Position numbers and translations under genes: made by a program | Shown: positions 1 through 64,000 of the stretch, piece by piece | Numbering within the stretch: position 1 is the stretch's first letter | Layout of the letters: the number at the start of each line of letters is the position of its first letter | Notes under the pieces: model-generated | Told to the model about the DNA's origin: nothing | Database searches by the model: none | The model's input: the letters and a program-made list of their open reading frames with translations, nothing else | Assembly: GCA_018661705.1 (NCBI GenBank) | Contig: JABJHR010000001.1 | Location: 47,042-111,041, forward strand | Length of the DNA stretch: 64,000 nucleotides | Source: Candidatus Woesearchaeota archaeon | GTDB lineage: Archaea > Nanobdellota > Nanobdellia > Woesearchaeales > DSVV01 | Direction of reading: 5' to 3'

Positions 1-776
1 TCATAACAATCTTTTGCTTTTCTTACAGCGCCATTATAGCCTGTTGAGATTATTTTATCACTCTGGTTTACTATTACTGCCCCAAATTTACGTCTTAAAC
101 AAGTGCTTCTTTGACAAACTTGTTTTGCAATTTCTAAATAATAATCAACTTTTGAAGGTCTTTTGTTAGTAGGATCTACTTTTTTCTCTTCTGTCTTTTT
201 TTCTTGAGTAATTGTTTGTTTAGTTTCTTTTCCTGTGAATAAAGAATAAACTGTTTCTAGATTGCTTATTAATTCTTCTTTTCCCAGGTCATTTACAATA
301 ATTTCATCAGCCATTGCAATAGGTCCTGCTTTTTCAACATTTTCAATTTCTGCAAGGTCTCTTGAAGCAGCTTCTTGATTTGTTAATGGTCTTATTTCTC
401 TTTTTGCTAATCTTTCATATCTTATACTTGGGGAAGTCTGGATGGCCAAGATTTTTATTTCTGGAAATCTGTCTTTTAGAATTTTTAATTCAGTCCAACT
501 ATACAGTCCATCAATTATCACGTCTTGGCCAAGCGTTAATGAAGCCTCTATTTTTGGAATGTTTTTTACTGCATAAGCTCCCATTCCAAACTCCTTTCTT
601 AATCCTTCTCTTATTCCCCGCTCATTTGTTTCATTTGTCTCTAAGCCTCTTTCCTTAAGAATATCCATAGTGATGTCTCCAAATCTTACCTTATGAAAAC
701 CTTTATTGATAAAGAACTCTGTAGCAACACTTTTTCCAGAACCAGTTAATCCTACAATAGCTATAATCTTATTCAT
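1..776 (-). CDS. P-loop kinase (UPF0200/dephospho-CoA-kinase-like) fused to dCMP deaminase; runs off the left edge of the window
   Basis: Not in the ORF track; translated by hand from ATG 776. MNKIIAIVGLTGSGKS (Walker A)...IIDGLYSW...AGPIAMAD, then RPSKVDYYLEIAKQVCQRSTCLRRKFGAVIV...ISTGYNG, the typical dCMP deaminase N-terminus. Confidence 0.85.
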   Translation of the reverse strand, partial: MNKIIAIVGLTGSGKSVATEFFINKGFHKVRFGDITMDILKERGLETNETNERGIREGLRKEFGMGAYAVKNIPKIEASLTLGQDVIIDGLYSWTELKILKDRFPEIKILAIQTSPSIRYERLAKREIRPLTNQEAASRDLAEIENVEKAGPIAMADEIIVNDLGKEELISNLETVYSLFTGKETKQTITQEKKTEEKKVDPTNKRPSKVDYYLEIAKQVCQRSTCLRRKFGAVIVNQSDKIISTGYNGAVRKAKDCY

Positions 777-830
777 TAGATTTGGGAAGAATTTAGGTTT
801 TATATGTTTTGTTGAAGTGTGTTATATGGG

Positions 831-1481
831 TTAGTGTAGTACCTTATCTAAAGTTAAGTAAACTGCCCTAGAAAACTTTGCTTCTTTTCCAAGAGTAACG
901 TGATGGGGCTGGGAATTATTTACTATTCTCCATGGTTCATCTCCATTGGATTTTTTCTCTCTGTATAAACAAACATCAGCATATTCAGTGATACTACAAA
1001 TTGTTTTTTCAGAAAATCCATCACACACAGCAATTTTCAAGCCATGATAACCGGGATATCCTTTGGATCTTGGTGCTAATACTTTAAAGAAATCTCTTAG
1101 ATCATTACGATTAGGGATCCATACAACTGCAGCAATATCTTCTAAAGGATCAGAATAGCCACTTTTGGATCTTTGTAGCATTTTACTTGAATTATAAATC
1201 TCAGAATGGTGCATTGCTCCTCTAGACCTCATTGCATCATTAAAATAACCAAAGTTGTACTTATCACCATTCTCACAACCGCATTCAAATAATTTTTGAA
1301 TTAATCTATATCTCAATAATCTGTTCATTTGTCTATCTTTACTAGTAAATGATATTTCATTGTGTATAAGAACTAATTTTTTTTCTACTCTAACTATACC
1401 ATCTCTCTCTACTTCAGTTGGTTTAACACCAATTGTTGGTGGAGTTCTTGTTAAGGGTGTCGCTTCTTCTGTGTGTTGCAT
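831..1481 (-). CDS. hypothetical protein
   Basis: Long ORF (ATG at 1481; track start TTG 1499) with a BRE/TATA promoter upstream; no recognisable motif. Confidence 0.6.
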   Translation of the reverse strand: MQHTEEATPLTRTPPTIGVKPTEVERDGIVRVEKKLVLIHNEISFTSKDRQMNRLLRYRLIQKLFECGCENGDKYNFGYFNDAMRSRGAMHHSEIYNSSKMLQRSKSGYSDPLEDIAAVVWIPNRNDLRDFFKVLAPRSKGYPGYHGLKIAVCDGFSEKTICSITEYADVCLYREKKSNGDEPWRIVNNSQPHHVTLGKEAKFSRAVYLTLDKVLH

Positions 1482-1563
1482 AGACTTTTCATCTCGCAAA
1501 GTTGGTTGGCAATTTCTCAGAGTTTACTGGTTAAACTCCTATATATACTTATGGTTGATCTAC

Positions 1564-1578
1564 TATTTAAATGTTTCG
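1564..1578 (-). promoter_or_regulatory. archaeal BRE+TATA promoter (CGAAACATTTAAATA)
   Basis: The same CGAAACATTTAWA motif recurs at 23420 (+), 45570-45584 (-) and 62049-62066 (-). Confidence 0.65.
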
Positions 1579-1603
1579 TTTTTGACACTACTTTGGAGTA
1601 GTT

Positions 1604-2152
1604 TCAGAATTGTGTTTTAACAAATTCAGCTATGTGTATTCTTAGATCTTCCATGCCACGTATGTTAACAATTGTATGGTTTGCAACAGCAATTGGACCC
1701 CCAACATTTAAGTTTTCAATTTCTTCTTTATCTCGAGAAATAGCTTCTTCTTTGTGTAATGGCCTATGGTGGCGGGTGTTTAAACGCAGGTGCCTAACTG
1801 GTGGTGGAGCATAGATAGCTAACAATAGAAGTCTTTCTTTGTATATCTTTTTTAGAAATAAATATTCTTCCCAACTATAAAGCCCATCAATAACGATATT
1901 GGTTGTTACTAATGTCTTTGCAATATCATTTTTATGCAATTTTGCATATGCTTCCATACCTTCTTTTTCTCTTAAATATTCACGCATTCTTTTTTCATTG
2001 TGTTCTGTATGTTCTATTTTGTTGTCTTGGATTAATTTATCAGTTAAATCTCCAAATTTGATAATTTTAAATCCGTGCTGAGAAAAGAATCTAGCTGCTT
2101 CTGTCTTACCAGAGCCAGGAAGACCAACTAAAGCAACTATTTTTCTGTCCAT
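1604..2152 (-). CDS. UPF0200/dephospho-CoA-kinase-like P-loop NTPase
   Basis: GLPGSGKT Walker A, VIDGLYSW and GGPIAVAN; clear paralogue of the N-terminal domain of 1..776. Confidence 0.85.
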   Translation of the reverse strand: MDRKIVALVGLPGSGKTEAARFFSQHGFKIIKFGDLTDKLIQDNKIEHTEHNEKRMREYLREKEGMEAYAKLHKNDIAKTLVTTNIVIDGLYSWEEYLFLKKIYKERLLLLAIYAPPPVRHLRLNTRHHRPLHKEEAISRDKEEIENLNVGGPIAVANHTIVNIRGMEDLRIHIAEFVKTQF

Positions 2153-2216
2153 AAGTGTTTATTTGTTTTTGTTATTTATATAAATTGAGGTTTTAAAATG
2201 AAATAAAAATAAATTC

Positions 2217-2410
2217 TAGTGAAAAAATAGCATCCGCCGGTGTTGAAGAGTAATACAATTTACTTTTCGATACAAAAAATAATAACGTGGCCAGGCGAGG
2301 TGAAACCGAGTAGGACTTTAGTCCGTCTGTGCCATTGTTGTTATTGTTTTTTGTTTATGTGTTTATGGCAACAAATGACTACAACACTAGGGCGGAGTTA
2401 ATGTCGCTTA
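2217..2410 (+). repeat. Family B structured repeat, degenerate and split by a Family A copy
   Basis: TAGTGAAAAAATAGCATCCGC..TGTTGAAGAGTAATAC (2218-2256) and ACTACAACACTAGG (2378-2391) match the two halves of 11971-12061. Confidence 0.7.
2272..2354 (+). repeat. Family A three-way-junction repeat, copy 1
   Basis: GGCCAGGCGA-GGT GAA ACC-GAGTA-GGACT TT AGTCC-GTCTGTGCC inside an AAAAATAATAAC/GTTATTGTTTTT stem. Confidence 0.9.
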
Positions 2411-2478
2411 CTCTATTTTTCTTTTTTCTGCAATGTATTATAACAACATTAATATATCTTAATGCATTACATCTTATT

Positions 2479-3198
2479 ATGAGTGGGAAATTTGTAATGG
2501 TTGAAGGTTTAGATGGAAGTGGTAAAGGTGTTGTAGTTAATACCCTAAAAGAATACTTTGATAACAAAGGATTAAAAGTATTTGATTTAAGAGAACATTG
2601 TAAAGAACATCTTTCTTTTCCAGAATTTAGTGAAATAGAAGAATATGATGTTATTATTAATGCTGAACCAACTTATAGTCATGTTGGAATCGCAATTAGG
2701 GATGAAATTATTAGAGAAAATGAAAGAAAGTATTCTGGGCTAAGTACTGCACATGCATTTGCACTTGATAGAGAAATTTTATACAAAAAATTATTAATTC
2801 CTGCACTTGAAAAAGGCAAAACTGTTATACAAGAAAGAGGATTAGTTACTAGTTTTGTTTATCAACCAATTCAATTAGAAAGAATTAGTCTAAAAGATAT
2901 TCTTAATATTCCTGGGAATAGATTAGCATTGAAATACAGACCTGATTTACTAATTATTACAAAAGTTGATCCTCAAGTTGTTATCCATCGTTTAAAAAAT
3001 AGAGAGAAAAAAGATAATGCAATATTTGAGAAATTAGTTTTTCAAAGGCAAGTTGCAAACAGGTATGAAAGTGAATGGTTAAGCAAATTGTTTTCAGGCA
3101 GAGGTTCACAAGTTCAATTTTTAGATACTAATTATCCCAAAACAGTTGAAGACACCCAAAAGGCTGCAATTGAAATGTGGGAAGAGTTTGATAAGTAG
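2479..3198 (+). CDS. tmk: thymidylate kinase
   Basis: FVMVEGLDGSGK P-loop, AEPT, FALDR, ERG...YQ and PDLLII. Start moved to ATG 2479 because the track's extension runs through repeats. Confidence 0.85.
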   Translation: MSGKFVMVEGLDGSGKGVVVNTLKEYFDNKGLKVFDLREHCKEHLSFPEFSEIEEYDVIINAEPTYSHVGIAIRDEIIRENERKYSGLSTAHAFALDREILYKKLLIPALEKGKTVIQERGLVTSFVYQPIQLERISLKDILNIPGNRLALKYRPDLLIITKVDPQVVIHRLKNREKKDNAIFEKLVFQRQVANRYESEWLSKLFSGRGSQVQFLDTNYPKTVEDTQKAAIEMWEEFDK

Positions 3199-3322
3199 TT
3201 CTAAGTTTTAAGTTATAAGTGGGTTTTAAGTAAATTAGTCAGTAGTATTAAGGTTATGTAGCATTACTTAGAACTAAATAACCACTTACCTACTTCAAAC
3301 TTACTACTTATAACTTAATACC
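3194..3322. repeat. Family C heptamer-based fold-back spacer
   Basis: G/T-rich left arm (AGTTCTA AGTTTTA AGTTATA) and complementary A/C-rich right arm (TTACTACTTATAACTT). Confidence 0.7.
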
Positions 3323-3424
3323 TATTTTTTAGTAATCTTTATATATTAATAGGGCTTTATGACTATGGTAAATAGCTAATTTAATCAAATTTACAATCCT
3401 ATAGGAACAAAAGGAGGGATATAC

Positions 3425-3700
3425 ATGTTAAGAATGAAAAGACTAACCGAAACATACGATATGAAAGTTTTTACTGATTCAGGAGAATATTTTGGAGATG
3501 TTGAAGAATCAATCATCACATCAAATAAAGTATTTGGATGGAGAGTTAAGAGTACAAAAAATTCATTTCTGAATAAAATCTTAGGAAGTGCAAAAGGAGT
3601 AATTGTTCCACACCAACTAGTTAAAAGCATTGGTGATATTATGATTATTTCTAAATCAGCTGTTCCTAGCTACAATCCAGAAGAAGACGATTTAGAATAA
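3425..3700 (+). CDS. PRC-barrel domain protein
   Basis: VFTDSGEYFGDVEE...VIVPHQLVKSIGDIMII; SD GGAGGG upstream. Confidence 0.85.
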   Translation: MLRMKRLTETYDMKVFTDSGEYFGDVEESIITSNKVFGWRVKSTKNSFLNKILGSAKGVIVPHQLVKSIGDIMIISKSAVPSYNPEEDDLE

Positions 3701-3812
3701 ATTTTTATTTTTACTTATTCTTTGTTTTATTTATTTAATTGTTTCTAGTCTTTTATTTCACACCTAATAACACACAAATAATATAAACAGTAATCATATC
3801 CTCCATAAAATA

Positions 3813-5297
3813 ATGATGACTGAAGGTATGGATGCATTAGATTTATTAGTTGCTTCTAGTAGAGAAAATAGATCAGAGAAGCCTCAAATTAAAAGAGCAA
3901 TAGTTAGCTTTAGTTATGATAGAAAATTAGAGTTTGATGAAGCTTGTAAAAAGGCGCAGGATAAGGCTGCCTTGGAAGAAAAACTTCAAAAACCTGGGAG
4001 AAGTCATGTTTTCTATAGGACATTAGATTATAAATTTAATGGGGAAGAAGTAGATTTTGTTAAATTTAATCTGTTAATTGGGGAAGTTCCCGGGGTTGTT
4101 TACACTTATCTTAATGTTATGCTTTCAGATTTAGAAGAAGTTAGTTTTGTTGTAAGTCCCTTATCAAAAGAAATACTTAATGAATGCAGAAAGATATATG
4201 GTGATTTTGGAAAAACAGTTCATGTAACTGATGAGCTTGATCCAGACCAAACATGGACAGATCTTAGTTTTTTTAATTCTTTTGCTGATAAAGGAGTCAG
4301 ACCCTTTCAAAATCTAGGAGAAGATGAACAGTTTTTATTGGTTCCAGGAGATATGCCATTTACTGACCAAGAAACAATGAATGATATTATTTATGATAAG
4401 AGAAACCAAGGTCATGATGTTATACTAAATTTTAATTATTTTTTTAATATGTTTTGTGGTCTTGATGTTGTTTATCCAAGAAGAAATGCACATTATCACA
4501 TATTAAATCCAGATGGAACAACTAACTCTGGGAAAGAATCTAATCTTGTTGTTATGAATAGTAGGATTCTACCTTATATCGGTCATTTTACAGATAGTAG
4601 AAAAAATGGCGGAGTAATAAAAGCATCTATTGATTTAATATTGGATGGCAAAGAAGTAATTAGTGAAAGCTATAATGAAGGTAATTCAAGAAGGTTAAGA
4701 GATATGGCTTTTGGTGAATGGAAAACACTATTTAGTAGATTAAGGTTAGCTGCAAAAGGAAACATGAGAGCAATTAGATCAATATTATATAATAAAATGG
4801 TAAAAGATCCAAGATCTAAGAAACAATTAGTGTTTGATATTTCTCATTTAAATAAATTAGCCTATGTATTAGCTGAGCTTAATCCTTTATTTAGATTTTA
4901 TACTCCTGGTTCAGATCCTGAAAATAAACATCCTAACATGGTAGCTCATCATGATTTCAGTAGAGTTAATGATTTAGATGCACCACAAGATTATGTTGGA
5001 TTTCTTGGCCCATTAAAGTATTGTGCTGAGAAAGGTTGGAATTTAGGACAAATTTATAGGAATGCAGGACTATTAAATGATTTTTTACCAGCAATGGCAA
5101 GATTAAAATCAGATCATTTATTTTTTGCAGAACATAATGCAATTGTTAATGATACTTCAAGGGGATTAGGTTTAGATAAGGATGTGTTTAATGGCGATGA
5201 TCTTAATTTACAGATATATACGAGACATCAATATCCGGGAATATTAAGACAATTACACAGATACGTAATAAGAAATAGAGTTACACCAAAGCAATAA
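3813..5297 (+). CDS. hypothetical protein, possible divergent GT-A/NTP-transferase fold
   Basis: 494 aa; LLVPGDMPF, GKESNL and DLDAPQD resemble MobA-like nucleotidyltransferase motifs. Confidence 0.5.
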   Translation: MMTEGMDALDLLVASSRENRSEKPQIKRAIVSFSYDRKLEFDEACKKAQDKAALEEKLQKPGRSHVFYRTLDYKFNGEEVDFVKFNLLIGEVPGVVYTYLNVMLSDLEEVSFVVSPLSKEILNECRKIYGDFGKTVHVTDELDPDQTWTDLSFFNSFADKGVRPFQNLGEDEQFLLVPGDMPFTDQETMNDIIYDKRNQGHDVILNFNYFFNMFCGLDVVYPRRNAHYHILNPDGTTNSGKESNLVVMNSRILPYIGHFTDSRKNGGVIKASIDLILDGKEVISESYNEGNSRRLRDMAFGEWKTLFSRLRLAAKGNMRAIRSILYNKMVKDPRSKKQLVFDISHLNKLAYVLAELNPLFRFYTPGSDPENKHPNMVAHHDFSRVNDLDAPQDYVGFLGPLKYCAEKGWNLGQIYRNAGLLNDFLPAMARLKSDHLFFAEHNAIVNDTSRGLGLDKDVFNGDDLNLQIYTRHQYPGILRQLHRYVIRNRVTPKQ

Positions 5298-5308
5298 AAA
5301 AGAATTAA

Positions 5309-5650
5309 TTATTCAGCTTTTAATTTCATAATTGCTTCTGCTAAATCTCCTTTACATTCTTCTAAGGTTTCTTTAGCTTTTTCTTCTGAACAACTTGTTT
5401 GGTCTATGACTGTTTGAATATCATCTTCGTTGATATCTGGTGTGGTATCAACATCTCTTTCAACTGGTTCGCCAACAACTTGAAATGTGTTTTGACCCAT
5501 CATATTTATCATAGAAACTTGTGGATTATCAAAAACTAATTCTTTATTTCCAACTTTCATAATTACTTGAGAAACCTCTAATGTCTCTTCCTTAATGCCC
5601 ATTCTTTTCATGGCCTGCTTCATCATCTTTGGATTCATTCCTGGAATCAT
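5309..5650 (-). CDS. nac: nascent polypeptide-associated complex protein
   Basis: MIPGMNPKMMKQAMKRMGI...DIQTVIDQT...GDLAEAIMKL (NAC plus UBA-like domain); SD GAGGTG. Confidence 0.95.
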   Translation of the reverse strand: MIPGMNPKMMKQAMKRMGIKEETLEVSQVIMKVGNKELVFDNPQVSMINMMGQNTFQVVGEPVERDVDTTPDINEDDIQTVIDQTSCSEEKAKETLEECKGDLAEAIMKLKAE

Positions 5651-5928
5651 AAAAACACCTCTATGGTAACCCAAGCATTGTTTTGCCATATGTGTGCAAA
5701 ATGATTGATATGATTATTACTACAACAACTAGTACAATAATCAATCCTGGCTTCATTTGCAGCGTTGACTTATACTCATCAAAATATCGGATTAAGCCGC
5801 CTGTAGATTGGGGCATTGAAACTTTATCTTTTGCCATTTTATGTATGTTATTGTTAGTTATTTATAAAGTTTGCTGAGAAAAGTGATGTGTTAAAATGAT
5901 CTTTTCTTAGAAAGGAACTTATTGTGCA

Positions 5929-6270
5929 TTATTCCTCAGATAAGATTTTTTCAATTTTAATTGCTATTTCTTTTGATTCACTTACTTGGTTTTTCATCTT
6001 GTTGATGAGTTTGTTTAATTGTCTTATTGTGCCCATGATTAGAATATCACTTTTCTCAATACTGCAATTAACACAGCCTTTGTTAACAGCAACATCTCCA
6101 CCAATAGAAAGCATTTCTTGTTTTAAGATGTTTGCAATTGCATTTCTAACATCTTTTATTTTTATGATTCTAAATTTAGATTTATCAAGCATATAATTGG
6201 TTGCCCATTCATCTACTCCAATGTCTTGCATCTCTTGTTTAACATCTTTTTCTGGGATTAGTTCTGCCAT
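5929..6270 (-). CDS. stand-alone domain resembling the N-terminal extension of long dihydropteroate synthases
   Basis: ANILKQEMLSIGGDVAV...DILIMGT..QL..LI.KMK.Q motif; no pterin-binding barrel follows. Confidence 0.65.
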   Translation of the reverse strand: MAELIPEKDVKQEMQDIGVDEWATNYMLDKSKFRIIKIKDVRNAIANILKQEMLSIGGDVAVNKGCVNCSIEKSDILIMGTIRQLNKLINKMKNQVSESKEIAIKIEKILSEE

Positions 6271-6295
6271 TTTTTATTTATATTTCTTAAAAGAT

Positions 6296-6399
6296 AGAAA
6301 AAACAACAACAACTTAGGCACAGACGGACTTTTTCTTTCAGAAAAAATCCTACTCACCTCGCTATGCTCGGTTCGCCTGGCCATGCTATTGTTTTTTCT
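6296..6399 (-). repeat. Family A three-way-junction repeat, copy 2
   Basis: Minus strand: GGCCAGGCGA-ACC GAGCATAGCGA GGT-GAGTA-GGATTTTTT..AAAAAGTCC-GTCTGTGCC. Confidence 0.9.
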
Positions 6400-6413
6400 T
6401 TATTAAAATAAAA

Positions 6414-7145
6414 TTATGCTTTTGCTTTGAAAAGTCTACTTATCAAATAGCTTTTATCGACATGTAAAATGTCTGATGGAATCTTAAATTTGCTTGTTAC
6501 TTTATGTAACACTGCATTCATTCCAAAATAACTGCCAATAATTCCCATTGCAAATAATGATCTTTCAAATACAACTACTGGCATTAATGCTAGCCATTCT
6601 GCAGGAGACATTGGGAATGTGTAAAGCCATGCAACACTCCCTATACTGTGTGCTACAAATGTTGCTCCAAAACTTTTTAAGATTAAATTATCTGAATATC
6701 TTGTTGGTAAAATTGCTACAATTATTGGAACCCACCAAAACATTGCATATAACCATGCTTCTCTACCAACTGGGTGCATAATGAATGCAATCATTGCAAT
6801 TAATGGGATTACTACACCAAATATTTTTGCTAACATTGGTTTGCCAAATAATTTTTTTCTTGAACCAAAATAAATTGCAGCAAATATCATTGGAGTTAAT
6901 CTAACTATATTAACTAAAGTAAATGCTTTTCCAGCAATTATATAATCAGTACCATGTGCAATTAAAACTGATATTGCACCAACAATCGGACCTAAAAATG
7001 CACCTGCGATTGGTCCAAAGAATTGAAATAATGTGAAAAATTGGTTATCTGCACCAACTAATGGTGAAAAATTAACTCTTCTTCCTATAAATACTAATGC
7101 TGCGAATAATACTAAGAATATTACATGTTTTTTAGTTATTTTCAT
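6414..7145 (-). CDS. integral membrane protein, ECF S-component-like
   Basis: About 7 hydrophobic helices; FFGPIAGAFLGPIVGAIS resembles the S-component 'G..fGp..G' motif. Confidence 0.55.
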   Translation of the reverse strand: MKITKKHVIFLVLFAALVFIGRRVNFSPLVGADNQFFTLFQFFGPIAGAFLGPIVGAISVLIAHGTDYIIAGKAFTLVNIVRLTPMIFAAIYFGSRKKLFGKPMLAKIFGVVIPLIAMIAFIMHPVGREAWLYAMFWWVPIIVAILPTRYSDNLILKSFGATFVAHSIGSVAWLYTFPMSPAEWLALMPVVVFERSLFAMGIIGSYFGMNAVLHKVTSKFKIPSDILHVDKSYLISRLFKAKA

Positions 7146-7243
7146 TTTTACACCCCTGATTGTTTTGAATTAGGATGGCATGGGGTTTTAAATAGTTTAT
7201 TATTGATTATTACATGATTTAAGAATATGTTGGTATTTGTTGA

Positions 7244-7432
7244 GTATATGCATAGCTCCTAACAAAGATGTTGTTGCTGCCGGTTATAGTGGCTGAAATC
7301 CCATTGAATAATTTATTTAAATCATGTTATGTAGTATATTATTGGATTTCAGTTCCAAATATCATAAACCTATAATGCCACTATAACAAATTTGAGGCAG
7401 TAACAACATCATAAAAGGAGCTATGCACATAC
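7244..7432. mobile_element. MITE-like element (189 bp, 17-bp terminal inverted repeats, 8-bp flanking direct repeat)
   Basis: GTATATGCATAGCTCCT (7244-7260) / AGGAGCTATGCACATAC (7416-7432), flanked by TTTGTTGA at 7236-7243 and 7433-7440; nested internal stems. Confidence 0.7.
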
Positions 7433-7484
7433 TTTGTTGAATAATATTTATATAACCTAATGGATTACTTAATTTTAATTTAAA

Positions 7485-10151
7485 ATGTCTTCGAGAATTA
7501 TTTTCTATGGGGGAGTAGATGAGATTGGAGGTAATATGTTCCTTTTAGAGGACACTTTAGAAGATAAAGTTGTAAGAGTTTTATTTGATTTTGGTTTAAA
7601 CTTCAGTAGGCAAGGTGAATTATTTAGTTTTCCTGAAGGAGTAAGAAAGTATAATGCCTTGTCTATGTTCTTTGAATTGGGTGTATATTCAATTATGCAA
7701 CAAGCAAGAGGTGTTTATAGACAGGATTATCTCAGAAGAATGGGTCTTGAACCTACAAAAGAACCTACTTTAGATGCTCTTGTTTTATCACACCCCCACA
7801 TAGATCATGCTGCAGGTATACATTTGTTAAGACCAGATATTCCAATCTATATGAGTCAAGGTGCTAAAAAAGTTCTTTGGAATTTAGAAACAACATCATC
7901 AACACCTTTTAATGAATTTTTACTTTTCAAATATTTAGGTGGGCATGCTTTACATACAAAACAAGATCGATTTACATTTATTAGTGGAGATTCTGTTGCA
8001 ATGCCAAGAGATATAAGAGTATTTAATGAAGCTACAAGTGAAAAAAAGGGTGAAAGTTTTAATGTTGGTCATGTCAAGGTTGAATCTTATGGTGTTGATC
8101 ATTCTGTTCCTGGATCTTGTGGTTTTATAATACATACTTCTTCTGGGCCTGTAGTTTTTACAGGAGATTTAAGATTAAGAGGAAGAAAAGGAAAAGAAAC
8201 TAAATATTTTATTCAAAAAGCAAAAGAAGCAAAGCCAAAATATATGTTATGTGAAGGAACTGGTCTTTCAAAAACTGATAGTGGAACTGAAGAGGATATT
8301 GTTAAAAATTTAACACAGATTGTAAAAAAGACAACTGGTCTTGTTGTTGTTGATTATGCAGGAAGAAACATGGATAGAATTGTTTCCATGGCCGAGGTTG
8401 CAAAAAAAACAGGAAGAATACAAGTTATTGATTCAAGACAGGCAAATTTGTTAGAACAATTTAGAAATGATGGTATGTATCCTAAATTAGGGAGTACTAA
8501 TCTCAGAGTTTTTTTACCTAGAAAAGGTAGTGGTAGTAAAGGCCTTGACGTACCTCCTGATTTTGTTACGCGTGATTATTTTAAATGGGAAAGAAGATTT
8601 TTAACCATGAATAAACGAGCAAGAACTGCTGATGGTGGTGGTACAGAACCATTGGATGTTTCTATTAAAGAACTTCAAGAGCATCCAGAAAAATTTATTT
8701 TATTTCTAAACAGAGCAAGTTTTTATTCATTTATTGAAATAAAACCACCAAAGGGAAGTTTATACATAAGGTCAAACGTGAATCCTTTTAATGAAGAAAT
8801 GAAAATGGGTGAAAAGAAATTATTAAATTGGTTAAAATTATTTAATCTTCTTAAACAACGTGATTTGTTATCAATGATGGATTCTAGTGCAGCAGTTATT
8901 CCTAGTGTGCATATCAGTGGTCATGTAAATGAAACGGAGTTAGAATGGCTTACTAATTATATTGCTCCTGAAAATTTAATTCCAATTCATACAGACGCCG
9001 CTTACACACAACGTTTTAGAGATGTATTTGATGGTAATGTTATTTTTGTTGGAAGAGATCAAGCTTTAGATCTCGATACTGGAAAAGCAAGAAAAGTTCA
9101 AACTGGTTTAAGAATTGATTTAGAAAGAAAAGTTACAGATAAAACTAGAAAAAAATTCAAGAAACTTCATGGAGTAAAAAAAGATTCAATAATTATAGAT
9201 GCAAGAAAAGTTGGTAGTTATTTATTTTGTAATTATTCTTATTATTTAGATTCTTTAATTAGAGATGGTGGGATGCTACCAATGTCCGGGTTAGTTGCCA
9301 GGAGCTTATGGTTGAAAGATATTTTTAGAAATCTGATTCCAAGAGAAAATGGTAAGCTAAAATTGTTTGTTGGAGAAAATTTAGATTATATTGGGGATCT
9401 TAAAGGAGAAGAACTTGCAGAACATCTTAAATTCAAATCAGCAGAATCATTTGCAAATAACGCAATGAGTTTTCAATGGCTTAATACTTTTATTAAATTT
9501 GGTAGGAAATATGATAGAGAGATTTATTGGGCACCTCCTGTTTATAGTCTTAAAGGGTTAAGTAAGCCATTAAGAAAAATTTGTCAAAATTATTACAATT
9601 TTCTTTTGGATACAGGTCTTCCAATATTGAACTGGTCTGGTAGGAAAGTTGCATTTTTCCATGAAGATGAAAGATATGTTGTTAATTTTAATTGGCTTAG
9701 AAATGGAATGCAGGTCGGTGCTGATAAAATTGCGTCTAAAAAATTAAAACAGTCAGAGCTTGATCAGGATTGGTTAGTTACATTAAAACTTTTGGCTTAT
9801 TGTACTATTGGGCATGAAGTAAGGGCAGACAGAATGAAGTGGGGAATTGAAGATGAAATCGCAAGAAAATGGGGCGGGCATGAAATGTATATTGATCCAC
9901 AAATTCAATATGTTGTTCATGATCTGCCAAATGAAAGGCTTTATAGCACCACAAGAACAGATGAAGATATTCCTGCAATGCTTAAAGTAATTCATGAAGC
10001 AAAAGAAGGAATTGATGCAATGTCATTTGAGCCTAATTTTGATAATTGTTTGAAATGTTCATACAATATTCAAGGTTATGATGGTGAACCAATATGTAAA
10101 AAAAGAAATCCCGATGTTGCTATGTTTAGACCAAGGGAAGATAAGAAATGA
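7485..10151 (+). CDS. RNase J-like MBL/beta-CASP nuclease fused to a C-terminal PD-(D/E)XK (Cas4/AddB-like) four-cysteine domain
   Basis: GGVDEIGGN, SHPHIDH, DHS, TGD, EGT, HISGH and IPIHT; the C-terminal part has YLFCNYSYYL...NCLKC...IC. Confidence 0.8.
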   Translation: MSSRIIFYGGVDEIGGNMFLLEDTLEDKVVRVLFDFGLNFSRQGELFSFPEGVRKYNALSMFFELGVYSIMQQARGVYRQDYLRRMGLEPTKEPTLDALVLSHPHIDHAAGIHLLRPDIPIYMSQGAKKVLWNLETTSSTPFNEFLLFKYLGGHALHTKQDRFTFISGDSVAMPRDIRVFNEATSEKKGESFNVGHVKVESYGVDHSVPGSCGFIIHTSSGPVVFTGDLRLRGRKGKETKYFIQKAKEAKPKYMLCEGTGLSKTDSGTEEDIVKNLTQIVKKTTGLVVVDYAGRNMDRIVSMAEVAKKTGRIQVIDSRQANLLEQFRNDGMYPKLGSTNLRVFLPRKGSGSKGLDVPPDFVTRDYFKWERRFLTMNKRARTADGGGTEPLDVSIKELQEHPEKFILFLNRASFYSFIEIKPPKGSLYIRSNVNPFNEEMKMGEKKLLNWLKLFNLLKQRDLLSMMDSSAAVIPSVHISGHVNETELEWLTNYIAPENLIPIHTDAAYTQRFRDVFDGNVIFVGRDQALDLDTGKARKVQTGLRIDLERKVTDKTRKKFKKLHGVKKDSIIIDARKVGSYLFCNYSYYLDSLIRDGGMLPMSGLVARSLWLKDIFRNLIPRENGKLKLFVGENLDYIGDLKGEELAEHLKFKSAESFANNAMSFQWLNTFIKFGRKYDREIYWAPPVYSLKGLSKPLRKICQNYYNFLLDTGLPILNWSGRKVAFFHEDERYVVNFNWLRNGMQVGADKIASKKLKQSELDQDWLVTLKLLAYCTIGHEVRADRMKWGIEDEIARKWGGHEMYIDPQIQYVVHDLPNERLYSTTRTDEDIPAMLKVIHEAKEGIDAMSFEPNFDNCLKCSYNIQGYDGEPICKKRNPDVAMFRPREDKK

Positions 10152-10302
10152 TTTATTGGTTATGATTTTTTCTATTTCTCTATCCTTGCATGTCGTGGGG
10201 GCCTTATGCAATTTACGGATATATTGGTACCAACCAACATTAACTACTATATAATAGGTAAAAAACAAAACATTTATAAAAGAGGAGTACATTTGAAAGC
10301 TT

Positions 10303-10625
10303 TGTAGGGGGATGATTGACTATCGGTGTTTAATTATACTGAGGAAAGTCTGCCCATCAATGCTCTTCGGAGTTGAAAGTGCCACTCAATGAGATCCTTA
10401 ACAGGATGGCAACCACTCAGAAACGATACCACCTTGGAAATGGGATGATATGGCGAAGTTTCTTGCGAAAGAAATGAGTTCCCATTGACGTCTTTCAAGG
10501 AAAGGATGAAACGGTGAGCCCTGGCTGATGCAAGTACAGAATGTACGCTAAGTAGAATGTCAATGCACCTGTTCGTTGTTTAATCCAGCGAAGGTGAACA
10601 GAAGGCAGCTTACATTCCCTCTACA
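10303..10625 (+). ncRNA. rnpB: RNase P RNA
   Basis: GAGGAAAGTC (CR I), CAGAAAC, GATGAAACGG, GCAAG and AACAGAAGGCAGCTTAC (CR V); P1 TGTAGGGGGATG/CATTCCCTCTACA; TATA TTTATAAAA at 10273; T-tract downstream. Confidence 0.93.
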
Positions 10626-10646
10626 TTCTTTTTATTTTGGATATTT

Positions 10647-11537
10647 TCATTTTCTCATCCCAAGTTTATCAAGCATATTAAGTGCCTCTTTATCAAACTT
10701 TGAGAAAGCGAACCATTTCTTACCGAGATCTTTTAATGAAGCTCCAAAATGATATACTTTTTTGTTGTCAATTATTAAAAATCTGTCGTGCGCTTGCTTA
10801 AACATTTTTACTTCAATAAATGGATATTGTGCATTGTATTTGATTAAGTCAAGCGATAACTGTTTAGAAATTTTTTTGGTGAATATAGTCACATCTACTT
10901 TTTTATTCTTTTTGCTGAAGAGAGTTAAGATAGAATCATCAATGTAATTGTCAATGAGAACTATTGAATTCTCAGCAGTTCTAATCAAGTCTGAAACAAA
11001 TTTGTATGCATCAAATATTTGTCCGTCAAAGAATACGCCTTTTTCAGGTTTTATGCTTCTGCTCTGGATTGTATCAAGTATCTTCTCAAATTTTTTATCA
11101 TACTCTACAAGTTTTGTTTCGACTAAATTTAGTCTCCCAAAAATCTGTGTATTTGATGAAATAAAGCGTCTCATTGCAATAAAAACGCTTATTATCTGTA
11201 TACTTATTTTAATAGCAATGTCACTTTTCAAAACTCCTGAAAGCATTGCCACACCTTGTTCAGTGAATACATAAGGTGGTTTTCTTCTACCGCCCCAACT
11301 TGAAGTCACAATTTGTGACCTCAAGTTATCAAACTCCTTAGTTGATAATTGAAACATGAAATTATTTGGGAATCTAAATTTATTTCTTTTAACTGCTTGA
11401 TTTAATACTTTAGTTTCTACGTTATACCATTTTGCCAAATCTTTATCTAATATTACTTGCAAACCCCTTATTGTATAAATCTTATCTTTTATTTTGTCTA
11501 TATTTGTTATTATTATTTTATTTTTCAAATTATGCAC
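10647..11537 (-). CDS. ORF6N (KilA-N-like) DNA-binding domain protein with a PLD-like C-terminal domain
   Basis: IRGLQVILDKDLA..Y.VETKVLNQAVKRN..RFP..FMFQL and FTEQGVAMLS; C-terminal HDRFLIID...GASLKDLG. The start may be TTG 11528. Confidence 0.9.
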   Translation of the reverse strand: MHNLKNKIIITNIDKIKDKIYTIRGLQVILDKDLAKWYNVETKVLNQAVKRNKFRFPNNFMFQLSTKEFDNLRSQIVTSSWGGRRKPPYVFTEQGVAMLSGVLKSDIAIKISIQIISVFIAMRRFISSNTQIFGRLNLVETKLVEYDKKFEKILDTIQSRSIKPEKGVFFDGQIFDAYKFVSDLIRTAENSIVLIDNYIDDSILTLFSKKNKKVDVTIFTKKISKQLSLDLIKYNAQYPFIEVKMFKQAHDRFLIIDNKKVYHFGASLKDLGKKWFAFSKFDKEALNMLDKLGMRK

Positions 11538-11810
11538 CTCTTTTCAAGTTAATATTGGTGTTTGATTGTTTTCCTCCGCAAACTTTTCGAAATAATCCTT
11601 TTTTAGTTTGTGTGTAATTTAAGTTAGAAGTCAAACTGATTAATAAATTCTTCTCGTCGTTAATCGGAAGATTTACGAATATTCTTCTCATAATCTCTTT
11701 CTACATTAACATAATCAGAAGAGGATATTATTCCTGTAAAATATACTAAATTTAAAACTTTGCCAAAGATTGCAAAAAATTCTAACAAAAAAGAGCATTT
11801 GTAATTTTAA

Positions 11811-12061
11811 TTTTCTTTAGTAAACAAAGTATTAGTAAAAAATAAAAAAGTACTAACATTAAACAAAAAAAAATCCTAGTGAAAAAGAGAGCATCCGCAA
11901 TTGTAATCTTCTTTAGTAAACAAAGTATTAGCAAAAAATAAAGAAATACTAAAATTAAAAAAAGAAAAATCCTAGTGAAAAAGGAGCATCCGCAATTGTT
12001 GAAGAGTATTATACCGCATGTCACACTACAACACTAGGTCCGAAGGACATGTTTCTCACAA
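11811..12061 (+). repeat. Family B structured repeat with a 96-bp tandem duplication of its left part
   Basis: TTCTTTAGTAAACAAAG at 11813 and 11909; CCTAGTGAAAAA at 11875 and 11971; then ...CACTACAACACTAGGTCCGAAGGACATG. Confidence 0.85.
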
Positions 12062-12094
12062 TTTTTATTTTTTTCAAAAAAACAATAGAAATAA

Positions 12095-13222
12095 CTAAGC
12101 TCTTTTAATGATAACAACTTTCATATTTTTCTTTCCTTGCATTATATCTCGTTCTTCTGCGATCTTGAATTTTTGCATTGCCTCATTTCTTTTAAAACAT
12201 GTTTTTAGGAAATCTGTTTTTTCCATTATAGCAACCATTAAACCAGCTTCATCAAGAATATAATCTAGTTGATAAAAGAATTCTTTGTAAAGTTTTTCAA
12301 TGTCTCCTTCATTTGTTGTTTTTGAAAGTTCAGGTAATCTTGTAACTATTTTATCAATTTGATTTTGATCTAGCTTTGTATCTAACCATTCAATATCTAC
12401 TTTGCTGATAATAATATTTTTATTAACACCTGCAATTTGTGCATTTTTCTTTGTTGCTTGCATGAAGTTCATTAATTTATCGTATGCAATTATTTTGCCT
12501 TTTACTTCTTTGAAATCATCAAATTTCTTAGGATCTATTTTTAAGAATCTTGTAAATAATAATTTATCTTTTCTATAAAAATTAGGGGACATATTTTTCA
12601 TGTACGATGCAGCCTCAATTGGAATAATGCCAGAATTACAAAAAGGATCTAAAATTATATCTTTTTTCTTAACTTTTGCAATTCTTAATAATGCATAACC
12701 TAAGGCGCCATTTAATGAGCTGCCAATGGAAAATATTTTGTATTCTCTTTTACTCAAATTCATGCCTGCAAAATCAACACCAATGTAAAGGCTGTTTTCA
12801 TTTACAAAAACATAAATAATTCTTTCTGGATTGTTCATCACAACCTTTGTTTTGTGTTTCTTGAATAATAATTCTCCAACTGTTTCTGCAATTTGTTGTG
12901 ATGCAAAATCATGATCGCCAATTCTTTCACAAACTACTTTAAAACTTTTTTTTTCTAACCATTCTTCTGTTTTTAGTTCTTCAACTAACTGAACAATTAA
13001 TGGAAGAACATCATCAAACTTATTATTTATCTTAGCTCTGCCTAATAACACCATTGTTCTCTTAATGCTTTTGCCAAGATAAGTTAATTTTGCTAACTTT
13101 TCAGCATTAGTATCAAAAACAACTGCAGAATCCTCTACAAACGCAACTTCATCAGTAATTTCTTCTACTTCCTTAGCAGCAACATCTTCAATGCCCTTAT
13201 TACAAATAGCTAATCCTTTCAT
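12095..13222 (-). CDS. THUMP-domain RNA methyltransferase (Trm14/RlmL-like), degenerate motifs
   Basis: MKGLAICNKGIE start, THUMP region, LSKREY and DPFCNSG; the NPPY motif is replaced by TRLP. Confidence 0.8.
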   Translation of the reverse strand: MKGLAICNKGIEDVAAKEVEEITDEVAFVEDSAVVFDTNAEKLAKLTYLGKSIKRTMVLLGRAKINNKFDDVLPLIVQLVEELKTEEWLEKKSFKVVCERIGDHDFASQQIAETVGELLFKKHKTKVVMNNPERIIYVFVNENSLYIGVDFAGMNLSKREYKIFSIGSSLNGALGYALLRIAKVKKKDIILDPFCNSGIIPIEAASYMKNMSPNFYRKDKLLFTRFLKIDPKKFDDFKEVKGKIIAYDKLMNFMQATKKNAQIAGVNKNIIISKVDIEWLDTKLDQNQIDKIVTRLPELSKTTNEGDIEKLYKEFFYQLDYILDEAGLMVAIMEKTDFLKTCFKRNEAMQKFKIAEERDIMQGKKNMKVVIIKRA

Positions 13223-13311
13223 AAGAATGGGGATGTTTGGGGGGTTTAAATAGGTTTTGGAAAGGGAGAAATTTAATAATCTTGTTTGATGAAATAATAA
13301 TGTTATATGAT

Positions 13312-13405
13312 GAAAAAACAACAACATCGGCACAGACGGACTTTTTCTCTTTTTGTTCGAAAAAATCCTACTCAGCTTCGCTTTGCCTGGCCATGTTGTT
13401 TTTTC
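13312..13405 (-). repeat. Family A three-way-junction repeat, copy 3
   Basis: Minus strand: GGCCAGGCAA-AGC GAA GCT-GAGTA-GGATTTTTT..AAAAAGTCC-GTCTGTGCC. Confidence 0.9.
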
Positions 13406-13441
13406 TATAATATGGTAATAATCTTATTATTTTAAGAAAAA

Positions 13442-14422
13442 TTAAACTAACCAACCCTGTAAAAAGTTAATCAAATAACCAACAATAATAATTCCAACTG
13501 TCACAATTGCAAAGAATATCAGTATTAATCTTAGCTTCATTGCTCTTCTTAAGATGATTGCTTCTGGTAAGCTAAGAGCAGCAGTTGCCATCATAAATGC
13601 TAGTGCAGTGCCTAATGGAATGCCTTTCTGGAATAATACTACAGCTATTGGAACAATTGCGGCACAGCTTCCATACATTGGAACTCCTAATAAAGTTGCA
13701 ATAGGGACTGTAAATATGCCACCTTTAAAAATAATTGCTTGGATTGTTGCTTCAGGAACAAAATTATGAATTCCTGCACCAATTGCAACACCAACTATAA
13801 CCCATAACCATAATTTCTTTGTGATTGAAACTGCTTCTTTTATTCCAAAATTAATTCTATCCATAAATGTTTTGTATGTTTGTAGTTTTTCTGCTTTTGC
13901 TTTCTTTGCTTTTGTTTTTACTTTATTAATCATATCTTTAACAAGATGTTTCTCTAGTTTCATTTTTCCAAGAATAATTCCTGCAAAAACACCTATTAAT
14001 ATTCCAAACACAACATATGCTGCAGTAATTTTCCAGCCAAAAAATCCCCACATTAAAACTACTAAATATTCATTAACTAATGGAGAAGTTATTAGAAATG
14101 AGAATGTAACTCCTAAAGGAACACCTGCTTTAATAAAGCTTAAGAATAATGGAATGGATGAACATGAACAAAATGGCGTTATGGCTCCAAATAATGATGC
14201 AAACAAATTTGAAATCCCAAATTTACCCTTACTCAACCATTTTTTGATTTTTTCTGGTGGAATATAAGTTCTTAAGAATCCAACAATTGCAATCATTACA
14301 AATAACAATAAAATTATTTTGATTGAATCATAAATAAAAAAATGAAGTGCTTCACCTAACCTTGTCTCTGCATTTAATTTAAACACATTAAATACTAACC
14401 ATTCTGTGAATATTTCTAACAT
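13442..14422 (-). CDS. ArsP/DUF318-family permease
   Basis: TPFCSCSSIP, FLITSPLVNE, GVPMY and ALSLPE motifs. Confidence 0.9.
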   Translation of the reverse strand: MLEIFTEWLVFNVFKLNAETRLGEALHFFIYDSIKIILLLFVMIAIVGFLRTYIPPEKIKKWLSKGKFGISNLFASLFGAITPFCSCSSIPLFLSFIKAGVPLGVTFSFLITSPLVNEYLVVLMWGFFGWKITAAYVVFGILIGVFAGIILGKMKLEKHLVKDMINKVKTKAKKAKAEKLQTYKTFMDRINFGIKEAVSITKKLWLWVIVGVAIGAGIHNFVPEATIQAIIFKGGIFTVPIATLLGVPMYGSCAAIVPIAVVLFQKGIPLGTALAFMMATAALSLPEAIILRRAMKLRLILIFFAIVTVGIIIVGYLINFLQGWLV

Positions 14423-14526
14423 TTTTTATCCTTACAACAACATGATAGTTTCTTTGCTTTCTTTTCTAGCTTTTTATCAAATTTATCCATCATGTTTTCT
14501 AAGAATGATTTCTTATTCTTTTTCAT
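14416..14526 (-). CDS. 36-aa Cys-tailed mini-protein, putative metal(loid)-binding
   Basis: Translated by hand: MKKNKKSFLENMMDKFDKKLEKKAKKLSCCCKDKKC*; its end overlaps the permease start. Confidence 0.7.
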   Translation of the reverse strand: MKKNKKSFLENMMDKFDKKLEKKAKKLSCCCKDKKC

Positions 14527-14627
14527 ATTTGTGGTTATATGTTATGTGGTTTATATTGGTTGTGGTTATTATTCATTAACTTTAAAAACCAATCTTAATT
14601 TCTTTATTTTAGTTTTGGTGAAGAAAT

Positions 14628-15620
14628 ATGTATGAGAAAGATATAGCAGTGATTGAAGAAGTTGAAATGGATTTAACTATCTTGGATTTATTTGCAAGTG
14701 ATTTTGTTCAAAAGCAACTTAGATGTTTTGTTACAGGGAATGAATATGATCAAATTACAACAATTTCTATTGTGCCATCTGAATCACTAGGTAATAATCT
14801 TTTCCAATATTCCTTTGATTTAGATTTTCAAAAACAGTGGAATATGGATGTTCTTGCTAGTACTGGAAAAGTGAAGATAAATTTTAATGCAGATTTAGAA
14901 TCTTTGGGTGGCGGTAGAGTTAAAAAACATACTGTTGGTAGTATAGATAATCTTGTTTTAGATTCAATTAAAGGATTTGGAAAGAAAAGACCATTTAGTT
15001 TTAGTTTTCCTCAAAATAATGAATCAAATGCTCCTGATAATACTTTCTCATTTGAAGTTGCTAATGTTGGGGGTGTAGAATTGCTTTTACCTGCTTCAGA
15101 AATAACAACTCATTTACCTTCAAAGAAGGATTCTTTTTTTAGATACATTTATTCTGGTATATTAAAAGAAATGGGGATTAGTCATCCGCATTTATCTGGT
15201 CAAGATGAATTTAGTTATACAAAAGGAGGTTATGGTGTTTCAGCAGATGTTCAAGCAGCAATCTATTCAAAATTACATTCTATGGTAAAACTTAAAATGC
15301 AATCTGGTAACCATAGAATAGGATATTCCATAGCTCGTACAGGGAATAATGATTTAAGACTTGAAATGGAATTGTTTACATCAAGTGCTGCATTTGCTCC
15401 AACTTATATAGATCATCTTAGAATTATGCAAATGGCTTTAAAACCTTCCTCATCTCCCAGCATGGAACCATTACCTAGAGCAACTACCAAGTATTTCTTA
15501 GAAACTTTAGGCAAGCATTTAGAATGTGGGCCAACTGATATTGTTAAAAAGGATAGATATTTTATATCAGCATATAGAAAACAACCTCAGGCAGAAGTAA
15601 TGAAAATAGCACAACGTTAG
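14628..15620 (+). CDS. hypothetical protein
   Basis: 330-aa ORF with SD GGTGA; no motif recognised. Confidence 0.65.
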   Translation: MYEKDIAVIEEVEMDLTILDLFASDFVQKQLRCFVTGNEYDQITTISIVPSESLGNNLFQYSFDLDFQKQWNMDVLASTGKVKINFNADLESLGGGRVKKHTVGSIDNLVLDSIKGFGKKRPFSFSFPQNNESNAPDNTFSFEVANVGGVELLLPASEITTHLPSKKDSFFRYIYSGILKEMGISHPHLSGQDEFSYTKGGYGVSADVQAAIYSKLHSMVKLKMQSGNHRIGYSIARTGNNDLRLEMELFTSSAAFAPTYIDHLRIMQMALKPSSSPSMEPLPRATTKYFLETLGKHLECGPTDIVKKDRYFISAYRKQPQAEVMKIAQR

Positions 15621-16813
15621 AAAAATTCTCCTAATTTCATTTGTTCTTGCATATTTCTTAATAATAAACTTTGATCTAATATTCCGTTAACATTAAATCC
15701 AAATTTCTTACTGCCAACTAATTTTGCATAGTTTAATAATAATTCTTTGCTGGCAAATTCAATTGGTTTGTTTGCTAAAGCAGCTCTTGTTGCTTGACGA
15801 CAAACCCAAACTCCAAGTGGTGCAATGTATTCATTAGGATTAATAAATCTTAATGCTAAAACACCTGCTTGTCTTTTTATTGATTTTAGTTTTTCTAGTA
15901 TTGCAATTCTTGCTGCATAATAACCACCAGCAGTTTCATAAGCATATGCTTTTCTGCCTTGAAAACTTTCATAATCAGTTGCAAAACTATTTTGTTCAGT
16001 AATTATCATTTCAAATAATTCATAACTCCAAACTTCTGGAAACATTAATATCAAATAATAATTTCCTTGGTAACCTCCAAAGTATGCTAAGTAATTAGTT
16101 GTTTGAAAATCTTTTACTTCTGAAACTATTTGTTTTCCAATTAAATCATCGACTGCAGTTATGCTCCATCTTGTCGGAACTAGTTTTCTATTTTTTTTCA
16201 TTCCCAAATTTGCTAGTGAGAAAACTTTTGTTAGATAATGTTCATCAAAACCTTTATCATATAATGAATAAACGGCATCGTTTGCTTTGAAATATATATC
16301 ATCAACTGCTTTTTCTACCTGCTGAGGGATTTTTGGATTTTCTGTGATCATTGCTTTTTTAATTCCAACTTTTGGGCCGTGAGGCATTGCATCATCAAAC
16401 ATTGTCAGCGAATGTTGTGGTTTTTTTGTTAAATTAATTTCAACATCAACAGGTTTACTTGCAAGAGAAATTTCTTGAGACATCTCTAAAAGTTTATTAT
16501 CAAATGTTTTAATGTTTGCTCGGAACTGAGAATTAATTAATTGAGTTCTTAAATCAATTATTTTAGGAATAGTAGTTCCTTCTTTTACCCAAGTTAAAGG
16601 TTCATCATGTTTTTGATAATCCTCAACATTCATAATTCCTACATTTATGTTAGGATACCCAAATTTTCCAACAAATAAATTAGGGGATGCTCCAAAATAA
16701 TCTTGTTTTGCTGCTTTATTGAACTTTTCCTTTGCATCTAACTTTATTTTCTTTGGATCTAAACCATGGAAGTGTAATTTCCTTCCTTTATCCTTGATGT
16801 ATGATATATTCAT
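15617..16813 (-). CDS. nreA: Nre-family DNA repair protein
   Basis: FVGKFGYP, RKLVPTRWSITAVD, GGYYAAR and PLGVW; C-terminal PIP box QMKLGEFF. Confidence 0.9.
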   Translation of the reverse strand: MNISYIKDKGRKLHFHGLDPKKIKLDAKEKFNKAAKQDYFGASPNLFVGKFGYPNINVGIMNVEDYQKHDEPLTWVKEGTTIPKIIDLRTQLINSQFRANIKTFDNKLLEMSQEISLASKPVDVEINLTKKPQHSLTMFDDAMPHGPKVGIKKAMITENPKIPQQVEKAVDDIYFKANDAVYSLYDKGFDEHYLTKVFSLANLGMKKNRKLVPTRWSITAVDDLIGKQIVSEVKDFQTTNYLAYFGGYQGNYYLILMFPEVWSYELFEMIITEQNSFATDYESFQGRKAYAYETAGGYYAARIAILEKLKSIKRQAGVLALRFINPNEYIAPLGVWVCRQATRAALANKPIEFASKELLLNYAKLVGSKKFGFNVNGILDQSLLLRNMQEQMKLGEFF

Positions 16814-16852
16814 GTTTAGGTGGGATATGTTGTTTAATATAAAGGTTTTTGA

Positions 16853-16935
16853 TAAGGTAATAAAGGTTCTAAGGGTAGGAAAGGTTGAAAAAACCTTTCA
16901 AACTCTTATTACCTTTAAAACCTTTCAAACCTTTT
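16853..16935. repeat. Family D nonamer-based fold-back spacer
   Basis: TAAGGTAATAAAGGTTCTAAGGGTAGGAAAGGT / ACCTTTCAAAC..ACCTTT; near-identical copy at 30830-30900. Confidence 0.75.
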
Positions 16936-16975
16936 CATAGAAACCTTTTAATACAACCCCGCCATCTTTCATATC

Positions 16976-18022
16976 ATGGCAAGTAAGAGAGATGAATTAT
17001 TACTGAAAATAAGGCAGGAATTAGATAATTGTACAAGGCCATTATTCTTTTTTGATGATGATCCTGATGGTTTATCTAGCTTTCTTCAGCTTTATCGATA
17101 TAAAGAAGCAGGGAAAGGTGTTGTTGTTAAGATTCATCCTGTTTTGGATGAGAAATTCTTAAGAGCTGTTAAAGATTATGGTCCAGACAAGATATTTATC
17201 TTAGATATTCCTAAAGTGAGTGAATCATTTCTTCAAAAACTAAATTTGCCAATTGTTTATATTGATCATCATAATATTTTTGAACATAAACAAGATAATC
17301 TTATTTATTTTAACCCGCATGTTTTTGATGCAAAAGATGAAAGATGTGTTAGTTATTGGTGCCATAAAATAGTAAATCAAAAAGATGATTTATGGATTGC
17401 AATGGTTGGTTGTGTTGGTGATTGGTTTTTGCCTGAATTTAAAAATGAATTTGCAGAAAAATATCCTGATTTGTTAGATGCAAAAGTAAACAAACCAGAA
17501 GATGCTTTGTTTGGTTCTAAATTAGGAAAATTAATTAGAATATTTTCATTTATCCTGAAGGGGCAACATAAAGATGTTGTTGCAAGTATTAAAGTGCTAA
17601 CAAGAATAAAATCACCACACGAAATTCTTAATCAAGAAACATCTCAAGGAAGATTTGTTTATAAAAGATTTGTAGCAATTAACAAATATTATGAAGAATT
17701 AATCAATTCTATTGGTGAAAAGAATATTAATGGTAATGTTTTAGAATTTATGTACACAGAAAAACAATGGTCATTTACTTCTGATTTAAGTAATGAATTA
17801 TTATACAAATTTCCTGATAAAGTAATTATGGTCTGTAGAGAAAAAAGTGGAGAATTTAAATGCAGTCTTCGTTCAAGTAAATTTAAATTACCTAAAAGAA
17901 TTAATGAAGCATTAGAAGGGCTAACTGGTTATGGTGGTGGCCATGATTATGCATGTGGTGCTTGTGTGAAAGTTAGTGATTTCAAAGAATTTCTTAGTAG
18001 ATTTAAAAAATCCTTAAGTTAG
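16976..18022 (+). CDS. DHH/DHHA1 family phosphoesterase (RecJ/NrnA-like)
   Basis: DDDPDG, ILD, IDHH, SLRS and GGGH. Confidence 0.9.
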   Translation: MASKRDELLLKIRQELDNCTRPLFFFDDDPDGLSSFLQLYRYKEAGKGVVVKIHPVLDEKFLRAVKDYGPDKIFILDIPKVSESFLQKLNLPIVYIDHHNIFEHKQDNLIYFNPHVFDAKDERCVSYWCHKIVNQKDDLWIAMVGCVGDWFLPEFKNEFAEKYPDLLDAKVNKPEDALFGSKLGKLIRIFSFILKGQHKDVVASIKVLTRIKSPHEILNQETSQGRFVYKRFVAINKYYEELINSIGEKNINGNVLEFMYTEKQWSFTSDLSNELLYKFPDKVIMVCREKSGEFKCSLRSSKFKLPKRINEALEGLTGYGGGHDYACGACVKVSDFKEFLSRFKKSLS

Positions 18023-18207
18023 TTTTGAGTAATGGGTCTTGAGTTATGGGGGAGTTATCAGTAAGTAGTTCTGAGTATTGCTGATTTTTCTCAATACCAA
18101 TTAACCCATAACCAAATTTCATAACAAATTTACTTTAAACCAACTCATAACTCACTACTCAAAACCCAGAACCATTACTTCTTACTTCCAACTTAGAACT
18201 ACTTACT
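18020..18207. repeat. Family C fold-back spacer
   Basis: AGTTTTGAGTAATGGGTCTTGAGTTATG... / ...CTTCTTACTTCCAACTTAGAACTACTTAC; homologous to 19427, and to 24622 and 62962 in inverted orientation. Confidence 0.8.
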
Positions 18208-18253
18208 CCCTATTAGGAGAATATTTAAATATCTCATCTATTTATAGATATTT

Positions 18254-18928
18254 ATGGTAAGAGTATCTCCCTCATTATTCGGTATGGGTAAAAAGAAATT
18301 AGTAGATGCAGTTAACTCAGCTAAGAATGCAGACTTTTTTCATATTGATGTTACTGATGGGGTGTTTGTTAAGGATAAAAATGGCGGTGCTTCCTTATTC
18401 TTTGATGATTCAGTCCTAGAAATAGTTAAAGAAAATACTGAAATTCCTTTAGACGTTCATTTGATGGTTGCAGATCCAATTAAACATATTGAAAGATATG
18501 CAATGCATAATCCAGAATTTCTTGCTTTTCATATTGAAGCAACTGATGATCCTGAAAAAGTTATCAAAAAAATTAAATCTTTTGCAGTAAAAGTAGTTGT
18601 GGTGGTAAATCCAAGCACTCCTTTGAAAGAAATTGAAAAAATATTAGATCAAGTTGATAAGGTTTTGTTAATGAGTGTAGTTCCAGGTAAGGGTGGTCAA
18701 AAATACATGCCATCTGTTACTAAAAAGATTAAAGAATTAAGAACAATGATTAATGAAAAAGAATTATCAGTACTTATTGAAGTAGATGGCGGGATTAAAT
18801 TAGATAATGTAGAAATTCCAATAATGGCTGGTGTAGACGTGATTGTATCAGGAACAGGGATTTTTAATCATGCTAAATTATCACCTTTTGAAGTAATTGA
18901 AAAAATTAAAGAGGTTGGAGTAGAATGA
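18254..18928 (+). CDS. rpe: ribulose-phosphate 3-epimerase
   Basis: SPS, HIDVTDG, DVHLMV, MSVVPGKGGQ and EVDGG. Confidence 0.95.
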   Translation: MVRVSPSLFGMGKKKLVDAVNSAKNADFFHIDVTDGVFVKDKNGGASLFFDDSVLEIVKENTEIPLDVHLMVADPIKHIERYAMHNPEFLAFHIEATDDPEKVIKKIKSFAVKVVVVVNPSTPLKEIEKILDQVDKVLLMSVVPGKGGQKYMPSVTKKIKELRTMINEKELSVLIEVDGGIKLDNVEIPIMAGVDVIVSGTGIFNHAKLSPFEVIEKIKEVGVE

Positions 18929-19428
18929 AGATTTATTTAGGAGCTGATCATGGTGGTTATGCATTAAAAGAAAAAATTGTAAAATATTTGGATGGGAAAA
19001 ATATTGATTATGAAGATTTAACTACTGATTTTGATCCAAAAGATGATTATCCAAATGTTGCAAAAGAAGTTGGAAAATTAGTAGCTTCTGAAATTGCAGA
19101 TGGAAAAAATACAAAAGGTATTCTAATTTGTGGAACAGGAACAGGAGTAAGTTTAGCTGCAAACAAAGTAAAAGGAATAAGGGCGGCTGCATTAACAACA
19201 GAAGATAAAGTTTTGTTAGCAAGGTTACACAATGATCTTAATATCTTATGTTTAGCAGGCTTAGAGTTTCCTTCAGATCTTCCAAGCAAGGTTAAGGGCA
19301 AATATAATAATTTACTTGACTTTTCAAAAGAATTTCCTGTGAAAAAAGCTATTCCTTTGATTGAAGTATTTCTAAATACCAAATTTGAAGGTGGCAGACA
19401 TAAGAAAAGAGTAGATATGATTTGTTAG
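18925..19428 (+). CDS. rpiB: ribose-5-phosphate isomerase B
   Basis: GADHGG, DYP, ICGTGTG, ANKVKGIRAA, HND.N and FEGGRH..R. Confidence 0.95.
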   Translation: MKIYLGADHGGYALKEKIVKYLDGKNIDYEDLTTDFDPKDDYPNVAKEVGKLVASEIADGKNTKGILICGTGTGVSLAANKVKGIRAAALTTEDKVLLARLHNDLNILCLAGLEFPSDLPSKVKGKYNNLLDFSKEFPVKKAIPLIEVFLNTKFEGGRHKKRVDMIC

Positions 19429-19580
19429 TTTTGAGTAATGGGTTTTGAGTTATGAGTGGGTCATTAGTAAGTAGTTATGAGTTTTGTTGTGTTTTCTTAA
19501 TACTAATTAACCCACAACCAAATCTTATGACAGATCTACTCAAGACCAACCCACTACACATAACTCAAAACACATAACCC
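19427..19580. repeat. Family C fold-back spacer
   Basis: AGTTTTGAGTAATGGGTTTTGAGTTATG..., closely matching 18020. Confidence 0.8.
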
Positions 19581-19652
19581 TTATATTATAATAATATACT
19601 ACTTATATAGTAATATTTATAAAGGAAAAGTTTTTCTTCTAGCTTAGATTAT

Positions 19653-19745
19653 GCACCGGTGGTCTAATGGCTACAGCATTATAGCTGCCATAAATGACTT
19701 CGGCCTTCCAAGCCGGGTATCTGGGTTCAAATCCCGGCCGGTGCA
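19653..19745 (+). tRNA. tRNA-Gly(TCC) with a 21-nt BHB intron in the D-loop (19673-19693)
   Basis: Acceptor stem GCACCGG/CCGGTGC+A; anticodon TCC at 19707-19709; T-arm CTGGG TTCAAAT CCCGG; the insert forms a bulge-helix-bulge. Confidence 0.92.
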
Positions 19746-19808
19746 TTTTTTTACGCTGATGAGAATCAGAGATTAATAAAAACAAAAGTTAAAGCGAGGT
19801 AAAATAAA

Positions 19809-20042
19809 ATGCCATTTGATCCAAATTTAGATAAGAAATTGTTTTCAGAAGAAAAAGAGTTTGAAAGAACAAAAGTAAGTGTAAGTGTTATGAGTTATAA
19901 TGACGGTCCTAAAAAACTGCAAATCTCTAGAGAGAATAAAACCGCAGCAGGCGAAATGCAGTTCGCAAAATTAGGTAGGATGACTAAAGAAGAAGCTGAA
20001 GTAGTTCTTCCAATGATGCAAAAAGCAATTGAGCAAATGTAA
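19809..20042 (+). CDS. small PC4-like putative ssDNA-binding protein
   Basis: VSVMSYNDGPKKLQISRE...FAKLGRMTKEEA pattern; SD GAGGT. Confidence 0.55.
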   Translation: MPFDPNLDKKLFSEEKEFERTKVSVSVMSYNDGPKKLQISRENKTAAGEMQFAKLGRMTKEEAEVVLPMMQKAIEQM

Positions 20043-20102
20043 GTTTGCTTTTTTATTTCTTTTTTTAATATTAATTCTTGGAAAATTCTTCTCTTTTTGA
20101 AA

Positions 20103-20286
20103 AAATTTGTGAGTGACATGTCCTAACGGACCTAGTGTTGTAGTGTGACATGCAGTGTAGCACTTTTCAACAATTGCGGATGCTCTCTTTTTCACGAGGA
20201 CTTTTCTTTGTTTAATTTCAGTGTTTTTTTATTTTTTGCTAGTACTTTGTTTACTAAAGAAAATTACACTTTTTTACTAGGATTTT
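20103..20286 (-). repeat. Family B structured repeat, full copy
   Basis: Reverse complement of 11903-12061 with scattered, partly compensatory substitutions. Confidence 0.9.
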
Positions 20287-20375
20287 TCTTTATTAATAAC
20301 TAATTTTCTCTATATTAACTAATTAAGACAATTTTAAGCATAAACTTAATAAATCTATAGATATAAGTTTACATA

Positions 20376-21101
20376 ATGGTCAAGAAGAAGGTAATGAAGA
20401 AGCCTATAGCTAAGAAAAAGACTAAAGCTAGGCAGAACTCTAAGAAAAAAGAAATAGAGAAAGAAACAGTTATTTGCTTTTGTGCGCATAATGATGATCA
20501 AGTTATAGGTGCTGGTGGAACATTAGCAAAATATGCAAAAGAAGGCAAAGATGTTTATACATATATCTTTTCATACGGTGAATCTTCACATCCCCATCTT
20601 CAAAGAGAAGTAATTGTGAAAAAGAGAGTTGCGGAATCACAAACTTGTGATAAAGCAATGGGTGGAAAAGGAATTTACCATTTGGGATTAAAAGAAGGAA
20701 GTTTTCTAAAAGAGATTGAGTTGCGTGGATTTAAACAAAAGATTAAAGAAATTATTCAAGATAAAAAACCAACAAGAATATTTACACACAGTCAAGATGA
20801 TCCGCATCCTGATCATAGAGTTGTAAATAAAATTGTTAAAGAAATTGTAGATGAACTTAAATTAGAGATTGATTTATATAGTTTTGATGTTTGGAATCCA
20901 TGGACGGCAAGAGGTAGAGATAAGCCTAAGTTAGTTGTGGATATTTCTGCAACATTTGATAAAAAAATTAAAGCACTTAAGTGCCATAAAAGTCAAAAAT
21001 TAACATTATTAAGCATGGTTCCTGCAACATATGCAAGAGCAATTATTCATGGCCTTAATCATTATTGTAAATACGCAGAAGTATTTTATAAAATAAATTA
21101 A
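20376..21101 (+). CDS. PIG-L/LmbE family deacetylase
   Basis: AHNDD, D.HPDH, KIKALKCHKSQ and AEVF; Lys-rich N-terminal tail. Confidence 0.9.
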   Translation: MVKKKVMKKPIAKKKTKARQNSKKKEIEKETVICFCAHNDDQVIGAGGTLAKYAKEGKDVYTYIFSYGESSHPHLQREVIVKKRVAESQTCDKAMGGKGIYHLGLKEGSFLKEIELRGFKQKIKEIIQDKKPTRIFTHSQDDPHPDHRVVNKIVKEIVDELKLEIDLYSFDVWNPWTARGRDKPKLVVDISATFDKKIKALKCHKSQKLTLLSMVPATYARAIIHGLNHYCKYAEVFYKIN

Positions 21102-21102
21102 A

Positions 21103-22254
21103 ATGGAAAAAAAGAAGAAAAAGTTGTTAATCGCAACTGATAGTTTTGTTCCACGATGGGATGGGATTACTAGGTTTTTGCTAGAGGTTATTCCTGGATT
21201 AAGTGAAGAATATGACATTACTGTGGTTGCTCCTGATTTTAAGGCAGATTCTAGTGGTGATCAAGGTGATTTAATTGCACTTGAAGGTATAAACATCATA
21301 AGATTACCTGTGGTAAATATGAACATAGCAGATATTAATTTTAGCTGGTTTCACCCTATAAAACTTAAGAAAATTATGCAGGATCAAGATGTTTTATTTT
21401 CACAAACAATAGGGCCTATAGGGATGTGTGCAATCAAAGCCGCAAAAAAATTAAAAAAACCAGCAATAGCATTTATTCATTCTGTTGAATGGGAATTAGC
21501 TATAAGGAGTATTGATAAATTTAAATTTTTACTTAACAGTTTTATGAAAATGGTAATTCGACATTTCTATAAACGAACTACTTTATTATTAGTGCCTTCT
21601 TTAGAAGTTGGTGAATTATATAAAAAAAATGGTGTTTCCACGCAATATAAGGTTGTTCATTTAGGAACTGATATTAATAAATTTAAACCAACAGCAGATA
21701 AAAAAGAAGCAAAAAAAGCAGTTGATATTAATTCAGAATTTACTGTTATTGGATTTTCAGGAAGAATTGGTAGGGAAAAGAATTTAATTACACTTTATAG
21801 GGCTTTTAGAAGATTAGAAAAAAAGTTTCCTAAATTAAAATTATTGGTTGTTGGGAAAGGAATTAAACAATTAGAAGAAATTTTTTCATCAGATCGAAAT
21901 ATTATTGCTCCCGGGAGTGTTAATAATGTTGTTCCTTATCTTCAAGCTATGGATATATTTGTACTTCCAAGTTTAACAGAAACAAGTAGTTTGGCAACAA
22001 TGGAGGCAATGGCTTGTGGACTTCCAGTAATTACAACTCCTGTTGGTTATGTTAAAGATTATATTATTGAAAAGGAAAATGGTATGTTTTTTCCATTCAA
22101 AAATTCACTTGTTTTATCTTTGAAGATTGAAATGCTTTTAAATGATCTTGTATTAAGAAAAGAATTAGGACAAAAAGCAAGGCAAACAATTGTTGACAAG
22201 TTTAATTGGGATAGAACAATTAAGGATATTAAAGAATATTTGAGGTATTTTTAG
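21103..22254 (+). CDS. GT4 family glycosyltransferase
   Basis: TDSFVPRWDG, GRIGREKN and FVLPSLTETSSLATMEAMACG. Confidence 0.92.
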   Translation: MEKKKKKLLIATDSFVPRWDGITRFLLEVIPGLSEEYDITVVAPDFKADSSGDQGDLIALEGINIIRLPVVNMNIADINFSWFHPIKLKKIMQDQDVLFSQTIGPIGMCAIKAAKKLKKPAIAFIHSVEWELAIRSIDKFKFLLNSFMKMVIRHFYKRTTLLLVPSLEVGELYKKNGVSTQYKVVHLGTDINKFKPTADKKEAKKAVDINSEFTVIGFSGRIGREKNLITLYRAFRRLEKKFPKLKLLVVGKGIKQLEEIFSSDRNIIAPGSVNNVVPYLQAMDIFVLPSLTETSSLATMEAMACGLPVITTPVGYVKDYIIEKENGMFFPFKNSLVLSLKIEMLLNDLVLRKELGQKARQTIVDKFNWDRTIKDIKEYLRYF

Positions 22255-22289
22255 TTTTAATTAGTCAATATTATTTATTGGTGTTTGAT

Positions 22290-22835
22290 ATGGCAAAAGT
22301 AAAAATTTTGATTGAAGGTTATAGTGGGGGAGAAACTAAAGGACATAGTTGCTCGACTATTGTATTAATACAAGATAAAGGCATTAACATAGTGGTTGAT
22401 CCCGGAACATTACCTAATCAAAATCTTTTGAAAGATAAATTAAAGCAAGAAAATTTAACAGTTAAAGACATTACTCATGTTTTTATTACACATTCTCATA
22501 TGGATCATTATAGAAACATTGGTATGTTTCCAACTGCAAAAACAATTGATTTTTGGGGTTTGTGGGAAGGGGATGTTTGGAAAAAACAGGATAAAAAAAT
22601 TACTAAAGATATTTCTTTTGTTAAAACAGCCGGGCATAGTGATGATAGTGTAACTCTTTTAGTTAAAACAAAAAAAGGTGTTATTGCAATTTGCGGAGAT
22701 GTTTTTTGGAAAAAAAATATGCCAGAAAAAGATAACTTTGCTAATGATCATTTGAAATTAAATCAAAGTAGAAAAAAGATTTTAGAACTTGCTGATTATA
22801 TTATCCCTGGCCATGGTGGAATGTTTAAAGTTTAG
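22290..22835 (+). CDS. small MBL-fold metallo-hydrolase
   Basis: VDPG, THSHMDH, GHS, GD and IIPGHG. Confidence 0.9.
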   Translation: MAKVKILIEGYSGGETKGHSCSTIVLIQDKGINIVVDPGTLPNQNLLKDKLKQENLTVKDITHVFITHSHMDHYRNIGMFPTAKTIDFWGLWEGDVWKKQDKKITKDISFVKTAGHSDDSVTLLVKTKKGVIAICGDVFWKKNMPEKDNFANDHLKLNQSRKKILELADYIIPGHGGMFKV

Positions 22836-22842
22836 AATTAGG

Positions 22843-23238
22843 TTATTTTTCATAATGAGTATATTTATGTGGTTTTCCTTTACATTTTTCAATTGGATAC
22901 TTTTTTTCAATAATTTCTAATTTTTCATGTAATGCTTTAGAAATGTTAATTTCTGTTTCATTTGCAAGCGTTAAAAGAAAATATAATGTGTCTGCCAATT
23001 CATGGCTTAACTTTTTTTTGTCGTCTGAATTTTTTAAATATTCTTTTATTTCATCATTGGTTTTAAATCTAAAATGTTCAAGGATTTCTCCTACTTCAAT
23101 GCTTAATCCAATGGCAAGATCTTTAGGATGATGAAATTGTTTCCAATCTCTTAAATCACGAAATTCAATAATTTTCTTTGTTATGGTTTTAATATTTCCA
23201 CTTGATTTAATTTTTGATTCATCTCGGGTTTCTTCCAT
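22843..23238 (-). CDS. MazG-like nucleotide pyrophosphohydrolase (dCTPase/RS21-C6 type)
   Basis: FRDLRDWKQFH.PKDLA..LSIE.GE, ELAD and KYP. Confidence 0.9.
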   Translation of the reverse strand: MEETRDESKIKSSGNIKTITKKIIEFRDLRDWKQFHHPKDLAIGLSIEVGEILEHFRFKTNDEIKEYLKNSDDKKKLSHELADTLYFLLTLANETEINISKALHEKLEIIEKKYPIEKCKGKPHKYTHYEK

Positions 23239-23419
23239 GTTTGTTTGGGGTTTGTTGTAATTAATAAAGTTTTCCAATTTTGATTTTGTCGTCGAAATAT
23301 TTTTTTATTTTTTTATTTTTATTTTTCAATTTTTTCTTTTGTGAATTTTATTATTTTTAGATTTTTTCTTAAATATTTTTCTTATTCTTTTTTCATTTTT
23401 TTTCTTACACTGAAAAAAA

Positions 23420-23436
23420 CGAAACATTTATAAATA
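23420..23436 (+). promoter_or_regulatory. BRE+TATA promoter
   Basis: CGAAACATTTATAAATA upstream of 23502. Confidence 0.7.
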
Positions 23437-23501
23437 AAATTCCCCAAAAAATGATTTATTGACCATTTGGATATTGATAATAAATAAACGAGGTGAAATA
23501 A

Positions 23502-23696
23502 ATGGTTAAAAGAAAAAAAGTTGTGAAAAAGAAAAAGGTAGTAAGAAAGAAAAAGAAAGTAGTAAAGAAGAAAAAAGTAGTTAAAAAGAAAAAGCCAGCA
23601 AAGAAAAAGAAAGTAGTGAAGAAAAAGAAGAAAGTAGTAAAGAAGAAAAAAGTAGCTAAAAAGAAAAAGCCTGCAAAGAGAAAAAAGAAAAGATAA
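23502..23696 (+). CDS. 64-aa extremely Lys-rich repeat protein (histone H1/protamine-like)
   Basis: KKKKKVV and KKKKPA repeats with varied synonymous codons; SD GAGGTGA, own promoter, and a hairpin plus T-tract downstream. Confidence 0.8.
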   Translation: MVKRKKVVKKKKVVRKKKKVVKKKKVVKKKKPAKKKKVVKKKKKVVKKKKVAKKKKPAKRKKKR

Positions 23697-23802
23697 TTTC
23701 TTACTAAATTTTTTTGCAAGCTTATGCTTGCATTTTTACTTTTTTATTTCTATGGTTGTTTTGTTCTAATCATGAATTCTATGTTTTAGAGTTAAATGTA
23801 TG

Positions 23803-23909
23803 AAAAAATAACAACAAATGGGGCATGGACGGACTTTTTTCATTTCATTCAAAAAATCCTATTCGCCTCAAGTAAACTTTCGGCTCACCCAGCCCAGTTG
23901 TTATTTTTT
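23803..23909 (-). repeat. Family A three-way-junction repeat, copy 4 (most diverged)
   Basis: Minus strand: GGGCTGGGTGA-GCC GAAAGTTTACTTGA GGC-GAATA-GGATTTTTT..AAAAAAGTCC-GTCCATGCCC. Confidence 0.85.
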
Positions 23910-23977
23910 AAATAGAAGTGATTAGTTTCTCTATTACAACCCTATTTATATACTATCTCTGCCTTTATAGGCCTTAT

Positions 23978-24616
23978 ATGCAAAAAAACATAATTATCTC
24001 TACACCTTCACACAAATTAACACTTAATTGTCATTTTGATTTTGTTGAAAGAGATAAATTTGAGATTAATAAGGAACTCTTTTTTAATTTGTGTAAAAGT
24101 GGTTGTGTTAATTTTGATCAAAATTATTCCTGTCCTCCTTTTTCTCCGCATTTTAATTCTTATGTGGGCAAAGAAAAGCATTTCTTTGTTTTGTTGCTTA
24201 AAATCAATTTAAATCAGTTTAAAGACTATACCTATATGGATCATCATAAGCTAAGGATTGGAAATGCTGTTATTAAACCAAGAATTGAAAAAATAATGCG
24301 TGCTCTTGAATTATCTTTTGGACCAAAGTTAGCTGGAAAATTTCTTGGTACAGGTGCTTGTAGGTTATGTAAACCATGTCAAAGAAAAGTTAATAAAAAA
24401 TGCAGGTATCCAGATAAACTTAGATTTAGTTTGGAATCATTAGGTGTTGATTGTAATAAACTTTGTTTAAAATTATTTAAATTCCCTTTGCTTTGGTATA
24501 AGGAAAAAAAAGCACCATTGTATACTTCTGTTATTGCTGCTATTCCACTTAATAATATAAATAATAAAAGTGAAATAATTAAGTTAACTAAAAAAGAATT
24601 GAACAAAGTTCTATAA
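23978..24616 (+). CDS. DUF2284-like metal-binding protein
   Basis: C..GC...SCPP, G.CRLCKPC, CRYP..LRFSLESLGVD. Confidence 0.85.
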   Translation: MQKNIIISTPSHKLTLNCHFDFVERDKFEINKELFFNLCKSGCVNFDQNYSCPPFSPHFNSYVGKEKHFFVLLLKINLNQFKDYTYMDHHKLRIGNAVIKPRIEKIMRALELSFGPKLAGKFLGTGACRLCKPCQRKVNKKCRYPDKLRFSLESLGVDCNKLCLKLFKFPLLWYKEKKAPLYTSVIAAIPLNNINNKSEIIKLTKKELNKVL

Positions 24617-24621
24617 CTTAA

Positions 24622-24850
24622 GGTAAGTAGTTCTAAGTTGGAAGTAAGAAGTTGGTTGGTAGATAAAAAGTAAGTAATGAGTTTTGAGTTCTGGGTAATG
24701 TGTTGGTCTTGAGTAGATCTGTTATGAGGTTTGGTTATTGGTTAATTAGTATTGAAAAAATTCAATAATACTCAGAACTACTTACTGTTAGCCCACTCAG
24801 AACCCAAGACCCATTACTCAAAACTAAATTATCTACCTAAATACTTATTA
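24622..24850. repeat. Family C fold-back spacer
   Basis: Inverted homologue of 18020-18207 and 19427-19580. Confidence 0.8.
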
Positions 24851-24875
24851 CTAAGAATTAAAATAAAATATAAAA

Positions 24876-25244
24876 TTAAATATGCATTAGTTTATCGCTT
24901 TCTACTGCAACTAATCTGAAGCTAAGTCCTGCTTTGATTATTGCTGCTAAGATTGCCATGTGTTCTTTTCCACTGCCGGAAGTTAAGTTTAAACCCACTT
25001 CAGTTCCTTCTACTTTGTCACCAAGTGCTTTGGATACAATTTCCATTAGCTCTCTTAAGGATTTCCTTGCATCAACTACAATGAATTCAGTATCTTTAAT
25101 TGGCTGGTATTTTTGTTTTCCAAACTCATTTGTTATGATAAACACTTTTCTCCAGTCTTCTTTCTCAATAACATTTCTCACTTCATTCCAGGTTCCTTTT
25201 CCAGTAGATAAACAAGTTATTAAGTCTGTCATTTTAATGTACAC
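24876..25244 (-). CDS. small Rossmann-like protein, possible stand-alone CARF-like domain
   Basis: LITCLSTG...VFIITN...VGLNLTSGSGKEHMAILAA resembles CARF strand/motif order; the start may be ATG 25232. Confidence 0.5.
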   Translation of the reverse strand: MYIKMTDLITCLSTGKGTWNEVRNVIEKEDWRKVFIITNEFGKQKYQPIKDTEFIVVDARKSLRELMEIVSKALGDKVEGTEVGLNLTSGSGKEHMAILAAIIKAGLSFRLVAVESDKLMHI

Positions 25245-25381
25245 CCCACATGCCTATATATTAAATAGACTATATATTAATATATATAGAGTAAACTAAT
25301 TAATAAAATTAGTGCTTTTTTTGTATCTTTTTAGGATGTTAGTGTAGGGAATGGTATATTCGTCTTCTAAGGGACTTTTCT

Positions 25382-26179
25382 TTATTGGTCCTTGAATCCT
25401 TCTGGTGTCTTTCCAGAATCCCTCACAATCACTAGAAGTCTTCTCATTGCATCTGTTAGGTTTTTGTTTCTTATTAACAAAGTAAATAATTCACCATTAT
25501 CATCAATATCACTAATTACAGAATGATTTCCAATTATTATTATGGTTGGAAGATCTGTGTATTTTTTATCTAAAACTTTTGGAAAATAATTTTTTCTTTG
25601 TTGTCTTTTGTGGCTATTTGGATCTTTTTTATGCCAAACTTGGTTTTCATAAGCTAAATATTGGGGAATTTTTTTCTTTGCTAAAATTTCACTTTGTTTA
25701 TACCAATAATTTTGTAATTTAAAAGAAATTCTCATTCCTGACGTTGCAATGTACTTATCTCCTTCTTTTATGTTATTATATACTTCATCATAAAACATTT
25801 CAGTTCCTTTTCTTCCTTTTGTTAATTCAACAACAGGAAGTTTTGATACACTTTCTCTTTTTAGTTTAAGTTGTGGCATAATCTTTTTTGCTTTTGCTTT
25901 GTTTTCTTCAATCTTTCTTTGTTCTTCATTAAGATAATCTACTATTTTTTCAGGTTGTGCAGAGGTGTAATGTTTTTTCTTGTTTTTAACAACAATACTT
26001 ACTAATCCCTTATGTATTAATTTATCAAGAATCATGTATACTTTTGATGAGCTTACTCCAGATTTTTCAATTATTGAACCTACGGTTGAAGTACCTATTG
26101 ATAATAGTGCTAAATATGTTTTAGATTCACCATCTGTTAGTCCAATTGATTGTAGGGTTTCAAGGAGTTCTTTGTCCAT
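25382..26179 (-). CDS. TrmB-family transcriptional regulator
   Basis: LQSIGLTDGESKTYLALL...SKVY.IL.KL..KGLV wHTH, coiled coil and effector domain. Confidence 0.9.
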   Translation of the reverse strand: MDKELLETLQSIGLTDGESKTYLALLSIGTSTVGSIIEKSGVSSSKVYMILDKLIHKGLVSIVVKNKKKHYTSAQPEKIVDYLNEEQRKIEENKAKAKKIMPQLKLKRESVSKLPVVELTKGRKGTEMFYDEVYNNIKEGDKYIATSGMRISFKLQNYWYKQSEILAKKKIPQYLAYENQVWHKKDPNSHKRQQRKNYFPKVLDKKYTDLPTIIIIGNHSVISDIDDNGELFTLLIRNKNLTDAMRRLLVIVRDSGKTPEGFKDQ

Positions 26180-26347
26180 TTTATTATACTGGGGTAAGAA
26201 GAACTTTGGTTACTTCCTACTTCTTACTTCCTACTTCTTACTTTCCCATATATAAATCTTTCTAATTCAACCCCTCTGGGGGGAGATAAGGCTTATATAC
26301 CTCTAACTTCTAATGAGTAGTAACACAAACAAATTGGGGTGAAGTAC

Positions 26348-26452
26348 ATGGAAGGAAAAGCAAGCATGATATATGAACAAAATCAAGGTTTTGAATTTAA
26401 AATGGGATGGGTGTGTTTAGCTGTAATTATTGCAGTTATGATCTTAATGTAA
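26348..26452 (+). CDS. 34-aa single-TM micro-protein
   Basis: MEGKASMIYEQNQGFEFKMGWVCLAVIIAVMILM*; SD GGGGTGA and TATA at about 26294. Confidence 0.5.
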   Translation: MEGKASMIYEQNQGFEFKMGWVCLAVIIAVMILM

Positions 26453-26477
26453 TGAAATTAAAATGGGGGGAAATAAA

Positions 26478-27257
26478 ATGACAAATGAAAGAAGTGTATA
26501 TATTAAAAGTGGAATAAAACCAGTGCATGGGTTTGATTTATGGGGGACATTAGTTAATCAACTTGTTTTGGGTCCGAGAGTTATTGAAGCTTATCAAGCT
26601 TTAATGCATGACAGAGCTACAACTGAGGATTTAAAAGCAAAAGTTACTGAAAACATTAAGAATTATCAGGGTGTTTTAGATGGAAAAGATTGGGCAACAG
26701 GTCAAGAAAAAGGTAAATTTGTTGGTAATGTTGAAGACCCATTGTGGCACGCATATAGTGGGGGTAAAGCAGAAGTTAATTTTCAAGGTGCACTTTATGA
26801 TGATGCTCTTGGTGCAATGGATAATATTGCAGTAGCTGGACAAGGATTATGTATTATTACAACTGGTAAATCTTTTTGGATAAAAAAAGCATTAAATGAT
26901 ATGGCACCTGAAATAGGTATTGTGATGGGTGAAGTTTATTTTGGAAGTAAATCTAAACCTGCCCCTTATGATATTGCAATAGAAGATATTTCCAAAAAAG
27001 GTGGTCAATTAGTTTCACATACTGAAGACCAATTAAAAGGTTTTGCAGGATTGTTTGATTCAAGAAGAGCAATGTTTGCTACAGGTGACGAACATTTAGT
27101 GCATCGTTTAATTCCTAGTTTGATGTTTCAAACAGCAACAGTATATGTTGAACGTACAAATCTTGCAACTCCTGAAGAAGTTAGGGCAGCAGGAATAACT
27201 GCATATACCACTGATTTAAGAACTGTACCATATACATCTATGGTTAGAAATGGATAA
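26478..27257 (+). CDS. divergent HAD-like hydrolase
   Basis: GFDLWGTL (motif I-like), IITTG, SK and TED. Confidence 0.5.
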   Translation: MTNERSVYIKSGIKPVHGFDLWGTLVNQLVLGPRVIEAYQALMHDRATTEDLKAKVTENIKNYQGVLDGKDWATGQEKGKFVGNVEDPLWHAYSGGKAEVNFQGALYDDALGAMDNIAVAGQGLCIITTGKSFWIKKALNDMAPEIGIVMGEVYFGSKSKPAPYDIAIEDISKKGGQLVSHTEDQLKGFAGLFDSRRAMFATGDEHLVHRLIPSLMFQTATVYVERTNLATPEEVRAAGITAYTTDLRTVPYTSMVRNG

Positions 27258-27322
27258 AAAACCAATAACTTTTTATTTATCCTTTTTTTATTATATTATG
27301 TGGAAAAGTAGGGGTAATATTA

Positions 27323-28408
27323 ATGACTAATGAACAATTAATTCAAGATATGTCTAAAGAACAATGGATCAAGCGTTGGGCAGGTTCATATACATTTATT
27401 TCTTGTAGTTATTGGGCACCTGATTATGATGAAATACTTGGAAAGGTTTTAGGAGTTGGATTTAAAACTTCATTATTTGTTCACAAGAGAGGGGCTGTTA
27501 CCTTTCTTCTTAGGAAAAATGATTTAGAAAACTTTAGTAAGTTTCTAGCAACAAAAGCTGAGTCTGATCAAGGTTTTGCAATTGAGTTATTAACTAAAGT
27601 AAAAAATAATACAACTGAATTAATGATGATTATGCATGAGTTAGAAGGTAAAATTCCATCCTTAGATGAATACAATTCTTTTTTGAAAGTGTTTGAAAGA
27701 CATCTAGCATATCATAACTTTATGAAAAAAGCAGTTGATTATTTGTCTGATCATGTTTTAGATGTTCTATTACCATATTTTAAAGATGCAAGACTTTATT
27801 CAGAACCAGTATATAGTAGAACAGAAATTTTTTTTAGAAAACTTGCTGAAACAATTGCTGAAAAAGAAGGAAACTATACAAAAGATCTTTTAACATGCTT
27901 AACTCAAGAAGAATTAGAACTTTATCTTCAAGAAGGAACTCTTCCAGAAATTGAGATTCTAGAAAAAAGGTTTGAGGCAAGTGCAATATACTATTGTAAT
28001 GGAGAATTAAAGATTCTTACTGGAGAAGATGTTGATAAAATTGAAGATGCAATTCTTGAGTCAAATGATGAAGTTGATAGTAATAATGGAGAATTAAAAG
28101 GGATAACTGCTTATCCAGGAAAAGTAAAAGGGATTTGTAGAGTTGTTCCTGATCCATTTGATGTTCATGATTTTGATGAAGGGGATATTCTTGTAACAGG
28201 TATGACAAGACCAGAATTTGTACCACTAATGAAGAAAGCAGCTGCAATTGTAACTGATGTGGGAGGTAAACTGTGCCATGCTGCATTATCTGCCAGAGAA
28301 ATGCAATTGCCTTGCATTGTAGGAACTGAAAAAGCAACAAAGGTTCTTAAGGATGGAGAAATGATAGAAGTTGATGCAGATAATGGTGTTGTGAGGAAAG
28401 TTAAATAA
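27323..28408 (+). CDS. PEP-utilising-enzyme mobile (phospho-His) domain protein
   Basis: GDILVTGMTRPEFVPLM..AAAIVTDVGG.LCHAA..ARE...PCIVGT; no ATP-grasp or PEP-binding barrel. Confidence 0.9.
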   Translation: MTNEQLIQDMSKEQWIKRWAGSYTFISCSYWAPDYDEILGKVLGVGFKTSLFVHKRGAVTFLLRKNDLENFSKFLATKAESDQGFAIELLTKVKNNTTELMMIMHELEGKIPSLDEYNSFLKVFERHLAYHNFMKKAVDYLSDHVLDVLLPYFKDARLYSEPVYSRTEIFFRKLAETIAEKEGNYTKDLLTCLTQEELELYLQEGTLPEIEILEKRFEASAIYYCNGELKILTGEDVDKIEDAILESNDEVDSNNGELKGITAYPGKVKGICRVVPDPFDVHDFDEGDILVTGMTRPEFVPLMKKAAAIVTDVGGKLCHAALSAREMQLPCIVGTEKATKVLKDGEMIEVDADNGVVRKVK

Positions 28409-28448
28409 ATTAATAATAAATAAAAAAGTAAATAATAAAAAAAGAATT

Positions 28449-29297
28449 CTATTCCATTATTCCGTACATTGCATATAATAATCTGTCAATGCCTTTTACT
28501 ATTCCAGGACCATAGCCATTAACTGTAATGCAATTGTCATTCATTTCTATGCTTGTTACTGCTGCTTCTCTGAATTCGATTATTGGAACTTGTGTGTTCT
28601 CGCAAGTTAAGATTGCTACTGATTTACATGCATCGTCTTCTTCAGTTAAACATGCAGGTAATAATCTTATATCAAATACTTGTAACAAGTTAGTTCTTAA
28701 CTCGTGATGTGCAAGATTAACATAATCAAGATCATTACTGTTTGGATCAAAACTAAAGTAAGCAATGTATGGGTGTTGAGTTAGGTTGATGTTAAACTCA
28801 TCATACTCTTCTAAATAATTGCTTTGATTAAATGTCATCTCACTAAATCTTGATGCTTCTCCTATTATTTCTATCTCTTCTAATTCCTTTGGTCCATAAT
28901 GTAAAGGAACATCATACTTAATATTTTGATATTGGTTTAGAACTTGTGTATACCACATCCAACCTATATCCTTGCTACCTTGTTTTACAAAGCTGTAACC
29001 ATTATATGAATATTGATTATCATTTTCTTTTCCATCTATAACCTGTTGATGAAGTTCATTTATTGTTTTAGGATCTTCTTTAACAACAAAAGGAATTGCA
29101 ATTATTACAATTAATATTAATAAAATTATTCCTACAATTGCAGCAAATATCTTATAACTTTTTTTCTCATCAAATTCTTCATTTTCATTAACATTAACAT
29201 TACAACCGCACTTCTGGAATGGTTCTGTTTCTTTGTTGAATTTTTCTGCTATTATTGGATCTTGTATGTCTTTATTTTTCTTTTCTTCTTTATCCAT
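28449..29297 (-). CDS. membrane-anchored hypothetical protein
   Basis: One N-terminal TM; C-terminus paralogous to 29307..29897; SD AGGTGA. Confidence 0.75.
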   Translation of the reverse strand: MDKEEKKNKDIQDPIIAEKFNKETEPFQKCGCNVNVNENEEFDEKKSYKIFAAIVGIILLILIVIIAIPFVVKEDPKTINELHQQVIDGKENDNQYSYNGYSFVKQGSKDIGWMWYTQVLNQYQNIKYDVPLHYGPKELEEIEIIGEASRFSEMTFNQSNYLEEYDEFNINLTQHPYIAYFSFDPNSNDLDYVNLAHHELRTNLLQVFDIRLLPACLTEEDDACKSVAILTCENTQVPIIEFREAAVTSIEMNDNCITVNGYGPGIVKGIDRLLYAMYGIME

Positions 29298-29306
29298 GCT
29301 TTTCAC

Positions 29307-29897
29307 CTATTCAATTACTCCATATAATCCATATTTAATTCTTTCAGTTAATGCTTCAAAATCATATCCACTTTGTGCATAAACATAAATGCAGTTATTT
29401 TCTATTGAAATTTTTGTTTCATTTAGATATTTAAAATATACAACTGGAATAGTTGAAGTTGCATTACTACAATCTATTAATGGAAGCGCAGCATATGGTT
29501 CTATTTGTTCTGTTACACCAGACGGGGCATAAATGTTAAAATTCTTTTCTAAAGATTCACCTAAAATCATTCTGGTTAATTCAATGTCTGATAACAGTTT
29601 ATCTTCAGGATCAAATGTAAAATAAACCATGTTTGAATTTTCTAATGTTAACATTGCTTCTGATGAAACATCCATGTCATCTAAATTACTTGGTGAATAC
29701 CCAAAATCTACCCATTCCCCATTAATCTTTGTTTGTAAACTAATGCCATCGGTTTTTATTTTGAAACCATTATATTTCTCTACAACTCCGCCTTCCCACA
29801 TAGCTAATAAACTAGAAACCATTATGAAAGCAATAAATAATCCTACAATATTCTTTTTATTAAAATATCTTTTCTCTTTTTTTTTATGTCTTGACAT
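29307..29897 (-). CDS. membrane-anchored hypothetical protein
   Basis: N-terminal TM; YFTFDP...C...NNCI...ERIKYGLYGVIE. Confidence 0.75.
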   Translation of the reverse strand: MSRHKKKEKRYFNKKNIVGLFIAFIMVSSLLAMWEGGVVEKYNGFKIKTDGISLQTKINGEWVDFGYSPSNLDDMDVSSEAMLTLENSNMVYFTFDPEDKLLSDIELTRMILGESLEKNFNIYAPSGVTEQIEPYAALPLIDCSNATSTIPVVYFKYLNETKISIENNCIYVYAQSGYDFEALTERIKYGLYGVIE

Positions 29898-30064
29898 TTT
29901 ATCCCTCACACTCAGTAATATGTATGTATCTATCAGAAGAAATTAGGTTTTTATATATTTTTTGTAAAGTTCAAGTATAGTTAAATATAACATATTTAAC
30001 TACCATTCAGAAATTATGGGTTTTCAAAAGATTTATATACCTTTGAGTTTTCCCAAAACTCGTA

Positions 30065-30781
30065 ATGGAACCAGCAGTGGCGTTAGATTCAAAAGGGGGT
30101 ATGCTTGCAATTGCAAGGCGTGGAGATGTAATTCTCTATGATGTTAGCTCAGATGAAATAGTTCATTCTTTTGAAATTGGTGCAGCAAATCTTCTTGCCT
30201 TAGGTTGGCTTAATAATGATATTGAAGGTTATGAAGATGTTTTAGCTGTTCTTCATGATACAAGTTTACGTGATCTTGAAGGTGAATTAAATCATACAAC
30301 CGAAGGCAGAAACAAATTAACTTTTATTAACACAGACGGTGGTAAAATTCTTTCACTTCATTATCATGGATTTTCATATATAGACCATGCAGCACAAGAT
30401 AGAGTTCAGGCAGGGATGGTTAAAGTTTCTGGATTAATGCCTGAAGCAGCTGATACTGGAAAAAGATCTTTTAATTGGAAACATGAATTAGGTGAGTGTG
30501 GAGGAAAAGCTCAAAGAGGAGTTTCACCTTATGGTTTATTTCCTTCTGATGTTGCAGGTTATAAAGCAAGAATTAGAAATGCAGAAGCTTTTGAATTTAG
30601 TTGTTTTGGAAATGTTTTACTTGAAGGGAGATATACTGAACTAGGAAAAGTAGCTTCTCAAATCGGTAAAACTAATAAATCTGGTAGTGATGAACTAAGT
30701 GCCAGAGCATTTCAAGATGGGGCAGTTAGATTATATCGTGCCGGGGTAGAATATAAAACAATTAATAGACTTTGTAGATGA
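30065..30781 (+). CDS. hypothetical protein
   Basis: 238-aa ORF after TATA TTTATATA (30032). Confidence 0.6.
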   Translation: MEPAVALDSKGGMLAIARRGDVILYDVSSDEIVHSFEIGAANLLALGWLNNDIEGYEDVLAVLHDTSLRDLEGELNHTTEGRNKLTFINTDGGKILSLHYHGFSYIDHAAQDRVQAGMVKVSGLMPEAADTGKRSFNWKHELGECGGKAQRGVSPYGLFPSDVAGYKARIRNAEAFEFSCFGNVLLEGRYTELGKVASQIGKTNKSGSDELSARAFQDGAVRLYRAGVEYKTINRLCR

Positions 30782-30788
30782 TTAATAT

Positions 30789-30950
30789 TAGTTCTAAGTA
30801 AGTAGTTCTAAGTTTGTAGTGGGATTATATAAGGTAATAAAGGTTTTAAGGGTTAGAAAGGTAATTGTATACCTTTCAAACCTTTCCTACCTTTAGAACC
30901 ATTTTTACGTTTATTCCCACGTCTTACTTATAACTTAAAACTACTTACTA
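30789..30950. repeat. Family C fold-back enclosing a Family D fold-back (30830-30900)
   Basis: Outer AGTAAGTAGTTCTAAGTT / AACTTAAAACTACTTACT; inner part matches 16853-16935. Confidence 0.75.
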
Positions 30951-31058
30951 ACAAATTATAAAATATTTTTTAATTTTTCTTACAACGGACCATGATCCGA
31001 AGGCAAAATATATAAAGGGCATTCAACAGACTAAATCAAAAGCAAAGTTGGTGAAAAT

Positions 31059-31790
31059 ATCGTACACAAAAAATCAAAAAAAACAAAAAATAATCAAGCA
31101 ATTATTAAAATTTCAGATGTTTGGAAGATTTATCACGTTGGAACAGTTGATGTTCATGCTTTGCGTGGCCTTACATTAGAAATTAAAGAAGGAGATTTTG
31201 TAGCTGTTATGGGTCCTTCAGGAAGTGGTAAGTCAACAGCTGTAAATATGATTGGTTGCTTAGATATTCCTTCTAAAGGAAAAATCTATTTAGATGGCGA
31301 GGATATTTCTTTGATGACTGAATCTGATCTTGCCCAAATTAGAGGGAAAAAAATAGGGTTTGTATTTCAACAATTTAATTTAATTCCAACGTTAACTGCT
31401 TTGGAAAATGTTGCATTACCTATGGTTTTTCAAGGTTATGAAAAAGAAGAAAGAATCAAAAGAGCATCTGATTTATTAAAATTAGTTGGGTTAGAGGAAC
31501 GAATGAATCATAGACCAACAGAATTAAGTGGTGGGCAACAACAAAGAGTTGCAATTGCTAGAGCATTAAGTAATGATCCTCAAATTTTATTAGCAGATGA
31601 ACCTACTGGAAACTTAGATCAAAAAACAGGTAAAGAAATTATGAACTTATTATTTGATCTTCATAGAGAAGGTAAAACAATTGTTATGGTTTCACATGAT
31701 GCTAAACTTGCAGAACATGCAAAAAGAGTTGAATTATTAATTGACGGGAAGATTGTTAAGTCCTATAATGGTAAAAATCATACTAAATAA
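31059..31790 (+). CDS. MacB/LolD-type ABC transporter ATP-binding protein
   Basis: GPSGSGKS, FQQFNL, LSGGQQQRVAIARAL and ADEPTGNLD. The frame extends upstream of the track's TTG to an ATC behind an SD. Confidence 0.93.
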   Translation: MVHKKSKKTKNNQAIIKISDVWKIYHVGTVDVHALRGLTLEIKEGDFVAVMGPSGSGKSTAVNMIGCLDIPSKGKIYLDGEDISLMTESDLAQIRGKKIGFVFQQFNLIPTLTALENVALPMVFQGYEKEERIKRASDLLKLVGLEERMNHRPTELSGGQQQRVAIARALSNDPQILLADEPTGNLDQKTGKEIMNLLFDLHREGKTIVMVSHDAKLAEHAKRVELLIDGKIVKSYNGKNHTK

Positions 31791-31900
31791 TCATTAAATG
31801 AGGTAATATAATGGTAAATATAACAATAAATTATATAAAGAATGAATACAAAAAAACTATTATCCTATTAAAATCAATAAAAAAGTGGGGATTAATTAAT

Positions 31901-33211
31901 ATGACTATGAAAAACGCAAAACCAATTATGTTTATATTATTCTGTACATGCTTTCTTTTGTTAAGTATGTCTTTTGTTTCTGCAACAAACAAAATTATTA
32001 ATAGTGCTCATCTTGCAGTTTATTTAGCAGATCAAAATCCTGATCCTGCTGAGCCAGGAGAAATTCTTGAGCTAAGATTTAATGTGTGGAATAATGGCTC
32101 AGGTATTATAGAAAATGTTGATTTTGAATTAACACCTGAATGGCCATTATCATTTGTTTCTGGACAAAGTCCTAAGATTGGCGTTGGTGATCTCAAAGGA
32201 AATTTTTATGATGTATATAATGATAAAGCAGAAGATAATATTGCAACTTTATTTTATAGATTAAAAGTTGATCCTAAAGCAGTTACTGGTGATTACCAAG
32301 TTAAATTAGAATATAGTTCACCAAGTAAATATGGTGTTCCACAAAAATTACCTGTTTTTACAGTAAGAGTAGAGTCTTCAACATCATTACTTGATATTGA
32401 AAATTTTCAAACAACTCCTGAAAAAATAGTTCCTGGAAGTTCTGGTAAACTTTATCTTAAACTTGCTAATAAAGGAGGGGTTGATCTTAAAGATATTAAA
32501 GTTAAATTAGATCTTGATAATGTTGATATTTCTACATTGGGATCTACAAATGAAAAAGTAATTTCTTCTATTCAAAGAGATCATTCAACAATGATTGAAT
32601 ATGAAATTCTTGCTTCTGGAGAAATGAAAGGAAGGGAATACCAAATCCCTGTTGAGATTACATATGAAGATGACGATAATAACGAATATACTAAGAATAA
32701 TACAATTACTATTTTAATGGACTCAACTCCTGATTATTTGCTTAATCTAGAGCAATCAGAAATATATCATCAAAATTCAAAAGGTAAGATTGTTGTTAGT
32801 TTATCTAATACTGGTCAATCTGATCTAAAGTTTCTTAACTTTGAATTATTAGATACTGATAATTATGAAGTAATTGGAAAAAGAAGCGAATATTTAGGAA
32901 ATTTAGAAAGTGATGATTATGAAACTGCAGATTTTCAAATTTTTGTAAAGAAAGTTAATTTTCCAGAAGATAATGAAAAAAGAAATCTGCCATTAAAAGT
33001 TAAAATTAGTTATAAAGACGGTTATAATATTGATTATGCAGATGAAGATGAAATTAAATTACCAATTTATACTAAGTCTGCTGCAAAGAAGTATGGACTT
33101 GTTAATGGTGGAATTTCAGGAACCAAAATATTTTTCATTCTTTTAATCATAGCAGGAATAGGTTATTATATCTACAGAAAAAAGAAAGGTAAGAATAACA
33201 ATAAAAAATGA
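31901..33211 (+). CDS. COG1361-type S-layer/Ig-fold protein associated with the ABC system
   Basis: Signal peptide, QNPDPAEPG, three beta-sandwich repeats, C-terminal TM and basic tail. Confidence 0.8.
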   Translation: MTMKNAKPIMFILFCTCFLLLSMSFVSATNKIINSAHLAVYLADQNPDPAEPGEILELRFNVWNNGSGIIENVDFELTPEWPLSFVSGQSPKIGVGDLKGNFYDVYNDKAEDNIATLFYRLKVDPKAVTGDYQVKLEYSSPSKYGVPQKLPVFTVRVESSTSLLDIENFQTTPEKIVPGSSGKLYLKLANKGGVDLKDIKVKLDLDNVDISTLGSTNEKVISSIQRDHSTMIEYEILASGEMKGREYQIPVEITYEDDDNNEYTKNNTITILMDSTPDYLLNLEQSEIYHQNSKGKIVVSLSNTGQSDLKFLNFELLDTDNYEVIGKRSEYLGNLESDDYETADFQIFVKKVNFPEDNEKRNLPLKVKISYKDGYNIDYADEDEIKLPIYTKSAAKKYGLVNGGISGTKIFFILLIIAGIGYYIYRKKKGKNNNKK

Positions 33212-33214
33212 TTT

Positions 33215-33331
33215 AGTTTAGGTTTTGAGTTTTAAGTATTGAATAATGAGTGGGTTTTGAGTAAACTATAACGGTATTCATGATTCCTTACCCATAACCA
33301 ACTCAAGACCCATAACACATAACTCATAACT
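33215..33331. repeat. Family C fold-back spacer
   Basis: GGTTTTGAGTTTTAAGT.. / ..CCCATAACACATAACTCATAACT. Confidence 0.7.
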
Positions 33332-33358
33332 TTGTAGGATATTCCTAGGGGTTTAATT

Positions 33359-34588
33359 ATGATTTTAGAATATTTTAAAATTGCTATAAAAAATCTATTC
33401 AATAGAAAATTAAGGTCACTTCTTACGATAATTGGGATAGTAATTGGTATTGTAGCAGTAGTTGGTTTGATTTCTGTTGGTCAAGGGATGCAGAATGCAA
33501 TCAATGAACAGTTTCAAACAGTTGGTCAAGATAGAATTGTTGTAACACCAGGTGGGGAAGGATTTACAGGAACAAGCCCAGTTACATCAGAATATTCAAC
33601 AGATAGATTATTCGAACATGATTTAGATGTTATTAAAGGAGTTAAAGGTGTCTATAAAGCAACAGGTGCAACTATTGAGATTGGTGAAGTTAAATTTGAT
33701 AATACTATTGAATATTTTAGTGTGTTTGGTGTTCCAACGGATTCCGAATCTTTAAGTTTAATTAAAACAATTGATTTTTTTCTAATTGAAGATGGAAGAG
33801 AGTTTGGTAATGGGGAAACAGGAAAAGTTATTGTTGGCTATAAAGTTGCACTTGAAGGTTTTGATAAAGAAATTAGAAAAGGACATAGATTAAAAGTTAA
33901 GGGTGATGACTTCAAAGTTATTGCACTTCAAAAAAAAACAGGAAGCCCTATTCATGATAATATGGTTAGAATCCCAATTGATGAGGCAAGGGCGTTATTT
34001 GATCGTGCAAATGATGAATTTACAACTATATTTATTAAAGTTGGGGCAAGTGAAGATCCGGCGGTGGTTGCTGAAGATATAAAAAAAGCTATGAGGCGAG
34101 ATCATGGTGTTAAGGAAGGTGAAGAAGATTTTAAAGTTACAACGTCTGTTCAATTAATGGAAGGTTTTAATAATATCCTTAATGTTGTACAAATTGTGTT
34201 AATTGGTATTGCAGGAATTTCTTTATTTGTAGGTGGGATTGGAATTATGAATACCATGTATACCTCTGTTTTACAGAGAAGAAAAGAAATTGGAATTATG
34301 AAATCTATTGGCGCCACAAATGCTGCTATATTAATGATCTTTTTGTTTGAATCTGGAGTTTTAGGAATTATTGGCGGAGTTATTGGAGTTATTTTTGGAT
34401 TAATGTTAAGTAAAGGTGTTGAGTTAGCGGCAAGTTTAGCAGGAGTTGATTTGTTAAAAGTTTATGTCTCAATTCCTTTAGTTGTATCTGCATTAATATT
34501 TTCATTTTTAATTGGAGCATTATCAGGATTTATGCCTGCAAAGCAAGCTTCTAATCTACAACCTGTTGATGCATTGAGAGGACTCTAA
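33359..34588 (+). CDS. MacB/FtsX-like ABC permease
   Basis: RKLRSLLTIIGIVIG and GIMNTMYTSVLQRRKEIGIMKSIGA. Confidence 0.93.
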   Translation: MILEYFKIAIKNLFNRKLRSLLTIIGIVIGIVAVVGLISVGQGMQNAINEQFQTVGQDRIVVTPGGEGFTGTSPVTSEYSTDRLFEHDLDVIKGVKGVYKATGATIEIGEVKFDNTIEYFSVFGVPTDSESLSLIKTIDFFLIEDGREFGNGETGKVIVGYKVALEGFDKEIRKGHRLKVKGDDFKVIALQKKTGSPIHDNMVRIPIDEARALFDRANDEFTTIFIKVGASEDPAVVAEDIKKAMRRDHGVKEGEEDFKVTTSVQLMEGFNNILNVVQIVLIGIAGISLFVGGIGIMNTMYTSVLQRRKEIGIMKSIGATNAAILMIFLFESGVLGIIGGVIGVIFGLMLSKGVELAASLAGVDLLKVYVSIPLVVSALIFSFLIGALSGFMPAKQASNLQPVDALRGL

Positions 34589-34589
34589 A

Positions 34590-35819
34590 ATGATGGAAAA
34601 AGTTATTTTAGAATTTTTTAAGTTTGGTTTTGAGAATATAAGAAATAGAAAAATCAGATCTTGGTTAACAATGTTGGGTATCTTTATTGGTATTGCAGCA
34701 ATAGTTGCTTTGTTATCTCTCGGACAAGGATTAAAGAGTGCAATTGATGAACAATTTGAAAATATGGGTAGAGATAAGATCATGGTTACTCCGGGGCAGG
34801 GATTAGGGCTAGATGCAAGCGCAGGTCAGATTATATTAACTGAAGATGATAGAGATTTAATTAATGGTATTAATGGTGTTGATATTACAAGTGGATTTTT
34901 GTATAAAGCAATTCCTATAAAATATAAAAAAGAACAAAAAACTGTTTTTGTAATGGGTGTTTATACCACAGGAGAGGAAATAGAAGTTGTAAAGAGCATG
35001 CAAAGTTGGGAAGTATTAGATGGGCGAGAATTATCAAAAACAGACAGATCTAAAGCATTAATTGGTTGTTTGTATGCTGAAGATGAGAAAATCTTTGAAA
35101 AAGCAATTTCCTTAAAAGAAAATATTGAAATATCTGGTGAAGATTTCAGGACTGTTGGTTTTATGAGTTGTATGGGCAATAATCAAGACGATAGTAATGT
35201 GTACATTCCAATGGACGTTGCTAGAGAAGTATTTAATGAACCTGATAAATTAGATATGTTATTTGTAAAAGTTAAATCTGGTTATTCTCCTCAATTAGTT
35301 GCTGACAAAATTATTACAAAAATGAGACGAGATAGAAATCTAAAAGAAGGAGAAGAAAACTTTTCAGTTCAAACATCTGAACAATTAATAGAGGTGTTTG
35401 GGTCTATTTTAGCTATTATCCAATTTGTTCTTGTAGGTATTGCAGGAATTTCATTATTAGTAGGAGGAGTTGGAATTATGAACACTATGTATACTTCTGT
35501 TCTTGAAAGAACAAGAGAAATTGGTATTATGAAAGCTATTGGTGCAAGAAGAAGATATATTCTGACGTTATTCTTAATTGAATCTGGAATGATGGGAGCA
35601 GTTGGTGGAGCAATTGGTGTAGTTCTTGGTTTATTAATTGCTTACGGTGTAGAACTAGGAGCAAAAGCATCTGGCTTTTCTTATCTTAATGTTCAAATTA
35701 GTCCTGGATTAGTTTTATTTGGGATTGGGTTTGCGTTTATAGTAGGAAGTGCAGCAGGAATATTACCAGCGATAAAGGCTGTAAAGATGCAGGCTGTTGA
35801 CGCTTTACACTACGAGTGA
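34590..35819 (+). CDS. MacB/FtsX-like ABC permease (paralogue)
   Basis: RKIRSWLTMLGIFIG and GIMNTMYTSVLERTREIGIMKAIGA. Confidence 0.93.
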   Translation: MMEKVILEFFKFGFENIRNRKIRSWLTMLGIFIGIAAIVALLSLGQGLKSAIDEQFENMGRDKIMVTPGQGLGLDASAGQIILTEDDRDLINGINGVDITSGFLYKAIPIKYKKEQKTVFVMGVYTTGEEIEVVKSMQSWEVLDGRELSKTDRSKALIGCLYAEDEKIFEKAISLKENIEISGEDFRTVGFMSCMGNNQDDSNVYIPMDVAREVFNEPDKLDMLFVKVKSGYSPQLVADKIITKMRRDRNLKEGEENFSVQTSEQLIEVFGSILAIIQFVLVGIAGISLLVGGVGIMNTMYTSVLERTREIGIMKAIGARRRYILTLFLIESGMMGAVGGAIGVVLGLLIAYGVELGAKASGFSYLNVQISPGLVLFGIGFAFIVGSAAGILPAIKAVKMQAVDALHYE

Positions 35820-35847
35820 TTGTTTCTTTTTGTTGGATTTTACAAAG

Positions 35848-35941
35848 AAAAAAATAACAACAATATAGGCACAGACGCATTTTTCCCTACGGAAAAAATA
35901 CTACTCGGCTACGCCTCGCCTGGCCATGCTGTTATTTTTTT
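35848..35941 (-). repeat. Family A three-way-junction repeat, copy 5
   Basis: Minus strand: GGCCAGGCGA-GGC GTA GCC-GAGTA-GTATTTTTTCC GTAG GGAAAAATGC-GTCTGTGCC. Confidence 0.9.
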
Positions 35942-35978
35942 AGTAAATAATTTAAACTAGCAGATAAATTAAATATGC

Positions 35979-36455
35979 ATGAACCATTCAATCAAAGTTG
36001 GATTAAGTTTTGGATTAACATCTGGGATAATTACAACACTTGGTTTAATGGTTGGACTAAGTAGTGGAACACATTCTAAAATAGCTGTTTTAGGTGGTAT
36101 CTTAACAATAGCCGTTGCTGATTCAATGTCTGATGCATTTGGTATCCATGTTTCAGAAGAAGCAGAAGGTGTTCATACACAAAAAGAAATATGGGAATCT
36201 ACATTAACAACTTTTATTGCTAAATTATTATTTGCATTAACATTTATTATACCTCTTCTATTTTTTACATTACAAACTGCAGTTGTTGTTGGTGTTATAT
36301 GGGGTTTGTTTGCATTAAGTGTTTATAGCTATGTTATTAGTAAAGGTAAAGAAATATCTAAACTAAAAGTTGTTTTAGAACATTTATTTGTTGGTGTAAT
36401 AGTTATTGTTATTACACATTTTGTTGGTGTGTTGATTAGTATGTATTTTGGGTAA
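35979..36455 (+). CDS. VIT1/CCC1-like transporter
   Basis: FGLTSGIITTLG...IAVADSMSDAFGIHVSEE. Confidence 0.8.
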   Translation: MNHSIKVGLSFGLTSGIITTLGLMVGLSSGTHSKIAVLGGILTIAVADSMSDAFGIHVSEEAEGVHTQKEIWESTLTTFIAKLLFALTFIIPLLFFTLQTAVVVGVIWGLFALSVYSYVISKGKEISKLKVVLEHLFVGVIVIVITHFVGVLISMYFG

Positions 36456-37625
36456 TTACTTTCTAAAATACCACCACAAATATCCCAAATACAAAAACAA
36501 TACTATACTCATTACTAAGAATACATTTTTTACTCCTGATGTGTCTGCAATAAAACCAAAGATTGGAGAGATTATTGCGAAGAATATATTGCCAACTAAT
36601 ATGCTAATTGACATAACAGTTGCTCTATGATGAGAAGAAGCATGTTTATTAATAAAATCTGCCGTAAATACATTCTTTAAACTTCCAGATGTTAACCACG
36701 TAAGGATTGCAAATGGAATGCCTATCCATGTTTTAGTTAATGCTGAAACTAACAGAAGAACAGCGGGAAAACCTACTACAAAAATTGATGTATATTTTTC
36801 TTTTAATCTGCTTTCTACATCATGAGCTATCTTTCCACCAATTGCGCTAAAGGCAAACATTACTGCATATAAAATACCAATATATTTTATGCTAACACCC
36901 ATGTCTTGAAAATATACTTGAAACATAAAGAATGTTATAAACATAAATCCACCAAGTAATGCGGATAATCCCATAATGAATTTAAGATCTTTATGTTTTG
37001 ATGTGAAAATAAGAGTTTCTTTTATGTGTTGAAAATATCCTTTTTCATATAATTGTTTTTTATGTTTTGGTTCTTTGAATGAAAAGCAAACTATTCCCGC
37101 AATTAATATGGGGACAACAGATATCCCAAAAGTAAATCTCATTGAAATCGCAGCTGCAATCGCAGCTCCAAACATTCCCACAACTCCAAACATTAGGTCG
37201 TTTATTGCATAAATATTGCCAATTACTTTTTTGTATAGTTTAATATTTTTAACTTGTTTTAGTGTGTCATAAATAAACGCTTCTTGTACTCCAAAATAAC
37301 TGGCAGTTGCCATACCTAAAATAAATTCACCAGCAAGAAACCCATAAAAATTATGACTAATAAAAAATATGAATGTACCGGCTGCATTAAGTAGTTGAGA
37401 TAGTATTAATACATTTTTTCTACTCCAAAAATCAGCTAATGCTCCCATTGGTATTGTTGCAAAGAGCATTATAACAATGTAAAACGTCTGTAATAACATT
37501 GATTGTGTTAAACTTAAACCATTATCTCTAAGATAAAGAATCCAAATTGGAGAAGTGAATACAGCACTACCAAATATTCTGTATAAGTAATACTTCCAAA
37601 TGTTTGATTTAAGTTTATTTTCCAT
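36456..37625 (-). CDS. MFS transporter
   Basis: GALADFWSRK motif A, about 12 TMs and RATVMSI. Confidence 0.9.
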   Translation of the reverse strand: MENKLKSNIWKYYLYRIFGSAVFTSPIWILYLRDNGLSLTQSMLLQTFYIVIMLFATIPMGALADFWSRKNVLILSQLLNAAGTFIFFISHNFYGFLAGEFILGMATASYFGVQEAFIYDTLKQVKNIKLYKKVIGNIYAINDLMFGVVGMFGAAIAAAISMRFTFGISVVPILIAGIVCFSFKEPKHKKQLYEKGYFQHIKETLIFTSKHKDLKFIMGLSALLGGFMFITFFMFQVYFQDMGVSIKYIGILYAVMFAFSAIGGKIAHDVESRLKEKYTSIFVVGFPAVLLLVSALTKTWIGIPFAILTWLTSGSLKNVFTADFINKHASSHHRATVMSISILVGNIFFAIISPIFGFIADTSGVKNVFLVMSIVLFLYLGYLWWYFRK

Positions 37626-37704
37626 TTGGTAAGATTTCTTTGTAAGGTTTATAAACGTTTGTGTTGTTTTGGTTTGATTTTGACGTGGTTTTATAGATGA
37701 TTGT

Positions 37705-37823
37705 GTAAAAAATAACGACAACAACGGCACAGACGGACTAAAGTCCTACTCGGCTGGTGCTTTGGAGTTCGTAGAACTCTCTTTCTTCGCACCACCTCGC
37801 CTGGCCATGTTGTTATTTTTTAC
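37705..37823 (-). repeat. Family A three-way-junction repeat, copy 6 (extended P2 arm)
   Basis: Minus strand: GGCCAGGCGA-GGTGGTGC..GAGTTC TAC GAACTC..GCACCAGCC-GAGTA-GGACT TT AGTCC-GTCTGTGCC. Confidence 0.9.
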
Positions 37824-37890
37824 TTCTGCGTTATATACCAAAGAATACTTTTTCGTAACATATATAAACCTGTACAGTTTAAAGAATCTC

Positions 37891-38406
37891 ATGAATTGGA
37901 CAAAACTATTATTTGTTTTAATTGTAGTATTACTTTATGTACCAATGGTTTTCTTAGGTGCAAATGTTTTCTTTCCTGAATATACTACTGGAAGTGGTGA
38001 TTCATATTATAGGGGTTATGAAAAATGTAACTTTCCAAAAGCAATTCCTTCAGAAGAATATGAAACTGAATTAACAGAAGATTATCAAGATTGTATTGAT
38101 GCATCACAAGAAGATGAAAAAGAATGGAAAGAAATTAAGAATGCATACAATGGAAATAAATTTGTATTCATTACTTTGTTTAATTTGATTATATTACTTT
38201 TAGCGTTGTTTGTAACTTTGTTTAATAGTAGTGTTATAATGGGTTTATTTTTAGGTGCAACAGTTTCAACATTCTCAGCAACAATGGCTTACTTTGAAAC
38301 TAATAGTAAATTAGGATTTGGTGTTTTAGTTGTGATTTTTTTCCTAGCATTGTTTTTCATTAGTAAAAAGAAAGATAGTTTTATGGATTGGAAGACTAAT
38401 AAATAA
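37891..38406 (+). CDS. membrane protein (4 TM, extracellular Cys pair)
   Basis: Hydrophobic segments; start moved to ATG 37891 because the track's extension reads through a repeat. Confidence 0.75.
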   Translation: MNWTKLLFVLIVVLLYVPMVFLGANVFFPEYTTGSGDSYYRGYEKCNFPKAIPSEEYETELTEDYQDCIDASQEDEKEWKEIKNAYNGNKFVFITLFNLIILLLALFVTLFNSSVIMGLFLGATVSTFSATMAYFETNSKLGFGVLVVIFFLALFFISKKKDSFMDWKTNK

Positions 38407-38448
38407 TTCTTTTATTCTTTAGTTTTTAACAAGGGTGGTTTCTTTATC

Positions 38449-38726
38449 TATTTGGAAATCATCATCTTGGCCGCGAATTAAATAGATTTCTTGTAGAAAT
38501 TATAACTTAAAGGAAATCTATGTCATAAAGGATTTTGTCTTGAATTGTTTAATTCACCTTAAGGCCAGGACGAAGATGATTTTATTTATTTATTTGGAAA
38601 TCATCATCTTGGCCGCGAATTAAATAGATTTCTTGTAGAAATTATAACTTAAAGGAAATCTATGTCATAAAGGGCTTTGCCTTAAATTGTTTAATTCACC
38701 TTAAGGCCAGGACGAAGATGATTTCC
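38449..38726 (+). repeat. two tandem 134-nt structured elements (period 142), candidate ncRNA
   Basis: 38449-38582 and 38591-38724 differ at only 4 positions; nested stems. Confidence 0.9.
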
Positions 38727-38730
38727 TTAA

Positions 38731-39519
38731 TTATCCAAATGTAGAAAACTTACTCATAAATATAAACTCATAATTACTGCCATTAACAAATGCTTTCTTG
38801 TCTGTGATGGAAAATGCATATGTTTCTGGATCTAATGGGAGAATTTGAACCTCTAAATCATATTCTGTTGTAAGGCTTTGTAAACATTCTACACAAATGG
38901 TTGTCATGTCTTGAGTTTGCATTGGAACGTATTCTACTAATAAATCATGTATTGTGCCTAATCTGCAGGGCATGTCTAATTGAAATTTCTTTAATACTTT
39001 AGAAGCACTACCTTGGGTTATTGTAACTAGCATTTCTGTTTCTACTAAAACATTATCTCTTGCAATAATTATTTCTGTATCTGGTTCATCCATAAAAACT
39101 TCTATTCCTTGTTCTGCAAATGGTTGTAATCCAAATAATTTTGCATTTAACGCAGCATCAATTGAATAACCTAACTGTTTTTCTAAATCATTTCTCGGAA
39201 TTAAATAAGCATCATCATAATAAAACAAAAATGGTATTGAGGAAATAGGATCTGTATTATCAGGAAGCTCATAATAACCAGCTTGTACTCCATTATTAAT
39301 CAAGGCTTCAACAGTTGCTTCTTCTAACGCACTATTAACAAAACTTGTAACACTAACACCTAATGCATCTAATTGTTGAGTAGATTTAGTTGTTACCTTT
39401 ACATCAACTCCACTAGACAAAGAATTAAAATACCATAAGAAAACAACAAAGATTAACACAACAAGACCTAGTATCATGAATAAGGTAATTTGTGATTTCT
39501 TCCCTCTTTTATTTATCAT
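38731..39519 (-). CDS. class III signal-peptide (archaeal pilin-like) protein
   Basis: KRGKKS|QITLFMILGLVVLI N-terminus. Confidence 0.7.
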   Translation of the reverse strand: MINKRGKKSQITLFMILGLVVLIFVVFLWYFNSLSSGVDVKVTTKSTQQLDALGVSVTSFVNSALEEATVEALINNGVQAGYYELPDNTDPISSIPFLFYYDDAYLIPRNDLEKQLGYSIDAALNAKLFGLQPFAEQGIEVFMDEPDTEIIIARDNVLVETEMLVTITQGSASKVLKKFQLDMPCRLGTIHDLLVEYVPMQTQDMTTICVECLQSLTTEYDLEVQILPLDPETYAFSITDKKAFVNGSNYEFIFMSKFSTFG

Positions 39520-39638
39520 ATTATTTATTTTAGAGAAAGTAATATAAAAAGGTTTCTAAGTAAAACAACAAATATTTCTTAAGAATTAATATGTGAAATT
39601 GACAAAATGTAGGCAAAGACACCAAAGTTTATAGGAAA

Positions 39639-40940
39639 TTAAGGACTCCACCTTATCATTGTCCTTGGAAAAGGAATTGCGTCTTTAATATTGTCTATAC
39701 CACATATCCAGGCTACAACTCTCTCTACACCAACTCCATAGCCGGAATGCGGAACGGAACCATATTTCCTTAGATCAAAATAGAAATTGTAATTAGCAGG
39801 ATCTTCGCCATCTTTTTTCAAAGATTCTTCAATTGCTTCAATATCAGTATCTCTTTGACTACCACCAACAATTTCTCCATAACCTTCAGGAGCTAGCATA
39901 TCAAAACATAATGCTTCATCTGAAACTTCTGGGTCTCTTGGCTTGTAGAAAGCCATGACTTCTTTAGGATAATGAGTTACAACAATAGGAGTATCAAAAT
40001 GTTCCATTATTTTTTCTTCTTCAATTGTTCTTAAATCTTTACCAAACTTAACATCCATGTTTGATTTTTCTTTAAGAATTTTTAATGCTTCTCTATACTT
40101 GATAGTTGGCCATTTTTTCTTAGCAGAAACTTCTAGTTTTTTAATGTCTCTTTCTAGTAATTTTAATTCTTCTTTTCTTTCTTCTAAAACTTTTTTCAAA
40201 CAATATTTTAATTCTTCTTTTGCTAATTCTGTAATATCATGTAGGTCATACCATGCTACTTCTGCTTCAGCCATCCAAAACTCAGATAAATGTCTGGATG
40301 TTTTAGATTTCTCAGCTCTAAACGTTGGACCCATATTGTAAATCTTTTCTAAAGCAAAAACTCCTGCTTCTGCATATAACTGCCATGATTGTGATAAATA
40401 AGTTTTTGATTTATAATATTTAACTTCAAATAAAGTTGAGCCACCTTCACATTGGTTAGGTTGTAATATTGGAGCATCAAATCTCCAAAATCCTTTTTCT
40501 CTGAAAAATTGATCTCTTGCTTGAATATAAGTACTTCTAATTTTAAGAATAGCAGTCATTCTTCTGCTTCTTAACCATAAATGTCTATTATCTAATAAAA
40601 ACTCAGGTGATTGATCTCTTGTAATTGGAAATGTATCACAAGCTCCAATGATTTCAAAATCACTTACATGAACTTCATAACCTGATGGGGCTCTATCTTC
40701 TTTCTTAATTTCTCCATAAATTTTAATAGATGTTTCAATTTGTGCTTTTTTTATTGTTAGATACTTTTCTTCTCCAACTACGCCCTTATCAATAACACAT
40801 TGAATTATGTTAGTAGAATCTCTTAATACAACAAATTTCAGTTTAGAACTGCCTCTTTCCCTATAAATCCAACCTCTAATGGCAACTTTACCTTTGCCTT
40901 GATCCATTGCTTCTTGTATTTGTAAGAATTTCTCTGCCAT
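39639..40940 (-). CDS. asnS: asparagine--tRNA ligase
   Basis: IRGW..R, LLDNRHLWLR, YLSQSWQLY, FRAEKSKTSRHLSEFW, GEIVGGSQR and PHSGYGVGVER. Confidence 0.95.
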   Translation of the reverse strand: MAEKFLQIQEAMDQGKGKVAIRGWIYRERGSSKLKFVVLRDSTNIIQCVIDKGVVGEEKYLTIKKAQIETSIKIYGEIKKEDRAPSGYEVHVSDFEIIGACDTFPITRDQSPEFLLDNRHLWLRSRRMTAILKIRSTYIQARDQFFREKGFWRFDAPILQPNQCEGGSTLFEVKYYKSKTYLSQSWQLYAEAGVFALEKIYNMGPTFRAEKSKTSRHLSEFWMAEAEVAWYDLHDITELAKEELKYCLKKVLEERKEELKLLERDIKKLEVSAKKKWPTIKYREALKILKEKSNMDVKFGKDLRTIEEEKIMEHFDTPIVVTHYPKEVMAFYKPRDPEVSDEALCFDMLAPEGYGEIVGGSQRDTDIEAIEESLKKDGEDPANYNFYFDLRKYGSVPHSGYGVGVERVVAWICGIDNIKDAIPFPRTMIRWSP

Positions 40941-41090
40941 GTGGATAGTTGTAGGGTTGTTATTTATAAAGTTTATTGGGAACAATGGGAACAATTAGAA
41001 CAACAACATAAATTAGACCTAAGTGGCATCAATTTCAATACTATACCTTATTTCATAATCTTTTTAAACCCATCATTAATATTCATGCAT

Positions 41091-41789
41091 ATGTTAAAAT
41101 TTGTATTTAGTCCAAGATGGTTCTATGGTATAGATTGCATTTCAGCAGTTTTAGCATTAATTATTACACTTTTGATTGCTGCGTTTAGTTATAAAATCTA
41201 TAAGTTCTGTAAGGACAAGAAATACAAGTACTTAACACTAAGTTTTTTAACATTATCAGCATCATTTTTCTTTAAATTATTAACAAATGTAACTGTTTAT
41301 TATGATGTTACAAAGGAAAAAATGCAAGAAGGTCTTGTTTTAACATATTCTGTGTTAGAAAGTTCAGATCTTTTAGTTTCACTTGGTTTTATTGGGCATA
41401 GATTCTTATTTTTAGCTGGTTTTATGGGATTATTCTACTTATTGTATCAACATAGAGATAAGAAATTATTGATAATCATGACCTGGTTAATCTTATTAGC
41501 TACATGGTTTAGCTTAAGTAATTACTTCTTTTTCCACTCAACAGCAATATTATTCTTAGCATTATTGTTTTGGTATTATTATAGAGCATGTCAAACATCA
41601 CCTAAGAAAAAGAGAAGATCTCAGAAAGATGTAATGTTTACTTTTTGGTTTTTAGCAATGAGCCAGTTAGCATATCTATTTGTATCTGTTAGTTTACATC
41701 TGTATGCCTTAGCTGAAATATTACAATTAATTGGATTTCTACTGCTTTTATTCACAATGTTAGGTATATTTAGGAAAACAAGGAAATAG
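41091..41789 (+). CDS. 7-TM membrane protein
   Basis: Seven hydrophobic segments; start near 41085-41091. Confidence 0.7.
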   Translation: MLKFVFSPRWFYGIDCISAVLALIITLLIAAFSYKIYKFCKDKKYKYLTLSFLTLSASFFFKLLTNVTVYYDVTKEKMQEGLVLTYSVLESSDLLVSLGFIGHRFLFLAGFMGLFYLLYQHRDKKLLIIMTWLILLATWFSLSNYFFFHSTAILFLALLFWYYYRACQTSPKKKRRSQKDVMFTFWFLAMSQLAYLFVSVSLHLYALAEILQLIGFLLLLFTMLGIFRKTRK

Positions 41790-41872
41790 TTTTAGAGTGC
41801 TGAGTTCTGGGTTTTGAGTTATGAGTTGGTTAGTAGTAAGTGGTTCTGAGTGTCGCTGCCATCCACATAACT
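41789..41872. repeat. Family C partial (G/T-rich arm)
   Basis: GAGTTCTGGGTTTTGAGTTATGAGTTGG...AGTAAGTGGTTCTGAGT. Confidence 0.65.
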
Positions 41873-41921
41873 GTATAAAAAACCATTACATTAATAAATA
41901 AAGCTGCATTATCCCATATTT

Positions 41922-42194
41922 ATGCCTGCAAGAAGATCAAGAATCGATATTATCAGCGATATTTTGGATGCAATCCAGAAAAAAGGCGGCAAAATCAAGC
42001 CAACTCACCTTATGTATAAGGCTAATCTTTCTCATAAATTAATGACTAGTTATTTGGAAGAATTGATTGAAAAAGAGCTAATTAAGGAGATTCAGGAAAA
42101 AGCAAACAGATATATCACGATTACAGACAATGGACACATATTCTTAGAGAAATTCAGGCAAATGAATGAATTTAAAGAAAGTTTTGGACTATAA
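41922..42194 (+). CDS. archaeal winged-helix transcriptional regulator
   Basis: RRSRIDIISDIL...PTHLMYKANLS...YLEEL...Y.ITDNG..FL. Confidence 0.88.
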   Translation: MPARRSRIDIISDILDAIQKKGGKIKPTHLMYKANLSHKLMTSYLEELIEKELIKEIQEKANRYITITDNGHIFLEKFRQMNEFKESFGL

Positions 42195-42404
42195 ATTTTA
42201 ATTCTGTAAAAAATGACTCGTTCGTGGTCACCTAATAATAAGTTCCTGTTAAGTATAGGTGACAAACCTTGAATAAATCTAAAGCTGTAAATGGCACTCA
42301 CTAGCCAATTGGCGACATTTTTACAGAATTAATTCTTACATAAATTTTAAATAAATCATATGATGTTATACATTCTAATTTAAATTTTACAAAGAGGTGA
42401 AAAT

Positions 42405-42647
42405 ATGGCATTAAATGCTAAAAGTTTAGGACTAGCAGGTGGAATTCTATGGGGAGTTGGTTTATTGATATTAACCTTAGTTTCTGTTTGGACTGGTTAT
42501 GGGACTGCAATGCTTAATGGTATCGCAAGTATATATCCGGGATATAGTATAGGCTATCTTGGGGCAGTAGTTGGATTAATATATGGTTTTGTAGATGCAT
42601 TTATTGGATTGTATGTATTTGGTTGGCTGTATAATAAGTTAGAATAA
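42405..42647 (+). CDS. small membrane protein (family often labelled holin-like)
   Basis: LNAKSLGLAGGILWG...YPGY...G...G.IYGFVD...FGWLYN; SD GAGGTGA. Confidence 0.75.
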   Translation: MALNAKSLGLAGGILWGVGLLILTLVSVWTGYGTAMLNGIASIYPGYSIGYLGAVVGLIYGFVDAFIGLYVFGWLYNKLE

Positions 42648-42729
42648 TTTTTTTCTTTTTTTTCTTTTACTGGGGCGGAGCCAATACAGCTCACTAAACT
42701 TTTTTGTTTATTACAAACTATAGAAATAA

Positions 42730-44511
42730 CTATTTCAACTTAACGCCAACTTCATCTAATTGTTCATTATCAACATTACTTGGAGAACTTTCCATTAATG
42801 ATTCTGCATTCTTTGTTTTAGGGAAGGCTATAACTTCTCTGATGTTTTCTTCTTTACATACCATTGCAGCTAATCTGTCTAGACCAAAAGCAATTCCACC
42901 ATGTGGGGGTGCTCCATACTTGAATGCATCTAATAAAAATCCAAATTTAGATTTAATTTCATCATCTTTTAGCCCAATTGCTTTGAAAACATTTTCTTGT
43001 ATTTCTCTACTATGGATTCTTATTGAACCACCACCTAGTTCAACACCATTTAGCGCTAAATCATAGGCTTTTGCTCTAACTTTAGATGGATCTGTTAATA
43101 ACATTCCCATATCTTCATCTTTTGGAGATGTGAATGGATGATGCATTGCTATATGTCTTTTAGCGTCTTCATCATATTCCATCATTGGAAAATCTACTAC
43201 CCAAATAAAACTCCATTCATCTTCTGGAATTAATTCTAATTTTTTAGCTAAGAATAATCTTAATTGTCCTAAAGCAATATCAACAATATGGTGTTTGTGA
43301 TCTCCAACTATTAATAATAAATCACCAATGTTAGCAGATACTTTTTCCATAAGTTGTTTTTGTAATTCTTCACTAAAAAATTTAGCAGACATTCCTTCTA
43401 ATTTCTTTTTAGTATCAGTTCCTTCTACTTTAACCCAAGCTAAACCTTTTGCATCATAAATCTTTGCAACTTTCTCTAATTCATCAACTTCTTTTCTTGA
43501 GAACTTTGCACAACCTCTTGCATTAATACATTTAATGCTTCCGCCATTCTTAATAGTTTCTGTGAAAATTTTGAAGGATGATTTTTCACCAATCTCTGAA
43601 ATATTTTTTAATTGCATTCCAAATCTTACATCTGGTTTATCACTACCATATTTAGCCATTGCATCTGCAAATGTAATTCTTGGAAATGGAGTTTTGATTT
43701 TAACATCAACTGCTTTAAACACATCTTTCATTAACCCCTCCATTATTTCATATACATTTTCTTCATCGACAAAACTCATTTCAACATCTATCTGTGTAAA
43801 CTCTGGTTGTCTGTCTGCTCTTAAATCTTCGTCTCTAAAACATCTTGCAATTTGAACATATCTGTCAAAACCACTAAGCATTAGAAGTTGTTTGAATATT
43901 TGTGGTGATTGTGGTAAAGCATAAAACTTTCCTTTATGAACTCTGCTAGGAACTAAATAATCTCTTGCACCTTCTGGTGTTGATTTAGCTAAAATTGGTG
44001 TTTCAATTTCTAAAAAACCTTGCTTATCAAAATAATCTCTAGTTGCTTTTACAATTTTATGTCTTGTGATAATATTTTTTTGAACACAATTTCTTCTTAA
44101 GTCTAAATATCTATATTTTAATCTCATTTCTTCTGTTGTTGTTGTTTGTTCTTCAATATCAATAGGAATTGTTTCTGATTTATTTAAAACTGTAATTCTA
44201 TCACAAATAACTTCAATAGATCCTGTTATGATTTCTACATTATCTTGGCCTTGTGGTCTTGTTCTAACACGGCCCGTTACTTGAATAACATCTTCTCTTT
44301 TTAATGACTCAGCTGCTTTATGTGCATCTGCATCATTTTTTGGATCAAAAACTACCTGCGTAATACCATAACGATCCTTTAAGTAGAAAAAGATAAGTCC
44401 ACCTAAATTCTTAACATGCTGTACCCATCCACATAAGGTAACCTTCTTACCATTATCCTTTAAAGCTAGCTCTCCACATGTATTTGTTCTATAAGCAGTT
44501 GCTTTTGCCAT
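42730..44511 (-). CDS. aspS: aspartate--tRNA ligase, bacterial type (GAD insertion)
   Basis: RTNTCGEL, STPEGARDYLVPSR, LPQSPQIFKQ, FRDEDLRADRQPEFTQ, HHPFT and GAPPHGG; 593 aa. Confidence 0.96.
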   Translation of the reverse strand: MAKATAYRTNTCGELALKDNGKKVTLCGWVQHVKNLGGLIFFYLKDRYGITQVVFDPKNDADAHKAAESLKREDVIQVTGRVRTRPQGQDNVEIITGSIEVICDRITVLNKSETIPIDIEEQTTTTEEMRLKYRYLDLRRNCVQKNIITRHKIVKATRDYFDKQGFLEIETPILAKSTPEGARDYLVPSRVHKGKFYALPQSPQIFKQLLMLSGFDRYVQIARCFRDEDLRADRQPEFTQIDVEMSFVDEENVYEIMEGLMKDVFKAVDVKIKTPFPRITFADAMAKYGSDKPDVRFGMQLKNISEIGEKSSFKIFTETIKNGGSIKCINARGCAKFSRKEVDELEKVAKIYDAKGLAWVKVEGTDTKKKLEGMSAKFFSEELQKQLMEKVSANIGDLLLIVGDHKHHIVDIALGQLRLFLAKKLELIPEDEWSFIWVVDFPMMEYDEDAKRHIAMHHPFTSPKDEDMGMLLTDPSKVRAKAYDLALNGVELGGGSIRIHSREIQENVFKAIGLKDDEIKSKFGFLLDAFKYGAPPHGGIAFGLDRLAAMVCKEENIREVIAFPKTKNAESLMESSPSNVDNEQLDEVGVKLK

Positions 44512-44555
44512 TAGATATATAGATAGAGTTGATGGTTTTTAAATGTTGCTATAAT

Positions 44556-45020
44556 CTATTCTAATAAACGGTTTGTTTTGTTACGGTAATCATTAATTTT
44601 ATTGTGATTTAATCTCTCAATGAAATCAGTTATTTCTGCAATAAAATCTTCAGCAATTTCAATTGCTTGTTTTGTTTCATCTTTACTAACATCAAAATCA
44701 ACATAATATTGTTTGTCAACTCTCTCAGATTTTGCATTTGATATGTTTTTATTGTCAATCTCAAAAACATTTTTTAGTAAAATTATTGAACCAGTATGAT
44801 TTTCACATTTTATACCTGTTCTAAAAAGAAGTGCCAATAGGCAGTGGTACATTGAGTAATAAGCAAGAGCAACAGAATCTTCTAAGTTTCCTATTTTTAA
44901 CAAAGCTTTAGCAGATGATAATGATTTAGAAGATTTATGTAAATATGCTTCTTTAATTTCCTCACTTGGTTCGACTAGTTGTAATTTTCCTTCTTTGTAT
45001 AACTTAATCAAAAAATTCAT
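44556..45020 (-). CDS. HEPN domain protein (UPF0332-like)
   Basis: AYYSMYH...NH.G...R.DKQY; overlaps the upstream MNT gene. Confidence 0.85.
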   Translation of the reverse strand: MNFLIKLYKEGKLQLVEPSEEIKEAYLHKSSKSLSSAKALLKIGNLEDSVALAYYSMYHCLLALLFRTGIKCENHTGSIILLKNVFEIDNKNISNAKSERVDKQYYVDFDVSKDETKQAIEIAEDFIAEITDFIERLNHNKINDYRNKTNRLLE

Positions 45021-45546
45021 TTTTCTCAAAATACTCCTCGACACCTTTTATTATAATATGATCTTTTTCAACCTCTTTAATTAATAGGTTTTTTTTATCA
45101 TAAATTCCAATCTTCACATTAATCTTTGAGTTAATTGCTTCAACCTCTTGTTTTATTTTTTTATCTCTTGTTTCAATATAAATATCTATGTCACTGTGTT
45201 TTTTTGCAAGGTCTTTTGCATAGGATCCAAATAAGATTGCTAATTTTATTTCAGGGTGTTTTTTTATTCTATCAATTATTAATCTTAATTTAGGATACTT
45301 TTCTAATAAATAGAATAATTTGTTTAATTCTGTAATACATGCAAACTGCTTTGCTTCAAGTGTTTTTTTAAGAAAGAAAACTTTGTTTTTTCCTTCTACT
45401 TTATAATCAACAATGTTTTGCTCATAAAGTTCATTTATTTTTCTTAACACAGTCATCTGATTTGTGTTGAGAAGTTTAGCAAGACCTCTAATGTGGTTTT
45501 TGTTTTTTAGTAATTGTTTTATAATGTTGTAACAAATTTGTGACAT
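45004..45546 (-). CDS. HTH-fused minimal nucleotidyltransferase (MNT)
   Basis: N-terminal HTH; LFGSYAK...SDIDI. Confidence 0.88.
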   Translation of the reverse strand: MSQICYNIIKQLLKNKNHIRGLAKLLNTNQMTVLRKINELYEQNIVDYKVEGKNKVFFLKKTLEAKQFACITELNKLFYLLEKYPKLRLIIDRIKKHPEIKLAILFGSYAKDLAKKHSDIDIYIETRDKKIKQEVEAINSKINVKIGIYDKKNLLIKEVEKDHIIIKGVEEYFEKNEFFD

Positions 45547-45584
45547 ATGTAACAGAAATGTTACAATTGTATTTAAATGTTTCG
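45528..45584 (-). promoter_or_regulatory. promoter with two TGTAACA-N4-TGT(T/G)ACA operators
   Basis: Palindromes at 45548-45565 and 45528-45545, just downstream of BRE/TATA CGAAACATTTAAATA (45570-45584). Confidence 0.7.
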
Positions 45585-45653
45585 GTTTTTTTGTCTATTG
45601 TTCCTGATTGAAGAAAAGAAACTTTTTATACTAATACACCAATTTAATCTAAC

Positions 45654-45902
45654 ATGGACACATTATTCACAATCAGAGGATTTATATTTCTTATAGCTGG
45701 GTTATTATTATTTTTATTTCCAGTTCATGTTCTAAGATGGCAACAGAAGTTAGTTTATTTTTTAGTTGCGAAGTTACATTTTAGATTTATGGAAAGGTTT
45801 GCAGAACACCGTGAAAAGGAAGGATCAAATGCAATGAGGAATATTGGTATCTTCTTTTTAGTTGTTGCAGTTGGATTGTTTGTGTATGCTTGGTTTAATT
45901 AA
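45654..45902 (+). CDS. small 2-TM membrane protein
   Basis: Two hydrophobic segments; TATA upstream. Confidence 0.65.
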   Translation: MDTLFTIRGFIFLIAGLLLFLFPVHVLRWQQKLVYFLVAKLHFRFMERFAEHREKEGSNAMRNIGIFFLVVAVGLFVYAWFN

Positions 45903-47782
45903 TTTCTTCCTCTTTGTCCAACATACAAACTCTTAACCAAACCTAAATCAGAAATATCCTCTACATTTCTATCTTCACGTAATCTTACAAATCTAGGGAA
46001 ACGTAATGCAAAGCCTGATGAGTATGTTGGTGATTTTTGGATTTCTTCATAATGTACTTCTATAACTACTGTTGGTTTCACTGTAATGCTTTTACCCTTT
46101 TCTGATATAATATGTTTTTGTAACATTTCAGTAAGTTGTTTAAATGTAACACCTTCTTCTTCTAACTCTTTAATTCCTGTTCCTACTTTTCCCATTTCTA
46201 CTAAATTCCCTTCCTCATCTCTACATGCAATTAAAAAGCTTGTTAACCAGTTGCTTCTTTTACCTTCTCCCCATTCTGCACCAACAATTACTAAATCTAA
46301 TGATTCCATGACTGGTTTTAGTTTAACACCAAACCCTACTCTTGATCCTGGTTTGTAAATTGCATTTAGGTTTTTAGCCATAAGACCTTCATTACCTGCA
46401 TCTAATGATGCTTGATAAAACTTGTTAGCTTCTTCTTCTTTATCAGTAATCATTATTCTTGATAAAACAATTTTTCTTGGTGTTGGATCAATTATTTTTC
46501 CTAGCAAAGCTCGTCTTTTATGAAATTCTTCCTTCAACAAACTTTTTCCATCATGATAAAGTATATCAAACACATTAACTTCTACTGGAAAGTTCTTAGC
46601 TAGTTCATCAATATTATATTTTCTTTTAATTCGTTGAGAAACACTCTGAAAGGCCATGTATTGTGTTGTTTTTTTATTAAAACCAACAGCTTCAGAATCA
46701 AGAATTGCATTTTTAACTTTTACATGTTCTTTTACATACCTAACAACATCAGGGAATTGTTCAGTAACGTCTTCAAAACCTCTTGTGAATAATACAATCT
46801 TTTCATCCATTATGTGGATTGCTAATCTAAAACCATCATATTTGTATTCAAGGGCACAAGGTGTCTTAACACGTTCAAACGCATCTTTAATATTTTGAGC
46901 TTTTTGGTAAAGCATTACCTTAATTGGTTTTCCAACTTTGATATCAGTACTTTTTAATCCCTTTAATCCTTTTTCCCGCACAACTAAAACTACTTCTGAC
47001 CAATCTGTTGTAATATTATAAGCTTCTTCTACACTGTCTAAGAAATAATTAAATAATTCTCTTGCTAATTCTTTTGTTTCACAAGCAATTGAATTTGTTT
47101 TTAATATTGAAATGGTATCAAATTCACTTTTTGTTTTAATAACCTTGTCAACTTTAATTTTTTCTACTTCAATTGGTTTGTCTTTGTCCATGTAATAATA
47201 TTTGTTGCCTTCTCCTGATAACTCTAAATTAGCAATTAAAGGAAAATGTGCCCATACAATAGCATCTCTTACACTACCTTGACCAACACCAACTCTTAGA
47301 TCTTCTAAAACAGTTCTAATAATATATTTTGCTTCTAATGGTTTTGCACTTGTTAATAACTCTGCAACTAATTTAACTTTTCTATCAACTGTGCCAGATC
47401 CTTCAAGTTCTGCTAACTTTTGTAAATTATTAGAAACTTTTTTAATACTAAGATCTTGTGAAAATAATGTTACTTGTTTCTTTTTTTCAGTATATTCTTC
47501 TGCAACTAATCCTAAATCTCCAGTATTTTTCCATTTTTCTTCTATTTTGTCTGTGTCAATACCAGTTGCAATGTTAATAGCTTTCAAAACTAATCTAGAA
47601 GCCATACCTACTTTTCTTTTATCCCAAGCAGGGAAAACTTTACCTTCTAACAAAAGCATGATCAACGGAATATCTTCATCTTTAGTCTTCTTAATTAACT
47701 GAGAAACATAATATGTCTTTTCTAATCTTTTTGATGTGGATTCTAGCTTGTTGTATATCTCACATAAATCTATGTATTTCAT
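45899..47782 (-). CDS. lig: ATP-dependent DNA ligase
   Basis: EYKYDGFR, FDIL, EGLMAK, DLVIVGAEWGEGKR and ALRFPRF..LREDR. Confidence 0.96.
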   Translation of the reverse strand: MKYIDLCEIYNKLESTSKRLEKTYYVSQLIKKTKDEDIPLIMLLLEGKVFPAWDKRKVGMASRLVLKAINIATGIDTDKIEEKWKNTGDLGLVAEEYTEKKKQVTLFSQDLSIKKVSNNLQKLAELEGSGTVDRKVKLVAELLTSAKPLEAKYIIRTVLEDLRVGVGQGSVRDAIVWAHFPLIANLELSGEGNKYYYMDKDKPIEVEKIKVDKVIKTKSEFDTISILKTNSIACETKELARELFNYFLDSVEEAYNITTDWSEVVLVVREKGLKGLKSTDIKVGKPIKVMLYQKAQNIKDAFERVKTPCALEYKYDGFRLAIHIMDEKIVLFTRGFEDVTEQFPDVVRYVKEHVKVKNAILDSEAVGFNKKTTQYMAFQSVSQRIKRKYNIDELAKNFPVEVNVFDILYHDGKSLLKEEFHKRRALLGKIIDPTPRKIVLSRIMITDKEEEANKFYQASLDAGNEGLMAKNLNAIYKPGSRVGFGVKLKPVMESLDLVIVGAEWGEGKRSNWLTSFLIACRDEEGNLVEMGKVGTGIKELEEEGVTFKQLTEMLQKHIISEKGKSITVKPTVVIEVHYEEIQKSPTYSSGFALRFPRFVRLREDRNVEDISDLGLVKSLYVGQRGRN

Positions 47783-47915
47783 AGGGATTTGGGTTGTACT
47801 GGGATATATATAGTTTGTGGTGGATTATAACTTCAACTCAGATTGAACTTTTCGCTAGGTATTTATATTAGCTTGTATATATAGTAGAATATTGTTTAAC
47901 ATGGAGGTAAATAAA

Positions 47916-48671
47916 ATGGAACATAAAACAGGACATATGATTGTATTTGGAATAATCCTTGTGTTACTTGCAGGAATGTTATATTCAATTGGAACTAAAG
48001 ATTACGTAATAAACCAAGGAAACATGAATAAGATTAGTGTTAGTGGAGATGCTGAATCAGACGTAATGCCTGATGAAGTAGAAATTAGTTTTAGTGTTGT
48101 AACAGATGGTAAAGATGCTGCAACAGTACAAGAACAAAATTCAGAAAAAATGAATGCAGTTATGGCGGCATTAGAAAAAGCTGGTCTTGATGAAAATGAG
48201 ATTGAAACTACTGATTATAATCTTTATCCGTTGAAAGAATATGATTATGTGTTGAAAAAACAAGTAGATAAAGGTTACAGATTAACACAAACAATCAAAG
48301 TAACAACAACAGATATAGACAAAACAGGAGAATTATTAACAGTTGGTGTACAAAACGGTGCTAACAAAATTAGTAATATTAATTTCCAACTTTCAAAAAA
48401 GTTAGAAAAGCAAGTTAAAGATGAATTAGTTAAAGAAGCAACAACTAATGCAAAAGAAAAAGCAAAAACATTAGCTAAAAACTTAGATGTGAAAATGGGA
48501 AAAGCAATTTCAATCTCCGAAAGCAACTATTACACACCTAGATATTATGCAGGTGGTTTTGGAGAAGAAGCAATTGAAGAAATGGCAGTTATGGATGCAG
48601 TTTCCTCTAAGATCAGCCCTGAACAAGTTGGTGTTAGTCTTAGTATAAATGTAGATTTTGCAATTGTTTAA
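47916..48671 (+). CDS. SIMPL/DUF541 domain protein
   Basis: ISVSG......PD, IET....L.P, GAN.I..I.F and A..NA.EKA..LA. Confidence 0.9.
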   Translation: MEHKTGHMIVFGIILVLLAGMLYSIGTKDYVINQGNMNKISVSGDAESDVMPDEVEISFSVVTDGKDAATVQEQNSEKMNAVMAALEKAGLDENEIETTDYNLYPLKEYDYVLKKQVDKGYRLTQTIKVTTTDIDKTGELLTVGVQNGANKISNINFQLSKKLEKQVKDELVKEATTNAKEKAKTLAKNLDVKMGKAISISESNYYTPRYYAGGFGEEAIEEMAVMDAVSSKISPEQVGVSLSINVDFAIV

Positions 48672-48708
48672 TTGTTTTATTTTTTTCTTTTATTTTTCTT
48701 CTATTTTA

Positions 48709-49677
48709 TTAGAAATCTACAGGAAATAAAAATCTTCTTGCAATTAAATACAAGATAAAGATACAAATCAATATAATTCCTTTCTTTTTGTTAATATCCT
48801 CGTCTTTATGTAAGAAATAGAAGATTAAGAATCCAGTAAAGATTTTAACAGGTAAATCTAGATAAACTAAAACATTTGGAACAGTATATGTTGAAATCAT
48901 TGCCCCAATTCCAATGCCCATCATTGGGTTTGTGATATTGCTACCTAACAAAATTCCTGCAGAAATATCTTTTTTGTGTTTTAATGCTGCAATTAAAGAT
49001 GTTGTTAGTTCTGGCAAAGCAGATGCAATACCTAAAATAAACACACCAAAGAATGATGCACTGATTGGTAAAGTAGAAACTAAAACAGTTGATGCAGCAA
49101 GTACTTTCTCTGCACTAAGTGCCATAATTAAAAAGCAAATAAAAATAAGAAAAAAACTTGTACCAATCCCAAAATTAGTTAATCCATCCTTGTTTTTCTT
49201 TTCAATTTTTTTTGTTCTGTCTAAATAAAATAAGTATGCAATATAGAGAATAAACATAATAGCTCCTTCCCATCTTGTGATTACTCCACCAATTGCAAAA
49301 AGCCATGTAAGAATAGCAGCTACAATTAATGCTCCTGCTTCTTTAAATAAGTTTTTCTTGACAACAACAACTGTTGCAATCAATCCTAAAACACCAAGAA
49401 TAATATTTTGTTGAAATATATCAGAACCAACACTTGTTCCTAATAATAATCCTGAAAGAGTCTGCATCTGGGATGGATCTCTCACAATATCAACACTACC
49501 AACAATATGAGTCATGATTTCAGGAATGCTTGTACCAATAGAAAGAATTGTTAATCCAATAAAAGTTCCACTTAATCCAAAGTGTCCTGCTAGTTTAATT
49601 GCATTCTTAATAATAACTTCCGCTAACAAAAGTATTAGAATTACACCAGCAAGTACAACAATTACCTCAGTTAACAA
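48709..49677 (-). CDS. Ca2+/Na+ antiporter (CaCA, YrbG-like)
   Basis: GTSIPE and ASALPE alpha repeats, GSN; SD GAGGTGA. Confidence 0.9.
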   Translation of the reverse strand: MLTEVIVVLAGVILILLLAEVIIKNAIKLAGHFGLSGTFIGLTILSIGTSIPEIMTHIVGSVDIVRDPSQMQTLSGLLLGTSVGSDIFQQNIILGVLGLIATVVVVKKNLFKEAGALIVAAILTWLFAIGGVITRWEGAIMFILYIAYLFYLDRTKKIEKKNKDGLTNFGIGTSFFLIFICFLIMALSAEKVLAASTVLVSTLPISASFFGVFILGIASALPELTTSLIAALKHKKDISAGILLGSNITNPMMGIGIGAMISTYTVPNVLVYLDLPVKIFTGFLIFYFLHKDEDINKKKGIILICIFILYLIARRFLFPVDF

Positions 49678-49726
49678 CTAATCACCTCTTTTAATGGGTT
49701 TAAGTGTTAAGGGTTTATATATTTTT

Positions 49727-50878
49727 TTAGAAATCTAAATCATCAAAGATTACATAACCGCCTTCTCTGATAATGATTTTTTCAGAACCGTCTTTGTAAA
49801 TAAGTTTACCAACTCTGATTTTTGGGTTGTTGAGTGCAAAATCTTGGTGGTGAGCTAAAGCTTTTACATCAAATGGTGTTGGAAATCCGCCAATATGTGT
49901 TGCATTACCTAATGCAAAATGAGGTGAACTTTTTTCAACCTCTAACATGCTGAATGAGTCACTTCTTGCTTCGCTGTTTAATCCAAATGCAACTTCTGCA
50001 ATATATCCCCACATTGGTTCTTTTGCTAGCTTTTTTCTTTGAAGCTCTGCAATTCTAGAATGACCAATAATATCAGTAACAAAACCATTTTTGATTTCAT
50101 AAACAACTAAACCTTCTGCTTGGTATACTGGTATTTCACCATTTGTTTTTGTTTCAATTATTCCATCTTTATCTTTAAGTTTAATTCCTTTTTCTTCATA
50201 AAACTTTTCCATTTCTTTTACATGTTTGTCTTTTCCGTTCTCAACTAAATAATTTAACAAACTACCTTCGAATTGAATTGCAAATATTTCTCCAAAAGGA
50301 ATATTTCCTAGGCCCTTACCTTTATTTTTATGAATAAATCCTAAATCTTCTTTCCAGTCTACATGTCTTACATCAAATTCAACTTTATGAGAACTTGCAA
50401 ACTCAAAAACAATTGAGACAACATCTTTTAATAATGGTTTTATCATAGCTCCTCGTTTTTGTATGTCTTTTGGATCTCCTAACATGACACCATCTAACAT
50501 TTCATCATCAAAATTAGGACTGCTACCTACTCTAAAGTTTAATTCATCTTTTAATATGCTTAAAGGTCTTGTTGCTGAGAATTTAGGAAGACACCAAACA
50601 ATATCAGCTTCTTTTAATGCATCAACAATTTTAACTTCTTCATCATTTTGTTCACCTTTATCAGGTAAATCAGCATTATTAAATTTTGTTTCTTCATAAT
50701 CAAGGGTTGGTAATAATTTTATTCCTAATGTTTTATCTTCTTCTAAGATTTCAACCCACTCTGCTACTAATTCTCTTCTTTCCATACTAGAATCATCAAT
50801 CATAAAAAGAAATTTCTCACCTTTTGATGGATTAAAAGTTTGTTTTATAAAAGATATTAAGTCAAATTCATTTTCCAT
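49727..50878 (-). CDS. aminopeptidase-like metalloprotease (M29-like)
   Basis: GNIPFGEIF, IAEVAFGLN and EK...HFALG...H.D. Confidence 0.7.
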   Translation of the reverse strand: MENEFDLISFIKQTFNPSKGEKFLFMIDDSSMERRELVAEWVEILEEDKTLGIKLLPTLDYEETKFNNADLPDKGEQNDEEVKIVDALKEADIVWCLPKFSATRPLSILKDELNFRVGSSPNFDDEMLDGVMLGDPKDIQKRGAMIKPLLKDVVSIVFEFASSHKVEFDVRHVDWKEDLGFIHKNKGKGLGNIPFGEIFAIQFEGSLLNYLVENGKDKHVKEMEKFYEEKGIKLKDKDGIIETKTNGEIPVYQAEGLVVYEIKNGFVTDIIGHSRIAELQRKKLAKEPMWGYIAEVAFGLNSEARSDSFSMLEVEKSSPHFALGNATHIGGFPTPFDVKALAHHQDFALNNPKIRVGKLIYKDGSEKIIIREGGYVIFDDLDF

Positions 50879-50991
50879 CGTATTTAGAAGAAGAATGTGG
50901 TTATTTATAAAGCTTTTCTAAAACATTAACTTAATTCTCGTTGACCTTAAATCAACAAGATTTATATACTAGTTTTACTTACCTTGTCATA

Positions 50992-51393
50992 ATGCCGACT
51001 AAAATTACAATAATCAGAGTTAGAAAACCTGTACAAGGCAATATCAATCATGAATTACAATGGTTAGGTTCTAGTCTAGGATTGTTTGGGCTAAGAGATA
51101 AAGATAAAAGTTGTTTTCGATTATTTATTGAATTAATTAAATCAACAAAAAAAGGAAAAGCTCTTAGCAGTGATGATCTTGCAAATAAGTTACATCTTTC
51201 TCGAGGAACAGTTGTACATCATTTACATAAATTACAAAATTCTGGAATTATTGTATCTGAAAATAAAGGATATCTTCTAAGAGTTAATCGTCTGAAAAAT
51301 CTCATTTTGGAAATAGAAAAAGATATGAAAAGAACATTAGATGATATGAAAGAAATGGCAGATGAAATTGATAAAAAGTTGGGTGGTAATTAA
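50992..51393 (+). CDS. wHTH transcriptional regulator
   Basis: LSSDDLANKLHLSRGTVVHHLHKL..SGII. Confidence 0.85.
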   Translation: MPTKITIIRVRKPVQGNINHELQWLGSSLGLFGLRDKDKSCFRLFIELIKSTKKGKALSSDDLANKLHLSRGTVVHHLHKLQNSGIIVSENKGYLLRVNRLKNLILEIEKDMKRTLDDMKEMADEIDKKLGGN

Positions 51394-51445
51394 TTAGTAT
51401 TTCTGTTTTCTTGGAAAAATAAATAATTGTTGTTACTAAATTTAT

Positions 51446-52153
51446 TTAAATTCTATCTGGATAATCACTAATTATTCCATCTACACCATTAGAAATGTAT
51501 TTTTTTATTTTATCCTTATCATTTAATGTCCAAACATTTACTTTTATTCCACGAGAGTGCATTGCATGAACTAAACCTTTAGTTGCTAATGCATAATGGA
51601 TGTTTAATGTGTGTGATTTTATTTCTTGAAGTAAACTTACTAACATTTTTTTTGTAATTGGCATGAATAACCTTGCAAAAGAGATCATTAATCTATCATG
51701 AAATTCTGTTTTTCCTACATAAAAAATAAATGCCGTCTTGAATTTCTTAACTTTTTGTAATACTTCTGGCTGTCCAGAAGAAATAATTATATTTTTAACT
51801 TTATGGCTCTGCAAAACTTCCAACACTTGTTCAACATCTTGCTTTTTCTTGATTTCAATATTTAATTCAATTTTATCTTGTACAAAAAATAAAACTTCTT
51901 CTAATGTTGGAATTTTTTCACCTTCACCCGCATCTAACTCTCTTATCTTTTCAAGAGTCATTTCAGAAACTTTGCCTTTGCCATTCGTGGTTCTTTCTAA
52001 GTTATCGTCATGAATGACAACAACATCTCCAGATTTACAAACATGAACATCAATTTCAATTTGATTAACGCCTAAATCAATTGCTTTCTTAATAGATCGT
52101 AATGTGTTTTCAGGTTCATGCCCGCAAGCTCCTCTATGTCCAATTTTTAGCAT
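51446..52153 (-). CDS. glycerophosphodiester phosphodiesterase
   Basis: GHRG, PENT, EIDV, HD..LERTT, NIEIK, WT and DGIISDYP. Confidence 0.93.
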   Translation of the reverse strand: MLKIGHRGACGHEPENTLRSIKKAIDLGVNQIEIDVHVCKSGDVVVIHDDNLERTTNGKGKVSEMTLEKIRELDAGEGEKIPTLEEVLFFVQDKIELNIEIKKKQDVEQVLEVLQSHKVKNIIISSGQPEVLQKVKKFKTAFIFYVGKTEFHDRLMISFARLFMPITKKMLVSLLQEIKSHTLNIHYALATKGLVHAMHSRGIKVNVWTLNDKDKIKKYISNGVDGIISDYPDRI

Positions 52154-52274
52154 TTCTTGTCTAAAAATAAACTTCTATAAAAAAGTTATTGAACTATACA
52201 ATCTATGATTTATCAAATAATTAACAAAACCACTCCCCAATAGTCCTAAAATCTTATATAAATAAATACATAAT

Positions 52275-54089
52275 ATGTATGATATGGGTAGTCCGAAGGC
52301 TAATGTATTATTTGAAGTGAGTTGGGAAGTATGCAACAAAGTAGGTGGGATTTATACAGTTGTGAAATCAAAAGCAGACTTAATTAATTCAGCATACGAA
52401 GATTATTACTTAATCGGGCCTTATGTAGAGAACAAAGCAAAAGAAACATTTAATGAAGAAACACCTTCTAAAGAATTAGCAAAAATCTTTTCAGAATTAG
52501 CAGGACAAGGAATAACTTGTTATTTTGGAGAATGGTTAATTAAAGGAAAACCAAAAGTAATTTTGATGGATGTTTCTAAAGCAACAGATCAAATTAATTC
52601 CCTAAAAAAAAGATATTGGGATAACTATCAAATTGATTCTCTTAATGCAGAATGGACATTTGAAGAACCAATGTTATGGTCGACTGCTGCTGGAATGTTA
52701 ATTGAGAAATTTGCACAACAAAATGAAAACAAAAACATAGTTACACATTGTCATGAATGGATGGCTGGTTTTGCTGCTTTGCATTTAAAATCTGTAAATG
52801 CTAACGTTGGAACTGTGTTTACAACACATGCAACAATGTTAGGTAGAACATTATGTGGTTCAGGACGACAATTGTATGAAGAACTAGAACATTTAGATCC
52901 TAAAAAAGAAGCATATAACTACAATATTCAAGATAAATACCTAACAGAGCTTGCATGTGCACAAAATGCTGATGTTTTCACAACTGTTTCTGAAATTACG
53001 TCAATGGAAGCTGAGAAAATTCTTGGAAGAAAAGCAGATGTTTTATTGTTAAATGGTTTAGATATTGAAAAATTTCCTAGTTTTGAGGAACTTTCTATTA
53101 AACATAGAATTTATCGAGAGAAAATTAGAGAATTTGTTGCATATCATTTTTTCCCTTATTACTCTTTTGATTTATCACAAACATTATTGTTTTTTATTGT
53201 GGGAAGGTATGAATTCAAAAATAAAGGAATTGATATTTTCATTAAAGCTTTAGGTAAACTAAATCAAATGATGAGAGAAAATAATTCTAAAAAAACTATT
53301 ATTGTGTTTTTCTGGATTCCACATGAAGTACATGGTGCAAAATTAGAATTATCTGAAAATAAAATGAATTATTTGCATCTGAAGGATTTTGTCGTGGACA
53401 ACCAAAAGCATGTTCAACAACAAATTTTAAATCATATTATTGGTTCAGAAAAACATGTTGAATCATCAGAACACTTATCTACGCAAGCAATGTTTTCTGA
53501 TGAATTTCTGTTAGGGGCAAGAAAACTAAATCTTAAATTTAAAAAACAAGGTAATCCTTTACTTGTAACTCATAATTTATCAGACGAGAAAAATGATGAA
53601 ATTATAAAAGCACTTCTTGCTGAAGGTCTTGATAATAAAGAAGATGATAAAGTTAAAGCTATTTTTTATCCTGTTTATCTTACTGGTGTTGATGGATTAA
53701 TTGATCTTCCATATTATGATTGTTTGCAAGGTTGTCATTTCGGTTTATTCCCTAGTTATTATGAACCCTGGGGTTATACACCATTAGAAAGTGCTGCACT
53801 TGGTGTTCCTTCATTAACAACTGACTTAGGAGGGTATGGTAGATTTTTATTAAGTAAAAAAGAAGGGAACGATGGGGTTTATGTATTAAATAGGTTTGGT
53901 GTGAATGAAAATAAAGTAATTAATGATTTTTCTAAATCTTTGTTTGATTATACTTTGTTGAGAGAAAAAGAAAGAGTTGAGCAAAAAATGTTAGCAAAGA
54001 AAGTTGCAGGTCTTGCAGATTGGAGTCAATTTGTTAAATTTTATTTTGAGGCGCACAATAAAGCATTGGAAAAAAGAGGAGGAAATTAA
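52275..54089 (+). CDS. glycogen synthase, GT3 family
   Basis: FEVSWEVCNKVGGIYTV, HEW, FTTHATMLGR, GRYEFKNKG and PSYYEPWGYTPLE. Confidence 0.93.
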   Translation: MYDMGSPKANVLFEVSWEVCNKVGGIYTVVKSKADLINSAYEDYYLIGPYVENKAKETFNEETPSKELAKIFSELAGQGITCYFGEWLIKGKPKVILMDVSKATDQINSLKKRYWDNYQIDSLNAEWTFEEPMLWSTAAGMLIEKFAQQNENKNIVTHCHEWMAGFAALHLKSVNANVGTVFTTHATMLGRTLCGSGRQLYEELEHLDPKKEAYNYNIQDKYLTELACAQNADVFTTVSEITSMEAEKILGRKADVLLLNGLDIEKFPSFEELSIKHRIYREKIREFVAYHFFPYYSFDLSQTLLFFIVGRYEFKNKGIDIFIKALGKLNQMMRENNSKKTIIVFFWIPHEVHGAKLELSENKMNYLHLKDFVVDNQKHVQQQILNHIIGSEKHVESSEHLSTQAMFSDEFLLGARKLNLKFKKQGNPLLVTHNLSDEKNDEIIKALLAEGLDNKEDDKVKAIFYPVYLTGVDGLIDLPYYDCLQGCHFGLFPSYYEPWGYTPLESAALGVPSLTTDLGGYGRFLLSKKEGNDGVYVLNRFGVNENKVINDFSKSLFDYTLLREKERVEQKMLAKKVAGLADWSQFVKFYFEAHNKALEKRGGN

Positions 54090-54257
54090 GGTTTTAAGTA
54101 AGTAGTAAGAGGTAAGAAGTGGGTAAATAGTAAATTAGTTATTAGTTTTTTGGTATTTGATTTTTGTGTGAAGAACAAATAATAAAAACTGAATAACTAC
54201 TTACTTGTCAACTTATCACCCACTTCAGACTTCAAACTTCAAACTTATTACTTCAAG
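54089..54257. repeat. Family C fold-back spacer
   Basis: AAGTAAGTAGT..AAGTGGGT / ACTACTTACTT..ACCCACTT..ACTTCAAACTTCAAACTT. Confidence 0.65.
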
Positions 54258-54270
54258 TCTATAATTTAAA

Positions 54271-55254
54271 ATGACTGAACTAAGAAAAGACTATCTGTTG
54301 GAAAGATATGTTATAATTGCAGCTGGTAGAGGAAAAAGGCCACATCAATTTACAGATGAGAAAAAAGAAACCTCTGCAAAAAAATGTTTTTTCTGTCCAG
54401 GTAGTGAAGATCAGACTCCTAAAGAAATTTATCGTGTTGGAAGTGCCAATGATTGGAAAATAAGAGTTTTTCCTAATAAATTTGCAGCAGTTAACGAAAA
54501 TAGGGATAAGAATGATGCAGAAATAAAAACACATAATGAATTTTTTACATTTGCAGAAGGTGTTGGAAATCATGAAGTAGTTGTAGAAACACCCGATCAT
54601 GAAAAACAATTAGTTGATTTAGATGTTGATGAGATGGTTGATGTATTTAAGACATATATTCTAAGAATCAAAGAATTAGAACAAAAAAAAGATGTAAAAT
54701 ATGTTCTTGTTTTTAAGAATCATGGAAAAGATGCAGGAACTAGCCTAGTTCATTCTCATTCACAAATTGTTGCATATAATTTAGTTCCTACAATTATTCA
54801 ACAAAAAGAAAAAGCAATTGCTAAATATGCAGAAAAAGCTGCAAATAATAATTCAGAACCTCATTGCGCCTATTGCAAAATATTAAACATTGAAAAAACT
54901 AGCGATAGAAAAGTTTTTGAAAATAATAATTTTGTTTGCTTTACACCGTATGCGTCAAGAATGCCTTATGAAGTCTTATTTTTCCCCAAAAGGCATGTTG
55001 TGAGTGTAAAATATCTTAATGATGGTGAATTATATGATTTATGTGATCTCTTAAAAAAAGTTTTAGTTAAATTAAAAGAATTTAATGCATCTTATAATTT
55101 TTATTTGCATAATGGAACTGGCAAAGAACATCAATTTCATTTTCATGTTGAACTTTTACCTAGAATTACTAAATGGGCAGGGTTTGAGCTAGGCAGTGAA
55201 ACAATCATTAATACAACTTCTCCAGAAGATGCTGCTTTGTTTTATAGGGAATAA
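54271..55254 (+). CDS. galT: GalT-family sugar-1-phosphate nucleotidylyltransferase
   Basis: ELRKD, R.KRP, CFFCPG.E, NKF, FKNHG..AGTSL.HSHSQ and GFELG. Confidence 0.88.
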   Translation: MTELRKDYLLERYVIIAAGRGKRPHQFTDEKKETSAKKCFFCPGSEDQTPKEIYRVGSANDWKIRVFPNKFAAVNENRDKNDAEIKTHNEFFTFAEGVGNHEVVVETPDHEKQLVDLDVDEMVDVFKTYILRIKELEQKKDVKYVLVFKNHGKDAGTSLVHSHSQIVAYNLVPTIIQQKEKAIAKYAEKAANNNSEPHCAYCKILNIEKTSDRKVFENNNFVCFTPYASRMPYEVLFFPKRHVVSVKYLNDGELYDLCDLLKKVLVKLKEFNASYNFYLHNGTGKEHQFHFHVELLPRITKWAGFELGSETIINTTSPEDAALFYRE

Positions 55255-55285
55255 TTTCTAATTTCTTTAGAAAATAATGCACGGG

Positions 55286-55394
55286 CAAAAAATAACAACA
55301 ATAATGGTTCAGACGGTCTTTTTCTCTCTTTGTTCGAAAAAGCCTTACTCGGCTCATTATATTCGCCTCGCCTGACCATTGTTGTTATTCTTTG
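55286..55394 (-). repeat. Family A three-way-junction repeat, copy 7
   Basis: Minus strand: GGTCAGGCGA-GGC GAATATAATGA GCC-GAGTA-AGGCTTTTT..AAAAAGACC-GTCTGAACC. Confidence 0.88.
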
Positions 55395-55419
55395 TATAAA
55401 AAAATGAAATTAAAAAACT

Positions 55420-55458
55420 CTACAACACTAGGTCCGAAGGACATGTCACTCACAAATT
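55420..55458 (+). repeat. Family B right-end fragment
   Basis: CTACAACACTAGGTCCGAAGGACATGTCACTCACAAATT. Confidence 0.85.
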
Positions 55459-55533
55459 GGTTTTTTATTAATTTTTTTTTTAAATTTTAATATTCGTAAA
55501 CTATATATATGATTCTTAATATTGAATGAATAA

Positions 55534-56196
55534 ATGAAAAAAAGAGTATACATAAAAAGTTTAATTCTTTTAGTTATTTTATTGTATGTAATACAAATTG
55601 TTATTGCTCCCCCTCCTCCTCCTCCACCAACACCTGGTGGGTTTGGAAATCCAAATGGGGTAGACGCAGGTAGTGGTGAAAATAATCTTTTAACGCAATC
55701 AAATTCTCAACAAAATTCACTTGAAACAACTGGTTCTGCAAGTAGTTTAGGATCATCTGGCGATAAAATTGCTTCTTTGGAAGCAAGGATTGATGATCTT
55801 GAAGGTAAAGGTATAGGTGTTTTTGGTTTTCTAATGATTTTGTTTAATTTAATTTTGTTGTTTTTCGTTGTATATTTTTGGTTGATAGAGAGAAAGAAAA
55901 TAAAAAATGCAGCATTGGAAAAACATTTGAATAAAAACCAACAAACAGTTCAAGAAGCAACACCACAAGAAGTAACGTTACAAGAAATGCAAACAAATCA
56001 ACAACCAGAACAACAACTACCGCAATCACAACCACAACAAAATCCTAACCCCGTAATTCCCCCTCCTCAAAATTCTAAACCTGCTGGTCAAACAACTCCT
56101 CCTGATTTAGACAATCAAAATACAGTGCCACACCCACCACCACATAATGCAGAAACATTAAATACTAATCCACCATCATTACATTATGATCATTAA
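55534..56196 (+). CDS. Pro/Gln-rich single-pass membrane protein
   Basis: Signal peptide, poly-Pro, TM and low-complexity tail. Confidence 0.7.
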   Translation: MKKRVYIKSLILLVILLYVIQIVIAPPPPPPPTPGGFGNPNGVDAGSGENNLLTQSNSQQNSLETTGSASSLGSSGDKIASLEARIDDLEGKGIGVFGFLMILFNLILLFFVVYFWLIERKKIKNAALEKHLNKNQQTVQEATPQEVTLQEMQTNQQPEQQLPQSQPQQNPNPVIPPPQNSKPAGQTTPPDLDNQNTVPHPPPHNAETLNTNPPSLHYDH

Positions 56197-56246
56197 TTTT
56201 TAATAAAATATTGTCAAAAATAATAAAAAAACAAAAAGGTGAAAAA

Positions 56247-58076
56247 ATGAAACTAATGAAATTATTATTAATTTGTTTACTAACAGTTAGCATGTTAATG
56301 ATGGCATGTACAATGCCTGTAAGTGAAGATGAATTACCTCCTGAACCACCAAAGCCAGGAATGGTTGGTAGCGAGGAACAACAAGATTTATCAGGTCAAG
56401 TGTGGAAAGCTGAATATGCAGAATATGGGTTTACAGAGCCAACAACATTTACACTAAGCCAAGATATTCTGGAGCCCGGAGATGAATTAACTGCAACTGT
56501 TAATGAAGATTTTATTTATAGTGTTGGTTATGCTACAGATAGTGATGATTGGACGGCATTTCAGTATGAAGGAGATGAAATGGTTGGAAAATGGATAAAA
56601 AAGCAAGCATGGATAGATTTCCTTACTGCTGCAGATTTTGTACAATCTTACAGTGAGTTTTATCTTCTTGCATATGCGTGTACAAGAGTAGGAAATGACT
56701 GGGATTGTCATGATTATAAATGGATGATGCATTCATTTGAGATAATGGGTTTGCCTGATGGTCCTATTGATCCTGTGCCAATGCCGGCATTTGAATGTGA
56801 TTTTGACAATGAATGTTTAGAAACTGAATCTTGTGTAAACAACCATTGTGTTGCAGCAATACCTATATTTGAATGTCAACATCATGTTGATTGTGCAGCA
56901 AATGAATTCTGTTTTGTAATGGAAGGTGAAAATGGTGGGGTTTGTGTAGAACCAGTAGATGAGCAAGAAATCCAACTTTGTCTTCTTGACTCAGAATGTG
57001 AAGATGGTTATGCCTGTTTTATGGGTGAATGCATTAAATTACCAGATGAACCAGTATTCCCTGGGCAAGAAGAGCAAGAAGATCCAATACCTGTAGATAA
57101 TGATGACGTATCTGAGGCATGGATGATGGAAAACTCACAATGTCCTCATCTTATACCAGGAGAAGCAGATATTCTGAAAGAAGGAGAAATTGTGTATACT
57201 GAGAAGTTTTCTTTTCTTTTAGATATTGGTCCTAATAATGATGGTGTGGCATTAGAAGTTTGCTCAGCTTTAGAAGGATGTGATGTATATGCTTTTGAGA
57301 TGTGCGAAGTTAAAGAAATTCCAGGATTTGGTACAGTGCAGCTTGCAAACATTCACGAAGAATCTGAAACAGCATTATTTATGGCAATGGAAGAAGAGAT
57401 GGATGAACCAGTTCCAATTCTAGATGAAGATACTTTTTGTGGAAATGGTATAGTGGAGGATGGTGAATTTTGTGATGGCTTAGATTTTGCAGGATTAGAT
57501 TGTACTTCAGATGAATTTTCACAATTTGAATTTACAAGTGGAACTTTGTCATGCTTAAATGATTGTAATTCAATATCAGTAATGGGATGTGTTGTTGATG
57601 AACCAGAAGATGAACCTGTTGAATGTCTTGCTCCTGGATCTGATGAAGCAACAACGTTTGTTCTTGATGAAAATGGAGTTTGTTATAAGTTTGTGCAAAC
57701 ATGTGTACATCCTGAATTGTTCACTATTTATGAAACTGAAATTAGTTACTGTGCACCTGATGATGATGATGGGCCAATATCTTCAGGCGGTAGTGGTGGT
57801 TCAGGCGATGGCGGTAGTGATTCTAATCAAGGTGGTGGTGAAGTGCTAGAATCTGTATGTGGCAATTACGTAATAGATGAAGGTGAAGAATGTGATGATG
57901 GTGAAACAAATGATGACGGCGGCCTCGCTGGTGGTTGTAGAGAAGATTGCACACTTATTGAATGCGGAGATGGAATCATAGACGCAAATGCTGGTGAAGA
58001 ATGTGATGATGGTGATGCAAATGATGACGGTGGTCTAGCTGGTGGTTGTAGAGAAGATTGCACACTTATTTGGTGA
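56247..58076 (+). CDS. acidic Cys-rich surface lipoprotein with Myxococcus-type CG.G....GE.CDDG repeats
   Basis: Lipobox-like MMAC; C...C...C....C modules; 111-bp tandem C-terminal repeat (cores 57882-57959 and 57993-58070); SD AGGTGA. Confidence 0.8.
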   Translation: MKLMKLLLICLLTVSMLMMACTMPVSEDELPPEPPKPGMVGSEEQQDLSGQVWKAEYAEYGFTEPTTFTLSQDILEPGDELTATVNEDFIYSVGYATDSDDWTAFQYEGDEMVGKWIKKQAWIDFLTAADFVQSYSEFYLLAYACTRVGNDWDCHDYKWMMHSFEIMGLPDGPIDPVPMPAFECDFDNECLETESCVNNHCVAAIPIFECQHHVDCAANEFCFVMEGENGGVCVEPVDEQEIQLCLLDSECEDGYACFMGECIKLPDEPVFPGQEEQEDPIPVDNDDVSEAWMMENSQCPHLIPGEADILKEGEIVYTEKFSFLLDIGPNNDGVALEVCSALEGCDVYAFEMCEVKEIPGFGTVQLANIHEESETALFMAMEEEMDEPVPILDEDTFCGNGIVEDGEFCDGLDFAGLDCTSDEFSQFEFTSGTLSCLNDCNSISVMGCVVDEPEDEPVECLAPGSDEATTFVLDENGVCYKFVQTCVHPELFTIYETEISYCAPDDDDGPISSGGSGGSGDGGSDSNQGGGEVLESVCGNYVIDEGEECDDGETNDDGGLAGGCREDCTLIECGDGIIDANAGEECDDGDANDDGGLAGGCREDCTLIW

Positions 58077-58352
58077 GAAAGAAAACAAAAGAAGCAGATA
58101 ATTTAATATGTTGTCAGGATGAAGACTGCAATTGTTAAATTTAATTTTTTATTTTTTTCTTACTTTTTCATTACTCTTTACTTATTTTACTTATTAATCA
58201 ACTATTTCACATCAATCATATAGAAAAATATATATAGGGATTAATTAATTAGATGTATATCCTATTTAAAAGAATAAAAATTGTGAGATTGTGTTGGAAA
58301 ATTAGCTATTAATGGCGACATTTTCAACACAACCTAAAACTGAGGTGTTAAG

Positions 58353-59486
58353 ATGAGGTTTAAGAAATTAATCATGCCATTGCTTTTTGTGGCGATTATT
58401 ACAATATTTGCTCCTATGATCTTTGCTCAATTAAATGTTTTAGATGAGCTTTTTTCAAATGTAATTGGTCCAAACTTTAGTGTTATGGATTTATTACAGA
58501 AATATGGGGCATTTATTGAATTTGTATTATATGCAATCTTGTTTATTGGGATTGCAGAAGCAAGTTTAGGAAGAGTTCAAACATTCCAGGGCAGAGGTGG
58601 AAAAGCTGTTATTTCTGTTGTTGGTATAATGTTAGCAGTTTCTTTAGCATGGTTTGGAGAAAAAAATAACTTTCATATTTACAACTTTGGACCCTTAGCG
58701 GGATTTTTATTAGTGGTCATTGTATTCATGGCCGTTTACGCTTTAATAAAAGGAATGGTTGGTGTTGATGGATTTGGTTGGCAACAAAAAGCATTTGCAA
58801 CAGCATTAGCAATTGTTTGTAGTTTATCATTTGTAATTGCATTATTTGGAGATTTATGGGGTTGGTTCCAGGAAAAAGGTGGTTTTTTATATGCTATAAT
58901 ACAATTAGTATATGCGATTTCAGTTATTTTTCTAATCTATTATGTAATTCGTTGGGCCATTAGAATGTTTAGTAATGGTGGTGCCGGAGCAAATGCTAAT
59001 GAAGGTGTTGCTGGTGTAGGAAGAAGAGCAGCAAGAGGCGCAGAAGTTGGTGGCCATGAAAGAGGAGAATTACAAAGAGCAAGACAAATTATTATTAATG
59101 TTGGTGGTCTTTCAAACACTCTTCAGAGATTATTACATACTCACGGTGGTGCGATTCATGATGTGGCAGAATTAACAAGAATTCAAGGTCTTTTAACTGA
59201 TATTAATGTTCAGCTTAATCAATTACATGCTATTGAAGATATTGTCAAGCATGATGAAGCTCAGTTTAATAGATTATTTCCAGATCCAGCATTAGTAGCA
59301 GGAATTGCTGAAGAGAATAACCTAGTTCATGGATTACAGTTAATTATTGAACAATTTGAACGTCATGTTACTGGTGGTGATGCTCGAGCAGCTAATGCAA
59401 GTTTACTCCATTTTCATGAAGTAATTACACATTTATTAGAAAGAAATGGGATTGATATTAGAAATATAAGAGTGCATGGGGCTTAA
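58353..59486 (+). CDS. multi-pass membrane protein with a helical cytoplasmic tail
   Basis: About 6 TMs; SD GAGGTG. Confidence 0.75.
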   Translation: MRFKKLIMPLLFVAIITIFAPMIFAQLNVLDELFSNVIGPNFSVMDLLQKYGAFIEFVLYAILFIGIAEASLGRVQTFQGRGGKAVISVVGIMLAVSLAWFGEKNNFHIYNFGPLAGFLLVVIVFMAVYALIKGMVGVDGFGWQQKAFATALAIVCSLSFVIALFGDLWGWFQEKGGFLYAIIQLVYAISVIFLIYYVIRWAIRMFSNGGAGANANEGVAGVGRRAARGAEVGGHERGELQRARQIIINVGGLSNTLQRLLHTHGGAIHDVAELTRIQGLLTDINVQLNQLHAIEDIVKHDEAQFNRLFPDPALVAGIAEENNLVHGLQLIIEQFERHVTGGDARAANASLLHFHEVITHLLERNGIDIRNIRVHGA

Positions 59487-59536
59487 TTTTTTCTTTTTAT
59501 TAATTATTTTTTATAAAGACTACAGAGGGGTTATCA

Positions 59537-61675
59537 ATGAAGAAAAAACTACGGACTATAGGAACAATTTTGTTTATTACAATTCTGATTTTGTTATTAA
59601 CTATTCCAATGTCTTTTGCAGTTAAAGAAGTAAAAGGGCACATGAAATTATTAGCAGTGTCAGAAGGTAAAAATGCAAAAGGAAGTTTAGCTGATCTATA
59701 TTTAGAGATAAGACCAGGTAAGGGTAATGTTTATATTGATACTTTTCCATTGACTAAAATGGATACTCAGCTTAGTACAAGATTTGCAAAAGAAATTGCA
59801 TGTAAATTTCTAGAAACAGATTGTAAAAAGTATGATTTCTTTTATACAATTAATGCTGGGAGTTCTATTATTGGTGGTCCTAGTGCGGGGGCGGCTTTAG
59901 CAATGCTAACTGTTGCTTTATTGGATCCAGAAGTTAAAGAATATGATGAAACTGTTTCTATCACCGGAACAATTAATACTGGTGGAATTATTGGAAGTGT
60001 TGGTGGGGTTAAAGAAAAAATAGATGCAGCTGCTCAAAACGGAATTACTAAAGTATTAGTTCCTTTAGGATCAAATATTAAACATCAAGAAGAAAATATT
60101 ACTTTAACAGATGAAGAAATAGAAAAAATTGTTGAAGAATCAAATGTTACAGTAATTAATGAAGACATAATTGTGGAAATTTTAAATAAAACACAAAGTA
60201 TTATGGGTAATGCATCTTCTTCGTCATCTATTAATCAGACAAACTCTACAAATCAATCAAATTCATCAGAGTTTAGTATTGAAAATTATGGAAAGGAAAA
60301 AAATATTCAAGTAATTGAGGTTGTTACATTAGAGCAAGCTTTGAAAGAGTTTACTGGGAAAGATTATGGTGAAAAAAAAGAGGATATATTAATTGATAAC
60401 TTTTATACAAACACTATGAAAAAGATTTCTGATGATATTTGTGGGAGAACTATTGAGTTAAAATCAAAATTAGACAAAGATGTTGCAAATTTGGATCAAA
60501 ACACTGGTAATTTTAATCATGAAGTTGGTGGTTATGAATCTGAATCTTTATTTAAAGATCTTGTTCATGAGTCACTCTACAATCAAACATTAGATTTAAT
60601 TAATAATTCTGAACAAGCAGTTGAAAAAATTGAATATTATGCAGCTGCATCTTATTGTTTTGGTGCAAATATTAATTTAGATTATTTAATTCTTTTGAGT
60701 GCAAACTTTACAAAGAATCATAAAATAAAGAAAATGAATGAAATTGTAGAAGCAATCAATAATTCAAATGATATTTTAGATGAAACAAATTTAACATCAA
60801 TAACTGATTTACAAACATATCTTATTGTAAAAGAAAGATTAATTGAGGCTTATGATACATGGGAAGCAACAAATGATGAATTAGTTAAGAATAATACTGA
60901 TATTGAATATGGTATTGCTTATACTACTGAAAGACTTTATAGTGCTTATGCTTGGAGTCATTTTTTTAATCAATCTTCTACTACTCATGTGCTTGATGAG
61001 AAATTATTAACGCAATCTTGTCAAATAATCTTGAGTGAAGCACAAGCAAGATTAGATTATTTTGGGATTATTTTTCCTTATCCTCTTGGATTGTTAGAAA
61101 AAACAAAAAAAGAACTTAATAGGGCTTATCAGCATCTTGATAATAATCAATCAAAGATGTGTATAATGCATGCTGTGATGGCAAAAGCGGAGATTGATGC
61201 TGTACTTTCTACTTCAAATATCATGAAAGATGAAGAACTTAAACATTTGTTAGATACTAAACTTGAATTAGCAAAACAAGTTATTCTTAAACAACAATCA
61301 AAAGGTTTATTCCCCATTTTAGGTTATAGTTATTATGAATATGCGACGTCACTTGGTCAAGAAGATACTATTTCAGGGCTAATTTATTCTCAATATGCTC
61401 TTGAATTTAGTAATCTAGATCTTTATATTCAAATTAAGGAAGAAAAAACTTATTTTGAAAAAGTTTGGGCAGTTACAAAGCAATATGTCTATTTTAATCA
61501 GGATTTGTTCTTTGGATTTTTAATTGGGTTAGGTAGTGGTGTTGGTTTAACTATTGTGATTTATTTCATATTTAGATCTGGTAGGGGTGAACCCAAACAA
61601 AATTCCAAGAAAGTATCTAAGAAATCTTCTAATTTAGTGAAGAAATCATCTAAAAAAGCACGTAAAAATAGATAA
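59537..61675 (+). CDS. archaeal secreted Lon-like S16 serine protease (no ATPase)
   Basis: IGGPSAG and ITGTI...G.IG.VGGVKEK Ser-Lys dyad; signal peptide and C-terminal TM. Confidence 0.9.
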   Translation: MKKKLRTIGTILFITILILLLTIPMSFAVKEVKGHMKLLAVSEGKNAKGSLADLYLEIRPGKGNVYIDTFPLTKMDTQLSTRFAKEIACKFLETDCKKYDFFYTINAGSSIIGGPSAGAALAMLTVALLDPEVKEYDETVSITGTINTGGIIGSVGGVKEKIDAAAQNGITKVLVPLGSNIKHQEENITLTDEEIEKIVEESNVTVINEDIIVEILNKTQSIMGNASSSSSINQTNSTNQSNSSEFSIENYGKEKNIQVIEVVTLEQALKEFTGKDYGEKKEDILIDNFYTNTMKKISDDICGRTIELKSKLDKDVANLDQNTGNFNHEVGGYESESLFKDLVHESLYNQTLDLINNSEQAVEKIEYYAAASYCFGANINLDYLILLSANFTKNHKIKKMNEIVEAINNSNDILDETNLTSITDLQTYLIVKERLIEAYDTWEATNDELVKNNTDIEYGIAYTTERLYSAYAWSHFFNQSSTTHVLDEKLLTQSCQIILSEAQARLDYFGIIFPYPLGLLEKTKKELNRAYQHLDNNQSKMCIMHAVMAKAEIDAVLSTSNIMKDEELKHLLDTKLELAKQVILKQQSKGLFPILGYSYYEYATSLGQEDTISGLIYSQYALEFSNLDLYIQIKEEKTYFEKVWAVTKQYVYFNQDLFFGFLIGLGSGVGLTIVIYFIFRSGRGEPKQNSKKVSKKSSNLVKKSSKKARKNR

Positions 61676-61781
61676 AATAACTGGTATTAATCATGTCTTT
61701 GTTCTAACGTAAATTGGGTTAATATTGGCTAAATTAAGTTAAATATAGTTCAAACTAGGTTAAAAATCAGTTAGAAAGTAT

Positions 61782-62030
61782 AAAAACCCTGGCAAACCTC
61801 CGAAGAAGTTTGCTAGGGAAAGAGGTGTTAAGAGACTATAAAACCCACACAAACACCCCGAAGGACGTTTGCGCGGGAAAAAGAGGTGATTATGAAATTC
61901 TAACGACTAAAGCGTTAATTTATTATAAAATAAGGCCTCTTTGCTTTTTTATGGGTAAAAGCAGGTTATTTATTCTGCATTTGCAGTTAAAATCCCTCAA
62001 AACCCCCCTTTTCAGGGTTTGTTGTTTCTA
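61782..62030 (-). ncRNA. candidate sRNA with two anti-SD + UUCG-hairpin modules (ends approximate)
   Basis: Orphan promoter at 62049-62066; minus-strand hairpins 61877-61844 and 61818-61787 with cUUCGg loops, G-U pairs and U-tails, each preceded by CACCUCUUU. Confidence 0.5.
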
Positions 62031-62048
62031 CTATTCAGTAGGTATACC

Positions 62049-62066
62049 TTATATATAAATGTTTCG
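62049..62066 (-). promoter_or_regulatory. BRE+TATA promoter with no long ORF downstream
   Basis: CGAAACATTTATATATAA on the minus strand. Confidence 0.65.
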
Positions 62067-62355
62067 TTTTTGTAAGCACTGGTGAGTAGTATTAGTGTTT
62101 GCAGAACAGGAAATAACCCCTTATCCACATGAAAGCACATGCTTTCATGGGATCCTAAAATTTAGTCAATCACAAATGCATACCAGATCTGCATGTGAAC
62201 CTTTATGACCAAATTTTATGATTTCCCGCACAAACATGAAATTAAAAAAGACAAGTTAAAGTGGCTTTTGGGGCTTAATAAAGCTTATGGAACCCTATAC
62301 TAGAAGTTAGTTTTTGCTGAAACTTTATAAATGGCCTTGCTTAATTCTTTGTAAT

Positions 62356-62970
62356 ATGACTAAACAACAGCAAGAATCAAAAGCTAACATTAAATCTATC
62401 AAATGTATTAAGTGCAATAATCAAATTAAGAATAAAGGTAAGAATGATTTTTGTAACACTTGTTTTCAAGATGTTGTATTTAAGAGAATTAGAAAGTTTG
62501 TTAGAGCAAATAAATACTTAGATAATACTCAAGAATTATTGGTAATTGATGCCTTAACACAGAAAATATTAAAAAATATTGTGAATAAACCAGTATTAAT
62601 TAATTATGATAACTCTAATTATGGTAAATTAGTAAAACAAGGTAAGAAATTAACAATTTCTAATAAAAAATTACTTGCGAAAGTAAAAAACAAGCAAAAA
62701 ATACTTTTACCCGTTTGTTTAGATGATTTAGAATTACTTTATTTAGAATATTTTTTTCAAGGTAAAAGTGAAAAATTTAAATTAATGTTAGATCAAAAGT
62801 TAATTCCCTTATATTTTGTATTAACAAAAGAAGAATGTCTAAGATTAGCAAAATTATATAAAACAAAATTTAATTTTAAGAGTACAACAACAAGTAAATT
62901 TCTTGATTCTTTGGAATCAGAATTTGAAGGAACAAAACATAAGTTAAGGAAATATATTTATAGTAAGTAG
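62356..62970 (+). CDS. hypothetical Zn-finger protein, possibly a degenerate TtuA/Ncs-like fold
   Basis: CIKC...FCNTCF....KRIRK; no PP-loop SGG.DS seen. Confidence 0.55.
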   Translation: MTKQQQESKANIKSIKCIKCNNQIKNKGKNDFCNTCFQDVVFKRIRKFVRANKYLDNTQELLVIDALTQKILKNIVNKPVLINYDNSNYGKLVKQGKKLTISNKKLLAKVKNKQKILLPVCLDDLELLYLEYFFQGKSEKFKLMLDQKLIPLYFVLTKEECLRLAKLYKTKFNFKSTTTSKFLDSLESEFEGTKHKLRKYIYSK

Positions 62971-63079
62971 TTTTAAGTTGGAAGTAAGAAGTAAAGGGTT
63001 CTGTGTTTTGAGTAGTGGGTTATGAGTTGGTTCCGAGTAAATCTGTTCTGGGATTTGGTTTTAAGGGAATTAGTTTTGA
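62962..63079. repeat. Family C partial (G/T-rich arm)
   Basis: AGTAAGTAGTTTTAAGTTGGAAGTAAGAAGT matches 24622; reverse complement of the right arm of 18020. Confidence 0.75.
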
Positions 63080-63171
63080 CATCTTTTGCTCACTTGCTAT
63101 TAGTGGAGAGGGTTTTATATTAGCCCTTTCAACCACAAACTTTATAAATTTACATCGGCAGAATATGAACA

Positions 63172-63699
63172 ATGTCTGTAAAACTTCCAGTACCACAACC
63201 TCAAAAGATAATGTTTAAAGGTATCTTTGATTTTGATGAATTATACAGGGCATTATATGATTGGCTTGTTTTTAGAGGATACACTTTTCATGAACGAAAA
63301 TATAAGGCTAAATCTAAAGATACTGGTAAAGAAAGAGAAATTTCATGGAAGGCATGGAGAAGAGTAACAGATTTCTACAAATATTGGTTTGATATTCATA
63401 TTCAAGCTTGGAATATAGAGCCAATTGAAGTCAACAAAGATGGAGAAAAGAAAATCCTAACAAAAGCTAGGTTGCTTATTGAAGTTAAAGGAACAATTGA
63501 ATTAGATTATGATGACAGATTTGAGACATCTAAATTTAAAAAAGCTTTAAGTGAATTTCTAATTAATTTCGTATTTAAGAGTTTAATAGATTCAGCATGG
63601 GCGGATAAACTTCAATTTATGCAGTATAAAGTACTAGATGTTGTAAAACATAATTTAGATATGCAGATTAAAGGTAATGACCATTTTGATGTATGGTGA
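63172..63699 (+). CDS. conserved hypothetical protein
   Basis: 175 aa; paralogue of the next gene (GIFDFDELY...W....GY...ER). Confidence 0.75.
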   Translation: MSVKLPVPQPQKIMFKGIFDFDELYRALYDWLVFRGYTFHERKYKAKSKDTGKEREISWKAWRRVTDFYKYWFDIHIQAWNIEPIEVNKDGEKKILTKARLLIEVKGTIELDYDDRFETSKFKKALSEFLINFVFKSLIDSAWADKLQFMQYKVLDVVKHNLDMQIKGNDHFDVW

Positions 63700-63762
63700 T
63701 GGTATTAAAAGGACAATTAATCAGAAAATAATATATATAAGTAAAAGATATGGGTTATTAAG

Positions 63763-64000
63763 ATGTCAGAAAGAAAAATTGTTGTTGATACGTTAAGATT
63801 AACTTATCAGGGTTTATTTCATTTGAATGAGTTATATAGAATTATTGATAAATGGCTAAGGGAAAAAGGTTATGATAAGTACGAAAGGAAAAACTTTGAA
63901 CATGTTTATAAAGATGGGAAGCAAGTTGAGATTGAATTAGAGCCGTGGAAAAAGTTTACTGATTATGCAAAATGTTCTATTAAAATGAATATGCTTTTTA
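63763..64000 (+). CDS. conserved hypothetical protein, partial (runs off the right edge)
   Basis: Translated by hand: MSERKIVVDTLRLTYQGLFHLNELYRIIDKWLREKGYDKYERK...WKKFTDY; paralogue of 63172. Confidence 0.75.
   Translation, partial: MSERKIVVDTLRLTYQGLFHLNELYRIIDKWLREKGYDKYERKNFEHVYKDGKQVEIELEPWKKFTDYAKCSIKMNMLF

Follow-up and report, generated by a model that had tools for sequence, protein, structure and literature searches.

Correia/NEMIS, ERIC, RUP and BOX repeats are non-coding intergenic units of about 100 nt, which carry terminal inverted repeats and form long hairpins when transcribed. The ends of IS200/IS605 elements and of PATEs are single subterminal hairpins that lie at asymmetric ends and depend on Y1 TnpA. 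REP, BIME and REPIN sequences are high-copy extragenic GC-rich palindromes with a patchy, lineage-specific distribution, in which structure is kept while sequence varies; some REP families lack a dedicated transposase (PMC3733652). A survey of MITEs goes no further than placing a Woesearchaea genome among the MITE-richest archaea (PMC11602168).

Here we analyze a repeat of about 100 bases that is dispersed between genes of Candidatus Woesearchaeota archaeon. The starting point is a window of 64,000 nucleotides (the whole stretch of DNA analyzed), in which an original prediction, made from the letters alone, had placed seven three-way-junction elements. We propose, with middling confidence, that the repeat is dispersed in a REP-like manner, is specific to a single DPANN order and has a junction that is selected in single-stranded form; the REP-like behavior that had been suggested is supported by our analysis.

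Seven copies of one repeat

All seven copies were found at the places proposed, and R1, the covariance model used to search for copies, recovers each of them. The order of parts is also as described: an outer A/T stem (P0) encloses GGCCAGGC, GA, P2, GAGTA, P3 and GTCTGTGCC. P0 is an A/U-rich inverted-repeat stem that leads into P1, a GC-rich stem with a bulged U, and the arms P2 and P3 stand on P1. Tandem G-A pairs extend P2. P3, which is reached through a 3-nt linker (R-U-A), stacks straight onto P1. The unit is 90-165 nt long across copies. The P2 closing pairs swap as had been noted, and the change in P1 from CAGGC/GTCTG to TGGGT/GTCCA is confirmed in the copy at 23798. The near-invariance claimed for GA and GAGTA holds in most copies but fails in two, with AA in the copy at 13305 and GAATA in the copy at 23798. 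The strict pattern CAGGCGA..GAGTA..GTCTG has four matches in the window, compared with 0.00 expected from 100 shuffles. Copies, the parts of copy 1 and flanking modules are located as follows.

2216 to 2250, plus strand: flanking module of type b (CTAGTGA..GCATCCGC..GTTGAAGAG), upstream of copy 1
2267 to 2357, plus strand: copy 1, subfamily F1, shortest form with a 45-nt core (R1 84.6 bits, E 7e-18)
2273 to 2286, plus strand: copy 1, P0 5' strand, A-rich; pairs with 2337-2353, by reading the sequence
2289 to 2296, plus strand: copy 1, P1 5' strand (GGCCAGGC); pairs with 2325-2333, leaving one bulged U
2297 to 2298, plus strand: copy 1, junction J12 (GA)
2299 to 2307, plus strand: copy 1, P2 hairpin (GGU-GAA-ACC)
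2308 to 2312, plus strand: copy 1, junction J23 (GAGUA)
2313 to 2324, plus strand: copy 1, P3 hairpin (GGAC-UUUA-GUCC)
2325 to 2333, plus strand: copy 1, P1 3' strand (GUCUG-U-GCC), bulged U included
2337 to 2353, plus strand: copy 1, P0 3' strand, with an oligo-T run at its end
2379 to 2413, minus strand: inverted flanking module of type a, downstream of copy 1, by reading the sequence
6293 to 6404, minus strand: copy 2, F1, with tandem GA lengthening P2 (R1 80.3 bits)
13305 to 13414, minus strand: copy 3, F1, J12 is AA (R1 81.6 bits)
23798 to 23916, minus strand: copy 4, F1, P1 variant GGCUGGGU / GUCCAUGCC, GAAUA (R1 66.3 bits)
35844 to 35947, minus strand: copy 5, F1 (R1 92.2 bits)
37702 to 37828, minus strand: copy 6, F1, with a 45-nt P2 (R1 67.3 bits)
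55282 to 55400, minus strand: copy 7, GGUCAGGC / GUCUGAACC (R1 63.8 bits)
55418 to 55453, minus strand: flanking module of type a (GTGAGTGACATGTCC-TTCG-GGACCTAGT..), upstream of copy 7 and in the copy's own orientation

The stretch at 2379 to 2413 is probably non-coding, because alignments to homologs of the gene that follows start no earlier than residue 19-32. Copy 5 is antisense to both of its plus-strand neighbors, which encode a MacB-type permease and VIT1, and copy 7 is likewise antisense to both plus-strand genes that flank it. Copy 6 forms the left edge of 2 kb (37658-39637) found only in this genome.

A scan of the window against Rfam 15 gave only RNase P RNA and one tRNA above threshold, and at the copies themselves the best sub-threshold matches are to unrelated families (E 0.016 to 10). 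No description of the repeat was found in the full-text literature; the supplementary MITE clusters of PMC11602168, which lay outside that search, may list the family. The family is absent from Rfam and, with no literature description found, is an uncatalogued repeat.

A fold conserved on one strand

Pairing and covariation were assessed in an alignment of 86 sequences, of which 83 are distinct. Paired bases fill 96.3% of the cells, two-sided changes occur in 29 of the 30 pairs, and the covariation score is 0.512, compared with 0.08-0.12 in slid controls; none of 500 shuffles reached it. The covariation first noticed in the window copies is thus significant in a larger alignment. All 13 pairs of P0 covary among the distinct sequences (92.7% of cells paired), the cells of P1 are paired at 99.5-99.6%, the middle pair of P2 is C-G in 40 sequences and G-C in 34, and the third listed pair of P3 (alignment columns 97/135) is C-G in 37, U-G in 32 and U-A in 12. 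Within the junction, J12 is G at its first position in 82 and A at its second in 81 of 85 aligned sequences, while J23 reads G (80), A (82), R (G 68, A 17), U (85) and A (85) among 85. The word G-T-A-G, which overlaps J23 and the first base of P3, occurs in 68 of 85 sequences, and A-T-A-G in 17. The bulged base of P1 is U in 78 of 86 sequences. The three bases before the G-A of J12 (GGC, GAU or GAC) are able to pair with GUC, and their changes keep this pairing one-sidedly (G-U 66, A-U 8; C-G 66, U-G 9).

With RNA parameters all 86 sequences fold more stably on the sense than on the antisense strand, and with DNA parameters 83 of 86 do so; the asymmetry is present in every helix. P1 retains a G-U pair in 66 of 83 sequences, and 32 of 82 have a U-G pair in P3; G-U/U-G cells number 156, versus 18 for A-C/C-A. 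We conclude that a one-strand fold is conserved by compensatory change, and the view of a structure-selected element, one with no counterpart in Rfam, is upheld.

The loops are mostly GNA triloops, GTTA, TTTA and CTTG tetraloops and tandem GA. The triloops and tandem GA had been anticipated. The commonest are C-G-closed GNA triloops and GTTA/TTTA tetraloops, classic stable loops of DNA hairpins and not typical RNA ones. Comparison of loop energies does not discriminate between RNA and DNA, since the ViennaRNA parameters give every triloop equal energy. Subfamily F2 (9 of 81 copies) reads CUGAUGA-P2-GAA and F1b reads CAGAUGA. Read by eye, 5 of 7 sequences of subfamily F3 have C(UUCG)G or C(UCCG)G as the P2 apex, and a long-P2 subfamily present in several genomes keeps a GUU/GUU triplet pair and a U-G pair with covarying flanking helices; the automatic parse of the GUU/GUU motif is register-ambiguous, and the motif is given as read by eye.

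The conserved G-U pairs and the UUCG/UCCG loops of one subfamily lean towards RNA, as does the GUU/GUU motif of the long-P2 subfamily. The predominant loop types (GNA, GTTA/TTTA) and the conserved extrahelical T in a GC stem also fit ssDNA. On balance we consider it somewhat more probable that the fold is read mainly in transcripts, and somewhat less probable that it is read in ssDNA.

Copy number and distribution

Scanning the genome and DPANN MAGs with the covariance model, as had been proposed, gave 81 copies in this 1.65-Mb genome (G000, 92.8% complete). Among 61 relatives, 18 genomes carry the element, all from one DPANN order, and 43 do not, close kin included. Match counts in the relatives range from 0 to at least 66. 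Within the same family the element is present in 10 of 27 genomes, and in a phylum-wide sample it is present in 8 of 150, all of the same order. The distribution is therefore patchy and copy number spans 0 to over 80. Viral contigs gave one match, which is GC-rich and unstructured, and R1 detects nothing there.

A strand bias had also been proposed, and six of the seven window copies do lie on one strand, though not beyond chance: genome-wide there are 44 copies on the minus and 37 on the plus strand. Of the pairs of neighboring copies, 30 lie on the same strand and 38 on opposite strands (permutation p 0.86), so an orientation bias by replichore or strand is unsupported. Agreement with the local coding-strand majority is found for 41 of 81 copies. 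For the replichore test itself, GC and AT skew track the coding strand and the contigs are unordered.

Site turnover and the search for a mobilizing enzyme

We compared the window sites with those of G001, a congeneric high-copy genome. Three of the seven sites are occupied there in the same orientation, the orthologous spacers of copies 2 and 5 among them; the surrounding spacer no longer aligns, and the copies at shared sites carry each genome's own P0/P2 variants. Two sites are without the element in G001, and two others lie in rearranged or genome-specific DNA. The site of copy 3 holds about 900 bp of other DNA in G001 and no element. Of 5 genomes from other genera that bear the element, none has an empty site upstream of tmk. 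A 1.4-kb insertion in G001 consists of a gene flanked by two direct module-plus-element units. Half copies exist, and other small hairpin repeats are inserted in copies at a fixed place in P0; an IS200-type element is inserted in a copy too. These observations establish that sites turn over between genera. The strain comparison that had been suggested for empty sites gave no clean empty-versus-filled pair, the spacers of G000 and G001 being too diverged at every site examined, and insertion is for this reason deduced and not seen.

Patchy occurrence, copy number from 0 to over 80 and site turnover together point to DNA-level spread. A host function at each site could equally explain why nearly all copies are intact and why two species have three sites in common. 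The family would spread and homogenize within genomes at the DNA level; the two highest-copy genomes have no usual transposase except for a single IS200-type gene in G001.

It had been stated that the window holds no candidate enzyme, and Pfam searches of its 63 ORFs agree, giving housekeeping genes only and no enzyme gene for the element. The main idea of the original prediction was a mobile element, possibly at the ssDNA level, recognized by an HUH/RAYT-like enzyme. In this reading the repeat would be an ssDNA transposon substrate, with a bulged-T junction recognized on one strand by an HUH (Y1/RAYT-like) or other structure-specific enzyme that excises and inserts the unit without duplicating the target. 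We regard this as possible but unlikely. The fold is strand-specific, the extrahelical T is conserved (78/86), GNA, GTTA and TTTA loops dominate, half copies occur and small hairpin repeats sit at a fixed place in P0, all of which would suit such a substrate. No target-site duplication was found, which would suit it too: the longest word shared by the flanks is 3.68 on average, compared with 3.63 +/- 0.11 in shuffled pairs (53 of 81 copies). The G-T-A-G word 5' of P3 recalls the GTAG tag of REPs (PMC3733652). However, Y1_Tnp (PF01797) has no match in G000 and is also absent from G023, G019 and G047, which carry 8-18 copies each. Across the 61 genomes, element and Y1 occur together in 9, the element only in 9, Y1 only in 12 and neither in 31, a weak co-occurrence with an odds ratio of about 2.6 among genomes that, being related, do not count as independent. 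No element lies near the Y1 genes of G011 and G013, the flanks of which contain other hairpins. The sole Y1 gene of G001 encodes a 164-aa protein matching Pfam Y1_Tnp (transposase IS200-like), has end hairpins of its own and adjoins the element, interrupting the P0 3' arm of a copy; it looks like an IS200-type insertion into that copy. The expected copies flanking a Y1, RAYT or TnpB gene are thus represented by this one adjacent gene, and the link to HUH/RAYT enzymes is unsupported. Further points against an ssDNA substrate are that TnpB was found in 0 of 5 genomes, that DDE_Tnp_1 (PF01609), rve (PF00665) and IS110 (PF01548) have no match in G000 and G001, that orientation does not cluster along contigs, and that UNCG loops and several conserved G-T positions would be costly in DNA.

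None of six families (Y1, TnpB, RT, DDE_Tnp_1, rve and IS110) is present in this genome, and all six were rejected as partners, either because they are missing or because their occurrence does not follow that of the element. Only six pairs of multicopy proteins were found in the genome at 50% identity, with no larger family.

Possible roles in transcripts

A conserved upstream module is present in 29 of 81 copies and ends 17-29 nt (mostly 22-27) before the R1 start. It holds a TATA-like box, degenerate in sequence, which lies about 24 nt before inner P0 in module-bearing copies, and the RNase P RNA gene has the same box spacing. No promoter signal shared upstream of all copies was found, position-wise composition giving only AT-richness and, immediately next to P0, a TTATAC-like word. 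For the fold to act in transcripts, half of the copies would need their own promoter, given that the upstream gene is co-oriented in 39 of 78 copies and the module accompanies 29 of 81. Three metatranscriptome contig sets from the same study gave only short stray matches (85-95% identity), none over copies.

At the RNA level, the REP-like repeat that we favor would behave as REP/BIME and Correia-type repeats do. P0 being an inverted repeat, both strands of the element end in a T run, and transcription of either strand would give a stable hairpin with oligo-U behind it; transcripts arriving from either side could be stopped or protected by this hairpin. The near-invariant junction may serve as the docking site of a trans-acting factor.

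It is improbable that the copies are multicopy stand-alone small-RNA genes, each with its own promoter and oligo-T terminator and yielding an RNA of about 90-110 nt in which a k-junction-like core might bind a protein or catalyze a reaction. Such genes would account for the conserved G-U pairs, the UNCG loops of F3, the GUU/GUU motif, the pairing by P0 of the 5' end with a U-rich 3' end, the box spacing shared with RNase P RNA and an orientation independent of neighboring genes. Their tandem G-A by a helix, with a third helix on the opposite strand, would resemble k-junctions (PMC10573300). However, 43 of 61 relatives are without the element, so its function is not a core one; the number of copies varies from 0 to over 80, the promoter signal is not common to all copies, some copies sit inside tight operon-like clusters (for example of riboflavin genes), and the 3-nt bulge of k-junctions is missing unless the top three P1 pairs open. 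We give a similarly low probability to the junction being a new RNA module that binds a protein or is even catalytic, its core k-junction-like and shaped like a hammerhead, carried by a repeat that proliferates in DPANN archaea without a known transposase or RT.

Gene contexts, taken from a simple ORF caller, place 78 of 81 copies in spacers with a called gene on each side; of the other three, 2 are at contig ends and 1 is inside a 73-aa ORF. The spacers of the 78 copies are 42 tandem, 23 divergent and 13 convergent, compared with a background of 494, 236 and 106. These proportions match those of the background, which bears out the proposed independence from flanking genes and argues that the copies are not terminators or leaders. 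Of the 7 window copies, 3 occupy divergent spacers and 2 stand antisense between tandem genes. That the copies are ordinary intrinsic terminators or 5' leaders of their neighbors is very improbable: each is a stable hairpin followed by a T run, and the downstream gene is co-oriented in 49 of 78 copies and opposed in 29 (p ~0.03, normal approximation), but orientation does not follow the upstream gene, the share in divergent spacers is that of the background, 16 copies are antisense between tandem genes and the same conserved core adjoins unrelated genes. Spacer and orientation counts thus contradict this reading.

A hammerhead-type self-cleaving ribozyme carried by the repeat is hardly credible, for although there are three stems with stem II extended by tandem G-A, the F2 and F1b readings given above, a GUC triplet before the P1 3' strand and an open, bulged P1 like that of type I hammerheads in eukaryotic repeats (PMC3088659), cmscan of 13 variant loci gave no Rfam hammerhead match up to E 10, Hammerhead_1 (RF00163) gave a single sub-threshold match in five high-copy genomes, elsewhere than at copies, the C-A or C-U of the heptamer is base-paired in P1 according to covariation, and the A15.1-U16.1 pair and unpaired H17 are missing.

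The REP-like repeat matters in several respects. DPANN genomes are small and have little spare DNA, yet about 80 copies are maintained here under strict structural rules. The family offers a test case for the origin and persistence of archaeal REP-like repeats without RAYT-type enzymes, and its covariation-rich three-way junction is a clean object for structural work. In practical terms, the repeat interrupts assemblies, and its copies mark places where close relatives have gained or lost genes. Should the junction bind a protein or a discrete RNA be made, these would be among the most abundant non-coding RNAs of these organisms. A new RNA module, if true, would mean an undescribed copying route in reduced genomes, or a host RNP using dozens of variable-arm RNAs.

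Comparison with known systems

The repeat shares with type I hammerheads an open bulged stem I, G-A at the base of stem II and, in F2, CUGAUGA ... GAA, but it has no catalytic core (no unpaired C3/U4, A15.1-U16.1 pair or H17). It resembles the k-junctions of TPP riboswitches and DUF-3268, in which tandem sheared-type G-A/A-G pairs extend one helix, a third helix stands on the other strand, and coaxial stacking of two helices is possible (PMC10573300). The tandem G-A next to a helix that characterizes k-junctions is present, since J12 is G-A and J23 starts with G-A in 80-82 of 85 sequences. In contrast to k-junctions, there is no 3-nt loop 5' of the G-A unless three P1 pairs open, and the connector is R-U-A.

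Like the ends of IS200/IS605 elements and PATEs (PMC6006769), the repeat forms imperfect hairpins that are specific to one strand and carry an extrahelical T, and it shows no duplication of the target; unlike them, its occurrence is not tracked by the presence of Y1. It is similar to Correia/NEMIS-type MITEs in unit size, terminal inverted repeats (P0), dispersal between genes and folding when transcribed. It differs from MITEs in having no target-site duplication and no related autonomous IS (DDE_Tnp_1, rve and IS110 being absent), and in that the conserved part is the internal junction and not the termini.

With respect to REP and REPIN sequences, the repeat differs in being a 90-165-nt three-way junction on a stem of about 25 bp, whereas a REP is a single hairpin of 20-40 bp. 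It is archaeal, inverted dimers are rare, the 3' side of genes and convergent spacers are not preferred, and this genome has no cognate Y1 gene. It carries G-T-A-G at the 5' foot of P3 and C-G-T-C spanning its 3' foot, words that recall the tags of REPs, although here they stand in a unit that is not a short single palindrome. With REP, BIME and REPIN sequences it shares the general traits named at the outset.

The repeat in the window and in its host genome

We examined the element as a three-armed repeat of about 100 bases, with seven predicted copies (numbered 1-7) in the window. It is present at all seven places, and R1, a covariance model of the element, matches exactly these seven copies inside the window. 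On its own strand every copy begins with an A-rich 5' arm that pairs with a T-rich 3' arm to form the outer stem P0, which is separated by a short internal loop from the GC-rich stem P1 (GGC-CAGGC paired to GUCUG-U-GCC, with one U bulged). The core has the order originally described: P1, the junction GA (J12), hairpin P2, the junction GAGUA (J23) and hairpin P3, whose end adjoins the 3' strand of P1 directly. Searched with a strict pattern, the window gives four matches of this core against 0.00 expected from 100 shuffles.

The host genome (G000; 1.65 Mb, 19 contigs, 30.5% G+C) is archaeal, because the window carries an archaeal RNase P RNA at 10304-10624. A regular expression search of G000 returned 40 copies. 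R1 was trained on 51 copies, of which 49 came from other public genomes and 2 from the window; it gave at least 81 matches with E up to 0.01, a lower bound because 150 of 1194 candidates were scored. Copies in G000 are 90 to 165 nt long, with a median of 108, and were assigned to subfamilies by the word preceding P2.

Subfamilies of the element in G000
F1 (..GGYGA): 45 copies
F1b (..GAYGA): 21 copies
F2 (..GCUGAUGA): 9 copies
F3-like, with Watson-Crick pairs instead of G-A pairs: 3 copies
Other: 3 copies

Contigs C19 (215 kb) and C6 (125 kb) of G000 hold one copy each and contigs of 116-256 kb hold 11-12 copies; the low numbers on C19 and C6 could reflect uneven spread or mixed binning.

Conservation of the fold

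The fold was assessed on an alignment of 86 matches (83 distinct) from the window, the rest of G000 and at least eight other genomes. The strong covariation claimed for the family is borne out: standard pairs occupy 96.3% of cells, two-sided changes occur at 29 of 30 pairs, and the covariation score of 0.512 (0.158 in column shuffles) was reached by none of 500 shuffles and drops to 0.08-0.12 once pairing partners are displaced by 1-3 columns. This alignment was fitted to R1 and is thereby biased towards the structure; RNAalifold on a plain MAFFT alignment recovers the same helices and shows compensation at 22 of 30 pairs. Both junctions are nearly invariant, as had been proposed: of 85 sequences, 82 have the G and 81 the A of J12, and in J23 the counts are G in 80, A in 82, a purine in the third position (G 68, A 17), and U and A in all 85. 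The bulged base of P1 is U in 78 of 86 sequences.

Among non-Watson-Crick cells, G-U or U-G pairs number 156 and A-C or C-A pairs 18, an imbalance seen in each helix (37:12 in P0, 77:2 in P1, 7:0 in P2 and 35:4 in P3). With RNA parameters all 86 sequences fold more stably on the sense strand than on the complement, and with DNA parameters 83 of 86 do. Selection therefore acts on a single-stranded form, either RNA or one DNA strand, rather than on symmetry of the duplex.

Between these two forms we lean modestly towards RNA. Of 83 sequences 66 retain a G-U pair in P1, and 32 of 82 have a U-G pair in P3; by eye, the P2 cap is C(UUCG)G or C(UCCG)G in five of seven F3 sequences. Additionally, a long-P2 subfamily found in several genomes of different families keeps a loop-adjacent U-G pair, its flanking helices covary, and G-U-U flanks both sides of its inner helix (20 and 18 of 21, counted by eye, the automatic parse being ambiguous in register). 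The alternative is that the fold forms in single-stranded DNA. The commonest loops, C(GAA)G, C(GTA)G, C(GTTA)G and C(TTTA)G, are classic stable loops of DNA mini-hairpins, and the conserved extrahelical T and the finding of no target-site duplication at copies also point to this form. Energy parameters favour neither form over the other.

Distribution among genomes

R1 matches occur in 18 of 61 genomes, G000 included. Ten of 27 genomes of the same family carry them, with two of five, two of four and one of four in single genera. The congener G001 has at least 66 matches, followed by genomes with 29, 18, 14, 10, 8 and 8. Of 150 other genomes sampled evenly across the phylum, 8 match, each a member of the same order. 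A pattern scan restricted to a single genome for each species yielded 55 loci, of which 52 have the fold and three, in bacterial records, lack it; a metagenome scan gave at least 94 stretches, and a scan of viral sequences gave one match, attributable to chance.

The element is also found in records titled 'uncultured Methanosarcinales archaeon' (loci L026, L027, L031 and others). These titles are suspect because genomes so labelled share match coordinates with G019 (same family) and G153 (same order), and for at least two of the three such genomes (the third is G061) they look mislabelled.

Flanking modules and other repeats

A conserved module of about 35 nt lies upstream of 29 of 81 copies at a nearly fixed distance. 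It occurs in two types, each with a small hairpin, and several copies also have an inverted module downstream, which yields a composite palindrome of about 200 nt. The gene downstream of module-bearing copies is co-oriented in 14 cases and not in 15; this even split assigns the module to the repeat rather than to a host promoter. A degenerate TATA-like word follows the module about 24 nt before the inner P0, a spacing equal to that at the RNase P RNA gene; no upstream signal common to all copies was found.

Modules in the window
2216-2250, + strand: module
2379-2413, - strand: module
about 20080-20300: two inverted modules without the element
42660-42700: module
55418-55453, - strand: module

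The module is a second small repeat, found with or without the three-way-junction element; its mini-hairpin covaries, with loops TTCG, TACG and TCC.

Partial copies also occur. Some G001 copies have upstream of them a 5' half whose last bases are the G-A of J12, and one has a 3' half behind it; two 3' halves stand alone in G000. An insert of about 48 nt with two hairpins (GTTA and TTTA loops) occupies the same position of a P0 arm in five or six copies outside the window that otherwise differ (G000 C14:131026, C16:7489, C3:122531, C3:124881, C11:24397 and C1:13079), which suggests a site-specific small element targeting the word TTGTTG.

Other repeats and genes were noted in the window. A stretch of about 190-220 bp at 7237-7461 is similar to seven or more places in G001, several of them at contig ends, with 85-92% identity; it belongs to another repeat family and may be an IS end or a MITE. 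A repeat of about 150 bp (18008-18193, 19426-19591 and 24655-24832) has a dozen or more G001 matches at 71-82% identity in both orientations. A tRNA gene at 19653-19745 is taken to contain an intron because it is 93 nt long. The box TTTATAAA lies about 24-30 nt upstream of both this gene and the RNase P RNA gene, and gives the local promoter consensus.

Turnover of sites

Two G001 contigs show synteny with the window. Three of the seven window sites (2267, 6293 and 35844) are filled in G001 too, by a copy of matching relative orientation; there P0, P2 and P3 differ between the genomes by compensated changes, each copy is a variant common in its own genome, and the flanking spacer cannot be aligned. 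At 13305 and 55282 G001 has other DNA and no copy. The two other sites lie in rearranged or genome-specific DNA, with copy 6 (at 37702) at the edge of 2 kb absent from G001. The reverse is also seen, with G001 copies at places empty in G000.

Genome-specific segments at the repeats
Window 37658-39637: G000-specific 2 kb, bounded on the left by copy 6 and reduced to 34 bp in G001
G001:C1:61351-62752 (L072/L071), opposite window 42647-42730: G001-only insertion of 1.4 kb

The two ORFs of the first segment (214 and 262 aa) have no Pfam match. The second is a single reverse-strand gene between two direct module+element units, where G000 has only a module; the flanking of a G001-only gene by two such units shows that these repeats mark sites of gene gain or loss. 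The spacer upstream of thymidylate kinase is occupied in both genomes of the genus, and none of five element-bearing genomes from other genera of the family has a copy within 1.5 kb of the orthologue. Consensus sequences of P0 are genome-specific. Together, this consensus and the turnover of sites indicate spread, replacement or homogenisation at the DNA level. Since comparison of G000 with G001 gave no clean pair of filled and empty sites, insertion of the element into sites is what we infer.

Placement and orientation

We placed 78 copies relative to genes called by a simple method that accepts ORFs of 70 aa or more beginning with ATG. Tandem spacers hold 42 copies (26 sense, 16 antisense), divergent spacers 23 and convergent spacers 13; background spacers of at least 60 nt in G000 number 494, 236 and 106, respectively. 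The downstream gene is co-oriented for 49 of 78 copies, a slightly raised share (p about 0.03 by a normal approximation).

As an inverted repeat, P0 gives either strand a terminal hairpin and T run, and transcription could be stopped from either side; copies show no preference for sites where such a two-sided stop would help. Orientation does not follow transcripts, as plain terminators would require, the upstream gene being co-oriented for 39 of 78 copies, and these context counts rule out a terminator or leader.

The predicted bias to one strand holds in the window (6 of 7 copies) and on its contig (10 of 11) and fails genome-wide, with 44 copies on the minus and 37 on the plus strand. Neighbouring copies in G000 share a strand in 30 cases and differ in 38 (permutation p 0.86), and 41 of 81 copies lie in the orientation of the local coding-strand majority. 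GC and AT skew in G000, whose contigs are unordered, mainly follow the coding strand.

Candidate enzymes

The statement that the window lacks a candidate enzyme stands: its 63 ORFs are housekeeping genes, and housekeeping genes also fill the intervals between closely spaced copies in other parts of G000 (for example, a riboflavin cluster). HEPN and nucleotidyltransferase genes lie side by side at 44556-45546 of the window and resemble a toxin-antitoxin module. No protein family of G000 has more than two members at 50% identity. Neither reverse transcriptase nor DDE_Tnp_1, rve or IS110 was found in G000 or G001, and TnpB was found in none of five genomes.

The proposed link to an HUH/RAYT-like enzyme is not supported, as Y1_Tnp occurs in 21 of 61 genomes and does not track the element (both in 9, element only in 9, Y1 only in 12, neither in 31). 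G000 has no Y1_Tnp match and G001 has one, an IS200-type transposase gene at a contig end (L073:5270-6031, with L055). This gene begins 116 nt past a copy whose P0 3' arm is shortened and has its own hairpins at both ends; because of the shortened arm and these hairpins we read it as an IS200-type element inserted into a copy.

Comparison with known families

No Rfam 15 family matches the element at or near threshold. In the words and shape of F2 (CUGAUGA-P2-GAA) and F1b (CAGAUGA) the element is reminiscent of a type I hammerhead. Hammerhead models fail to match it even with E up to 10, Hammerhead_1 finds nothing relevant in five high-copy genomes, and covariation places the first two bases of the CUGAUGA/CAGAUGA heptamer in pairs within P1; the junction resembles that of a hammerhead but lacks the catalytic core. 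The architecture of the junction also resembles that of the k-junction outlined in excerpts of PMC10573300, in which tandem G-A pairs occur and a third helix lies on the opposite strand.

We found no description of the element in the full-text literature on DPANN MITEs, Woesearchaeota non-coding RNAs, tagged REPs or k-junctions, or under its core words. Excerpts of a MITE census list one Woesearchaea genome with 105 MITEs per Mb (PMC11602168), and those of a REP survey covering bacteria and archaea leave DPANN unmentioned (PMC12306157). The element is real and undescribed. In behaviour it is closest to bacterial REP/BIME/REPIN repeats and structured MITEs, from which it differs in its three-way junction on a long stem, its domain, its context-neutral placement and its lack of a RAYT.

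What the first reader, a model, noticed from the sequence alone, without database searches (positions are those of the whole stretch)
7485..10151. RNase J-like beta-CASP nuclease fused to a Cas4/AddB-like Fe-S domain, between a structured element and rnpB
Seen: a complete MBL/beta-CASP motif set in the first ~530 aa. The ~330-aa C-terminal domain has one Cys in YLFCNYSYYL and three in NCLKC...IC. Known: this 1+3 Cys arrangement is the [4Fe-4S] staple of AddB/Cas4/Dna2-type PD-(D/E)XK nucleases; ordinary archaeal RNase J lacks such a domain; and beta-CASP proteins have been recruited as effectors (type VII CRISPR). The D..(D/E)xK core looks degenerate (GADKIASKK). Inference: an undescribed two-domain nuclease with a possibly inactive Cas4-like nucleic-acid-binding module, for defence, repair or RNA processing.
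Basis: partly seen in the sequence, partly recalled or inferred. Interest (0 to 1): 0.72.

Follow-up and report, generated by a model that had tools for sequence, protein, structure and literature searches.

The report
Nuclease fused to dead Cas4-like partner
This archaeal gene joins an intact beta-CASP nuclease to a Cas4/AddB-shaped domain that has lost its cutting residues, and the same two parts sit side by side as separate genes in other small archaea, so the dead domain likely aims or switches on the nuclease, possibly as an undescribed defence module.

Summary
The 888-aa ORF is a real fusion, found in two species of one Woesearchaeota-like genus. The N-half is an intact beta-CASP nuclease closer to the uncharacterised EF2904 family than to RNase J, with the RNA-type His at motif C. 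The C-half is predicted to fold like AdnA/AddB/Cas4 nucleases (pLDDT 92, Z 15). It keeps the 1+3 cysteines but has lost the catalytic H, D, D-x-K and QxxxY residues, and it is under purifying selection. The fusion is the rare form of a strict pairing. In 18 other loci the two halves are adjacent separate genes: 11 tandem, where most partners add a GNAT-fold domain, and 7 tail-to-tail. None of 95 sister beta-CASP loci has the partner. The dead clade (0 of 74 intact) arose inside a family of intact solo nucleases (49 of 52 intact). The upstream hairpin is a MITE-like insertion and rnpB is an incidental neighbour. There is no CRISPR link and no PADLOC match. Best reading: a dead Fe-S nuclease co-opted as a sensor or regulator of a beta-CASP RNase in an accessory, probably defensive, module. 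Binding and function are untested.

The parts
7485..10151 (+). Fused gene, 888 aa: beta-CASP nuclease + catalytically degenerate Cas4/AddB-like four-Cys domain
7485..9074 (+). MBL/beta-CASP nuclease (about residues 1-530), EF2904-like subfamily; motifs 1-4, A, B, C intact; motif C = His502 (codon 8988-8990)
   Evidence: Pfam Lactamase_B, Lactamase_B_2, RMMBL; best PDB match 2AZ4 EF2904, E 2.7e-50; motif positions
9075..9185 (+). Basic linker (about residues 531-567)
   Evidence: sequence; net charge +9 over residues 531-570
9186..10124 (+). PD-(D/E)XK (PDDEXK_1/AddB/Cas4-like) domain, about residues 568-880. C582 (9228-9230), C855 (10047-10049), C858 (10056-10058) and C871 (10095-10097) are kept. 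Catalytic positions read K611, N736, no D/E-x-K at 746-750, L764, K768.
   Evidence: AlphaFold2 pLDDT 92.3; VIA Z 15.1 to AdnA; Foldseek; motif counts
7243..7433 (.). MITE-like long hairpin with terminal inverted repeats, flanked by an imperfect 11-nt direct repeat (7236-7246 / 7433-7443); not part of the module
   Evidence: second copy at G000:C1:126833-127019, 89%; absent from the sister species, which has one copy of the repeat; depth about 350-380 against about 4, with several different flanks, in two runs
10304..10624 (+). Archaeal RNase P RNA (rnpB); incidental neighbour
   Evidence: Rfam RF00373, 134.7 bits; found in 1 (L037, same genus) of the 19 module loci scanned

Best explanation
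The gene encodes an intact beta-CASP metallo-nuclease, predicted to cut RNA, joined to a Cas4/AddB-fold four-cysteine domain that has lost its catalytic residues and likely serves as a nucleic-acid-sensing control subunit, which would switch on or aim the nuclease in an accessory anti-virus or anti-mobile-element role. Shown by sequence and genomics: the intact beta-CASP site, the loss of the PD-(D/E)XK catalytic set, the kept cysteines, purifying selection on both halves, strict co-location of the two halves in three arrangements, and a patchy spread. Predicted by modelling: the AddB/Cas4 fold, and a GNAT fold at the end of the long partners. Inferred: a [4Fe-4S] cluster, physical contact between the halves when separate, and binding of single-stranded DNA or DNA ends in the old nuclease groove. 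Also inferred: release or targeting of RNase activity, giving RNA decay or dormancy on infection.
For: Pairing from the nuclease side: all 10 newly found loci of this beta-CASP clade have the partner adjacent or fused (4 of 80 loci; 6 of 6; L039 and L141 share one partner sequence). Pairing from the partner side: 10 of 12 loci have the nuclease gene directly upstream. Control: 0 of 95 sister-clade loci carry the partner; 72 of the 95 have at least 1 kb downstream. Linkage survives inversion and fusion: tandem gaps -23 to +29 nt in 11 loci; tail-to-tail gaps -12 to 0 nt in 6 loci and +135 in one. The two halves' trees share 13 of 16 splits (shared ancestry contributes). Catalytic loss is clade-wide: 0 of 74 keep the full set against 49 of 52 outside, while 68 of 74 keep all four Cys. 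dN/dS is 0.09 (N) and 0.14 (C) in one species pair. Accessory pattern: 2 of 41 close relatives (one genus; 0 of the other 23 family members) and 7 of 401 genomes of the order, with flanks differing between lineages. The genome also holds three other beta-CASP genes, so this one does not fill a housekeeping gap. His at motif C marks RNA-type enzymes (passage in PMC3095777).
Against: Neither half matches any PADLOC model. Among 107 neighbours the PADLOC hits are scattered, mostly partial matches to generic methyltransferase, kinase, ATPase and HTH families, and none recurs across lineages. The flanks are mainly housekeeping genes, not defence islands. The tail-to-tail and fused forms do not fit a classic toxin-antitoxin operon. 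No transcript of the gene was seen in the two RNA runs laid, which covered only rnpB (contigs show presence only). There is no direct evidence of nucleic-acid binding, activity or toxicity.
Confidence: 0.4

Rival explanations
1. Specialised RNA-processing or RNA-decay enzyme: the dead domain is a substrate-binding or scaffolding subunit, as KH domains are for aCPSF1, with no defence role.
For: RNA-type motif C. Housekeeping flanks, often translation genes. Known archaeal beta-CASP enzymes are RNA-metabolism factors (passages of PMC3553952).
Against: Very patchy: 2 of 41 relatives and 7 of 401 in the order. The genome has three other beta-CASP genes. The partner descends from a DNA-nuclease fold. 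No conserved ncRNA is near the module.
Confidence: 0.25
2. DNA end-processing or repair nuclease: the beta-CASP half replaced the lost PD-(D/E)XK activity and the Fe-S domain threads single-stranded DNA into it, like an Artemis/SNM1 catalytic head on an AddB/Dna2 clamp.
For: All top fold matches are DNA-resection or DNA-processing nucleases: AdnA, AddB, ACE1, Cas4, Dna2, MGME1. beta-CASP domains can act on DNA (passage in PMC10910872). A Rad50-like ATPase lies near L028 (name from my reading).
Against: Motif C is His in 18 of 18, not the Val of DNA-type enzymes. No helicase or repair gene recurs in the neighbourhoods. The patchy spread is unlike core repair genes.
Confidence: 0.15
3. Nucleotide scavenging: the nuclease degrades host-derived nucleic acid to mononucleotides, and a HAD phosphatase plus nearby kinases recycle them in a symbiont with little de novo synthesis.
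For: One HAD hydrolase family (PF00702) is adjacent in 6 module loci in three different orientations. Nucleotide-kinase genes lie 4-7 kb upstream in the window. A HAD-like gene recurs in 16 of 95 sister-clade loci (name from its motif).
Against: That HAD family is in only 1 of the 7 module genomes of the order sample and in 12 genomes without a detected module, in 0 of 5 further genomes, 4 of them module-bearing, and not in G000. This reading does not explain a dead nuclease or a GNAT fold.
Confidence: 0.1
4. No functional coupling: a cassette of co-travelling genes, with a chance fusion and a decaying C-terminal nuclease.
For: The fusion itself is confined to one genus. One partner remnant without the nuclease exists (G521).
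Against: Adjacency is kept through inversion and fusion. dN/dS is 0.14 on the dead domain. Its Cys and structural residues are conserved across 74 sequences at 20-40% identity while the catalytic ones are lost.
Confidence: 0.07

Closest known systems
EF2904 (PDB 2AZ4), uncharacterised beta-CASP of Enterococcus faecalis, and its archaeal relatives
   Same: Best solved match for the N-half (E 2.7e-50, against 1.5e-25 for the best RNase J); all catalytic motifs shared
   Different: Stand-alone, described as having no separate RNA-binding module (passage, PMC3095777). The sister clade lacks the partner in 95 of 95 loci. This clade has GDxRxRG and HV/IT/SGH motifs.
RNase J / archaeal aRNase J
   Same: MBL + beta-CASP core with His at motif C
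   Different: 69.7 bits against a cut-off of 400 (TIGR00649) and 59.3 against 820 (NF047419). A separate 439-aa gene that I read as aRNase J lies on contig C6. No Cas4-like domain.
AdnA / AddB / Dna2 / Cas4 nuclease domains (Pfam PDDEXK_1, PF12705)
   Same: Fold (VIA Z 15.1, rmsd 4.1, 230 aligned to AdnA; 11.2 AddB; 10.5 Cas4; 9.8 Dna2), 1+3 Cys staple, and Pfam PF12705 above cut-off in 3 of 6 partners
   Different: Catalytic H, D, D/E-x-K and QxxxY are lost. The partner is a beta-CASP nuclease, not a helicase or Cas1. About half carry a GNAT-fold extension.
pAgo-ACE1 (APACE1)
   Same: A Cas4-family accessory protein co-encoded with, and bound to, an unrelated nuclease in defence; ACE1 is the top Foldseek hit (abstract of PMC12094033)
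   Different: ACE1 is an active ssDNA endonuclease and its partner is an Argonaute. Here the Cas4-like part is dead and there is no guide protein.
Type VII CRISPR effector Cas14
   Same: An archaeal beta-CASP RNase with a C-terminal adaptor domain, activated through a partner with inactivated catalytic residues (passages of PMC10910872)
   Different: Cas14's adaptor is Cas10-like. There is no Cas5, Cas7 or array here. Cas14 is a distant match (E 2.8e-7).

Membership tests
beta-CASP nuclease family | MBL motifs 1-4 plus motifs A (D/E), B (H), C (H or V) | tested here: met
   D35, HxHxDH 103-108, H206, D228, E257, H480, H502 (definition from passages)
beta-CASP nuclease family | Zn-dependent nuclease activity | not testable with these tools
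   needs an assay
RNase J / aRNase J | Score above the curated NCBIfam cut-off | tested here: not met
   69.7 of 400 and 59.3 of 820 bits
aCPSF1 | N-terminal KH domains | tested here: not met
   MBL begins at residue 3; 16 of 580 bits; a separate 632-aa gene lies on C3 (name from my reading)
AddB/Cas4-type PD-(D/E)XK (PF12705) | Restriction-endonuclease-like fold | tested here: met
   predicted model. The window domain itself has no Pfam hit; its homologues do.
AddB/Cas4-type PD-(D/E)XK (PF12705) | 1+3 cysteine staple | tested here: met
   C582, C855, C858, C871; 68 of 74 clade members keep all four
AddB/Cas4-type PD-(D/E)XK (PF12705) | Bound [4Fe-4S] cluster | not testable with these tools
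   inferred from the cysteines and fold
AddB/Cas4-type PD-(D/E)XK (PF12705) | Catalytic H, D, D/E-x-K, QxxxY | tested here: not met
   K611, N736, no D/E-x-K in either register at 746-750, L764, K768; 0 of 74 in the clade against 49 of 52 outside
Type VII CRISPR-Cas | Cas5/Cas7 genes and a CRISPR array beside the beta-CASP gene | tested here: not met
   no array in 20 of 20 loci by a crude repeat scan; no Cas5/Cas7 model hit among 107 neighbours; no Cas1 in G000, 92.8% complete
Type VII CRISPR-Cas | Cas10-like C-terminal adaptor | tested here: not met
   the C-domain is AddB/Cas4-like
Catalogued anti-phage systems (PADLOC 2.0) | Match to a system protein model | tested here: not met
   0 of 6 proteins at E <= 0.1; the library dates from 2023
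Type II toxin-antitoxin module | Two-gene operon with overlapping genes | tested here: inconclusive
   met in 11 tandem loci; not in 7 tail-to-tail and 2 fused loci
Type II toxin-antitoxin module | Toxicity neutralised by binding of the partner | not testable with these tools
   needs expression tests
GNAT acetyltransferases (extension of the long partners; not in the window protein) | GNAT fold | tested here: met
   model residues 358-476, best Z 10.2, rmsd 2.6, 98 aligned; 39 of the top 50 rows fall on this part; no relevant Pfam hit
GNAT acetyltransferases (extension of the long partners) | Acetyl-CoA-binding motif and activity | tested here: inconclusive
   a conserved Y-x-S-x-x-x-G-x-G-F-E stretch in 39 long forms resembles a partial motif A (motif recalled)
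MITE (upstream hairpin) | Terminal inverted repeats, target-site duplication, several copies, empty site in a relative | tested here: met
   the duplication is imperfect (10 of 11) and weak at the second copy
MITE (upstream hairpin) | Cognate transposase | not tested
   not searched

The most novel reading that the evidence does not exclude
An undescribed immune module of DPANN archaea. A Cas4-like Fe-S nuclease was inactivated and re-used as a sensor of foreign or single-stranded DNA that unlocks a beta-CASP RNase. The module comes in fused, tail-to-tail and operonic forms, the last with an added GNAT-fold regulator. It would be a CRISPR-free parallel of type VII Cas14.
Probability: 0.3. Interest if true: 0.8.

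Novelty: new variant of a known kind. Interest (0 to 1): 0.62.

Why it matters
Archaeal beta-CASP proteins outside aRNase J and aCPSF1/2 were set aside as unclassified, and the large EF2904-like family has no known function. This finding ties one clade of them to a fixed partner and documents, sequence by sequence, a Cas4/AddB nuclease family losing catalysis as it became that partner. A single-chain natural fusion and two-gene versions make the question directly testable. If the dead domain gates the RNase, it would be a new sensor-effector pairing and a candidate CRISPR-independent defence in DPANN archaea, whose immunity is poorly known.

Tried and rejected
Flanking-RNA hypothesis rejected. 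The hairpin matches no Rfam family, is absent from the sister species and has a second copy elsewhere. rnpB is beside the module only in this genus: 1 of 19 module loci scanned. Assembly artefact rejected. CRISPR link rejected; two 3-copy repeats found in G000 by the crude scan were not followed up. HAD as an obligatory third part rejected. Other fused forms were not found: only P0001 among 1446 candidates of 488-1554 aa; none longer than 563 aa among 136 representative hits; none besides P0001 longer than 649 aa among the best 120 listed of 604 N-half hits. Viral occurrence was not found: 3 weak unrelated MBL hits and none; these scans have low sensitivity. Direct Pfam, NCBIfam and PDB sequence searches with the window C-domain gave nothing. 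The profile gave weak Cas4 and ACE1 hits (E about 0.01), and the Atlas gave PDDEXK_1 look-alikes at 0.91, a lead only. A first maximum-likelihood tree did not finish; FastTree was used instead. The genomic context of P0151-P0156, P0230 and of most representative hits, including the basal dead subclade (P0065, P0070, P0072, P0073, P0077, P0085, P0109), could not be seen. Four searches of earlier scan findings returned nothing. Literature searches that found no description of this pairing. The library lacks most subscription papers. Supplements of PMC5704561 and PMC10910872 were not read and could list such neighbourhoods.
Full report
Observation. The ORF at 7485-10151 (+) encodes 888 aa. The beta-CASP motifs are D35, H103-x-H105-x-D107-H108, H206, D228, E257, H480 and H502, conserved in 18 of 18 aligned clade members with one D-to-E change. 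The fusion is real. The 90% cluster has 12 members, 7 of them 888 aa, one named as Candidatus Woesearchaeota, and the other six full-length members are 91.8-92.0% identical. A second species of the same genus carries the same fused ORF (L037; G788/L149 is 99.8% identical to it). A contig of independent run X4 crosses the junction unchanged, 8850-9389. In that one species pair dN/dS is 0.09 for the N-half and 0.14 for the C-half.

The N-half. Pfam finds MBL and RMMBL. It scores far below the RNase J cut-offs. A profile of its clade matches EF2904 (2AZ4) at E 2.7e-50, the best RNase J at 1.5e-25 and Cas14 at 2.8e-7. EF2904 is a hypothetical protein (passage of PMC3095777). The same passage says that His at motif C marks RNA-type enzymes and Val DNA-type; here it is His. 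The genome has three other beta-CASP genes: 439 aa on C6, 632 aa on C3 and about 430 aa on C14. I read the first two as aRNase J and aCPSF1 from their sequences; that naming was not scanned. Phung et al. set aside archaeal beta-CASP clusters outside the four main groups (passages of PMC3553952). I did not test which of them this family equals.

The C-half. It has no direct Pfam, NCBIfam or PDB sequence hit, but 3 of 6 homologues pass the PDDEXK_1 cut-off. An AlphaFold2 model from a 98-row alignment has pLDDT 92.3. It matches AdnA (Z 15.1, rmsd 4.1, 230 aligned), ACE1 (11.6), AddB (11.2), Cas4 (10.5) and Dna2 (9.8), with unrelated rows at 4.5 or below; Foldseek agrees. The profile search gave 136 representatives. 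I kept those of at least 290 aa and added locus proteins, 126 rows in all, some redundant. They split into 52 rows outside, of which 49 keep the full catalytic set (H, D, D/E, K, Q), and a nested clade of 74, of which 0 do; 68 of the 74 keep all four Cys. FastTree support for that clade is 0.69, or 0.97 without its most basal member. In the window protein the positions read K611, N736, L764 and K768, and neither register of 746-750 gives D/E-x-K. An inactivated Cas4-like protein has a precedent in virus TTV1 (passage of PMC5704561); those passages do not mention a beta-lactamase-fold partner.

The module. The C-domain was found in 7 of 401 genomes of the order and 11 of 401 of the phylum sample, both counts including G000. 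Of 12 loci fetched, 10 have a beta-CASP gene directly upstream as a separate gene. The exceptions are L036, an intact solo nuclease outside the clade, and L035, a 209-aa remnant in a 94%-complete genome where the nuclease was not found. Searching from the nuclease side avoids that selection. Of 80 metagenome loci, 4 belong to this clade and all 4 have the partner, while the other 76 do not. All 6 genome loci found with a narrower alignment, from Aenigmatarchaeota, Woesearchaeota and unnamed archaea, have it. A class-wide search added 19 sister-clade loci, none with the partner within 1.5 kb. Of the 95 sister loci, 72 have at least 1 kb downstream. The partner-linked nucleases form one clade (support 0.97).

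Arrangements. Counting L039 and L141 once, there are 20 loci in three arrangements: 2 fused, 11 tandem and 7 tail-to-tail. Tandem gaps run from -23 to +29 nt (start codons chosen by me); tail-to-tail gaps are -12 to 0 nt in six loci and +135 in one. Six pairs of these loci are 81-92% identical and so not independent. The trees of the two halves over 19 pairs share 13 of 16 splits, showing joint inheritance rather than binding. The window's C-half groups with most tail-to-tail partners (support 0.96). Tandem partners are 428-512 aa. A model of one (pLDDT 92.2) shows the extra 120 or so residues to be a GNAT fold (best Z 10.2, rmsd 2.6, 98 aligned), which the window protein lacks. One HAD hydrolase family is adjacent in 6 loci but is optional.

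Context. The fusion is found in both sampled species of the genus and in none of the other 39 relatives searched, 23 of them in the same family. Neighbours differ between lineages and are mostly housekeeping genes. Neither half matches PADLOC, and hits among 107 neighbours are scattered and generic. There is no array in 20 loci and no Cas1 in G000. The one full-length defence-candidate hit is window 10647-11537 (PDC-S05, E 1.3e-122), which lies beyond rnpB and is absent from the sister species.

The flanking elements. The hairpin (z -6.9) has an 89% copy on C1 between unrelated genes and an imperfect 11-nt direct repeat at its ends. It is missing from the sister species, which has a single copy of that repeat. 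In two metagenomes it has about 80-fold higher depth and several different flanks. It behaves as a MITE-like insertion in the promoter region. rnpB is found beside the module only in this genus. The two RNA runs laid covered rnpB only, which shows neither expression nor silence of the gene.

Mechanism. Shown: an intact nuclease, a dead but selected Cas4/AddB-like domain, and a pairing that survives inversion and fusion. Inferred: the dead domain holds an Fe-S cluster, contacts the nuclease, and uses its old nucleic-acid groove to aim or gate it. I put functional coupling of the halves at about 0.9 and a defence role at 0.4. The case for defence is the patchy, insertion-like spread and the parallels with ACE1-pAgo (abstract of PMC12094033) and Cas14 (passages of PMC10910872). 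Against it, there is no defence-island context. Rivals are specialised RNA processing (0.25), DNA end processing (0.15), nucleotide scavenging (0.1) and no coupling (0.07).

Novelty. Both folds are known. I found no description of the pairing or the fusion in nine searches. Papers seen: passages of PMC3553952, PMC5704561, PMC10910872, PMC3095777 and PMC8501993 (the last not used); outline and abstract of PMC12094033; others as listings only; no supplements, which may hold neighbourhood tables bearing on this claim. Verdict: a real, apparently undescribed two-part nuclease module of small archaea, here in its rare fused form; a new variant built from known parts; interest 0.62.

Noticed in passing
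window 6270-6413, 2280-2345, 13317-13400: A roughly 100-nt intergenic repeat with 63 BLAST pieces at E <= 1e-3 across the genome, also in the sister species; REP-like, family not identified.
   Followed up: no
window 10647-11537 (-): ORF6N + PLD-like protein matching PADLOC candidate PDC-S05 over its whole length (E 1.3e-122); absent from the sister species, so a recent insertion beside rnpB.
   Followed up: partly
window 3813-5297 (+): 494-aa protein with no Pfam, NCBIfam or PADLOC hit, conserved in the sister species.
   Followed up: no
window 5929-6270 (-) and 6414-7145 (-): A 113-aa ORF resembling the N-terminal extension of some dihydropteroate synthases and a 243-aa membrane protein resembling an ECF S-component (both names recalled; only weak Pfam hits). 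The 113-aa ORF is missing in the sister species.
   Followed up: no
window 3-776, 1604-2152, 2329-3198: Cluster of nucleotide-kinase-like genes: an AAA_18 kinase with a dCMP-deaminase segment, a second AAA_18 kinase and a thymidylate kinase.
   Followed up: no
L025:7062-8495 and other tandem partners: Extra C-terminal GNAT-fold domain with a conserved Y-x-S-x-x-x-G-x-G-F-E and AG...LGY pattern in 39 long forms; no Pfam family.
   Followed up: partly
L028:6083-6925, L038:4565-5566, L140:9531-10448, L142:90-1031, L144:6082-6951, L145:574-1449: One HAD hydrolase family next to the module in three orientations; also in 13 of 401 genomes of the order, mostly without the module.
   Followed up: partly
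L036:7117-8073 and P0078-P0148: A family of catalytically intact solo PDDEXK_1 nucleases, the apparent source of the dead partner; the one locus seen lies beside exosome/proteasome genes (names from my reading).
   Followed up: partly
G000:C1:140505-141452 and G000:C14:176998-178287: A solo PD-(D/E)XK gene with intact catalytic motifs but one Cys changed to Ser, and a fourth beta-CASP gene.
   Followed up: no
sister-clade loci L040-L116, L121-L139: Recurrent neighbours of the partner-less EF2904-like genes include a HAD-like gene (16 of 95 loci) and proteins that look like DNA methyltransferase or restriction genes (9 and 7 loci); names from motifs, not scanned.
   Followed up: no
L039:151-1575; L141:1619-2479; L035:7354-7983: Broken forms: the nuclease is split in L039, the partner ends before its last cysteines in L039/L141, and only a partner remnant is left in G521.
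   Followed up: partly
window 19652-19746 (+): tRNA-Gly(GCC).
   Followed up: no

Follow-up and report, generated by a model that had tools for sequence, protein, structure and literature searches.

A tandem pair in a woesearchaeal genome as a probable local duplication within a dispersed family of structured, MITE-like repeats

Background

Does a short tandem duplication between two archaeal genes, with paired bases that change together, mark a functional RNA or something else? The question is raised by a locus in a 64,000-nt stretch of a Candidatus Woesearchaeota genome (hereafter the window), which also holds an archaeal RNase P RNA; the genome comprises 1.65 Mb with ~31% G+C. An earlier note, made from the letters alone, had proposed that the two copies represent a structured RNA candidate. 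The analysis presented here retains the conserved fold from that proposal and departs from it on the nature of the element, which is most likely a mobile repeat, its fold being compatible with single-stranded DNA as well as with RNA. Mobile repeats of this kind have precedents, as prokaryotic MITEs are described (PMC10969869, PMC2229807) as having stem-loop folds, TIRs and short direct repeats that decay with age, and a woesearchaeal genome ranks among the most MITE-dense archaea (PMC11602168).

Results and discussion

The tandem pair and its support in independent assemblies

The locus is built much as the earlier note had described it, with two 134-nt copies between convergent genes and four differences between the copies. 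The period of the pair is 142 nt (38439-38580 and 38581-38722, copies 96% identical), and the 134-nt block (38449-38582 and 38591-38724) contains exactly four differences, all of them transitions, at 38532 (A in copy 1, G in copy 2), 38533 (T/C), 38538 (T/C) and 38542 (G/A), or 38674, 38675, 38680 and 38684 in the coordinates of copy 2. The four positions lie within 11 of 129 nt, a clustering with a chance probability of 0.0013 in a post hoc calculation. The folding unit is 131 nt long and is assigned to the minus strand, spanning 38454-38584 in copy 1 and 38596-38726 in copy 2, the latter starting 4 nt past the stop codon of the gene to its right. Copy 2 has a complete outer stem (GGAAATCATC...GATGATTTCC); copy 1 is without the terminal CC and has therefore lost the outermost two pairs. 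Three degenerate 15-nt direct repeats, read from the plus strand, frame the pair: the first (TTTCTTTATCTATTT) at 38439-38453, the second at the copy junction (38581-38595, 13 of 15 positions identical to the first), and a third, weaker one (38722-38736, 10 of 15 identical to the first) that overlaps the end of copy 2. The convergent flanking ORFs, which serve as context only, are a membrane protein gene at 37762-38406 (plus strand) and, at 38731-39519 (minus strand), a gene for a 262-aa protein with many paralogues; neither neighbour has a Pfam family, and so nothing marks either as a toxin gene.

The earlier note had allowed for a mis-assembly of strain variants, which, in its plain form, was not borne out by the contigs of these runs. 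The junction of copy 1 and copy 2 is present in contigs of three of the four sequencing runs examined (X1, X5 and X7, from three studies, where X1 may be the source sample of this genome), and before the junction X7 has the letters of copy 1 and X5 those of copy 2. In X1, X5 and X7, the repeat is covered about two to four times as deeply as its flanks, a ratio that is not a copy number, and the population copy number refers to four of the 15 runs listed. The duplication is real, and an assembly artefact joining two strain variants is scarcely credible when both variants precede the same junction in separate studies, even though no contig covers the whole stretch of the pair and one low-depth X6 contig skips 142 nt and runs through with one copy. 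The X6 contig represents a one-copy form, which may be a true allele with one copy or a collapse made by the assembler, and no empty-site form was seen in the contigs. Relatives offered no syntenic locus for comparison.

A dispersed family visible with covariance models

Rfam contained no relevant family for the whole window at the gathering threshold or for the locus at E up to 10, nor for 20 homologue loci or 20 trimmed homologues (E up to 10), in agreement with the earlier note, which had seen no known core. BLAST of the pair against its own genome and 40 relatives gave short chance matches only, and the family is visible only with covariance models, iteration of which produced the covarying homologues that the earlier note had suggested collecting. 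A model of the two copies, applied to 150 genomes from the order, gave two full-length matches in one genome (G078) and one partial chance match; the G078 matches align with fixed spacing and have two-sided changes in 8 of 29 pairs. The second model found matches in 5 of 27 genomes of the same taxonomic family. The third, R3, with a 104-position core from 28 sequences, matched 8 of the 27 other genomes of that taxonomic family at 1-38 copies each, five of the eight having been in training and G008, G011 and G024 being new. R3 also matched 7 of 150 other genomes of the phylum, all listed in the same order and six of them new. Two chance matches (L244 and L250) and a doubtful one (L247, in G170) were dropped, and alignment A6 leaves out four near-duplicates (L235, L238, L255 and L228).

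The two copies at the locus score 72.3 (copy 1) and 73.1 bits (copy 2) with R3, in whose training set they were included. An HMM built without any sequence from this genome retrieved them as well (E 6e-11 and 2.6e-12, respectively), with no other match below E 9 and a best E of 1.5 in the reversed genome. Two more distant members reside in the same genome, both of which were missed by the genome-wide R3 search. One is a complete MITE-like copy in the window (7244-7432, minus strand), which was absent from the R3 training set and is scored by R3 at 37.3 bits (E 2.3e-6), with the TIR GTAT(A/G)TGCATAGCT and a perfect 8-bp TSD, TTTGTTGA, at 7236-7243 and 7433-7440. The other, on contig C1 (126833-127020; 27.6 bits), has the same TIR and a TSD matching at 7 of 8 positions, and this TIR also bounds copies in G001, G008 and G011. 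Tandem or close pairs of the family are found in G014, too. Exact-pattern scanning gave five matches in genomes, two of them homologues, nine matches and no homologue in metagenomes, and chance matches or none in viral contigs, where 19 loci had no model match and a further 120 were judged chance from the looseness of the pattern.

By these sequence comparisons, the pair is assigned to a family of non-coding repeats dispersed in the genomes of Woesearchaeota-type archaea. No description of the family was found in the open-access literature on Woesearchaeota or DPANN repeats, MITEs and structured RNAs; it is a new structured MITE-like family, some TIR-bearing members of which may already be included in the archaeal MITE set of PMC11602168.

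A three-armed fold conserved by covariation

All five pairings named in the earlier note are present in the plus-strand minimum-energy fold, which has z-scores of -4.0 and -5.1 for the two copies (0 of 200 shuffles as good), and the minus-strand fold is nearly as strong (z = -4.0 and -4.7). Read on the minus strand, the family anatomy consists of an outer stem of variable sequence, a GGCC-type helix with a 5-7-nt bulge, and the 10-pair helix P2, which runs directly into the hairpin P3, while a side arm bears a small apical hairpin. P2 of copy 2 (38615-38699) pairs 38690-38699 with 38615-38624 by nine Watson-Crick pairs and one U-G, unlike P2 in most relatives, which have G·A or A·G at four positions. 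The P3 hairpin of copy 2 (38625-38662) pairs 38655-38662 with 38625-38632, its loop length being free in the family, and the 27-nt side arm with the apical hairpin (38663-38689) holds all four differences between the copies.

These parts recur throughout the family. P3 has 96% of its cells paired in the 28 sequences and 278 of 288 Watson-Crick in 36 further matches, and the side arm measures 24-33 nt in 63 of 64 members. An apical hairpin of at least three Watson-Crick pairs is found in 43 of 64 members, compared with a shuffled mean of 29.6 and a maximum of 41 in 300, and the small hairpin of the pair, the pairing of which the earlier note had seen preserved between the copies, occupies this apical position. 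Each of the 18 pairs named in P2 and P3 has two-sided changes in the 28 sequences, with a covariation score of 0.53 that 0 of 500 shuffles reach and slid controls of at most 0.16, in a test where relatedness inflates the shuffle comparison and the pairs were chosen on the same sequences. The outer stem lies outside R3 and constitutes an independent check: 28 of the 36 new matches pair there beyond the 5th percentile of the null; outer stems vary between copies yet remain paired. RNAalifold, run on the first MAFFT alignment, recovered no helix but P3, because that alignment misplaced the outer stem and the side arm and because the program does not score G·A pairs. The predicted three-armed fold is conserved in the family, and the selection on such a fold suggested by the earlier note is thereby upheld.

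Strand preference and the case for a functional RNA

The plus strand, taken as functional in the earlier note, is not the one favoured by the family, in which purine-purine pairs, G-U pairs and tetraloops point to the minus strand. In the minus-strand reading, 18-20 of the 28 sequences have G·A or A·G at four columns of P2, and the same columns are Watson-Crick in this genome, in G001 and in G002, and at two of the four also in part of G014. A total of 320 cells, read on this strand, include 99 purine-purine, 14 G-U, 3 A-C and 2 pyrimidine-pyrimidine combinations, and the 36 further matches, obtained with a model that favours such a pattern, include 86, 10, 2 and 0, respectively. GNRA tetraloops number 12 on the minus strand versus 2 on the plus strand, and CUUG loops 10 versus 1. 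Contrary indications come from the UNCG loops (2 versus 4), from a first fixed-register count in which A-C exceeded G-U (23 versus 7 in P3, 8 versus 4 in the outer stem), and from the pair itself, which folds slightly better on the plus strand; the realigned core has 1 A-C versus 2 G-U in P3, and the outer stem has no strand preference by energy (16 versus 15). Taken together, these patterns suggest that the minus strand is likely the selected strand of the fold.

A core that is itself a functional RNA, such as a small ribozyme or an RT substrate, and that spreads via an RNA step with transposon ends secondary in some lineages, would agree with the G·A and A·G columns that are Watson-Crick in other lineages, with the minus-strand excess of GNRA and CUUG loops, with outer stems that are copy-specific in sequence yet paired, and with the long direct repeats of variable length around three TIR-less copies. 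We nevertheless consider it improbable that the family spreads in this manner. Tandem G·A pairs and loops of the GNRA and CUUG type are stable in single-stranded DNA too and therefore do not separate RNA from single-stranded DNA, and a folded single-stranded DNA fits the same data. Moreover, the 20 trimmed homologues have no Rfam ribozyme match at E up to 10, the 28-sequence core is without an invariant column, the UNCG loops lean the opposite way, RT is found in only two of nine carrier genomes, and the TSD length is constant (8-9 bp) in the TIR-bearing groups.

The family resembles twister-sister and other small self-cleaving ribozymes in its junction-type fold and size, and differs from them in the lack of any Rfam match. 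A word, GTGCAAGC, on the plus strand of several members presumably resembles the twister-sister loop, but it is absent from many members, including the pair, and sits on the strand disfavoured by the G·A pairs. Hammerhead, HDV-like, K-turn and bulge-helix-bulge motifs, compared by eye with their consensus, gave no fit. That the variable segments are bridge-RNA-like guides to the flanks, an idea prompted by a 12-nt AT-rich flank match at the locus, was dropped because these segments turned out to pair with each other as P2.

Genomic context and marks of mobility

The 74 ORFs adjoining the loci of the first set have no relation to one another, being housekeeping genes or genes of unknown function, and the 76 loci analysed for orientation are divergent (19), co-oriented (18), antisense (14), convergent (9) or undetermined (16) relative to their neighbours. 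The family is short, non-coding, multicopy and dispersed between genes, an ORF of at least 80 aa overlapping 9 of the 76 loci. The neighbours have no function in common and the orientations no bias, which argues against a riboswitch or a dedicated terminator. The placement of the pair in the gap between convergent genes, 4 nt past one stop codon, its strong fold and the ability of MITE transcripts to regulate adjacent mRNAs (PMC2229807) would all suit a host regulator at the locus, whether a riboswitch, an antitoxin array, or a hairpin that acts as terminator or mRNA stabilizer for the two convergent genes. Such a role is very unlikely as the primary one, considering that 19 of 76 loci are divergent, that no element was found after homologues of the left gene in other genomes, and that the locus has just one weak terminator-like site. 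A secondary, co-opted regulatory role could coexist with the mobile-repeat explanation.

The likeness to riboswitch, ribozyme or antitoxin arrays drawn in the earlier note did not hold up, since most copies are single, dispersed, in all orientations and often bounded by TIRs and TSDs, and the tandem arrangement is a local accident within a dispersed family. TIRs with 8-9-bp TSDs were detected at 21 of 67 loci outside G002, two of which (L233 and L217) are really long direct repeats, versus 6 of 250 mismatched flank pairs used as controls; the remaining 46 loci, including all of those from G016, G024, G078 and G211 in the scan, were without TIR plus TSD. In G002, there were 99 TIR matches compared with 18 for a control pattern; of 23 elements bounded by TIRs, 16 carry a TSD whose two sides agree at 7-8 of 8 positions, and model R2 matches 9 of 20 regions retrieved for this comparison. 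Copies within one genome are related, and these counts therefore overstate independence. At least three TIR types exist, beginning GTATG, GGC and GATAC. In four G142 loci (L497, L502, L506 and L517), GGC-type ends with 8-9-bp duplications enclose other structured cargo, which has no match to the family model. Since the relatives are dispersed, many with miniature-transposon ends, we regard the family as likely mobile DNA and not as a gene for a riboswitch or ribozyme.

Three TIR-less copies (L233, L217 and L203) are flanked by 14-20-nt direct repeats, longer than usual TSDs; the direct-repeat test was significant for 6 of 36 loci, a count that includes the two copies of this pair and one locus explained by an adjacent copy. 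The 15 nt duplicated at L233 comprise an overlapping stop/start with its ribosome-binding site, whereas at L203 the duplication covers the final codons of a VWA gene; the neighbouring reading frames stay intact in both cases. Other hairpin elements are nested in the P3 loop or side arm of L252, L254, L240 and L307.

The search for a mobilizing enzyme

The 74 neighbouring ORFs include no transposase, reverse transcriptase or Y1 gene. The genome of the pair has no match for Y1 and TnpB (PF01797, PF07282), IS1595, IS66 or RT families, and a TnpB or Y1 gene beside the RNA, the arrangement of an IS200/IS605 omega-RNA, was found neither in this genome nor among the neighbours. Y1 (PF01797) occurs in 13 of 27 genomes of the taxonomic family, including the carriers G001, G008 and G011, and was not found in six carriers (this genome, G002, G005, G014, G016 and G024), among them the four with the highest copy number (G002, G005, G014 and G016). 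RT is present in 8 of the 27. IS256/Mutator and ISL3 were each found in none of five carriers, and IS1595 in 5 of 401 genomes of the order, without matching ends. G002 has three IS66 fragments, one ~840 nt from a TIR, with no complete element seen, and the ORFs inward of unpaired TIRs (24 of 43 scanned) include no transposase. Overall, no autonomous element with matching ends was found for IS1595, IS256, ISL3 or IS66 in these incomplete genomes. Between a truncated TIR and an IS66 fragment in G002 (L360, C16:477-999) lie two small adjacent ORFs (91 and 81 aa) that, by eye, resemble an antitoxin-toxin pair.

These results bear on a REP/REPIN-like reading, in which an HUH (Y1) transposase would move the family in the form of folded single-stranded DNA. 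REP/REPIN elements form tandem arrays and fold as single strands, and the strand-biased hairpin fold of the family, its occurrence in every orientation, its tandem copies and the missing TSDs of most TIR-less loci would all be explained, with Y1 transposases at hand in G001, G008 and G011. That account appears quite improbable to us all the same, with Y1 not found in six carriers, the highest-copy ones included, no Y1 gene among the 74 neighbouring ORFs, and clear TIRs with 8-9-bp TSDs, which are not the mark of HUH transposition. The family is like REP/REPIN elements with RAYT in being a non-autonomous intergenic hairpin repeat; it is unlike them in having no RAYT/Y1 beside the copies examined or in high-copy genomes, in its TIRs and 8-9-bp TSDs, and in forming a three-way junction instead of an inverted REP pair.

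Likeness to other elements and to repeats of the host genome

The closest parallels are with MITEs (Correia/NEMIS, ERIC, RUP, Sulfolobus SM1-SM4 and QMITE2), which are described (PMC10969869, PMC2229807) as likewise 100-400 bp, non-coding, intergenic, multicopy and variable in copy number, with TIRs, short direct repeats and stable stem-loop folds. The family differs in that one covarying core is common to at least three unrelated-looking TIR types and to TIR-less copies, in that this core is strand-biased with G·A pairs, and in that no partner insertion sequence was found. The tandem pair differs further, having no TIR of a shared type and no clean TSD (0 of 1), only a 10-bp terminal stem and the degenerate 15-nt repeats. 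It is therefore no canonical MITE, and we place it in the family as a member that is MITE-derived or MITE-like in its workings. TwoAYGGAY (RF01731), according to a preprint (bioRxiv 10.64898/2026.09.22.753630), has two arms on a basal stem and is multicopy and intergenic, with variable copy number and frequent doublets. The family shares with it the structured, two-armed architecture on a basal stem and the multicopy intergenic occurrence, and is set apart by the lack of an Rfam match and of AYGGAY loops, by its archaeal hosts and by the head-to-tail orientation of the doublet described here.

The host genome is rich in other repeats, with 214 loci of its intergenic space, the one at 37666-37824 of the window among them, in one BLAST-linked cluster of other hairpin repeats. 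At least three other dispersed hairpin repeat families are present, for example at 37666-37824, 2172-2365, 6265-6418, 13291-13433 and 35820-35974 of the window, one family having GTAG before a short hairpin, which we take to be REP-like. An intergenic, tandemly duplicated 164-nt hairpin-rich unit on contig C12 (122583-122884; 99% identical over 138 nt) belongs to another family. No kinship of the pair with two of these repeat families (A and B) was detected by HMM, nor by R3 on the window. The side arms of six members (L217, L231, L413, L414, L419 and L432) carry a CTTTAG apical word that resembles the GACTTTAGTC hairpin of family A, and a recognition hairpin common to the two is possible from this similarity. 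As a separate observation, ARAGORN found 4 intron-less tRNA genes in this genome, and 18 when introns were allowed, in an assembly rated 92.8% complete; most of its tRNAs may carry non-canonical introns.

Origin of the pair and the role of the fold

The explanation that we favour, with a probability of roughly two in three, is that the pair is a local tandem duplication of a dispersed family member, likely a non-autonomous miniature transposable element, predicted to be three-armed on one strand. The TIR-bearing members would be moved by a cut-and-paste transposase acting in trans. The element of the tandem pair would have lost, or never had, such ends, and would likely be immobile by the cut-and-paste route. 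The pair was likely born by slippage or unequal crossover between short degenerate flanking repeats, the third 15-nt repeat (38722-38736) probably representing the microhomology for the duplication; its overlap with the end of copy 2 would fit the missing terminal CC of copy 1, provided that these repeats were the endpoints of the duplication. The copies would later have diverged only in the side arm, which among the paired parts is under the least constraint, with the hairpin kept.

The weaker step in this explanation concerns the fold. Cut-and-paste transposases work on double-stranded ends, and the MITE reading alone therefore leaves a strand-biased inner fold unexplained. Most likely, the fold is kept because the folded strand, as DNA or as a transcript, aids the spread or the tolerance of the element. 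A bolder proposal, which we advance tentatively and consider rather unlikely, is that the core, with G·A motifs specific to one strand and a side arm of fixed length, itself signals mobility: as folded RNA or single-stranded DNA it would either be catalytic or be recognized by an enzyme of the host or of a virus, would move alone with 14-20-nt duplications, and would repeatedly have been captured between different insertion-sequence ends as a portable module across DPANN transposon families.

Conclusions

As a tandem repeat, the locus is ordinary, and the point of interest is the family behind it. Structured repeats of this type have spread in streamlined DPANN genomes in which a matching transposase was not found, and they retain a covarying, strand-biased fold across differing transposon-like ends, although plain cut-and-paste transposition does not need a fold. 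For screens that look for RNA motifs, the pair is a warning that compensatory changes between two copies may stem from a mobile repeat. If the core were catalytic or a mobility signal, it would represent a new kind of module of ~105 nt.

Follow-up and report, generated by a model that had tools for sequence, protein, structure and literature searches.

What is transcribed from the leftward promoter that lies between a divergent unnamed gene and the convergent gene of a Lon-C protease-like protein? The question arises in the window, by which we mean the whole stretch of 64,000 nucleotides that was analysed (G000:C9:47042-111041), taken from an archaeal genome of 1.65 Mb and 30% GC. A sequence-only reading had placed two minus-strand modules behind this promoter. 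Both are present as written, and the BRE and TATA box point at them (Table 1); the start site was inferred from the 22-26 nt that separate the TATA box from the ATG of leaderless genes. The promoter pattern of the RNA has six matches in the window, compared with 0.94 expected by chance. The RNA occupies a single locus in the genome, which contains only four TTCG hairpins with at least 11 pairs, and the strongest two of these are the hairpins of modules 1 and 2. As judged from sequence, the locus is a promoter-led small RNA gene of an uncatalogued family that is carried by most of a DPANN class and by some viruses. No contig from three RNA runs of the same study covers the stretch, which counts neither for nor against expression.

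Table 1. Features of the RNA locus and its surroundings (positions in the window).
Feature	Position	Strand	Remarks
Upstream palindrome ACTACT-N4-AGT(G/A)(C/G)T	62075..62090	-	Directly before BRE; motif profile in homologous promoters
Core promoter: BRE CGAAA (62062-62066) and TATA box TTTATATA (62052-62059)	62052..62066	-	
Second palindrome CTACT-N4-AGTAG	62028..62041	-	Spans the predicted start site (~62030); median 11.3 bits in homologues
Variable 5' leader	61891..62030	-	G-rich SD-like run GGGGGG at 62003-62008
Module 1 seed AUCACCUCUUUUU	61878..61890	-	Ordinary type; complement of AAAAAGAGGUGAU
Module 1 hairpin CCC...cUUCGg...GGG (61844-61877) and U4 tail	61840..61877	-	
Module 2 seed UCUUAACACCUCUUU	61819..61833	-	Variant type: A replaces U before CACCUC
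Module 2 hairpin CCC...cUUCGg...GGG (61787-61818) and U5 tail	61782..61818	-	Probable 3' end region
Lon-C (S16) protease-like gene	59537..61675	+	Membrane-anchored, convergent; neighbour outside the RNA
Micro-ORF ATG AAA TTC TAA	61892..61903	+	Opposite strand; rejected as function

Folding favours the strand that the promoter faces, as had been claimed: the RNA region has a folding z score of -5.3 when read on the minus strand, compared with -2.9 for the plus strand, and the CACCUC strand is favoured by the hairpin in 152 of 182 modules of the family. Read on the plus strand, the same DNA could instead supply leaders for translated micro-ORFs, with GAGGTGAT acting as a Shine-Dalgarno (SD) sequence ahead of an ATG, a reading that had been named in advance as one that would overturn the small RNA. 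Here ATG AAA TTC TAA does follow an SD-like sequence, and start-codon triplets are enriched in the family (among 253 distinct pre-seed sequences, 61 have CAU, CAC or CAA at a 3-nt spacer, compared with a peak at 5 nt in real genes). However, an ATG triplet is present in 34 of these 253 sequences, most homologues have no start codon, and no common peptide emerges; the UUCG or GCAA loops and the G-U pairs speak for the minus strand, as does the direction of the promoter. The micro-ORF reading fails because the ATG is not conserved, and we give it almost no credence. A BRE/TATA promoter faces the module in 119 loci with no conserved ORF, which is the combination of an own promoter and no coding role that is looked for in a trans-acting sRNA.

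Across the family the module has the consensus AU-CACCUC-U5-CC(C)[stem]GG(G)-UUU(U), in which hardly any change is seen in the seed, the U5 run or the closing C-G pairs, and the loop is mostly UUCG or GCAA. The core CACCUCUUUUUCC is exact in 239 of 286 modules, most of which were gathered by a pattern that itself demands it; modules found by the covariance model described below keep it too. In the stem 83.4% of cells are paired, two-sided changes number 196 (67 when shuffled) and the covariation is 0.53, compared with 0.07-0.20 for slid controls. The hairpin is better than all 30 interior shuffles in 169 of 182 modules, and CACCUC is unpaired (p>0.8) in 155 of 182 modules folded in isolation. 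Three of the four seed substitutions seen retain wobble pairing, although transitions are common anyway. The description of the hairpins as U-tailed holds at this locus, with U4 and U5, but not throughout the family: the tails are short, mostly 3-4 U in homologues (a count that can be one short), and some homologues have no U tail at all. A 3' trailer, AUAAUCA, is weakly enriched (26-31 compared with 8-10 of 155).

Most genomes carry one module, and two in tandem occur in a minority. In Woesearchaeales a G-rich motif is found in 87 of 119 leaders, compared with 36 after shuffling. The variable leader is absent in other orders of the class, where the TATA box lies 22-26 nt from the seed, so that the RNA would begin at the seed there. 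In the full-length transcript predicted for the present genome the leader covers the module 2 seed; among the 119 loci, coverage of the seed by the leader is greater than with shuffled leaders in 53 and smaller in 47.

The family is wide. A BLAST search with the region matched the hairpin module in many relatives, and the pattern CACCTCTTT-N(0-2)-CCC-N(24-46)-GGGTTT occurs in 261 of 401 genomes of the order, compared with one for the reversed control; this tally includes 15 genomes marked unpublished, two of which (G295 and G336) enter the pooled profiles and none the S-layer tests. A covariance-model search in DPANN had been suggested as a check on the RNA, and it bore the proposal out. The model, built from 67 modules, matches at E<=1e-4 in 43 of 80 pattern-negative genomes (60 further pattern-negative genomes were left out of this targeted search). 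In a phylum draw, 139 of 151 genomes have a match at E<=1e-3, and this count includes 29 of the 34 genomes that belong to other orders of the class. The draw contained no class besides this one, and kin genomes are not independent. Ten model-negative genomes were inspected at the Lon locus: in four the seed is still there, followed by a divergent stem that lacks a U tail, and six have nothing. Among the matches listed, the record titles of the homologues read Woesearchaeota, Nanoarchaeota or Nanoarchaeia, together with many 'uncultured Methanosarcinales', which we take to be automatic mislabels. Three pattern matches with bacterial titles (L080, L124 and L136) were set aside as chance, having no promoter and a score that was below 20 bits or missing. 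Presence of the RNA shows no clean split by SD usage or by presence of TrmB among the genomes compared.

The claim that the RNA is undescribed also stands. In Rfam 15 no match reaches the gathering threshold and the seven sub-threshold matches are chance. The literature searched, for the most part without subscription papers or supplements, contained no description of this RNA family, nor one of any regulatory RNA family for Woesearchaeota/Pacearchaeota-type archaea.

Lon is the commonest neighbour of the RNA gene, convergent in 80 of 137 loci and sometimes overlapping the module by its last codons. Since a terminator scan flags both hairpins, the module might be a terminator or cis-antisense element for the mRNA of the convergent Lon-like protease. 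Such a role is very improbable in our view: relative to Lon, the predicted hairpin and U-run fall on the other strand, the module and its promoter occur together in RIO1/DnaG, scpA/smc, TrmB and viral contexts as well, and the invariant 13-nt upstream seed is not something that a terminator needs. Intrinsic terminators in general are a poor match as well, the module lying behind its own promoter and taking a gene-tail position only in the TrmB copies, and so are repeats of the MITE/REP type, given the one to three pattern matches per genome and the conserved neighbours.

Several neighbourhood features were recorded alongside. In other orders the RNA gene is often divergent to scpA or smc (condensin) genes (loci L298, L303, L306, L307, L311, L313, L314, L316 and L317; scpA was Pfam-checked at one locus). 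Window positions 62118-62230 hold a truncated copy of a dispersed palindromic repeat, CCACATGAAAGCAC...TGCTTTCATGGGATCC, of which longer copies with internal stems are found elsewhere in the genome (C3:95343, C16:18428 and C12:30602). Elsewhere in the window, 10304-10624 is the archaeal RNase P RNA, and 19653-19745 matches a tRNA over 93 nt, with a possible intron or long arm.

The palindrome ACTACT-N4-AGTAGT is found twice at the RNA promoter, before the BRE and again over the start site. The upstream copy, whose motif was seeded by hand, has a median of 13.3 bits in 111 homologous promoters, compared with -4.5 in 260 promoters of the same genome. It reaches at least 11.5 bits at 14 of those 260, one of them belonging to a TrmB-family gene for which the closest solved relative is TrmBL2 (E 6e-23) and which falls below the NCBIfam cut-off. 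According to the published account (PMC4158304), TrmB proteins bind TACT-Nx-AGTA and activate from upstream of the promoter but repress from downstream; the half-sites of the palindrome are TACT/AGTA, as in these motifs. The upstream palindrome is likely to be an activator site of a TrmB-family regulator and the second is possibly a repressor site; a TrmBL2-like protein would bind them. In seven genomes an extra module lies behind a TrmB-family gene, at a distance of 5-28 nt in six (G066, G256, G380, G408, G448 and G261) and directly behind it in G425.

Two highly conserved TrmBL2-like paralogues are encoded in the present genome (C16:211399-212220 and C19:40906-41700) and occur in most RNA-bearing genomes; the five genomes of other orders that lack the RNA each encode just one, more distant, copy. 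Ahead of the BRE, the ACTACT-N4-AGTAGT site recurs at window 1564-1578 and at 13 other promoters of the genome, marking a regulon that consists mostly of orphan genes and includes an M16 peptidase, an HD-domain protein and the TrmBL2-like gene.

The seed resembles the 3' tail of 16S rRNA, which is GGAUCACCUCCUUU in five genomes; AUCACCUC of the RNA is identical to the tail. The two differ in that the RNA has U instead of C at seed position 9, has its hairpin 3' of the motif and rarely (11%) has the G that the tail carries at -3. Because U stands for the last C of the tail, the RNA can pair with either A or G. A replacement of a lost 16S tail was considered and rejected, GGAUCACCUCCU being retained in five genomes (a sixth, L379, was left out). 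Pairing of the seed with rRNA extends to 9 nt at most.

The identity with the tail, and the near-invariance of the seed, U5 run and closing pairs, would also be expected of a decoy, which would imitate the 3' tail of the 16S rRNA so as to titrate a protein or nuclease that binds the tail and would not pair with mRNA, as protein-binding sites are often near-invariant. We regard a decoy as quite unlikely. All five tails have C where the RNA has U, the G at -3 is mostly missing, the hairpin lies 3' rather than 5' of the motif and is thus not placed as an h45-like hairpin, and the retention of wobble pairing by three of four seed substitutions points the same way, though transitions are common anyway. 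A decoy would also leave unexplained the variant modules matched to the S-layer mRNA described below.

At <=-12 kcal/mol, 169 of 1422 start regions are predicted to pair with the module 1 seed, compared with 6 mid-gene regions and 13 for shuffled seeds. This seed is the complement of the commonest strong site of the genome, AGAGGTG being present in 31 genes and GGAGGTG in 6. Among 1425 called genes its longest matches measure 16 nt (one match), 14 nt (two) and 12 nt (two). The matches that the sequence-only reading had singled out, 14 nt to gene 49677 for module 1 and 12 nt to gene 58353 for module 2, are real but are among several top matches, and these genes lose their standing as special targets to an S-layer mRNA encoded outside the window, for which the support is better. 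These figures, with the invariance of the seed in the class, could also describe a general silencer that shuts off all SD-led translation in dormancy with no particular target. However, the seed persists unchanged in RNA-bearing genomes in which GAGGTG-ATG sites are at background (sites and control 14/15 in G052, 67/69 in G069, 8/9 in G422 and 13/12 in G425); therefore the conserved targets must be few. Variant modules tuned to one mRNA and viral late genes that are often SD-led also speak against such a silencer, and we consider indiscriminate silencing, as first proposed, to be unlikely.

The S-layer gene (G000:C16:238775-241552, PF05124) is where the two modules part. Module 2 departs from the consensus in the A before CACCUC and in a shorter U-run; the S-layer mRNA ranks first of 1421 genes for module 2 and 91st for module 1. 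The module 2 seed has a 12-nt Watson-Crick match to the S-layer start region GAGGUGUUAAGA, and for its net binding to the S-layer leader a value of -20 kcal/mol is predicted, compared with -11 kcal/mol for module 1. This start region contains GAGGUG in 84 of 86 genomes and GAGGUGU in 82, even where SDs are otherwise scarce (of an 88-genome set G255 and G467 were dropped in parsing, and G036 and G046 have no usable S-layer orthologue). The U after GAGGUG is a mismatch with the ordinary seed and a pair with the A of the variant. The leader itself can form a class-wide hairpin, AAACAC-(N0-4)-GGAG-GUGUUU (G000:C16:241552-241590 and 86 homologues, L487 and L494-L646), that buries half of the SD; ACAC occurs in 66 of the 86 leaders, and in 75 of the 86 GUG(UU) takes part in the pairing. 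This hairpin is itself a conserved cis element.

The bases 5' of the variant seed follow the S-layer mRNA from genome to genome. In 8 of 12 variant modules they match exactly the first five spacer bases of the S-layer mRNA of the same genome: UCUUAA variants go with a UUAAG spacer in four of five cases (the present genome and four relatives, one relative being mismatched) and UCUAAA variants with UUUAG in four of four. For the latter the spacer had been predicted blind, correctly in three of three genomes, the fourth (G063) coming from a later search; of two looser cases tested alongside, one matched partially and one failed. The variants without a full match make four pairs (G002 and G131), three (G222) or one (G053), and the related G476 module pairs with the S-layer leader only via bulges. 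Extensions of at least five pairs number 8 for cognate combinations, compared with 1.2 expected and a maximum of 6 in 2000 genome shuffles. The cognate-minus-noncognate energy is -0.92, compared with -0.09+/-0.16 for pre-seeds shuffled as a composition control, and the match persists when one genome per family is sampled (median p 0.0035). Under the same control the ordinary modules show no covariation with the S-layer mRNA (-0.37 compared with -0.14+/-0.20; 5 of 40 shuffles as low). We note that UUUAG is the commonest S-layer spacer regardless (17 of 85), that UUAAG also occurs in two family members without a detected variant module (G006 and G021), and that the matching genomes probably reflect only about two independent events. 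Complementarity to a ribosome-binding site that co-varies between genomes is found, in these comparisons, for the variant modules with the S-layer mRNA but not for the ordinary modules, and on present evidence the S-layer mRNA is the best-supported candidate target of the RNA.

For the ordinary modules no single mRNA recurs with a perfect seed site across Woesearchaeales. Three candidates for a universal target were tried and rejected: an HPF/S30AE-like gene (G000:C9:45987), of which 6 of 30 orthologues pair at <=-12; the gene at G000:C14:178375, with 7 of 30; and the KVAKVG basic protein, which has strong SDs but AGAGGTG in only 3 of 48 start assignments, some of them internal starts. TrmB 5' leaders are modestly enriched (8 of 30 at <=-12, compared with a background of 4.6% from one genome). 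In 28 genomes of other orders, 7 of 14 non-self perfect 12-nt sites precede K/R-rich mini-proteins of protamine- or H1-like type. When such genes were found by their start codons, 10 of 13 paired at <=-13, compared with 1.7% of 350 control ORFs at <=-12; five of the ten are common to the perfect-site set, and the pairing may merely reflect strong SDs on abundant proteins. The ordinary modules would fit strong-SD messages, with those of protamine-like mini-proteins as candidates.

In the course of this search we noted an unannotated 64-aa KKKKVV-repeat mini-protein behind a consensus promoter in the window (23502-23696; G000:C9:70543) and an unannotated 67-aa KVAKVG-domain protein with a basic tail (G000:C14:20535), found in 46 of 65 genomes; both lysine-rich mini-proteins are likely to be nucleoid proteins. 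The HPF/S30AE-like gene (G000:C9:45987-46277, L210) encodes a stand-alone 96-aa protein present in 41 of 55 genomes, and lies near S30AE/HPF-like ribosome hibernation domains in the atlas (13% of cluster members, which is a lead only). At G000:C14:21270, on the minus strand, a promoter-proximal sequence without an ORF, GGGAAAAAGAGGGGGAU, is a near-perfect complement of the seed and CCC (-21.7 kcal/mol); it is possibly a sponge RNA, or chance.

Pattern scans of IMG/VR gave 12 and 16 matches, and 11 viral loci reach at least 35 bits. Most viral modules are found between or near the terminase and portal genes of tailed viruses, and a TATA-like box usually precedes them; the viral hosts are inferred from the promoters and the motif. 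In four distinct viruses (L214, L217, L218-220 and L223) only 6-8 nt separate GGGUUU from the portal ATG, which has no SD; this suggests a cis role for these copies. The whole family might then be a cis translation or processing element of a longer transcript that, for example, recruits ribosomes ahead of SD-less starts, and the short U tails and the weakly enriched AUAAUCA trailer would agree with this. In cells, however, the gene that comes next mostly runs towards the module (it is Lon in 80 of 137 loci), so that there is nothing downstream to translate, and other viral copies are 100-200 nt from the next gene; as a general account we find the cis reading decidedly unlikely. One viral module (L188:1355-1411) is of the variant type, with A before CACCUC, and its pairing with S-layer leaders is stronger than that of the other viral copies (median -15.8 compared with -11 to -13).

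A stand-alone modular sRNA with an anti-SD seed, as the sequence-only reading had it, is borne out in silico by class-wide conservation, stem covariation, the invariant seed and co-variation with the S-layer mRNA. In our view the locus probably encodes a regulated trans-acting anti-SD sRNA, the targets of which would be a few strongly SD-led mRNAs of bulk proteins, with module 2 tuned to the S-layer. A TrmBL2-like regulator on the two palindromes would switch the RNA on or off, and the hairpin and U-runs would stabilize it and may load Lsm, the gene for which is present in the genome. CACCUC would pair with GAGGUG and the U-run with any upstream purines, which is broader than the 16S tail, in which a C stands in place of the U. 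The bases 5' of the module 2 seed would provide a toehold on the S-layer SD-to-AUG spacer, and pairing there would open the small hairpin that hides the S-layer SD; because the leader covers this seed in the predicted full-length fold, processing or refolding would be needed. Exclusion of the 30S subunit would then lower S-layer synthesis, and that of other bulk proteins with protamine-like mini-proteins as candidates, at a physiological switch. Tailed viruses would use the module to divert host translation.

A bolder version can be drawn, in which a class-wide, re-targetable anti-SD RNA of Nanoarchaeia, with a fixed tail-like seed, a few swappable 5' bases that direct it to individual SD-led mRNAs and a tandem cassette, would be used by a TrmBL2-like switch to throttle S-layer and nucleoid-protein synthesis when these host-dependent archaea pass from growth to rest, and would have been captured by viruses to control host envelope synthesis. 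We offer it tentatively, as a doubtful but possible extension of the anti-SD sRNA. Archaea with genomes of 0.5-2 Mb are thought to have shed most regulation, and a near-universal sRNA in such genomes would imply a core regulatory function. The S-layer target with its compensatory changes, the TrmBL2-like candidate regulator and the viral capture make culture-free tests possible, and the 60-nt unit is directly assayable in archaeal translation extracts. The questions opened are how DPANN archaea switch envelope growth and how far they depend on SD pairing.

Known systems offer partial parallels. In Hfq-dependent bacterial sRNAs of the RybB type a 5' seed is followed by a U-rich stretch, then by a hairpin with a U tail. 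The present RNA shares with them the order of parts, the 5'-terminal seed and the occurrence of copies in the 3' region of a regulator gene, but differs in its archaeal host with Lsm, its short or missing U tail and a seed that is nearly a copy of the 16S tail. The cuckoo RNAs of Alphaproteobacteria (RSs0680/CcsR and C14) carry the motif CCUCCUCCC inside hairpin loops (PMC4615179). They resemble the present family in their modular hairpins, variable compensating stems and one invariant anti-SD-like motif. The sequence-only reading had likened the RNA to them, but membership does not hold: here AUCACCUCUUUUU is single-stranded and 5' of the stem, the loops are mostly UUCG or GCAA, and the host belongs to another domain of life. 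Cuckoo RNAs have 2-4 adjacent hairpins with variable, compensating stems; in the present family the stems vary and covary, with one module in most genomes and a tandem pair in a minority. IhtA of Chlamydia, which represses the mRNA of the histone-like HctA (PMC3469542), is a functional analogy only: in both cases the sRNA of a host-dependent microbe acts, here by prediction, at the start of the mRNA of a basic nucleoid protein in a life-cycle switch, although the protamine-like targets are candidates here and the S-layer target has no counterpart. By prediction, the mode of action would resemble that of the ribosome-binding-site-masking sRNAs of Methanosarcina. In M. mazei, sRNA41 and sRNA154 are archaeal intergenic sRNAs that mask ribosome-binding sites of trans-encoded mRNAs (PMC5867862), and the present RNA is likewise archaeal, intergenic and predicted to cover such sites. 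Unlike these multi-loop RNAs of Methanosarcina, it is built as a seed-hairpin-tail unit of 55-65 nt that is class-wide, tandem-duplicated and also viral.
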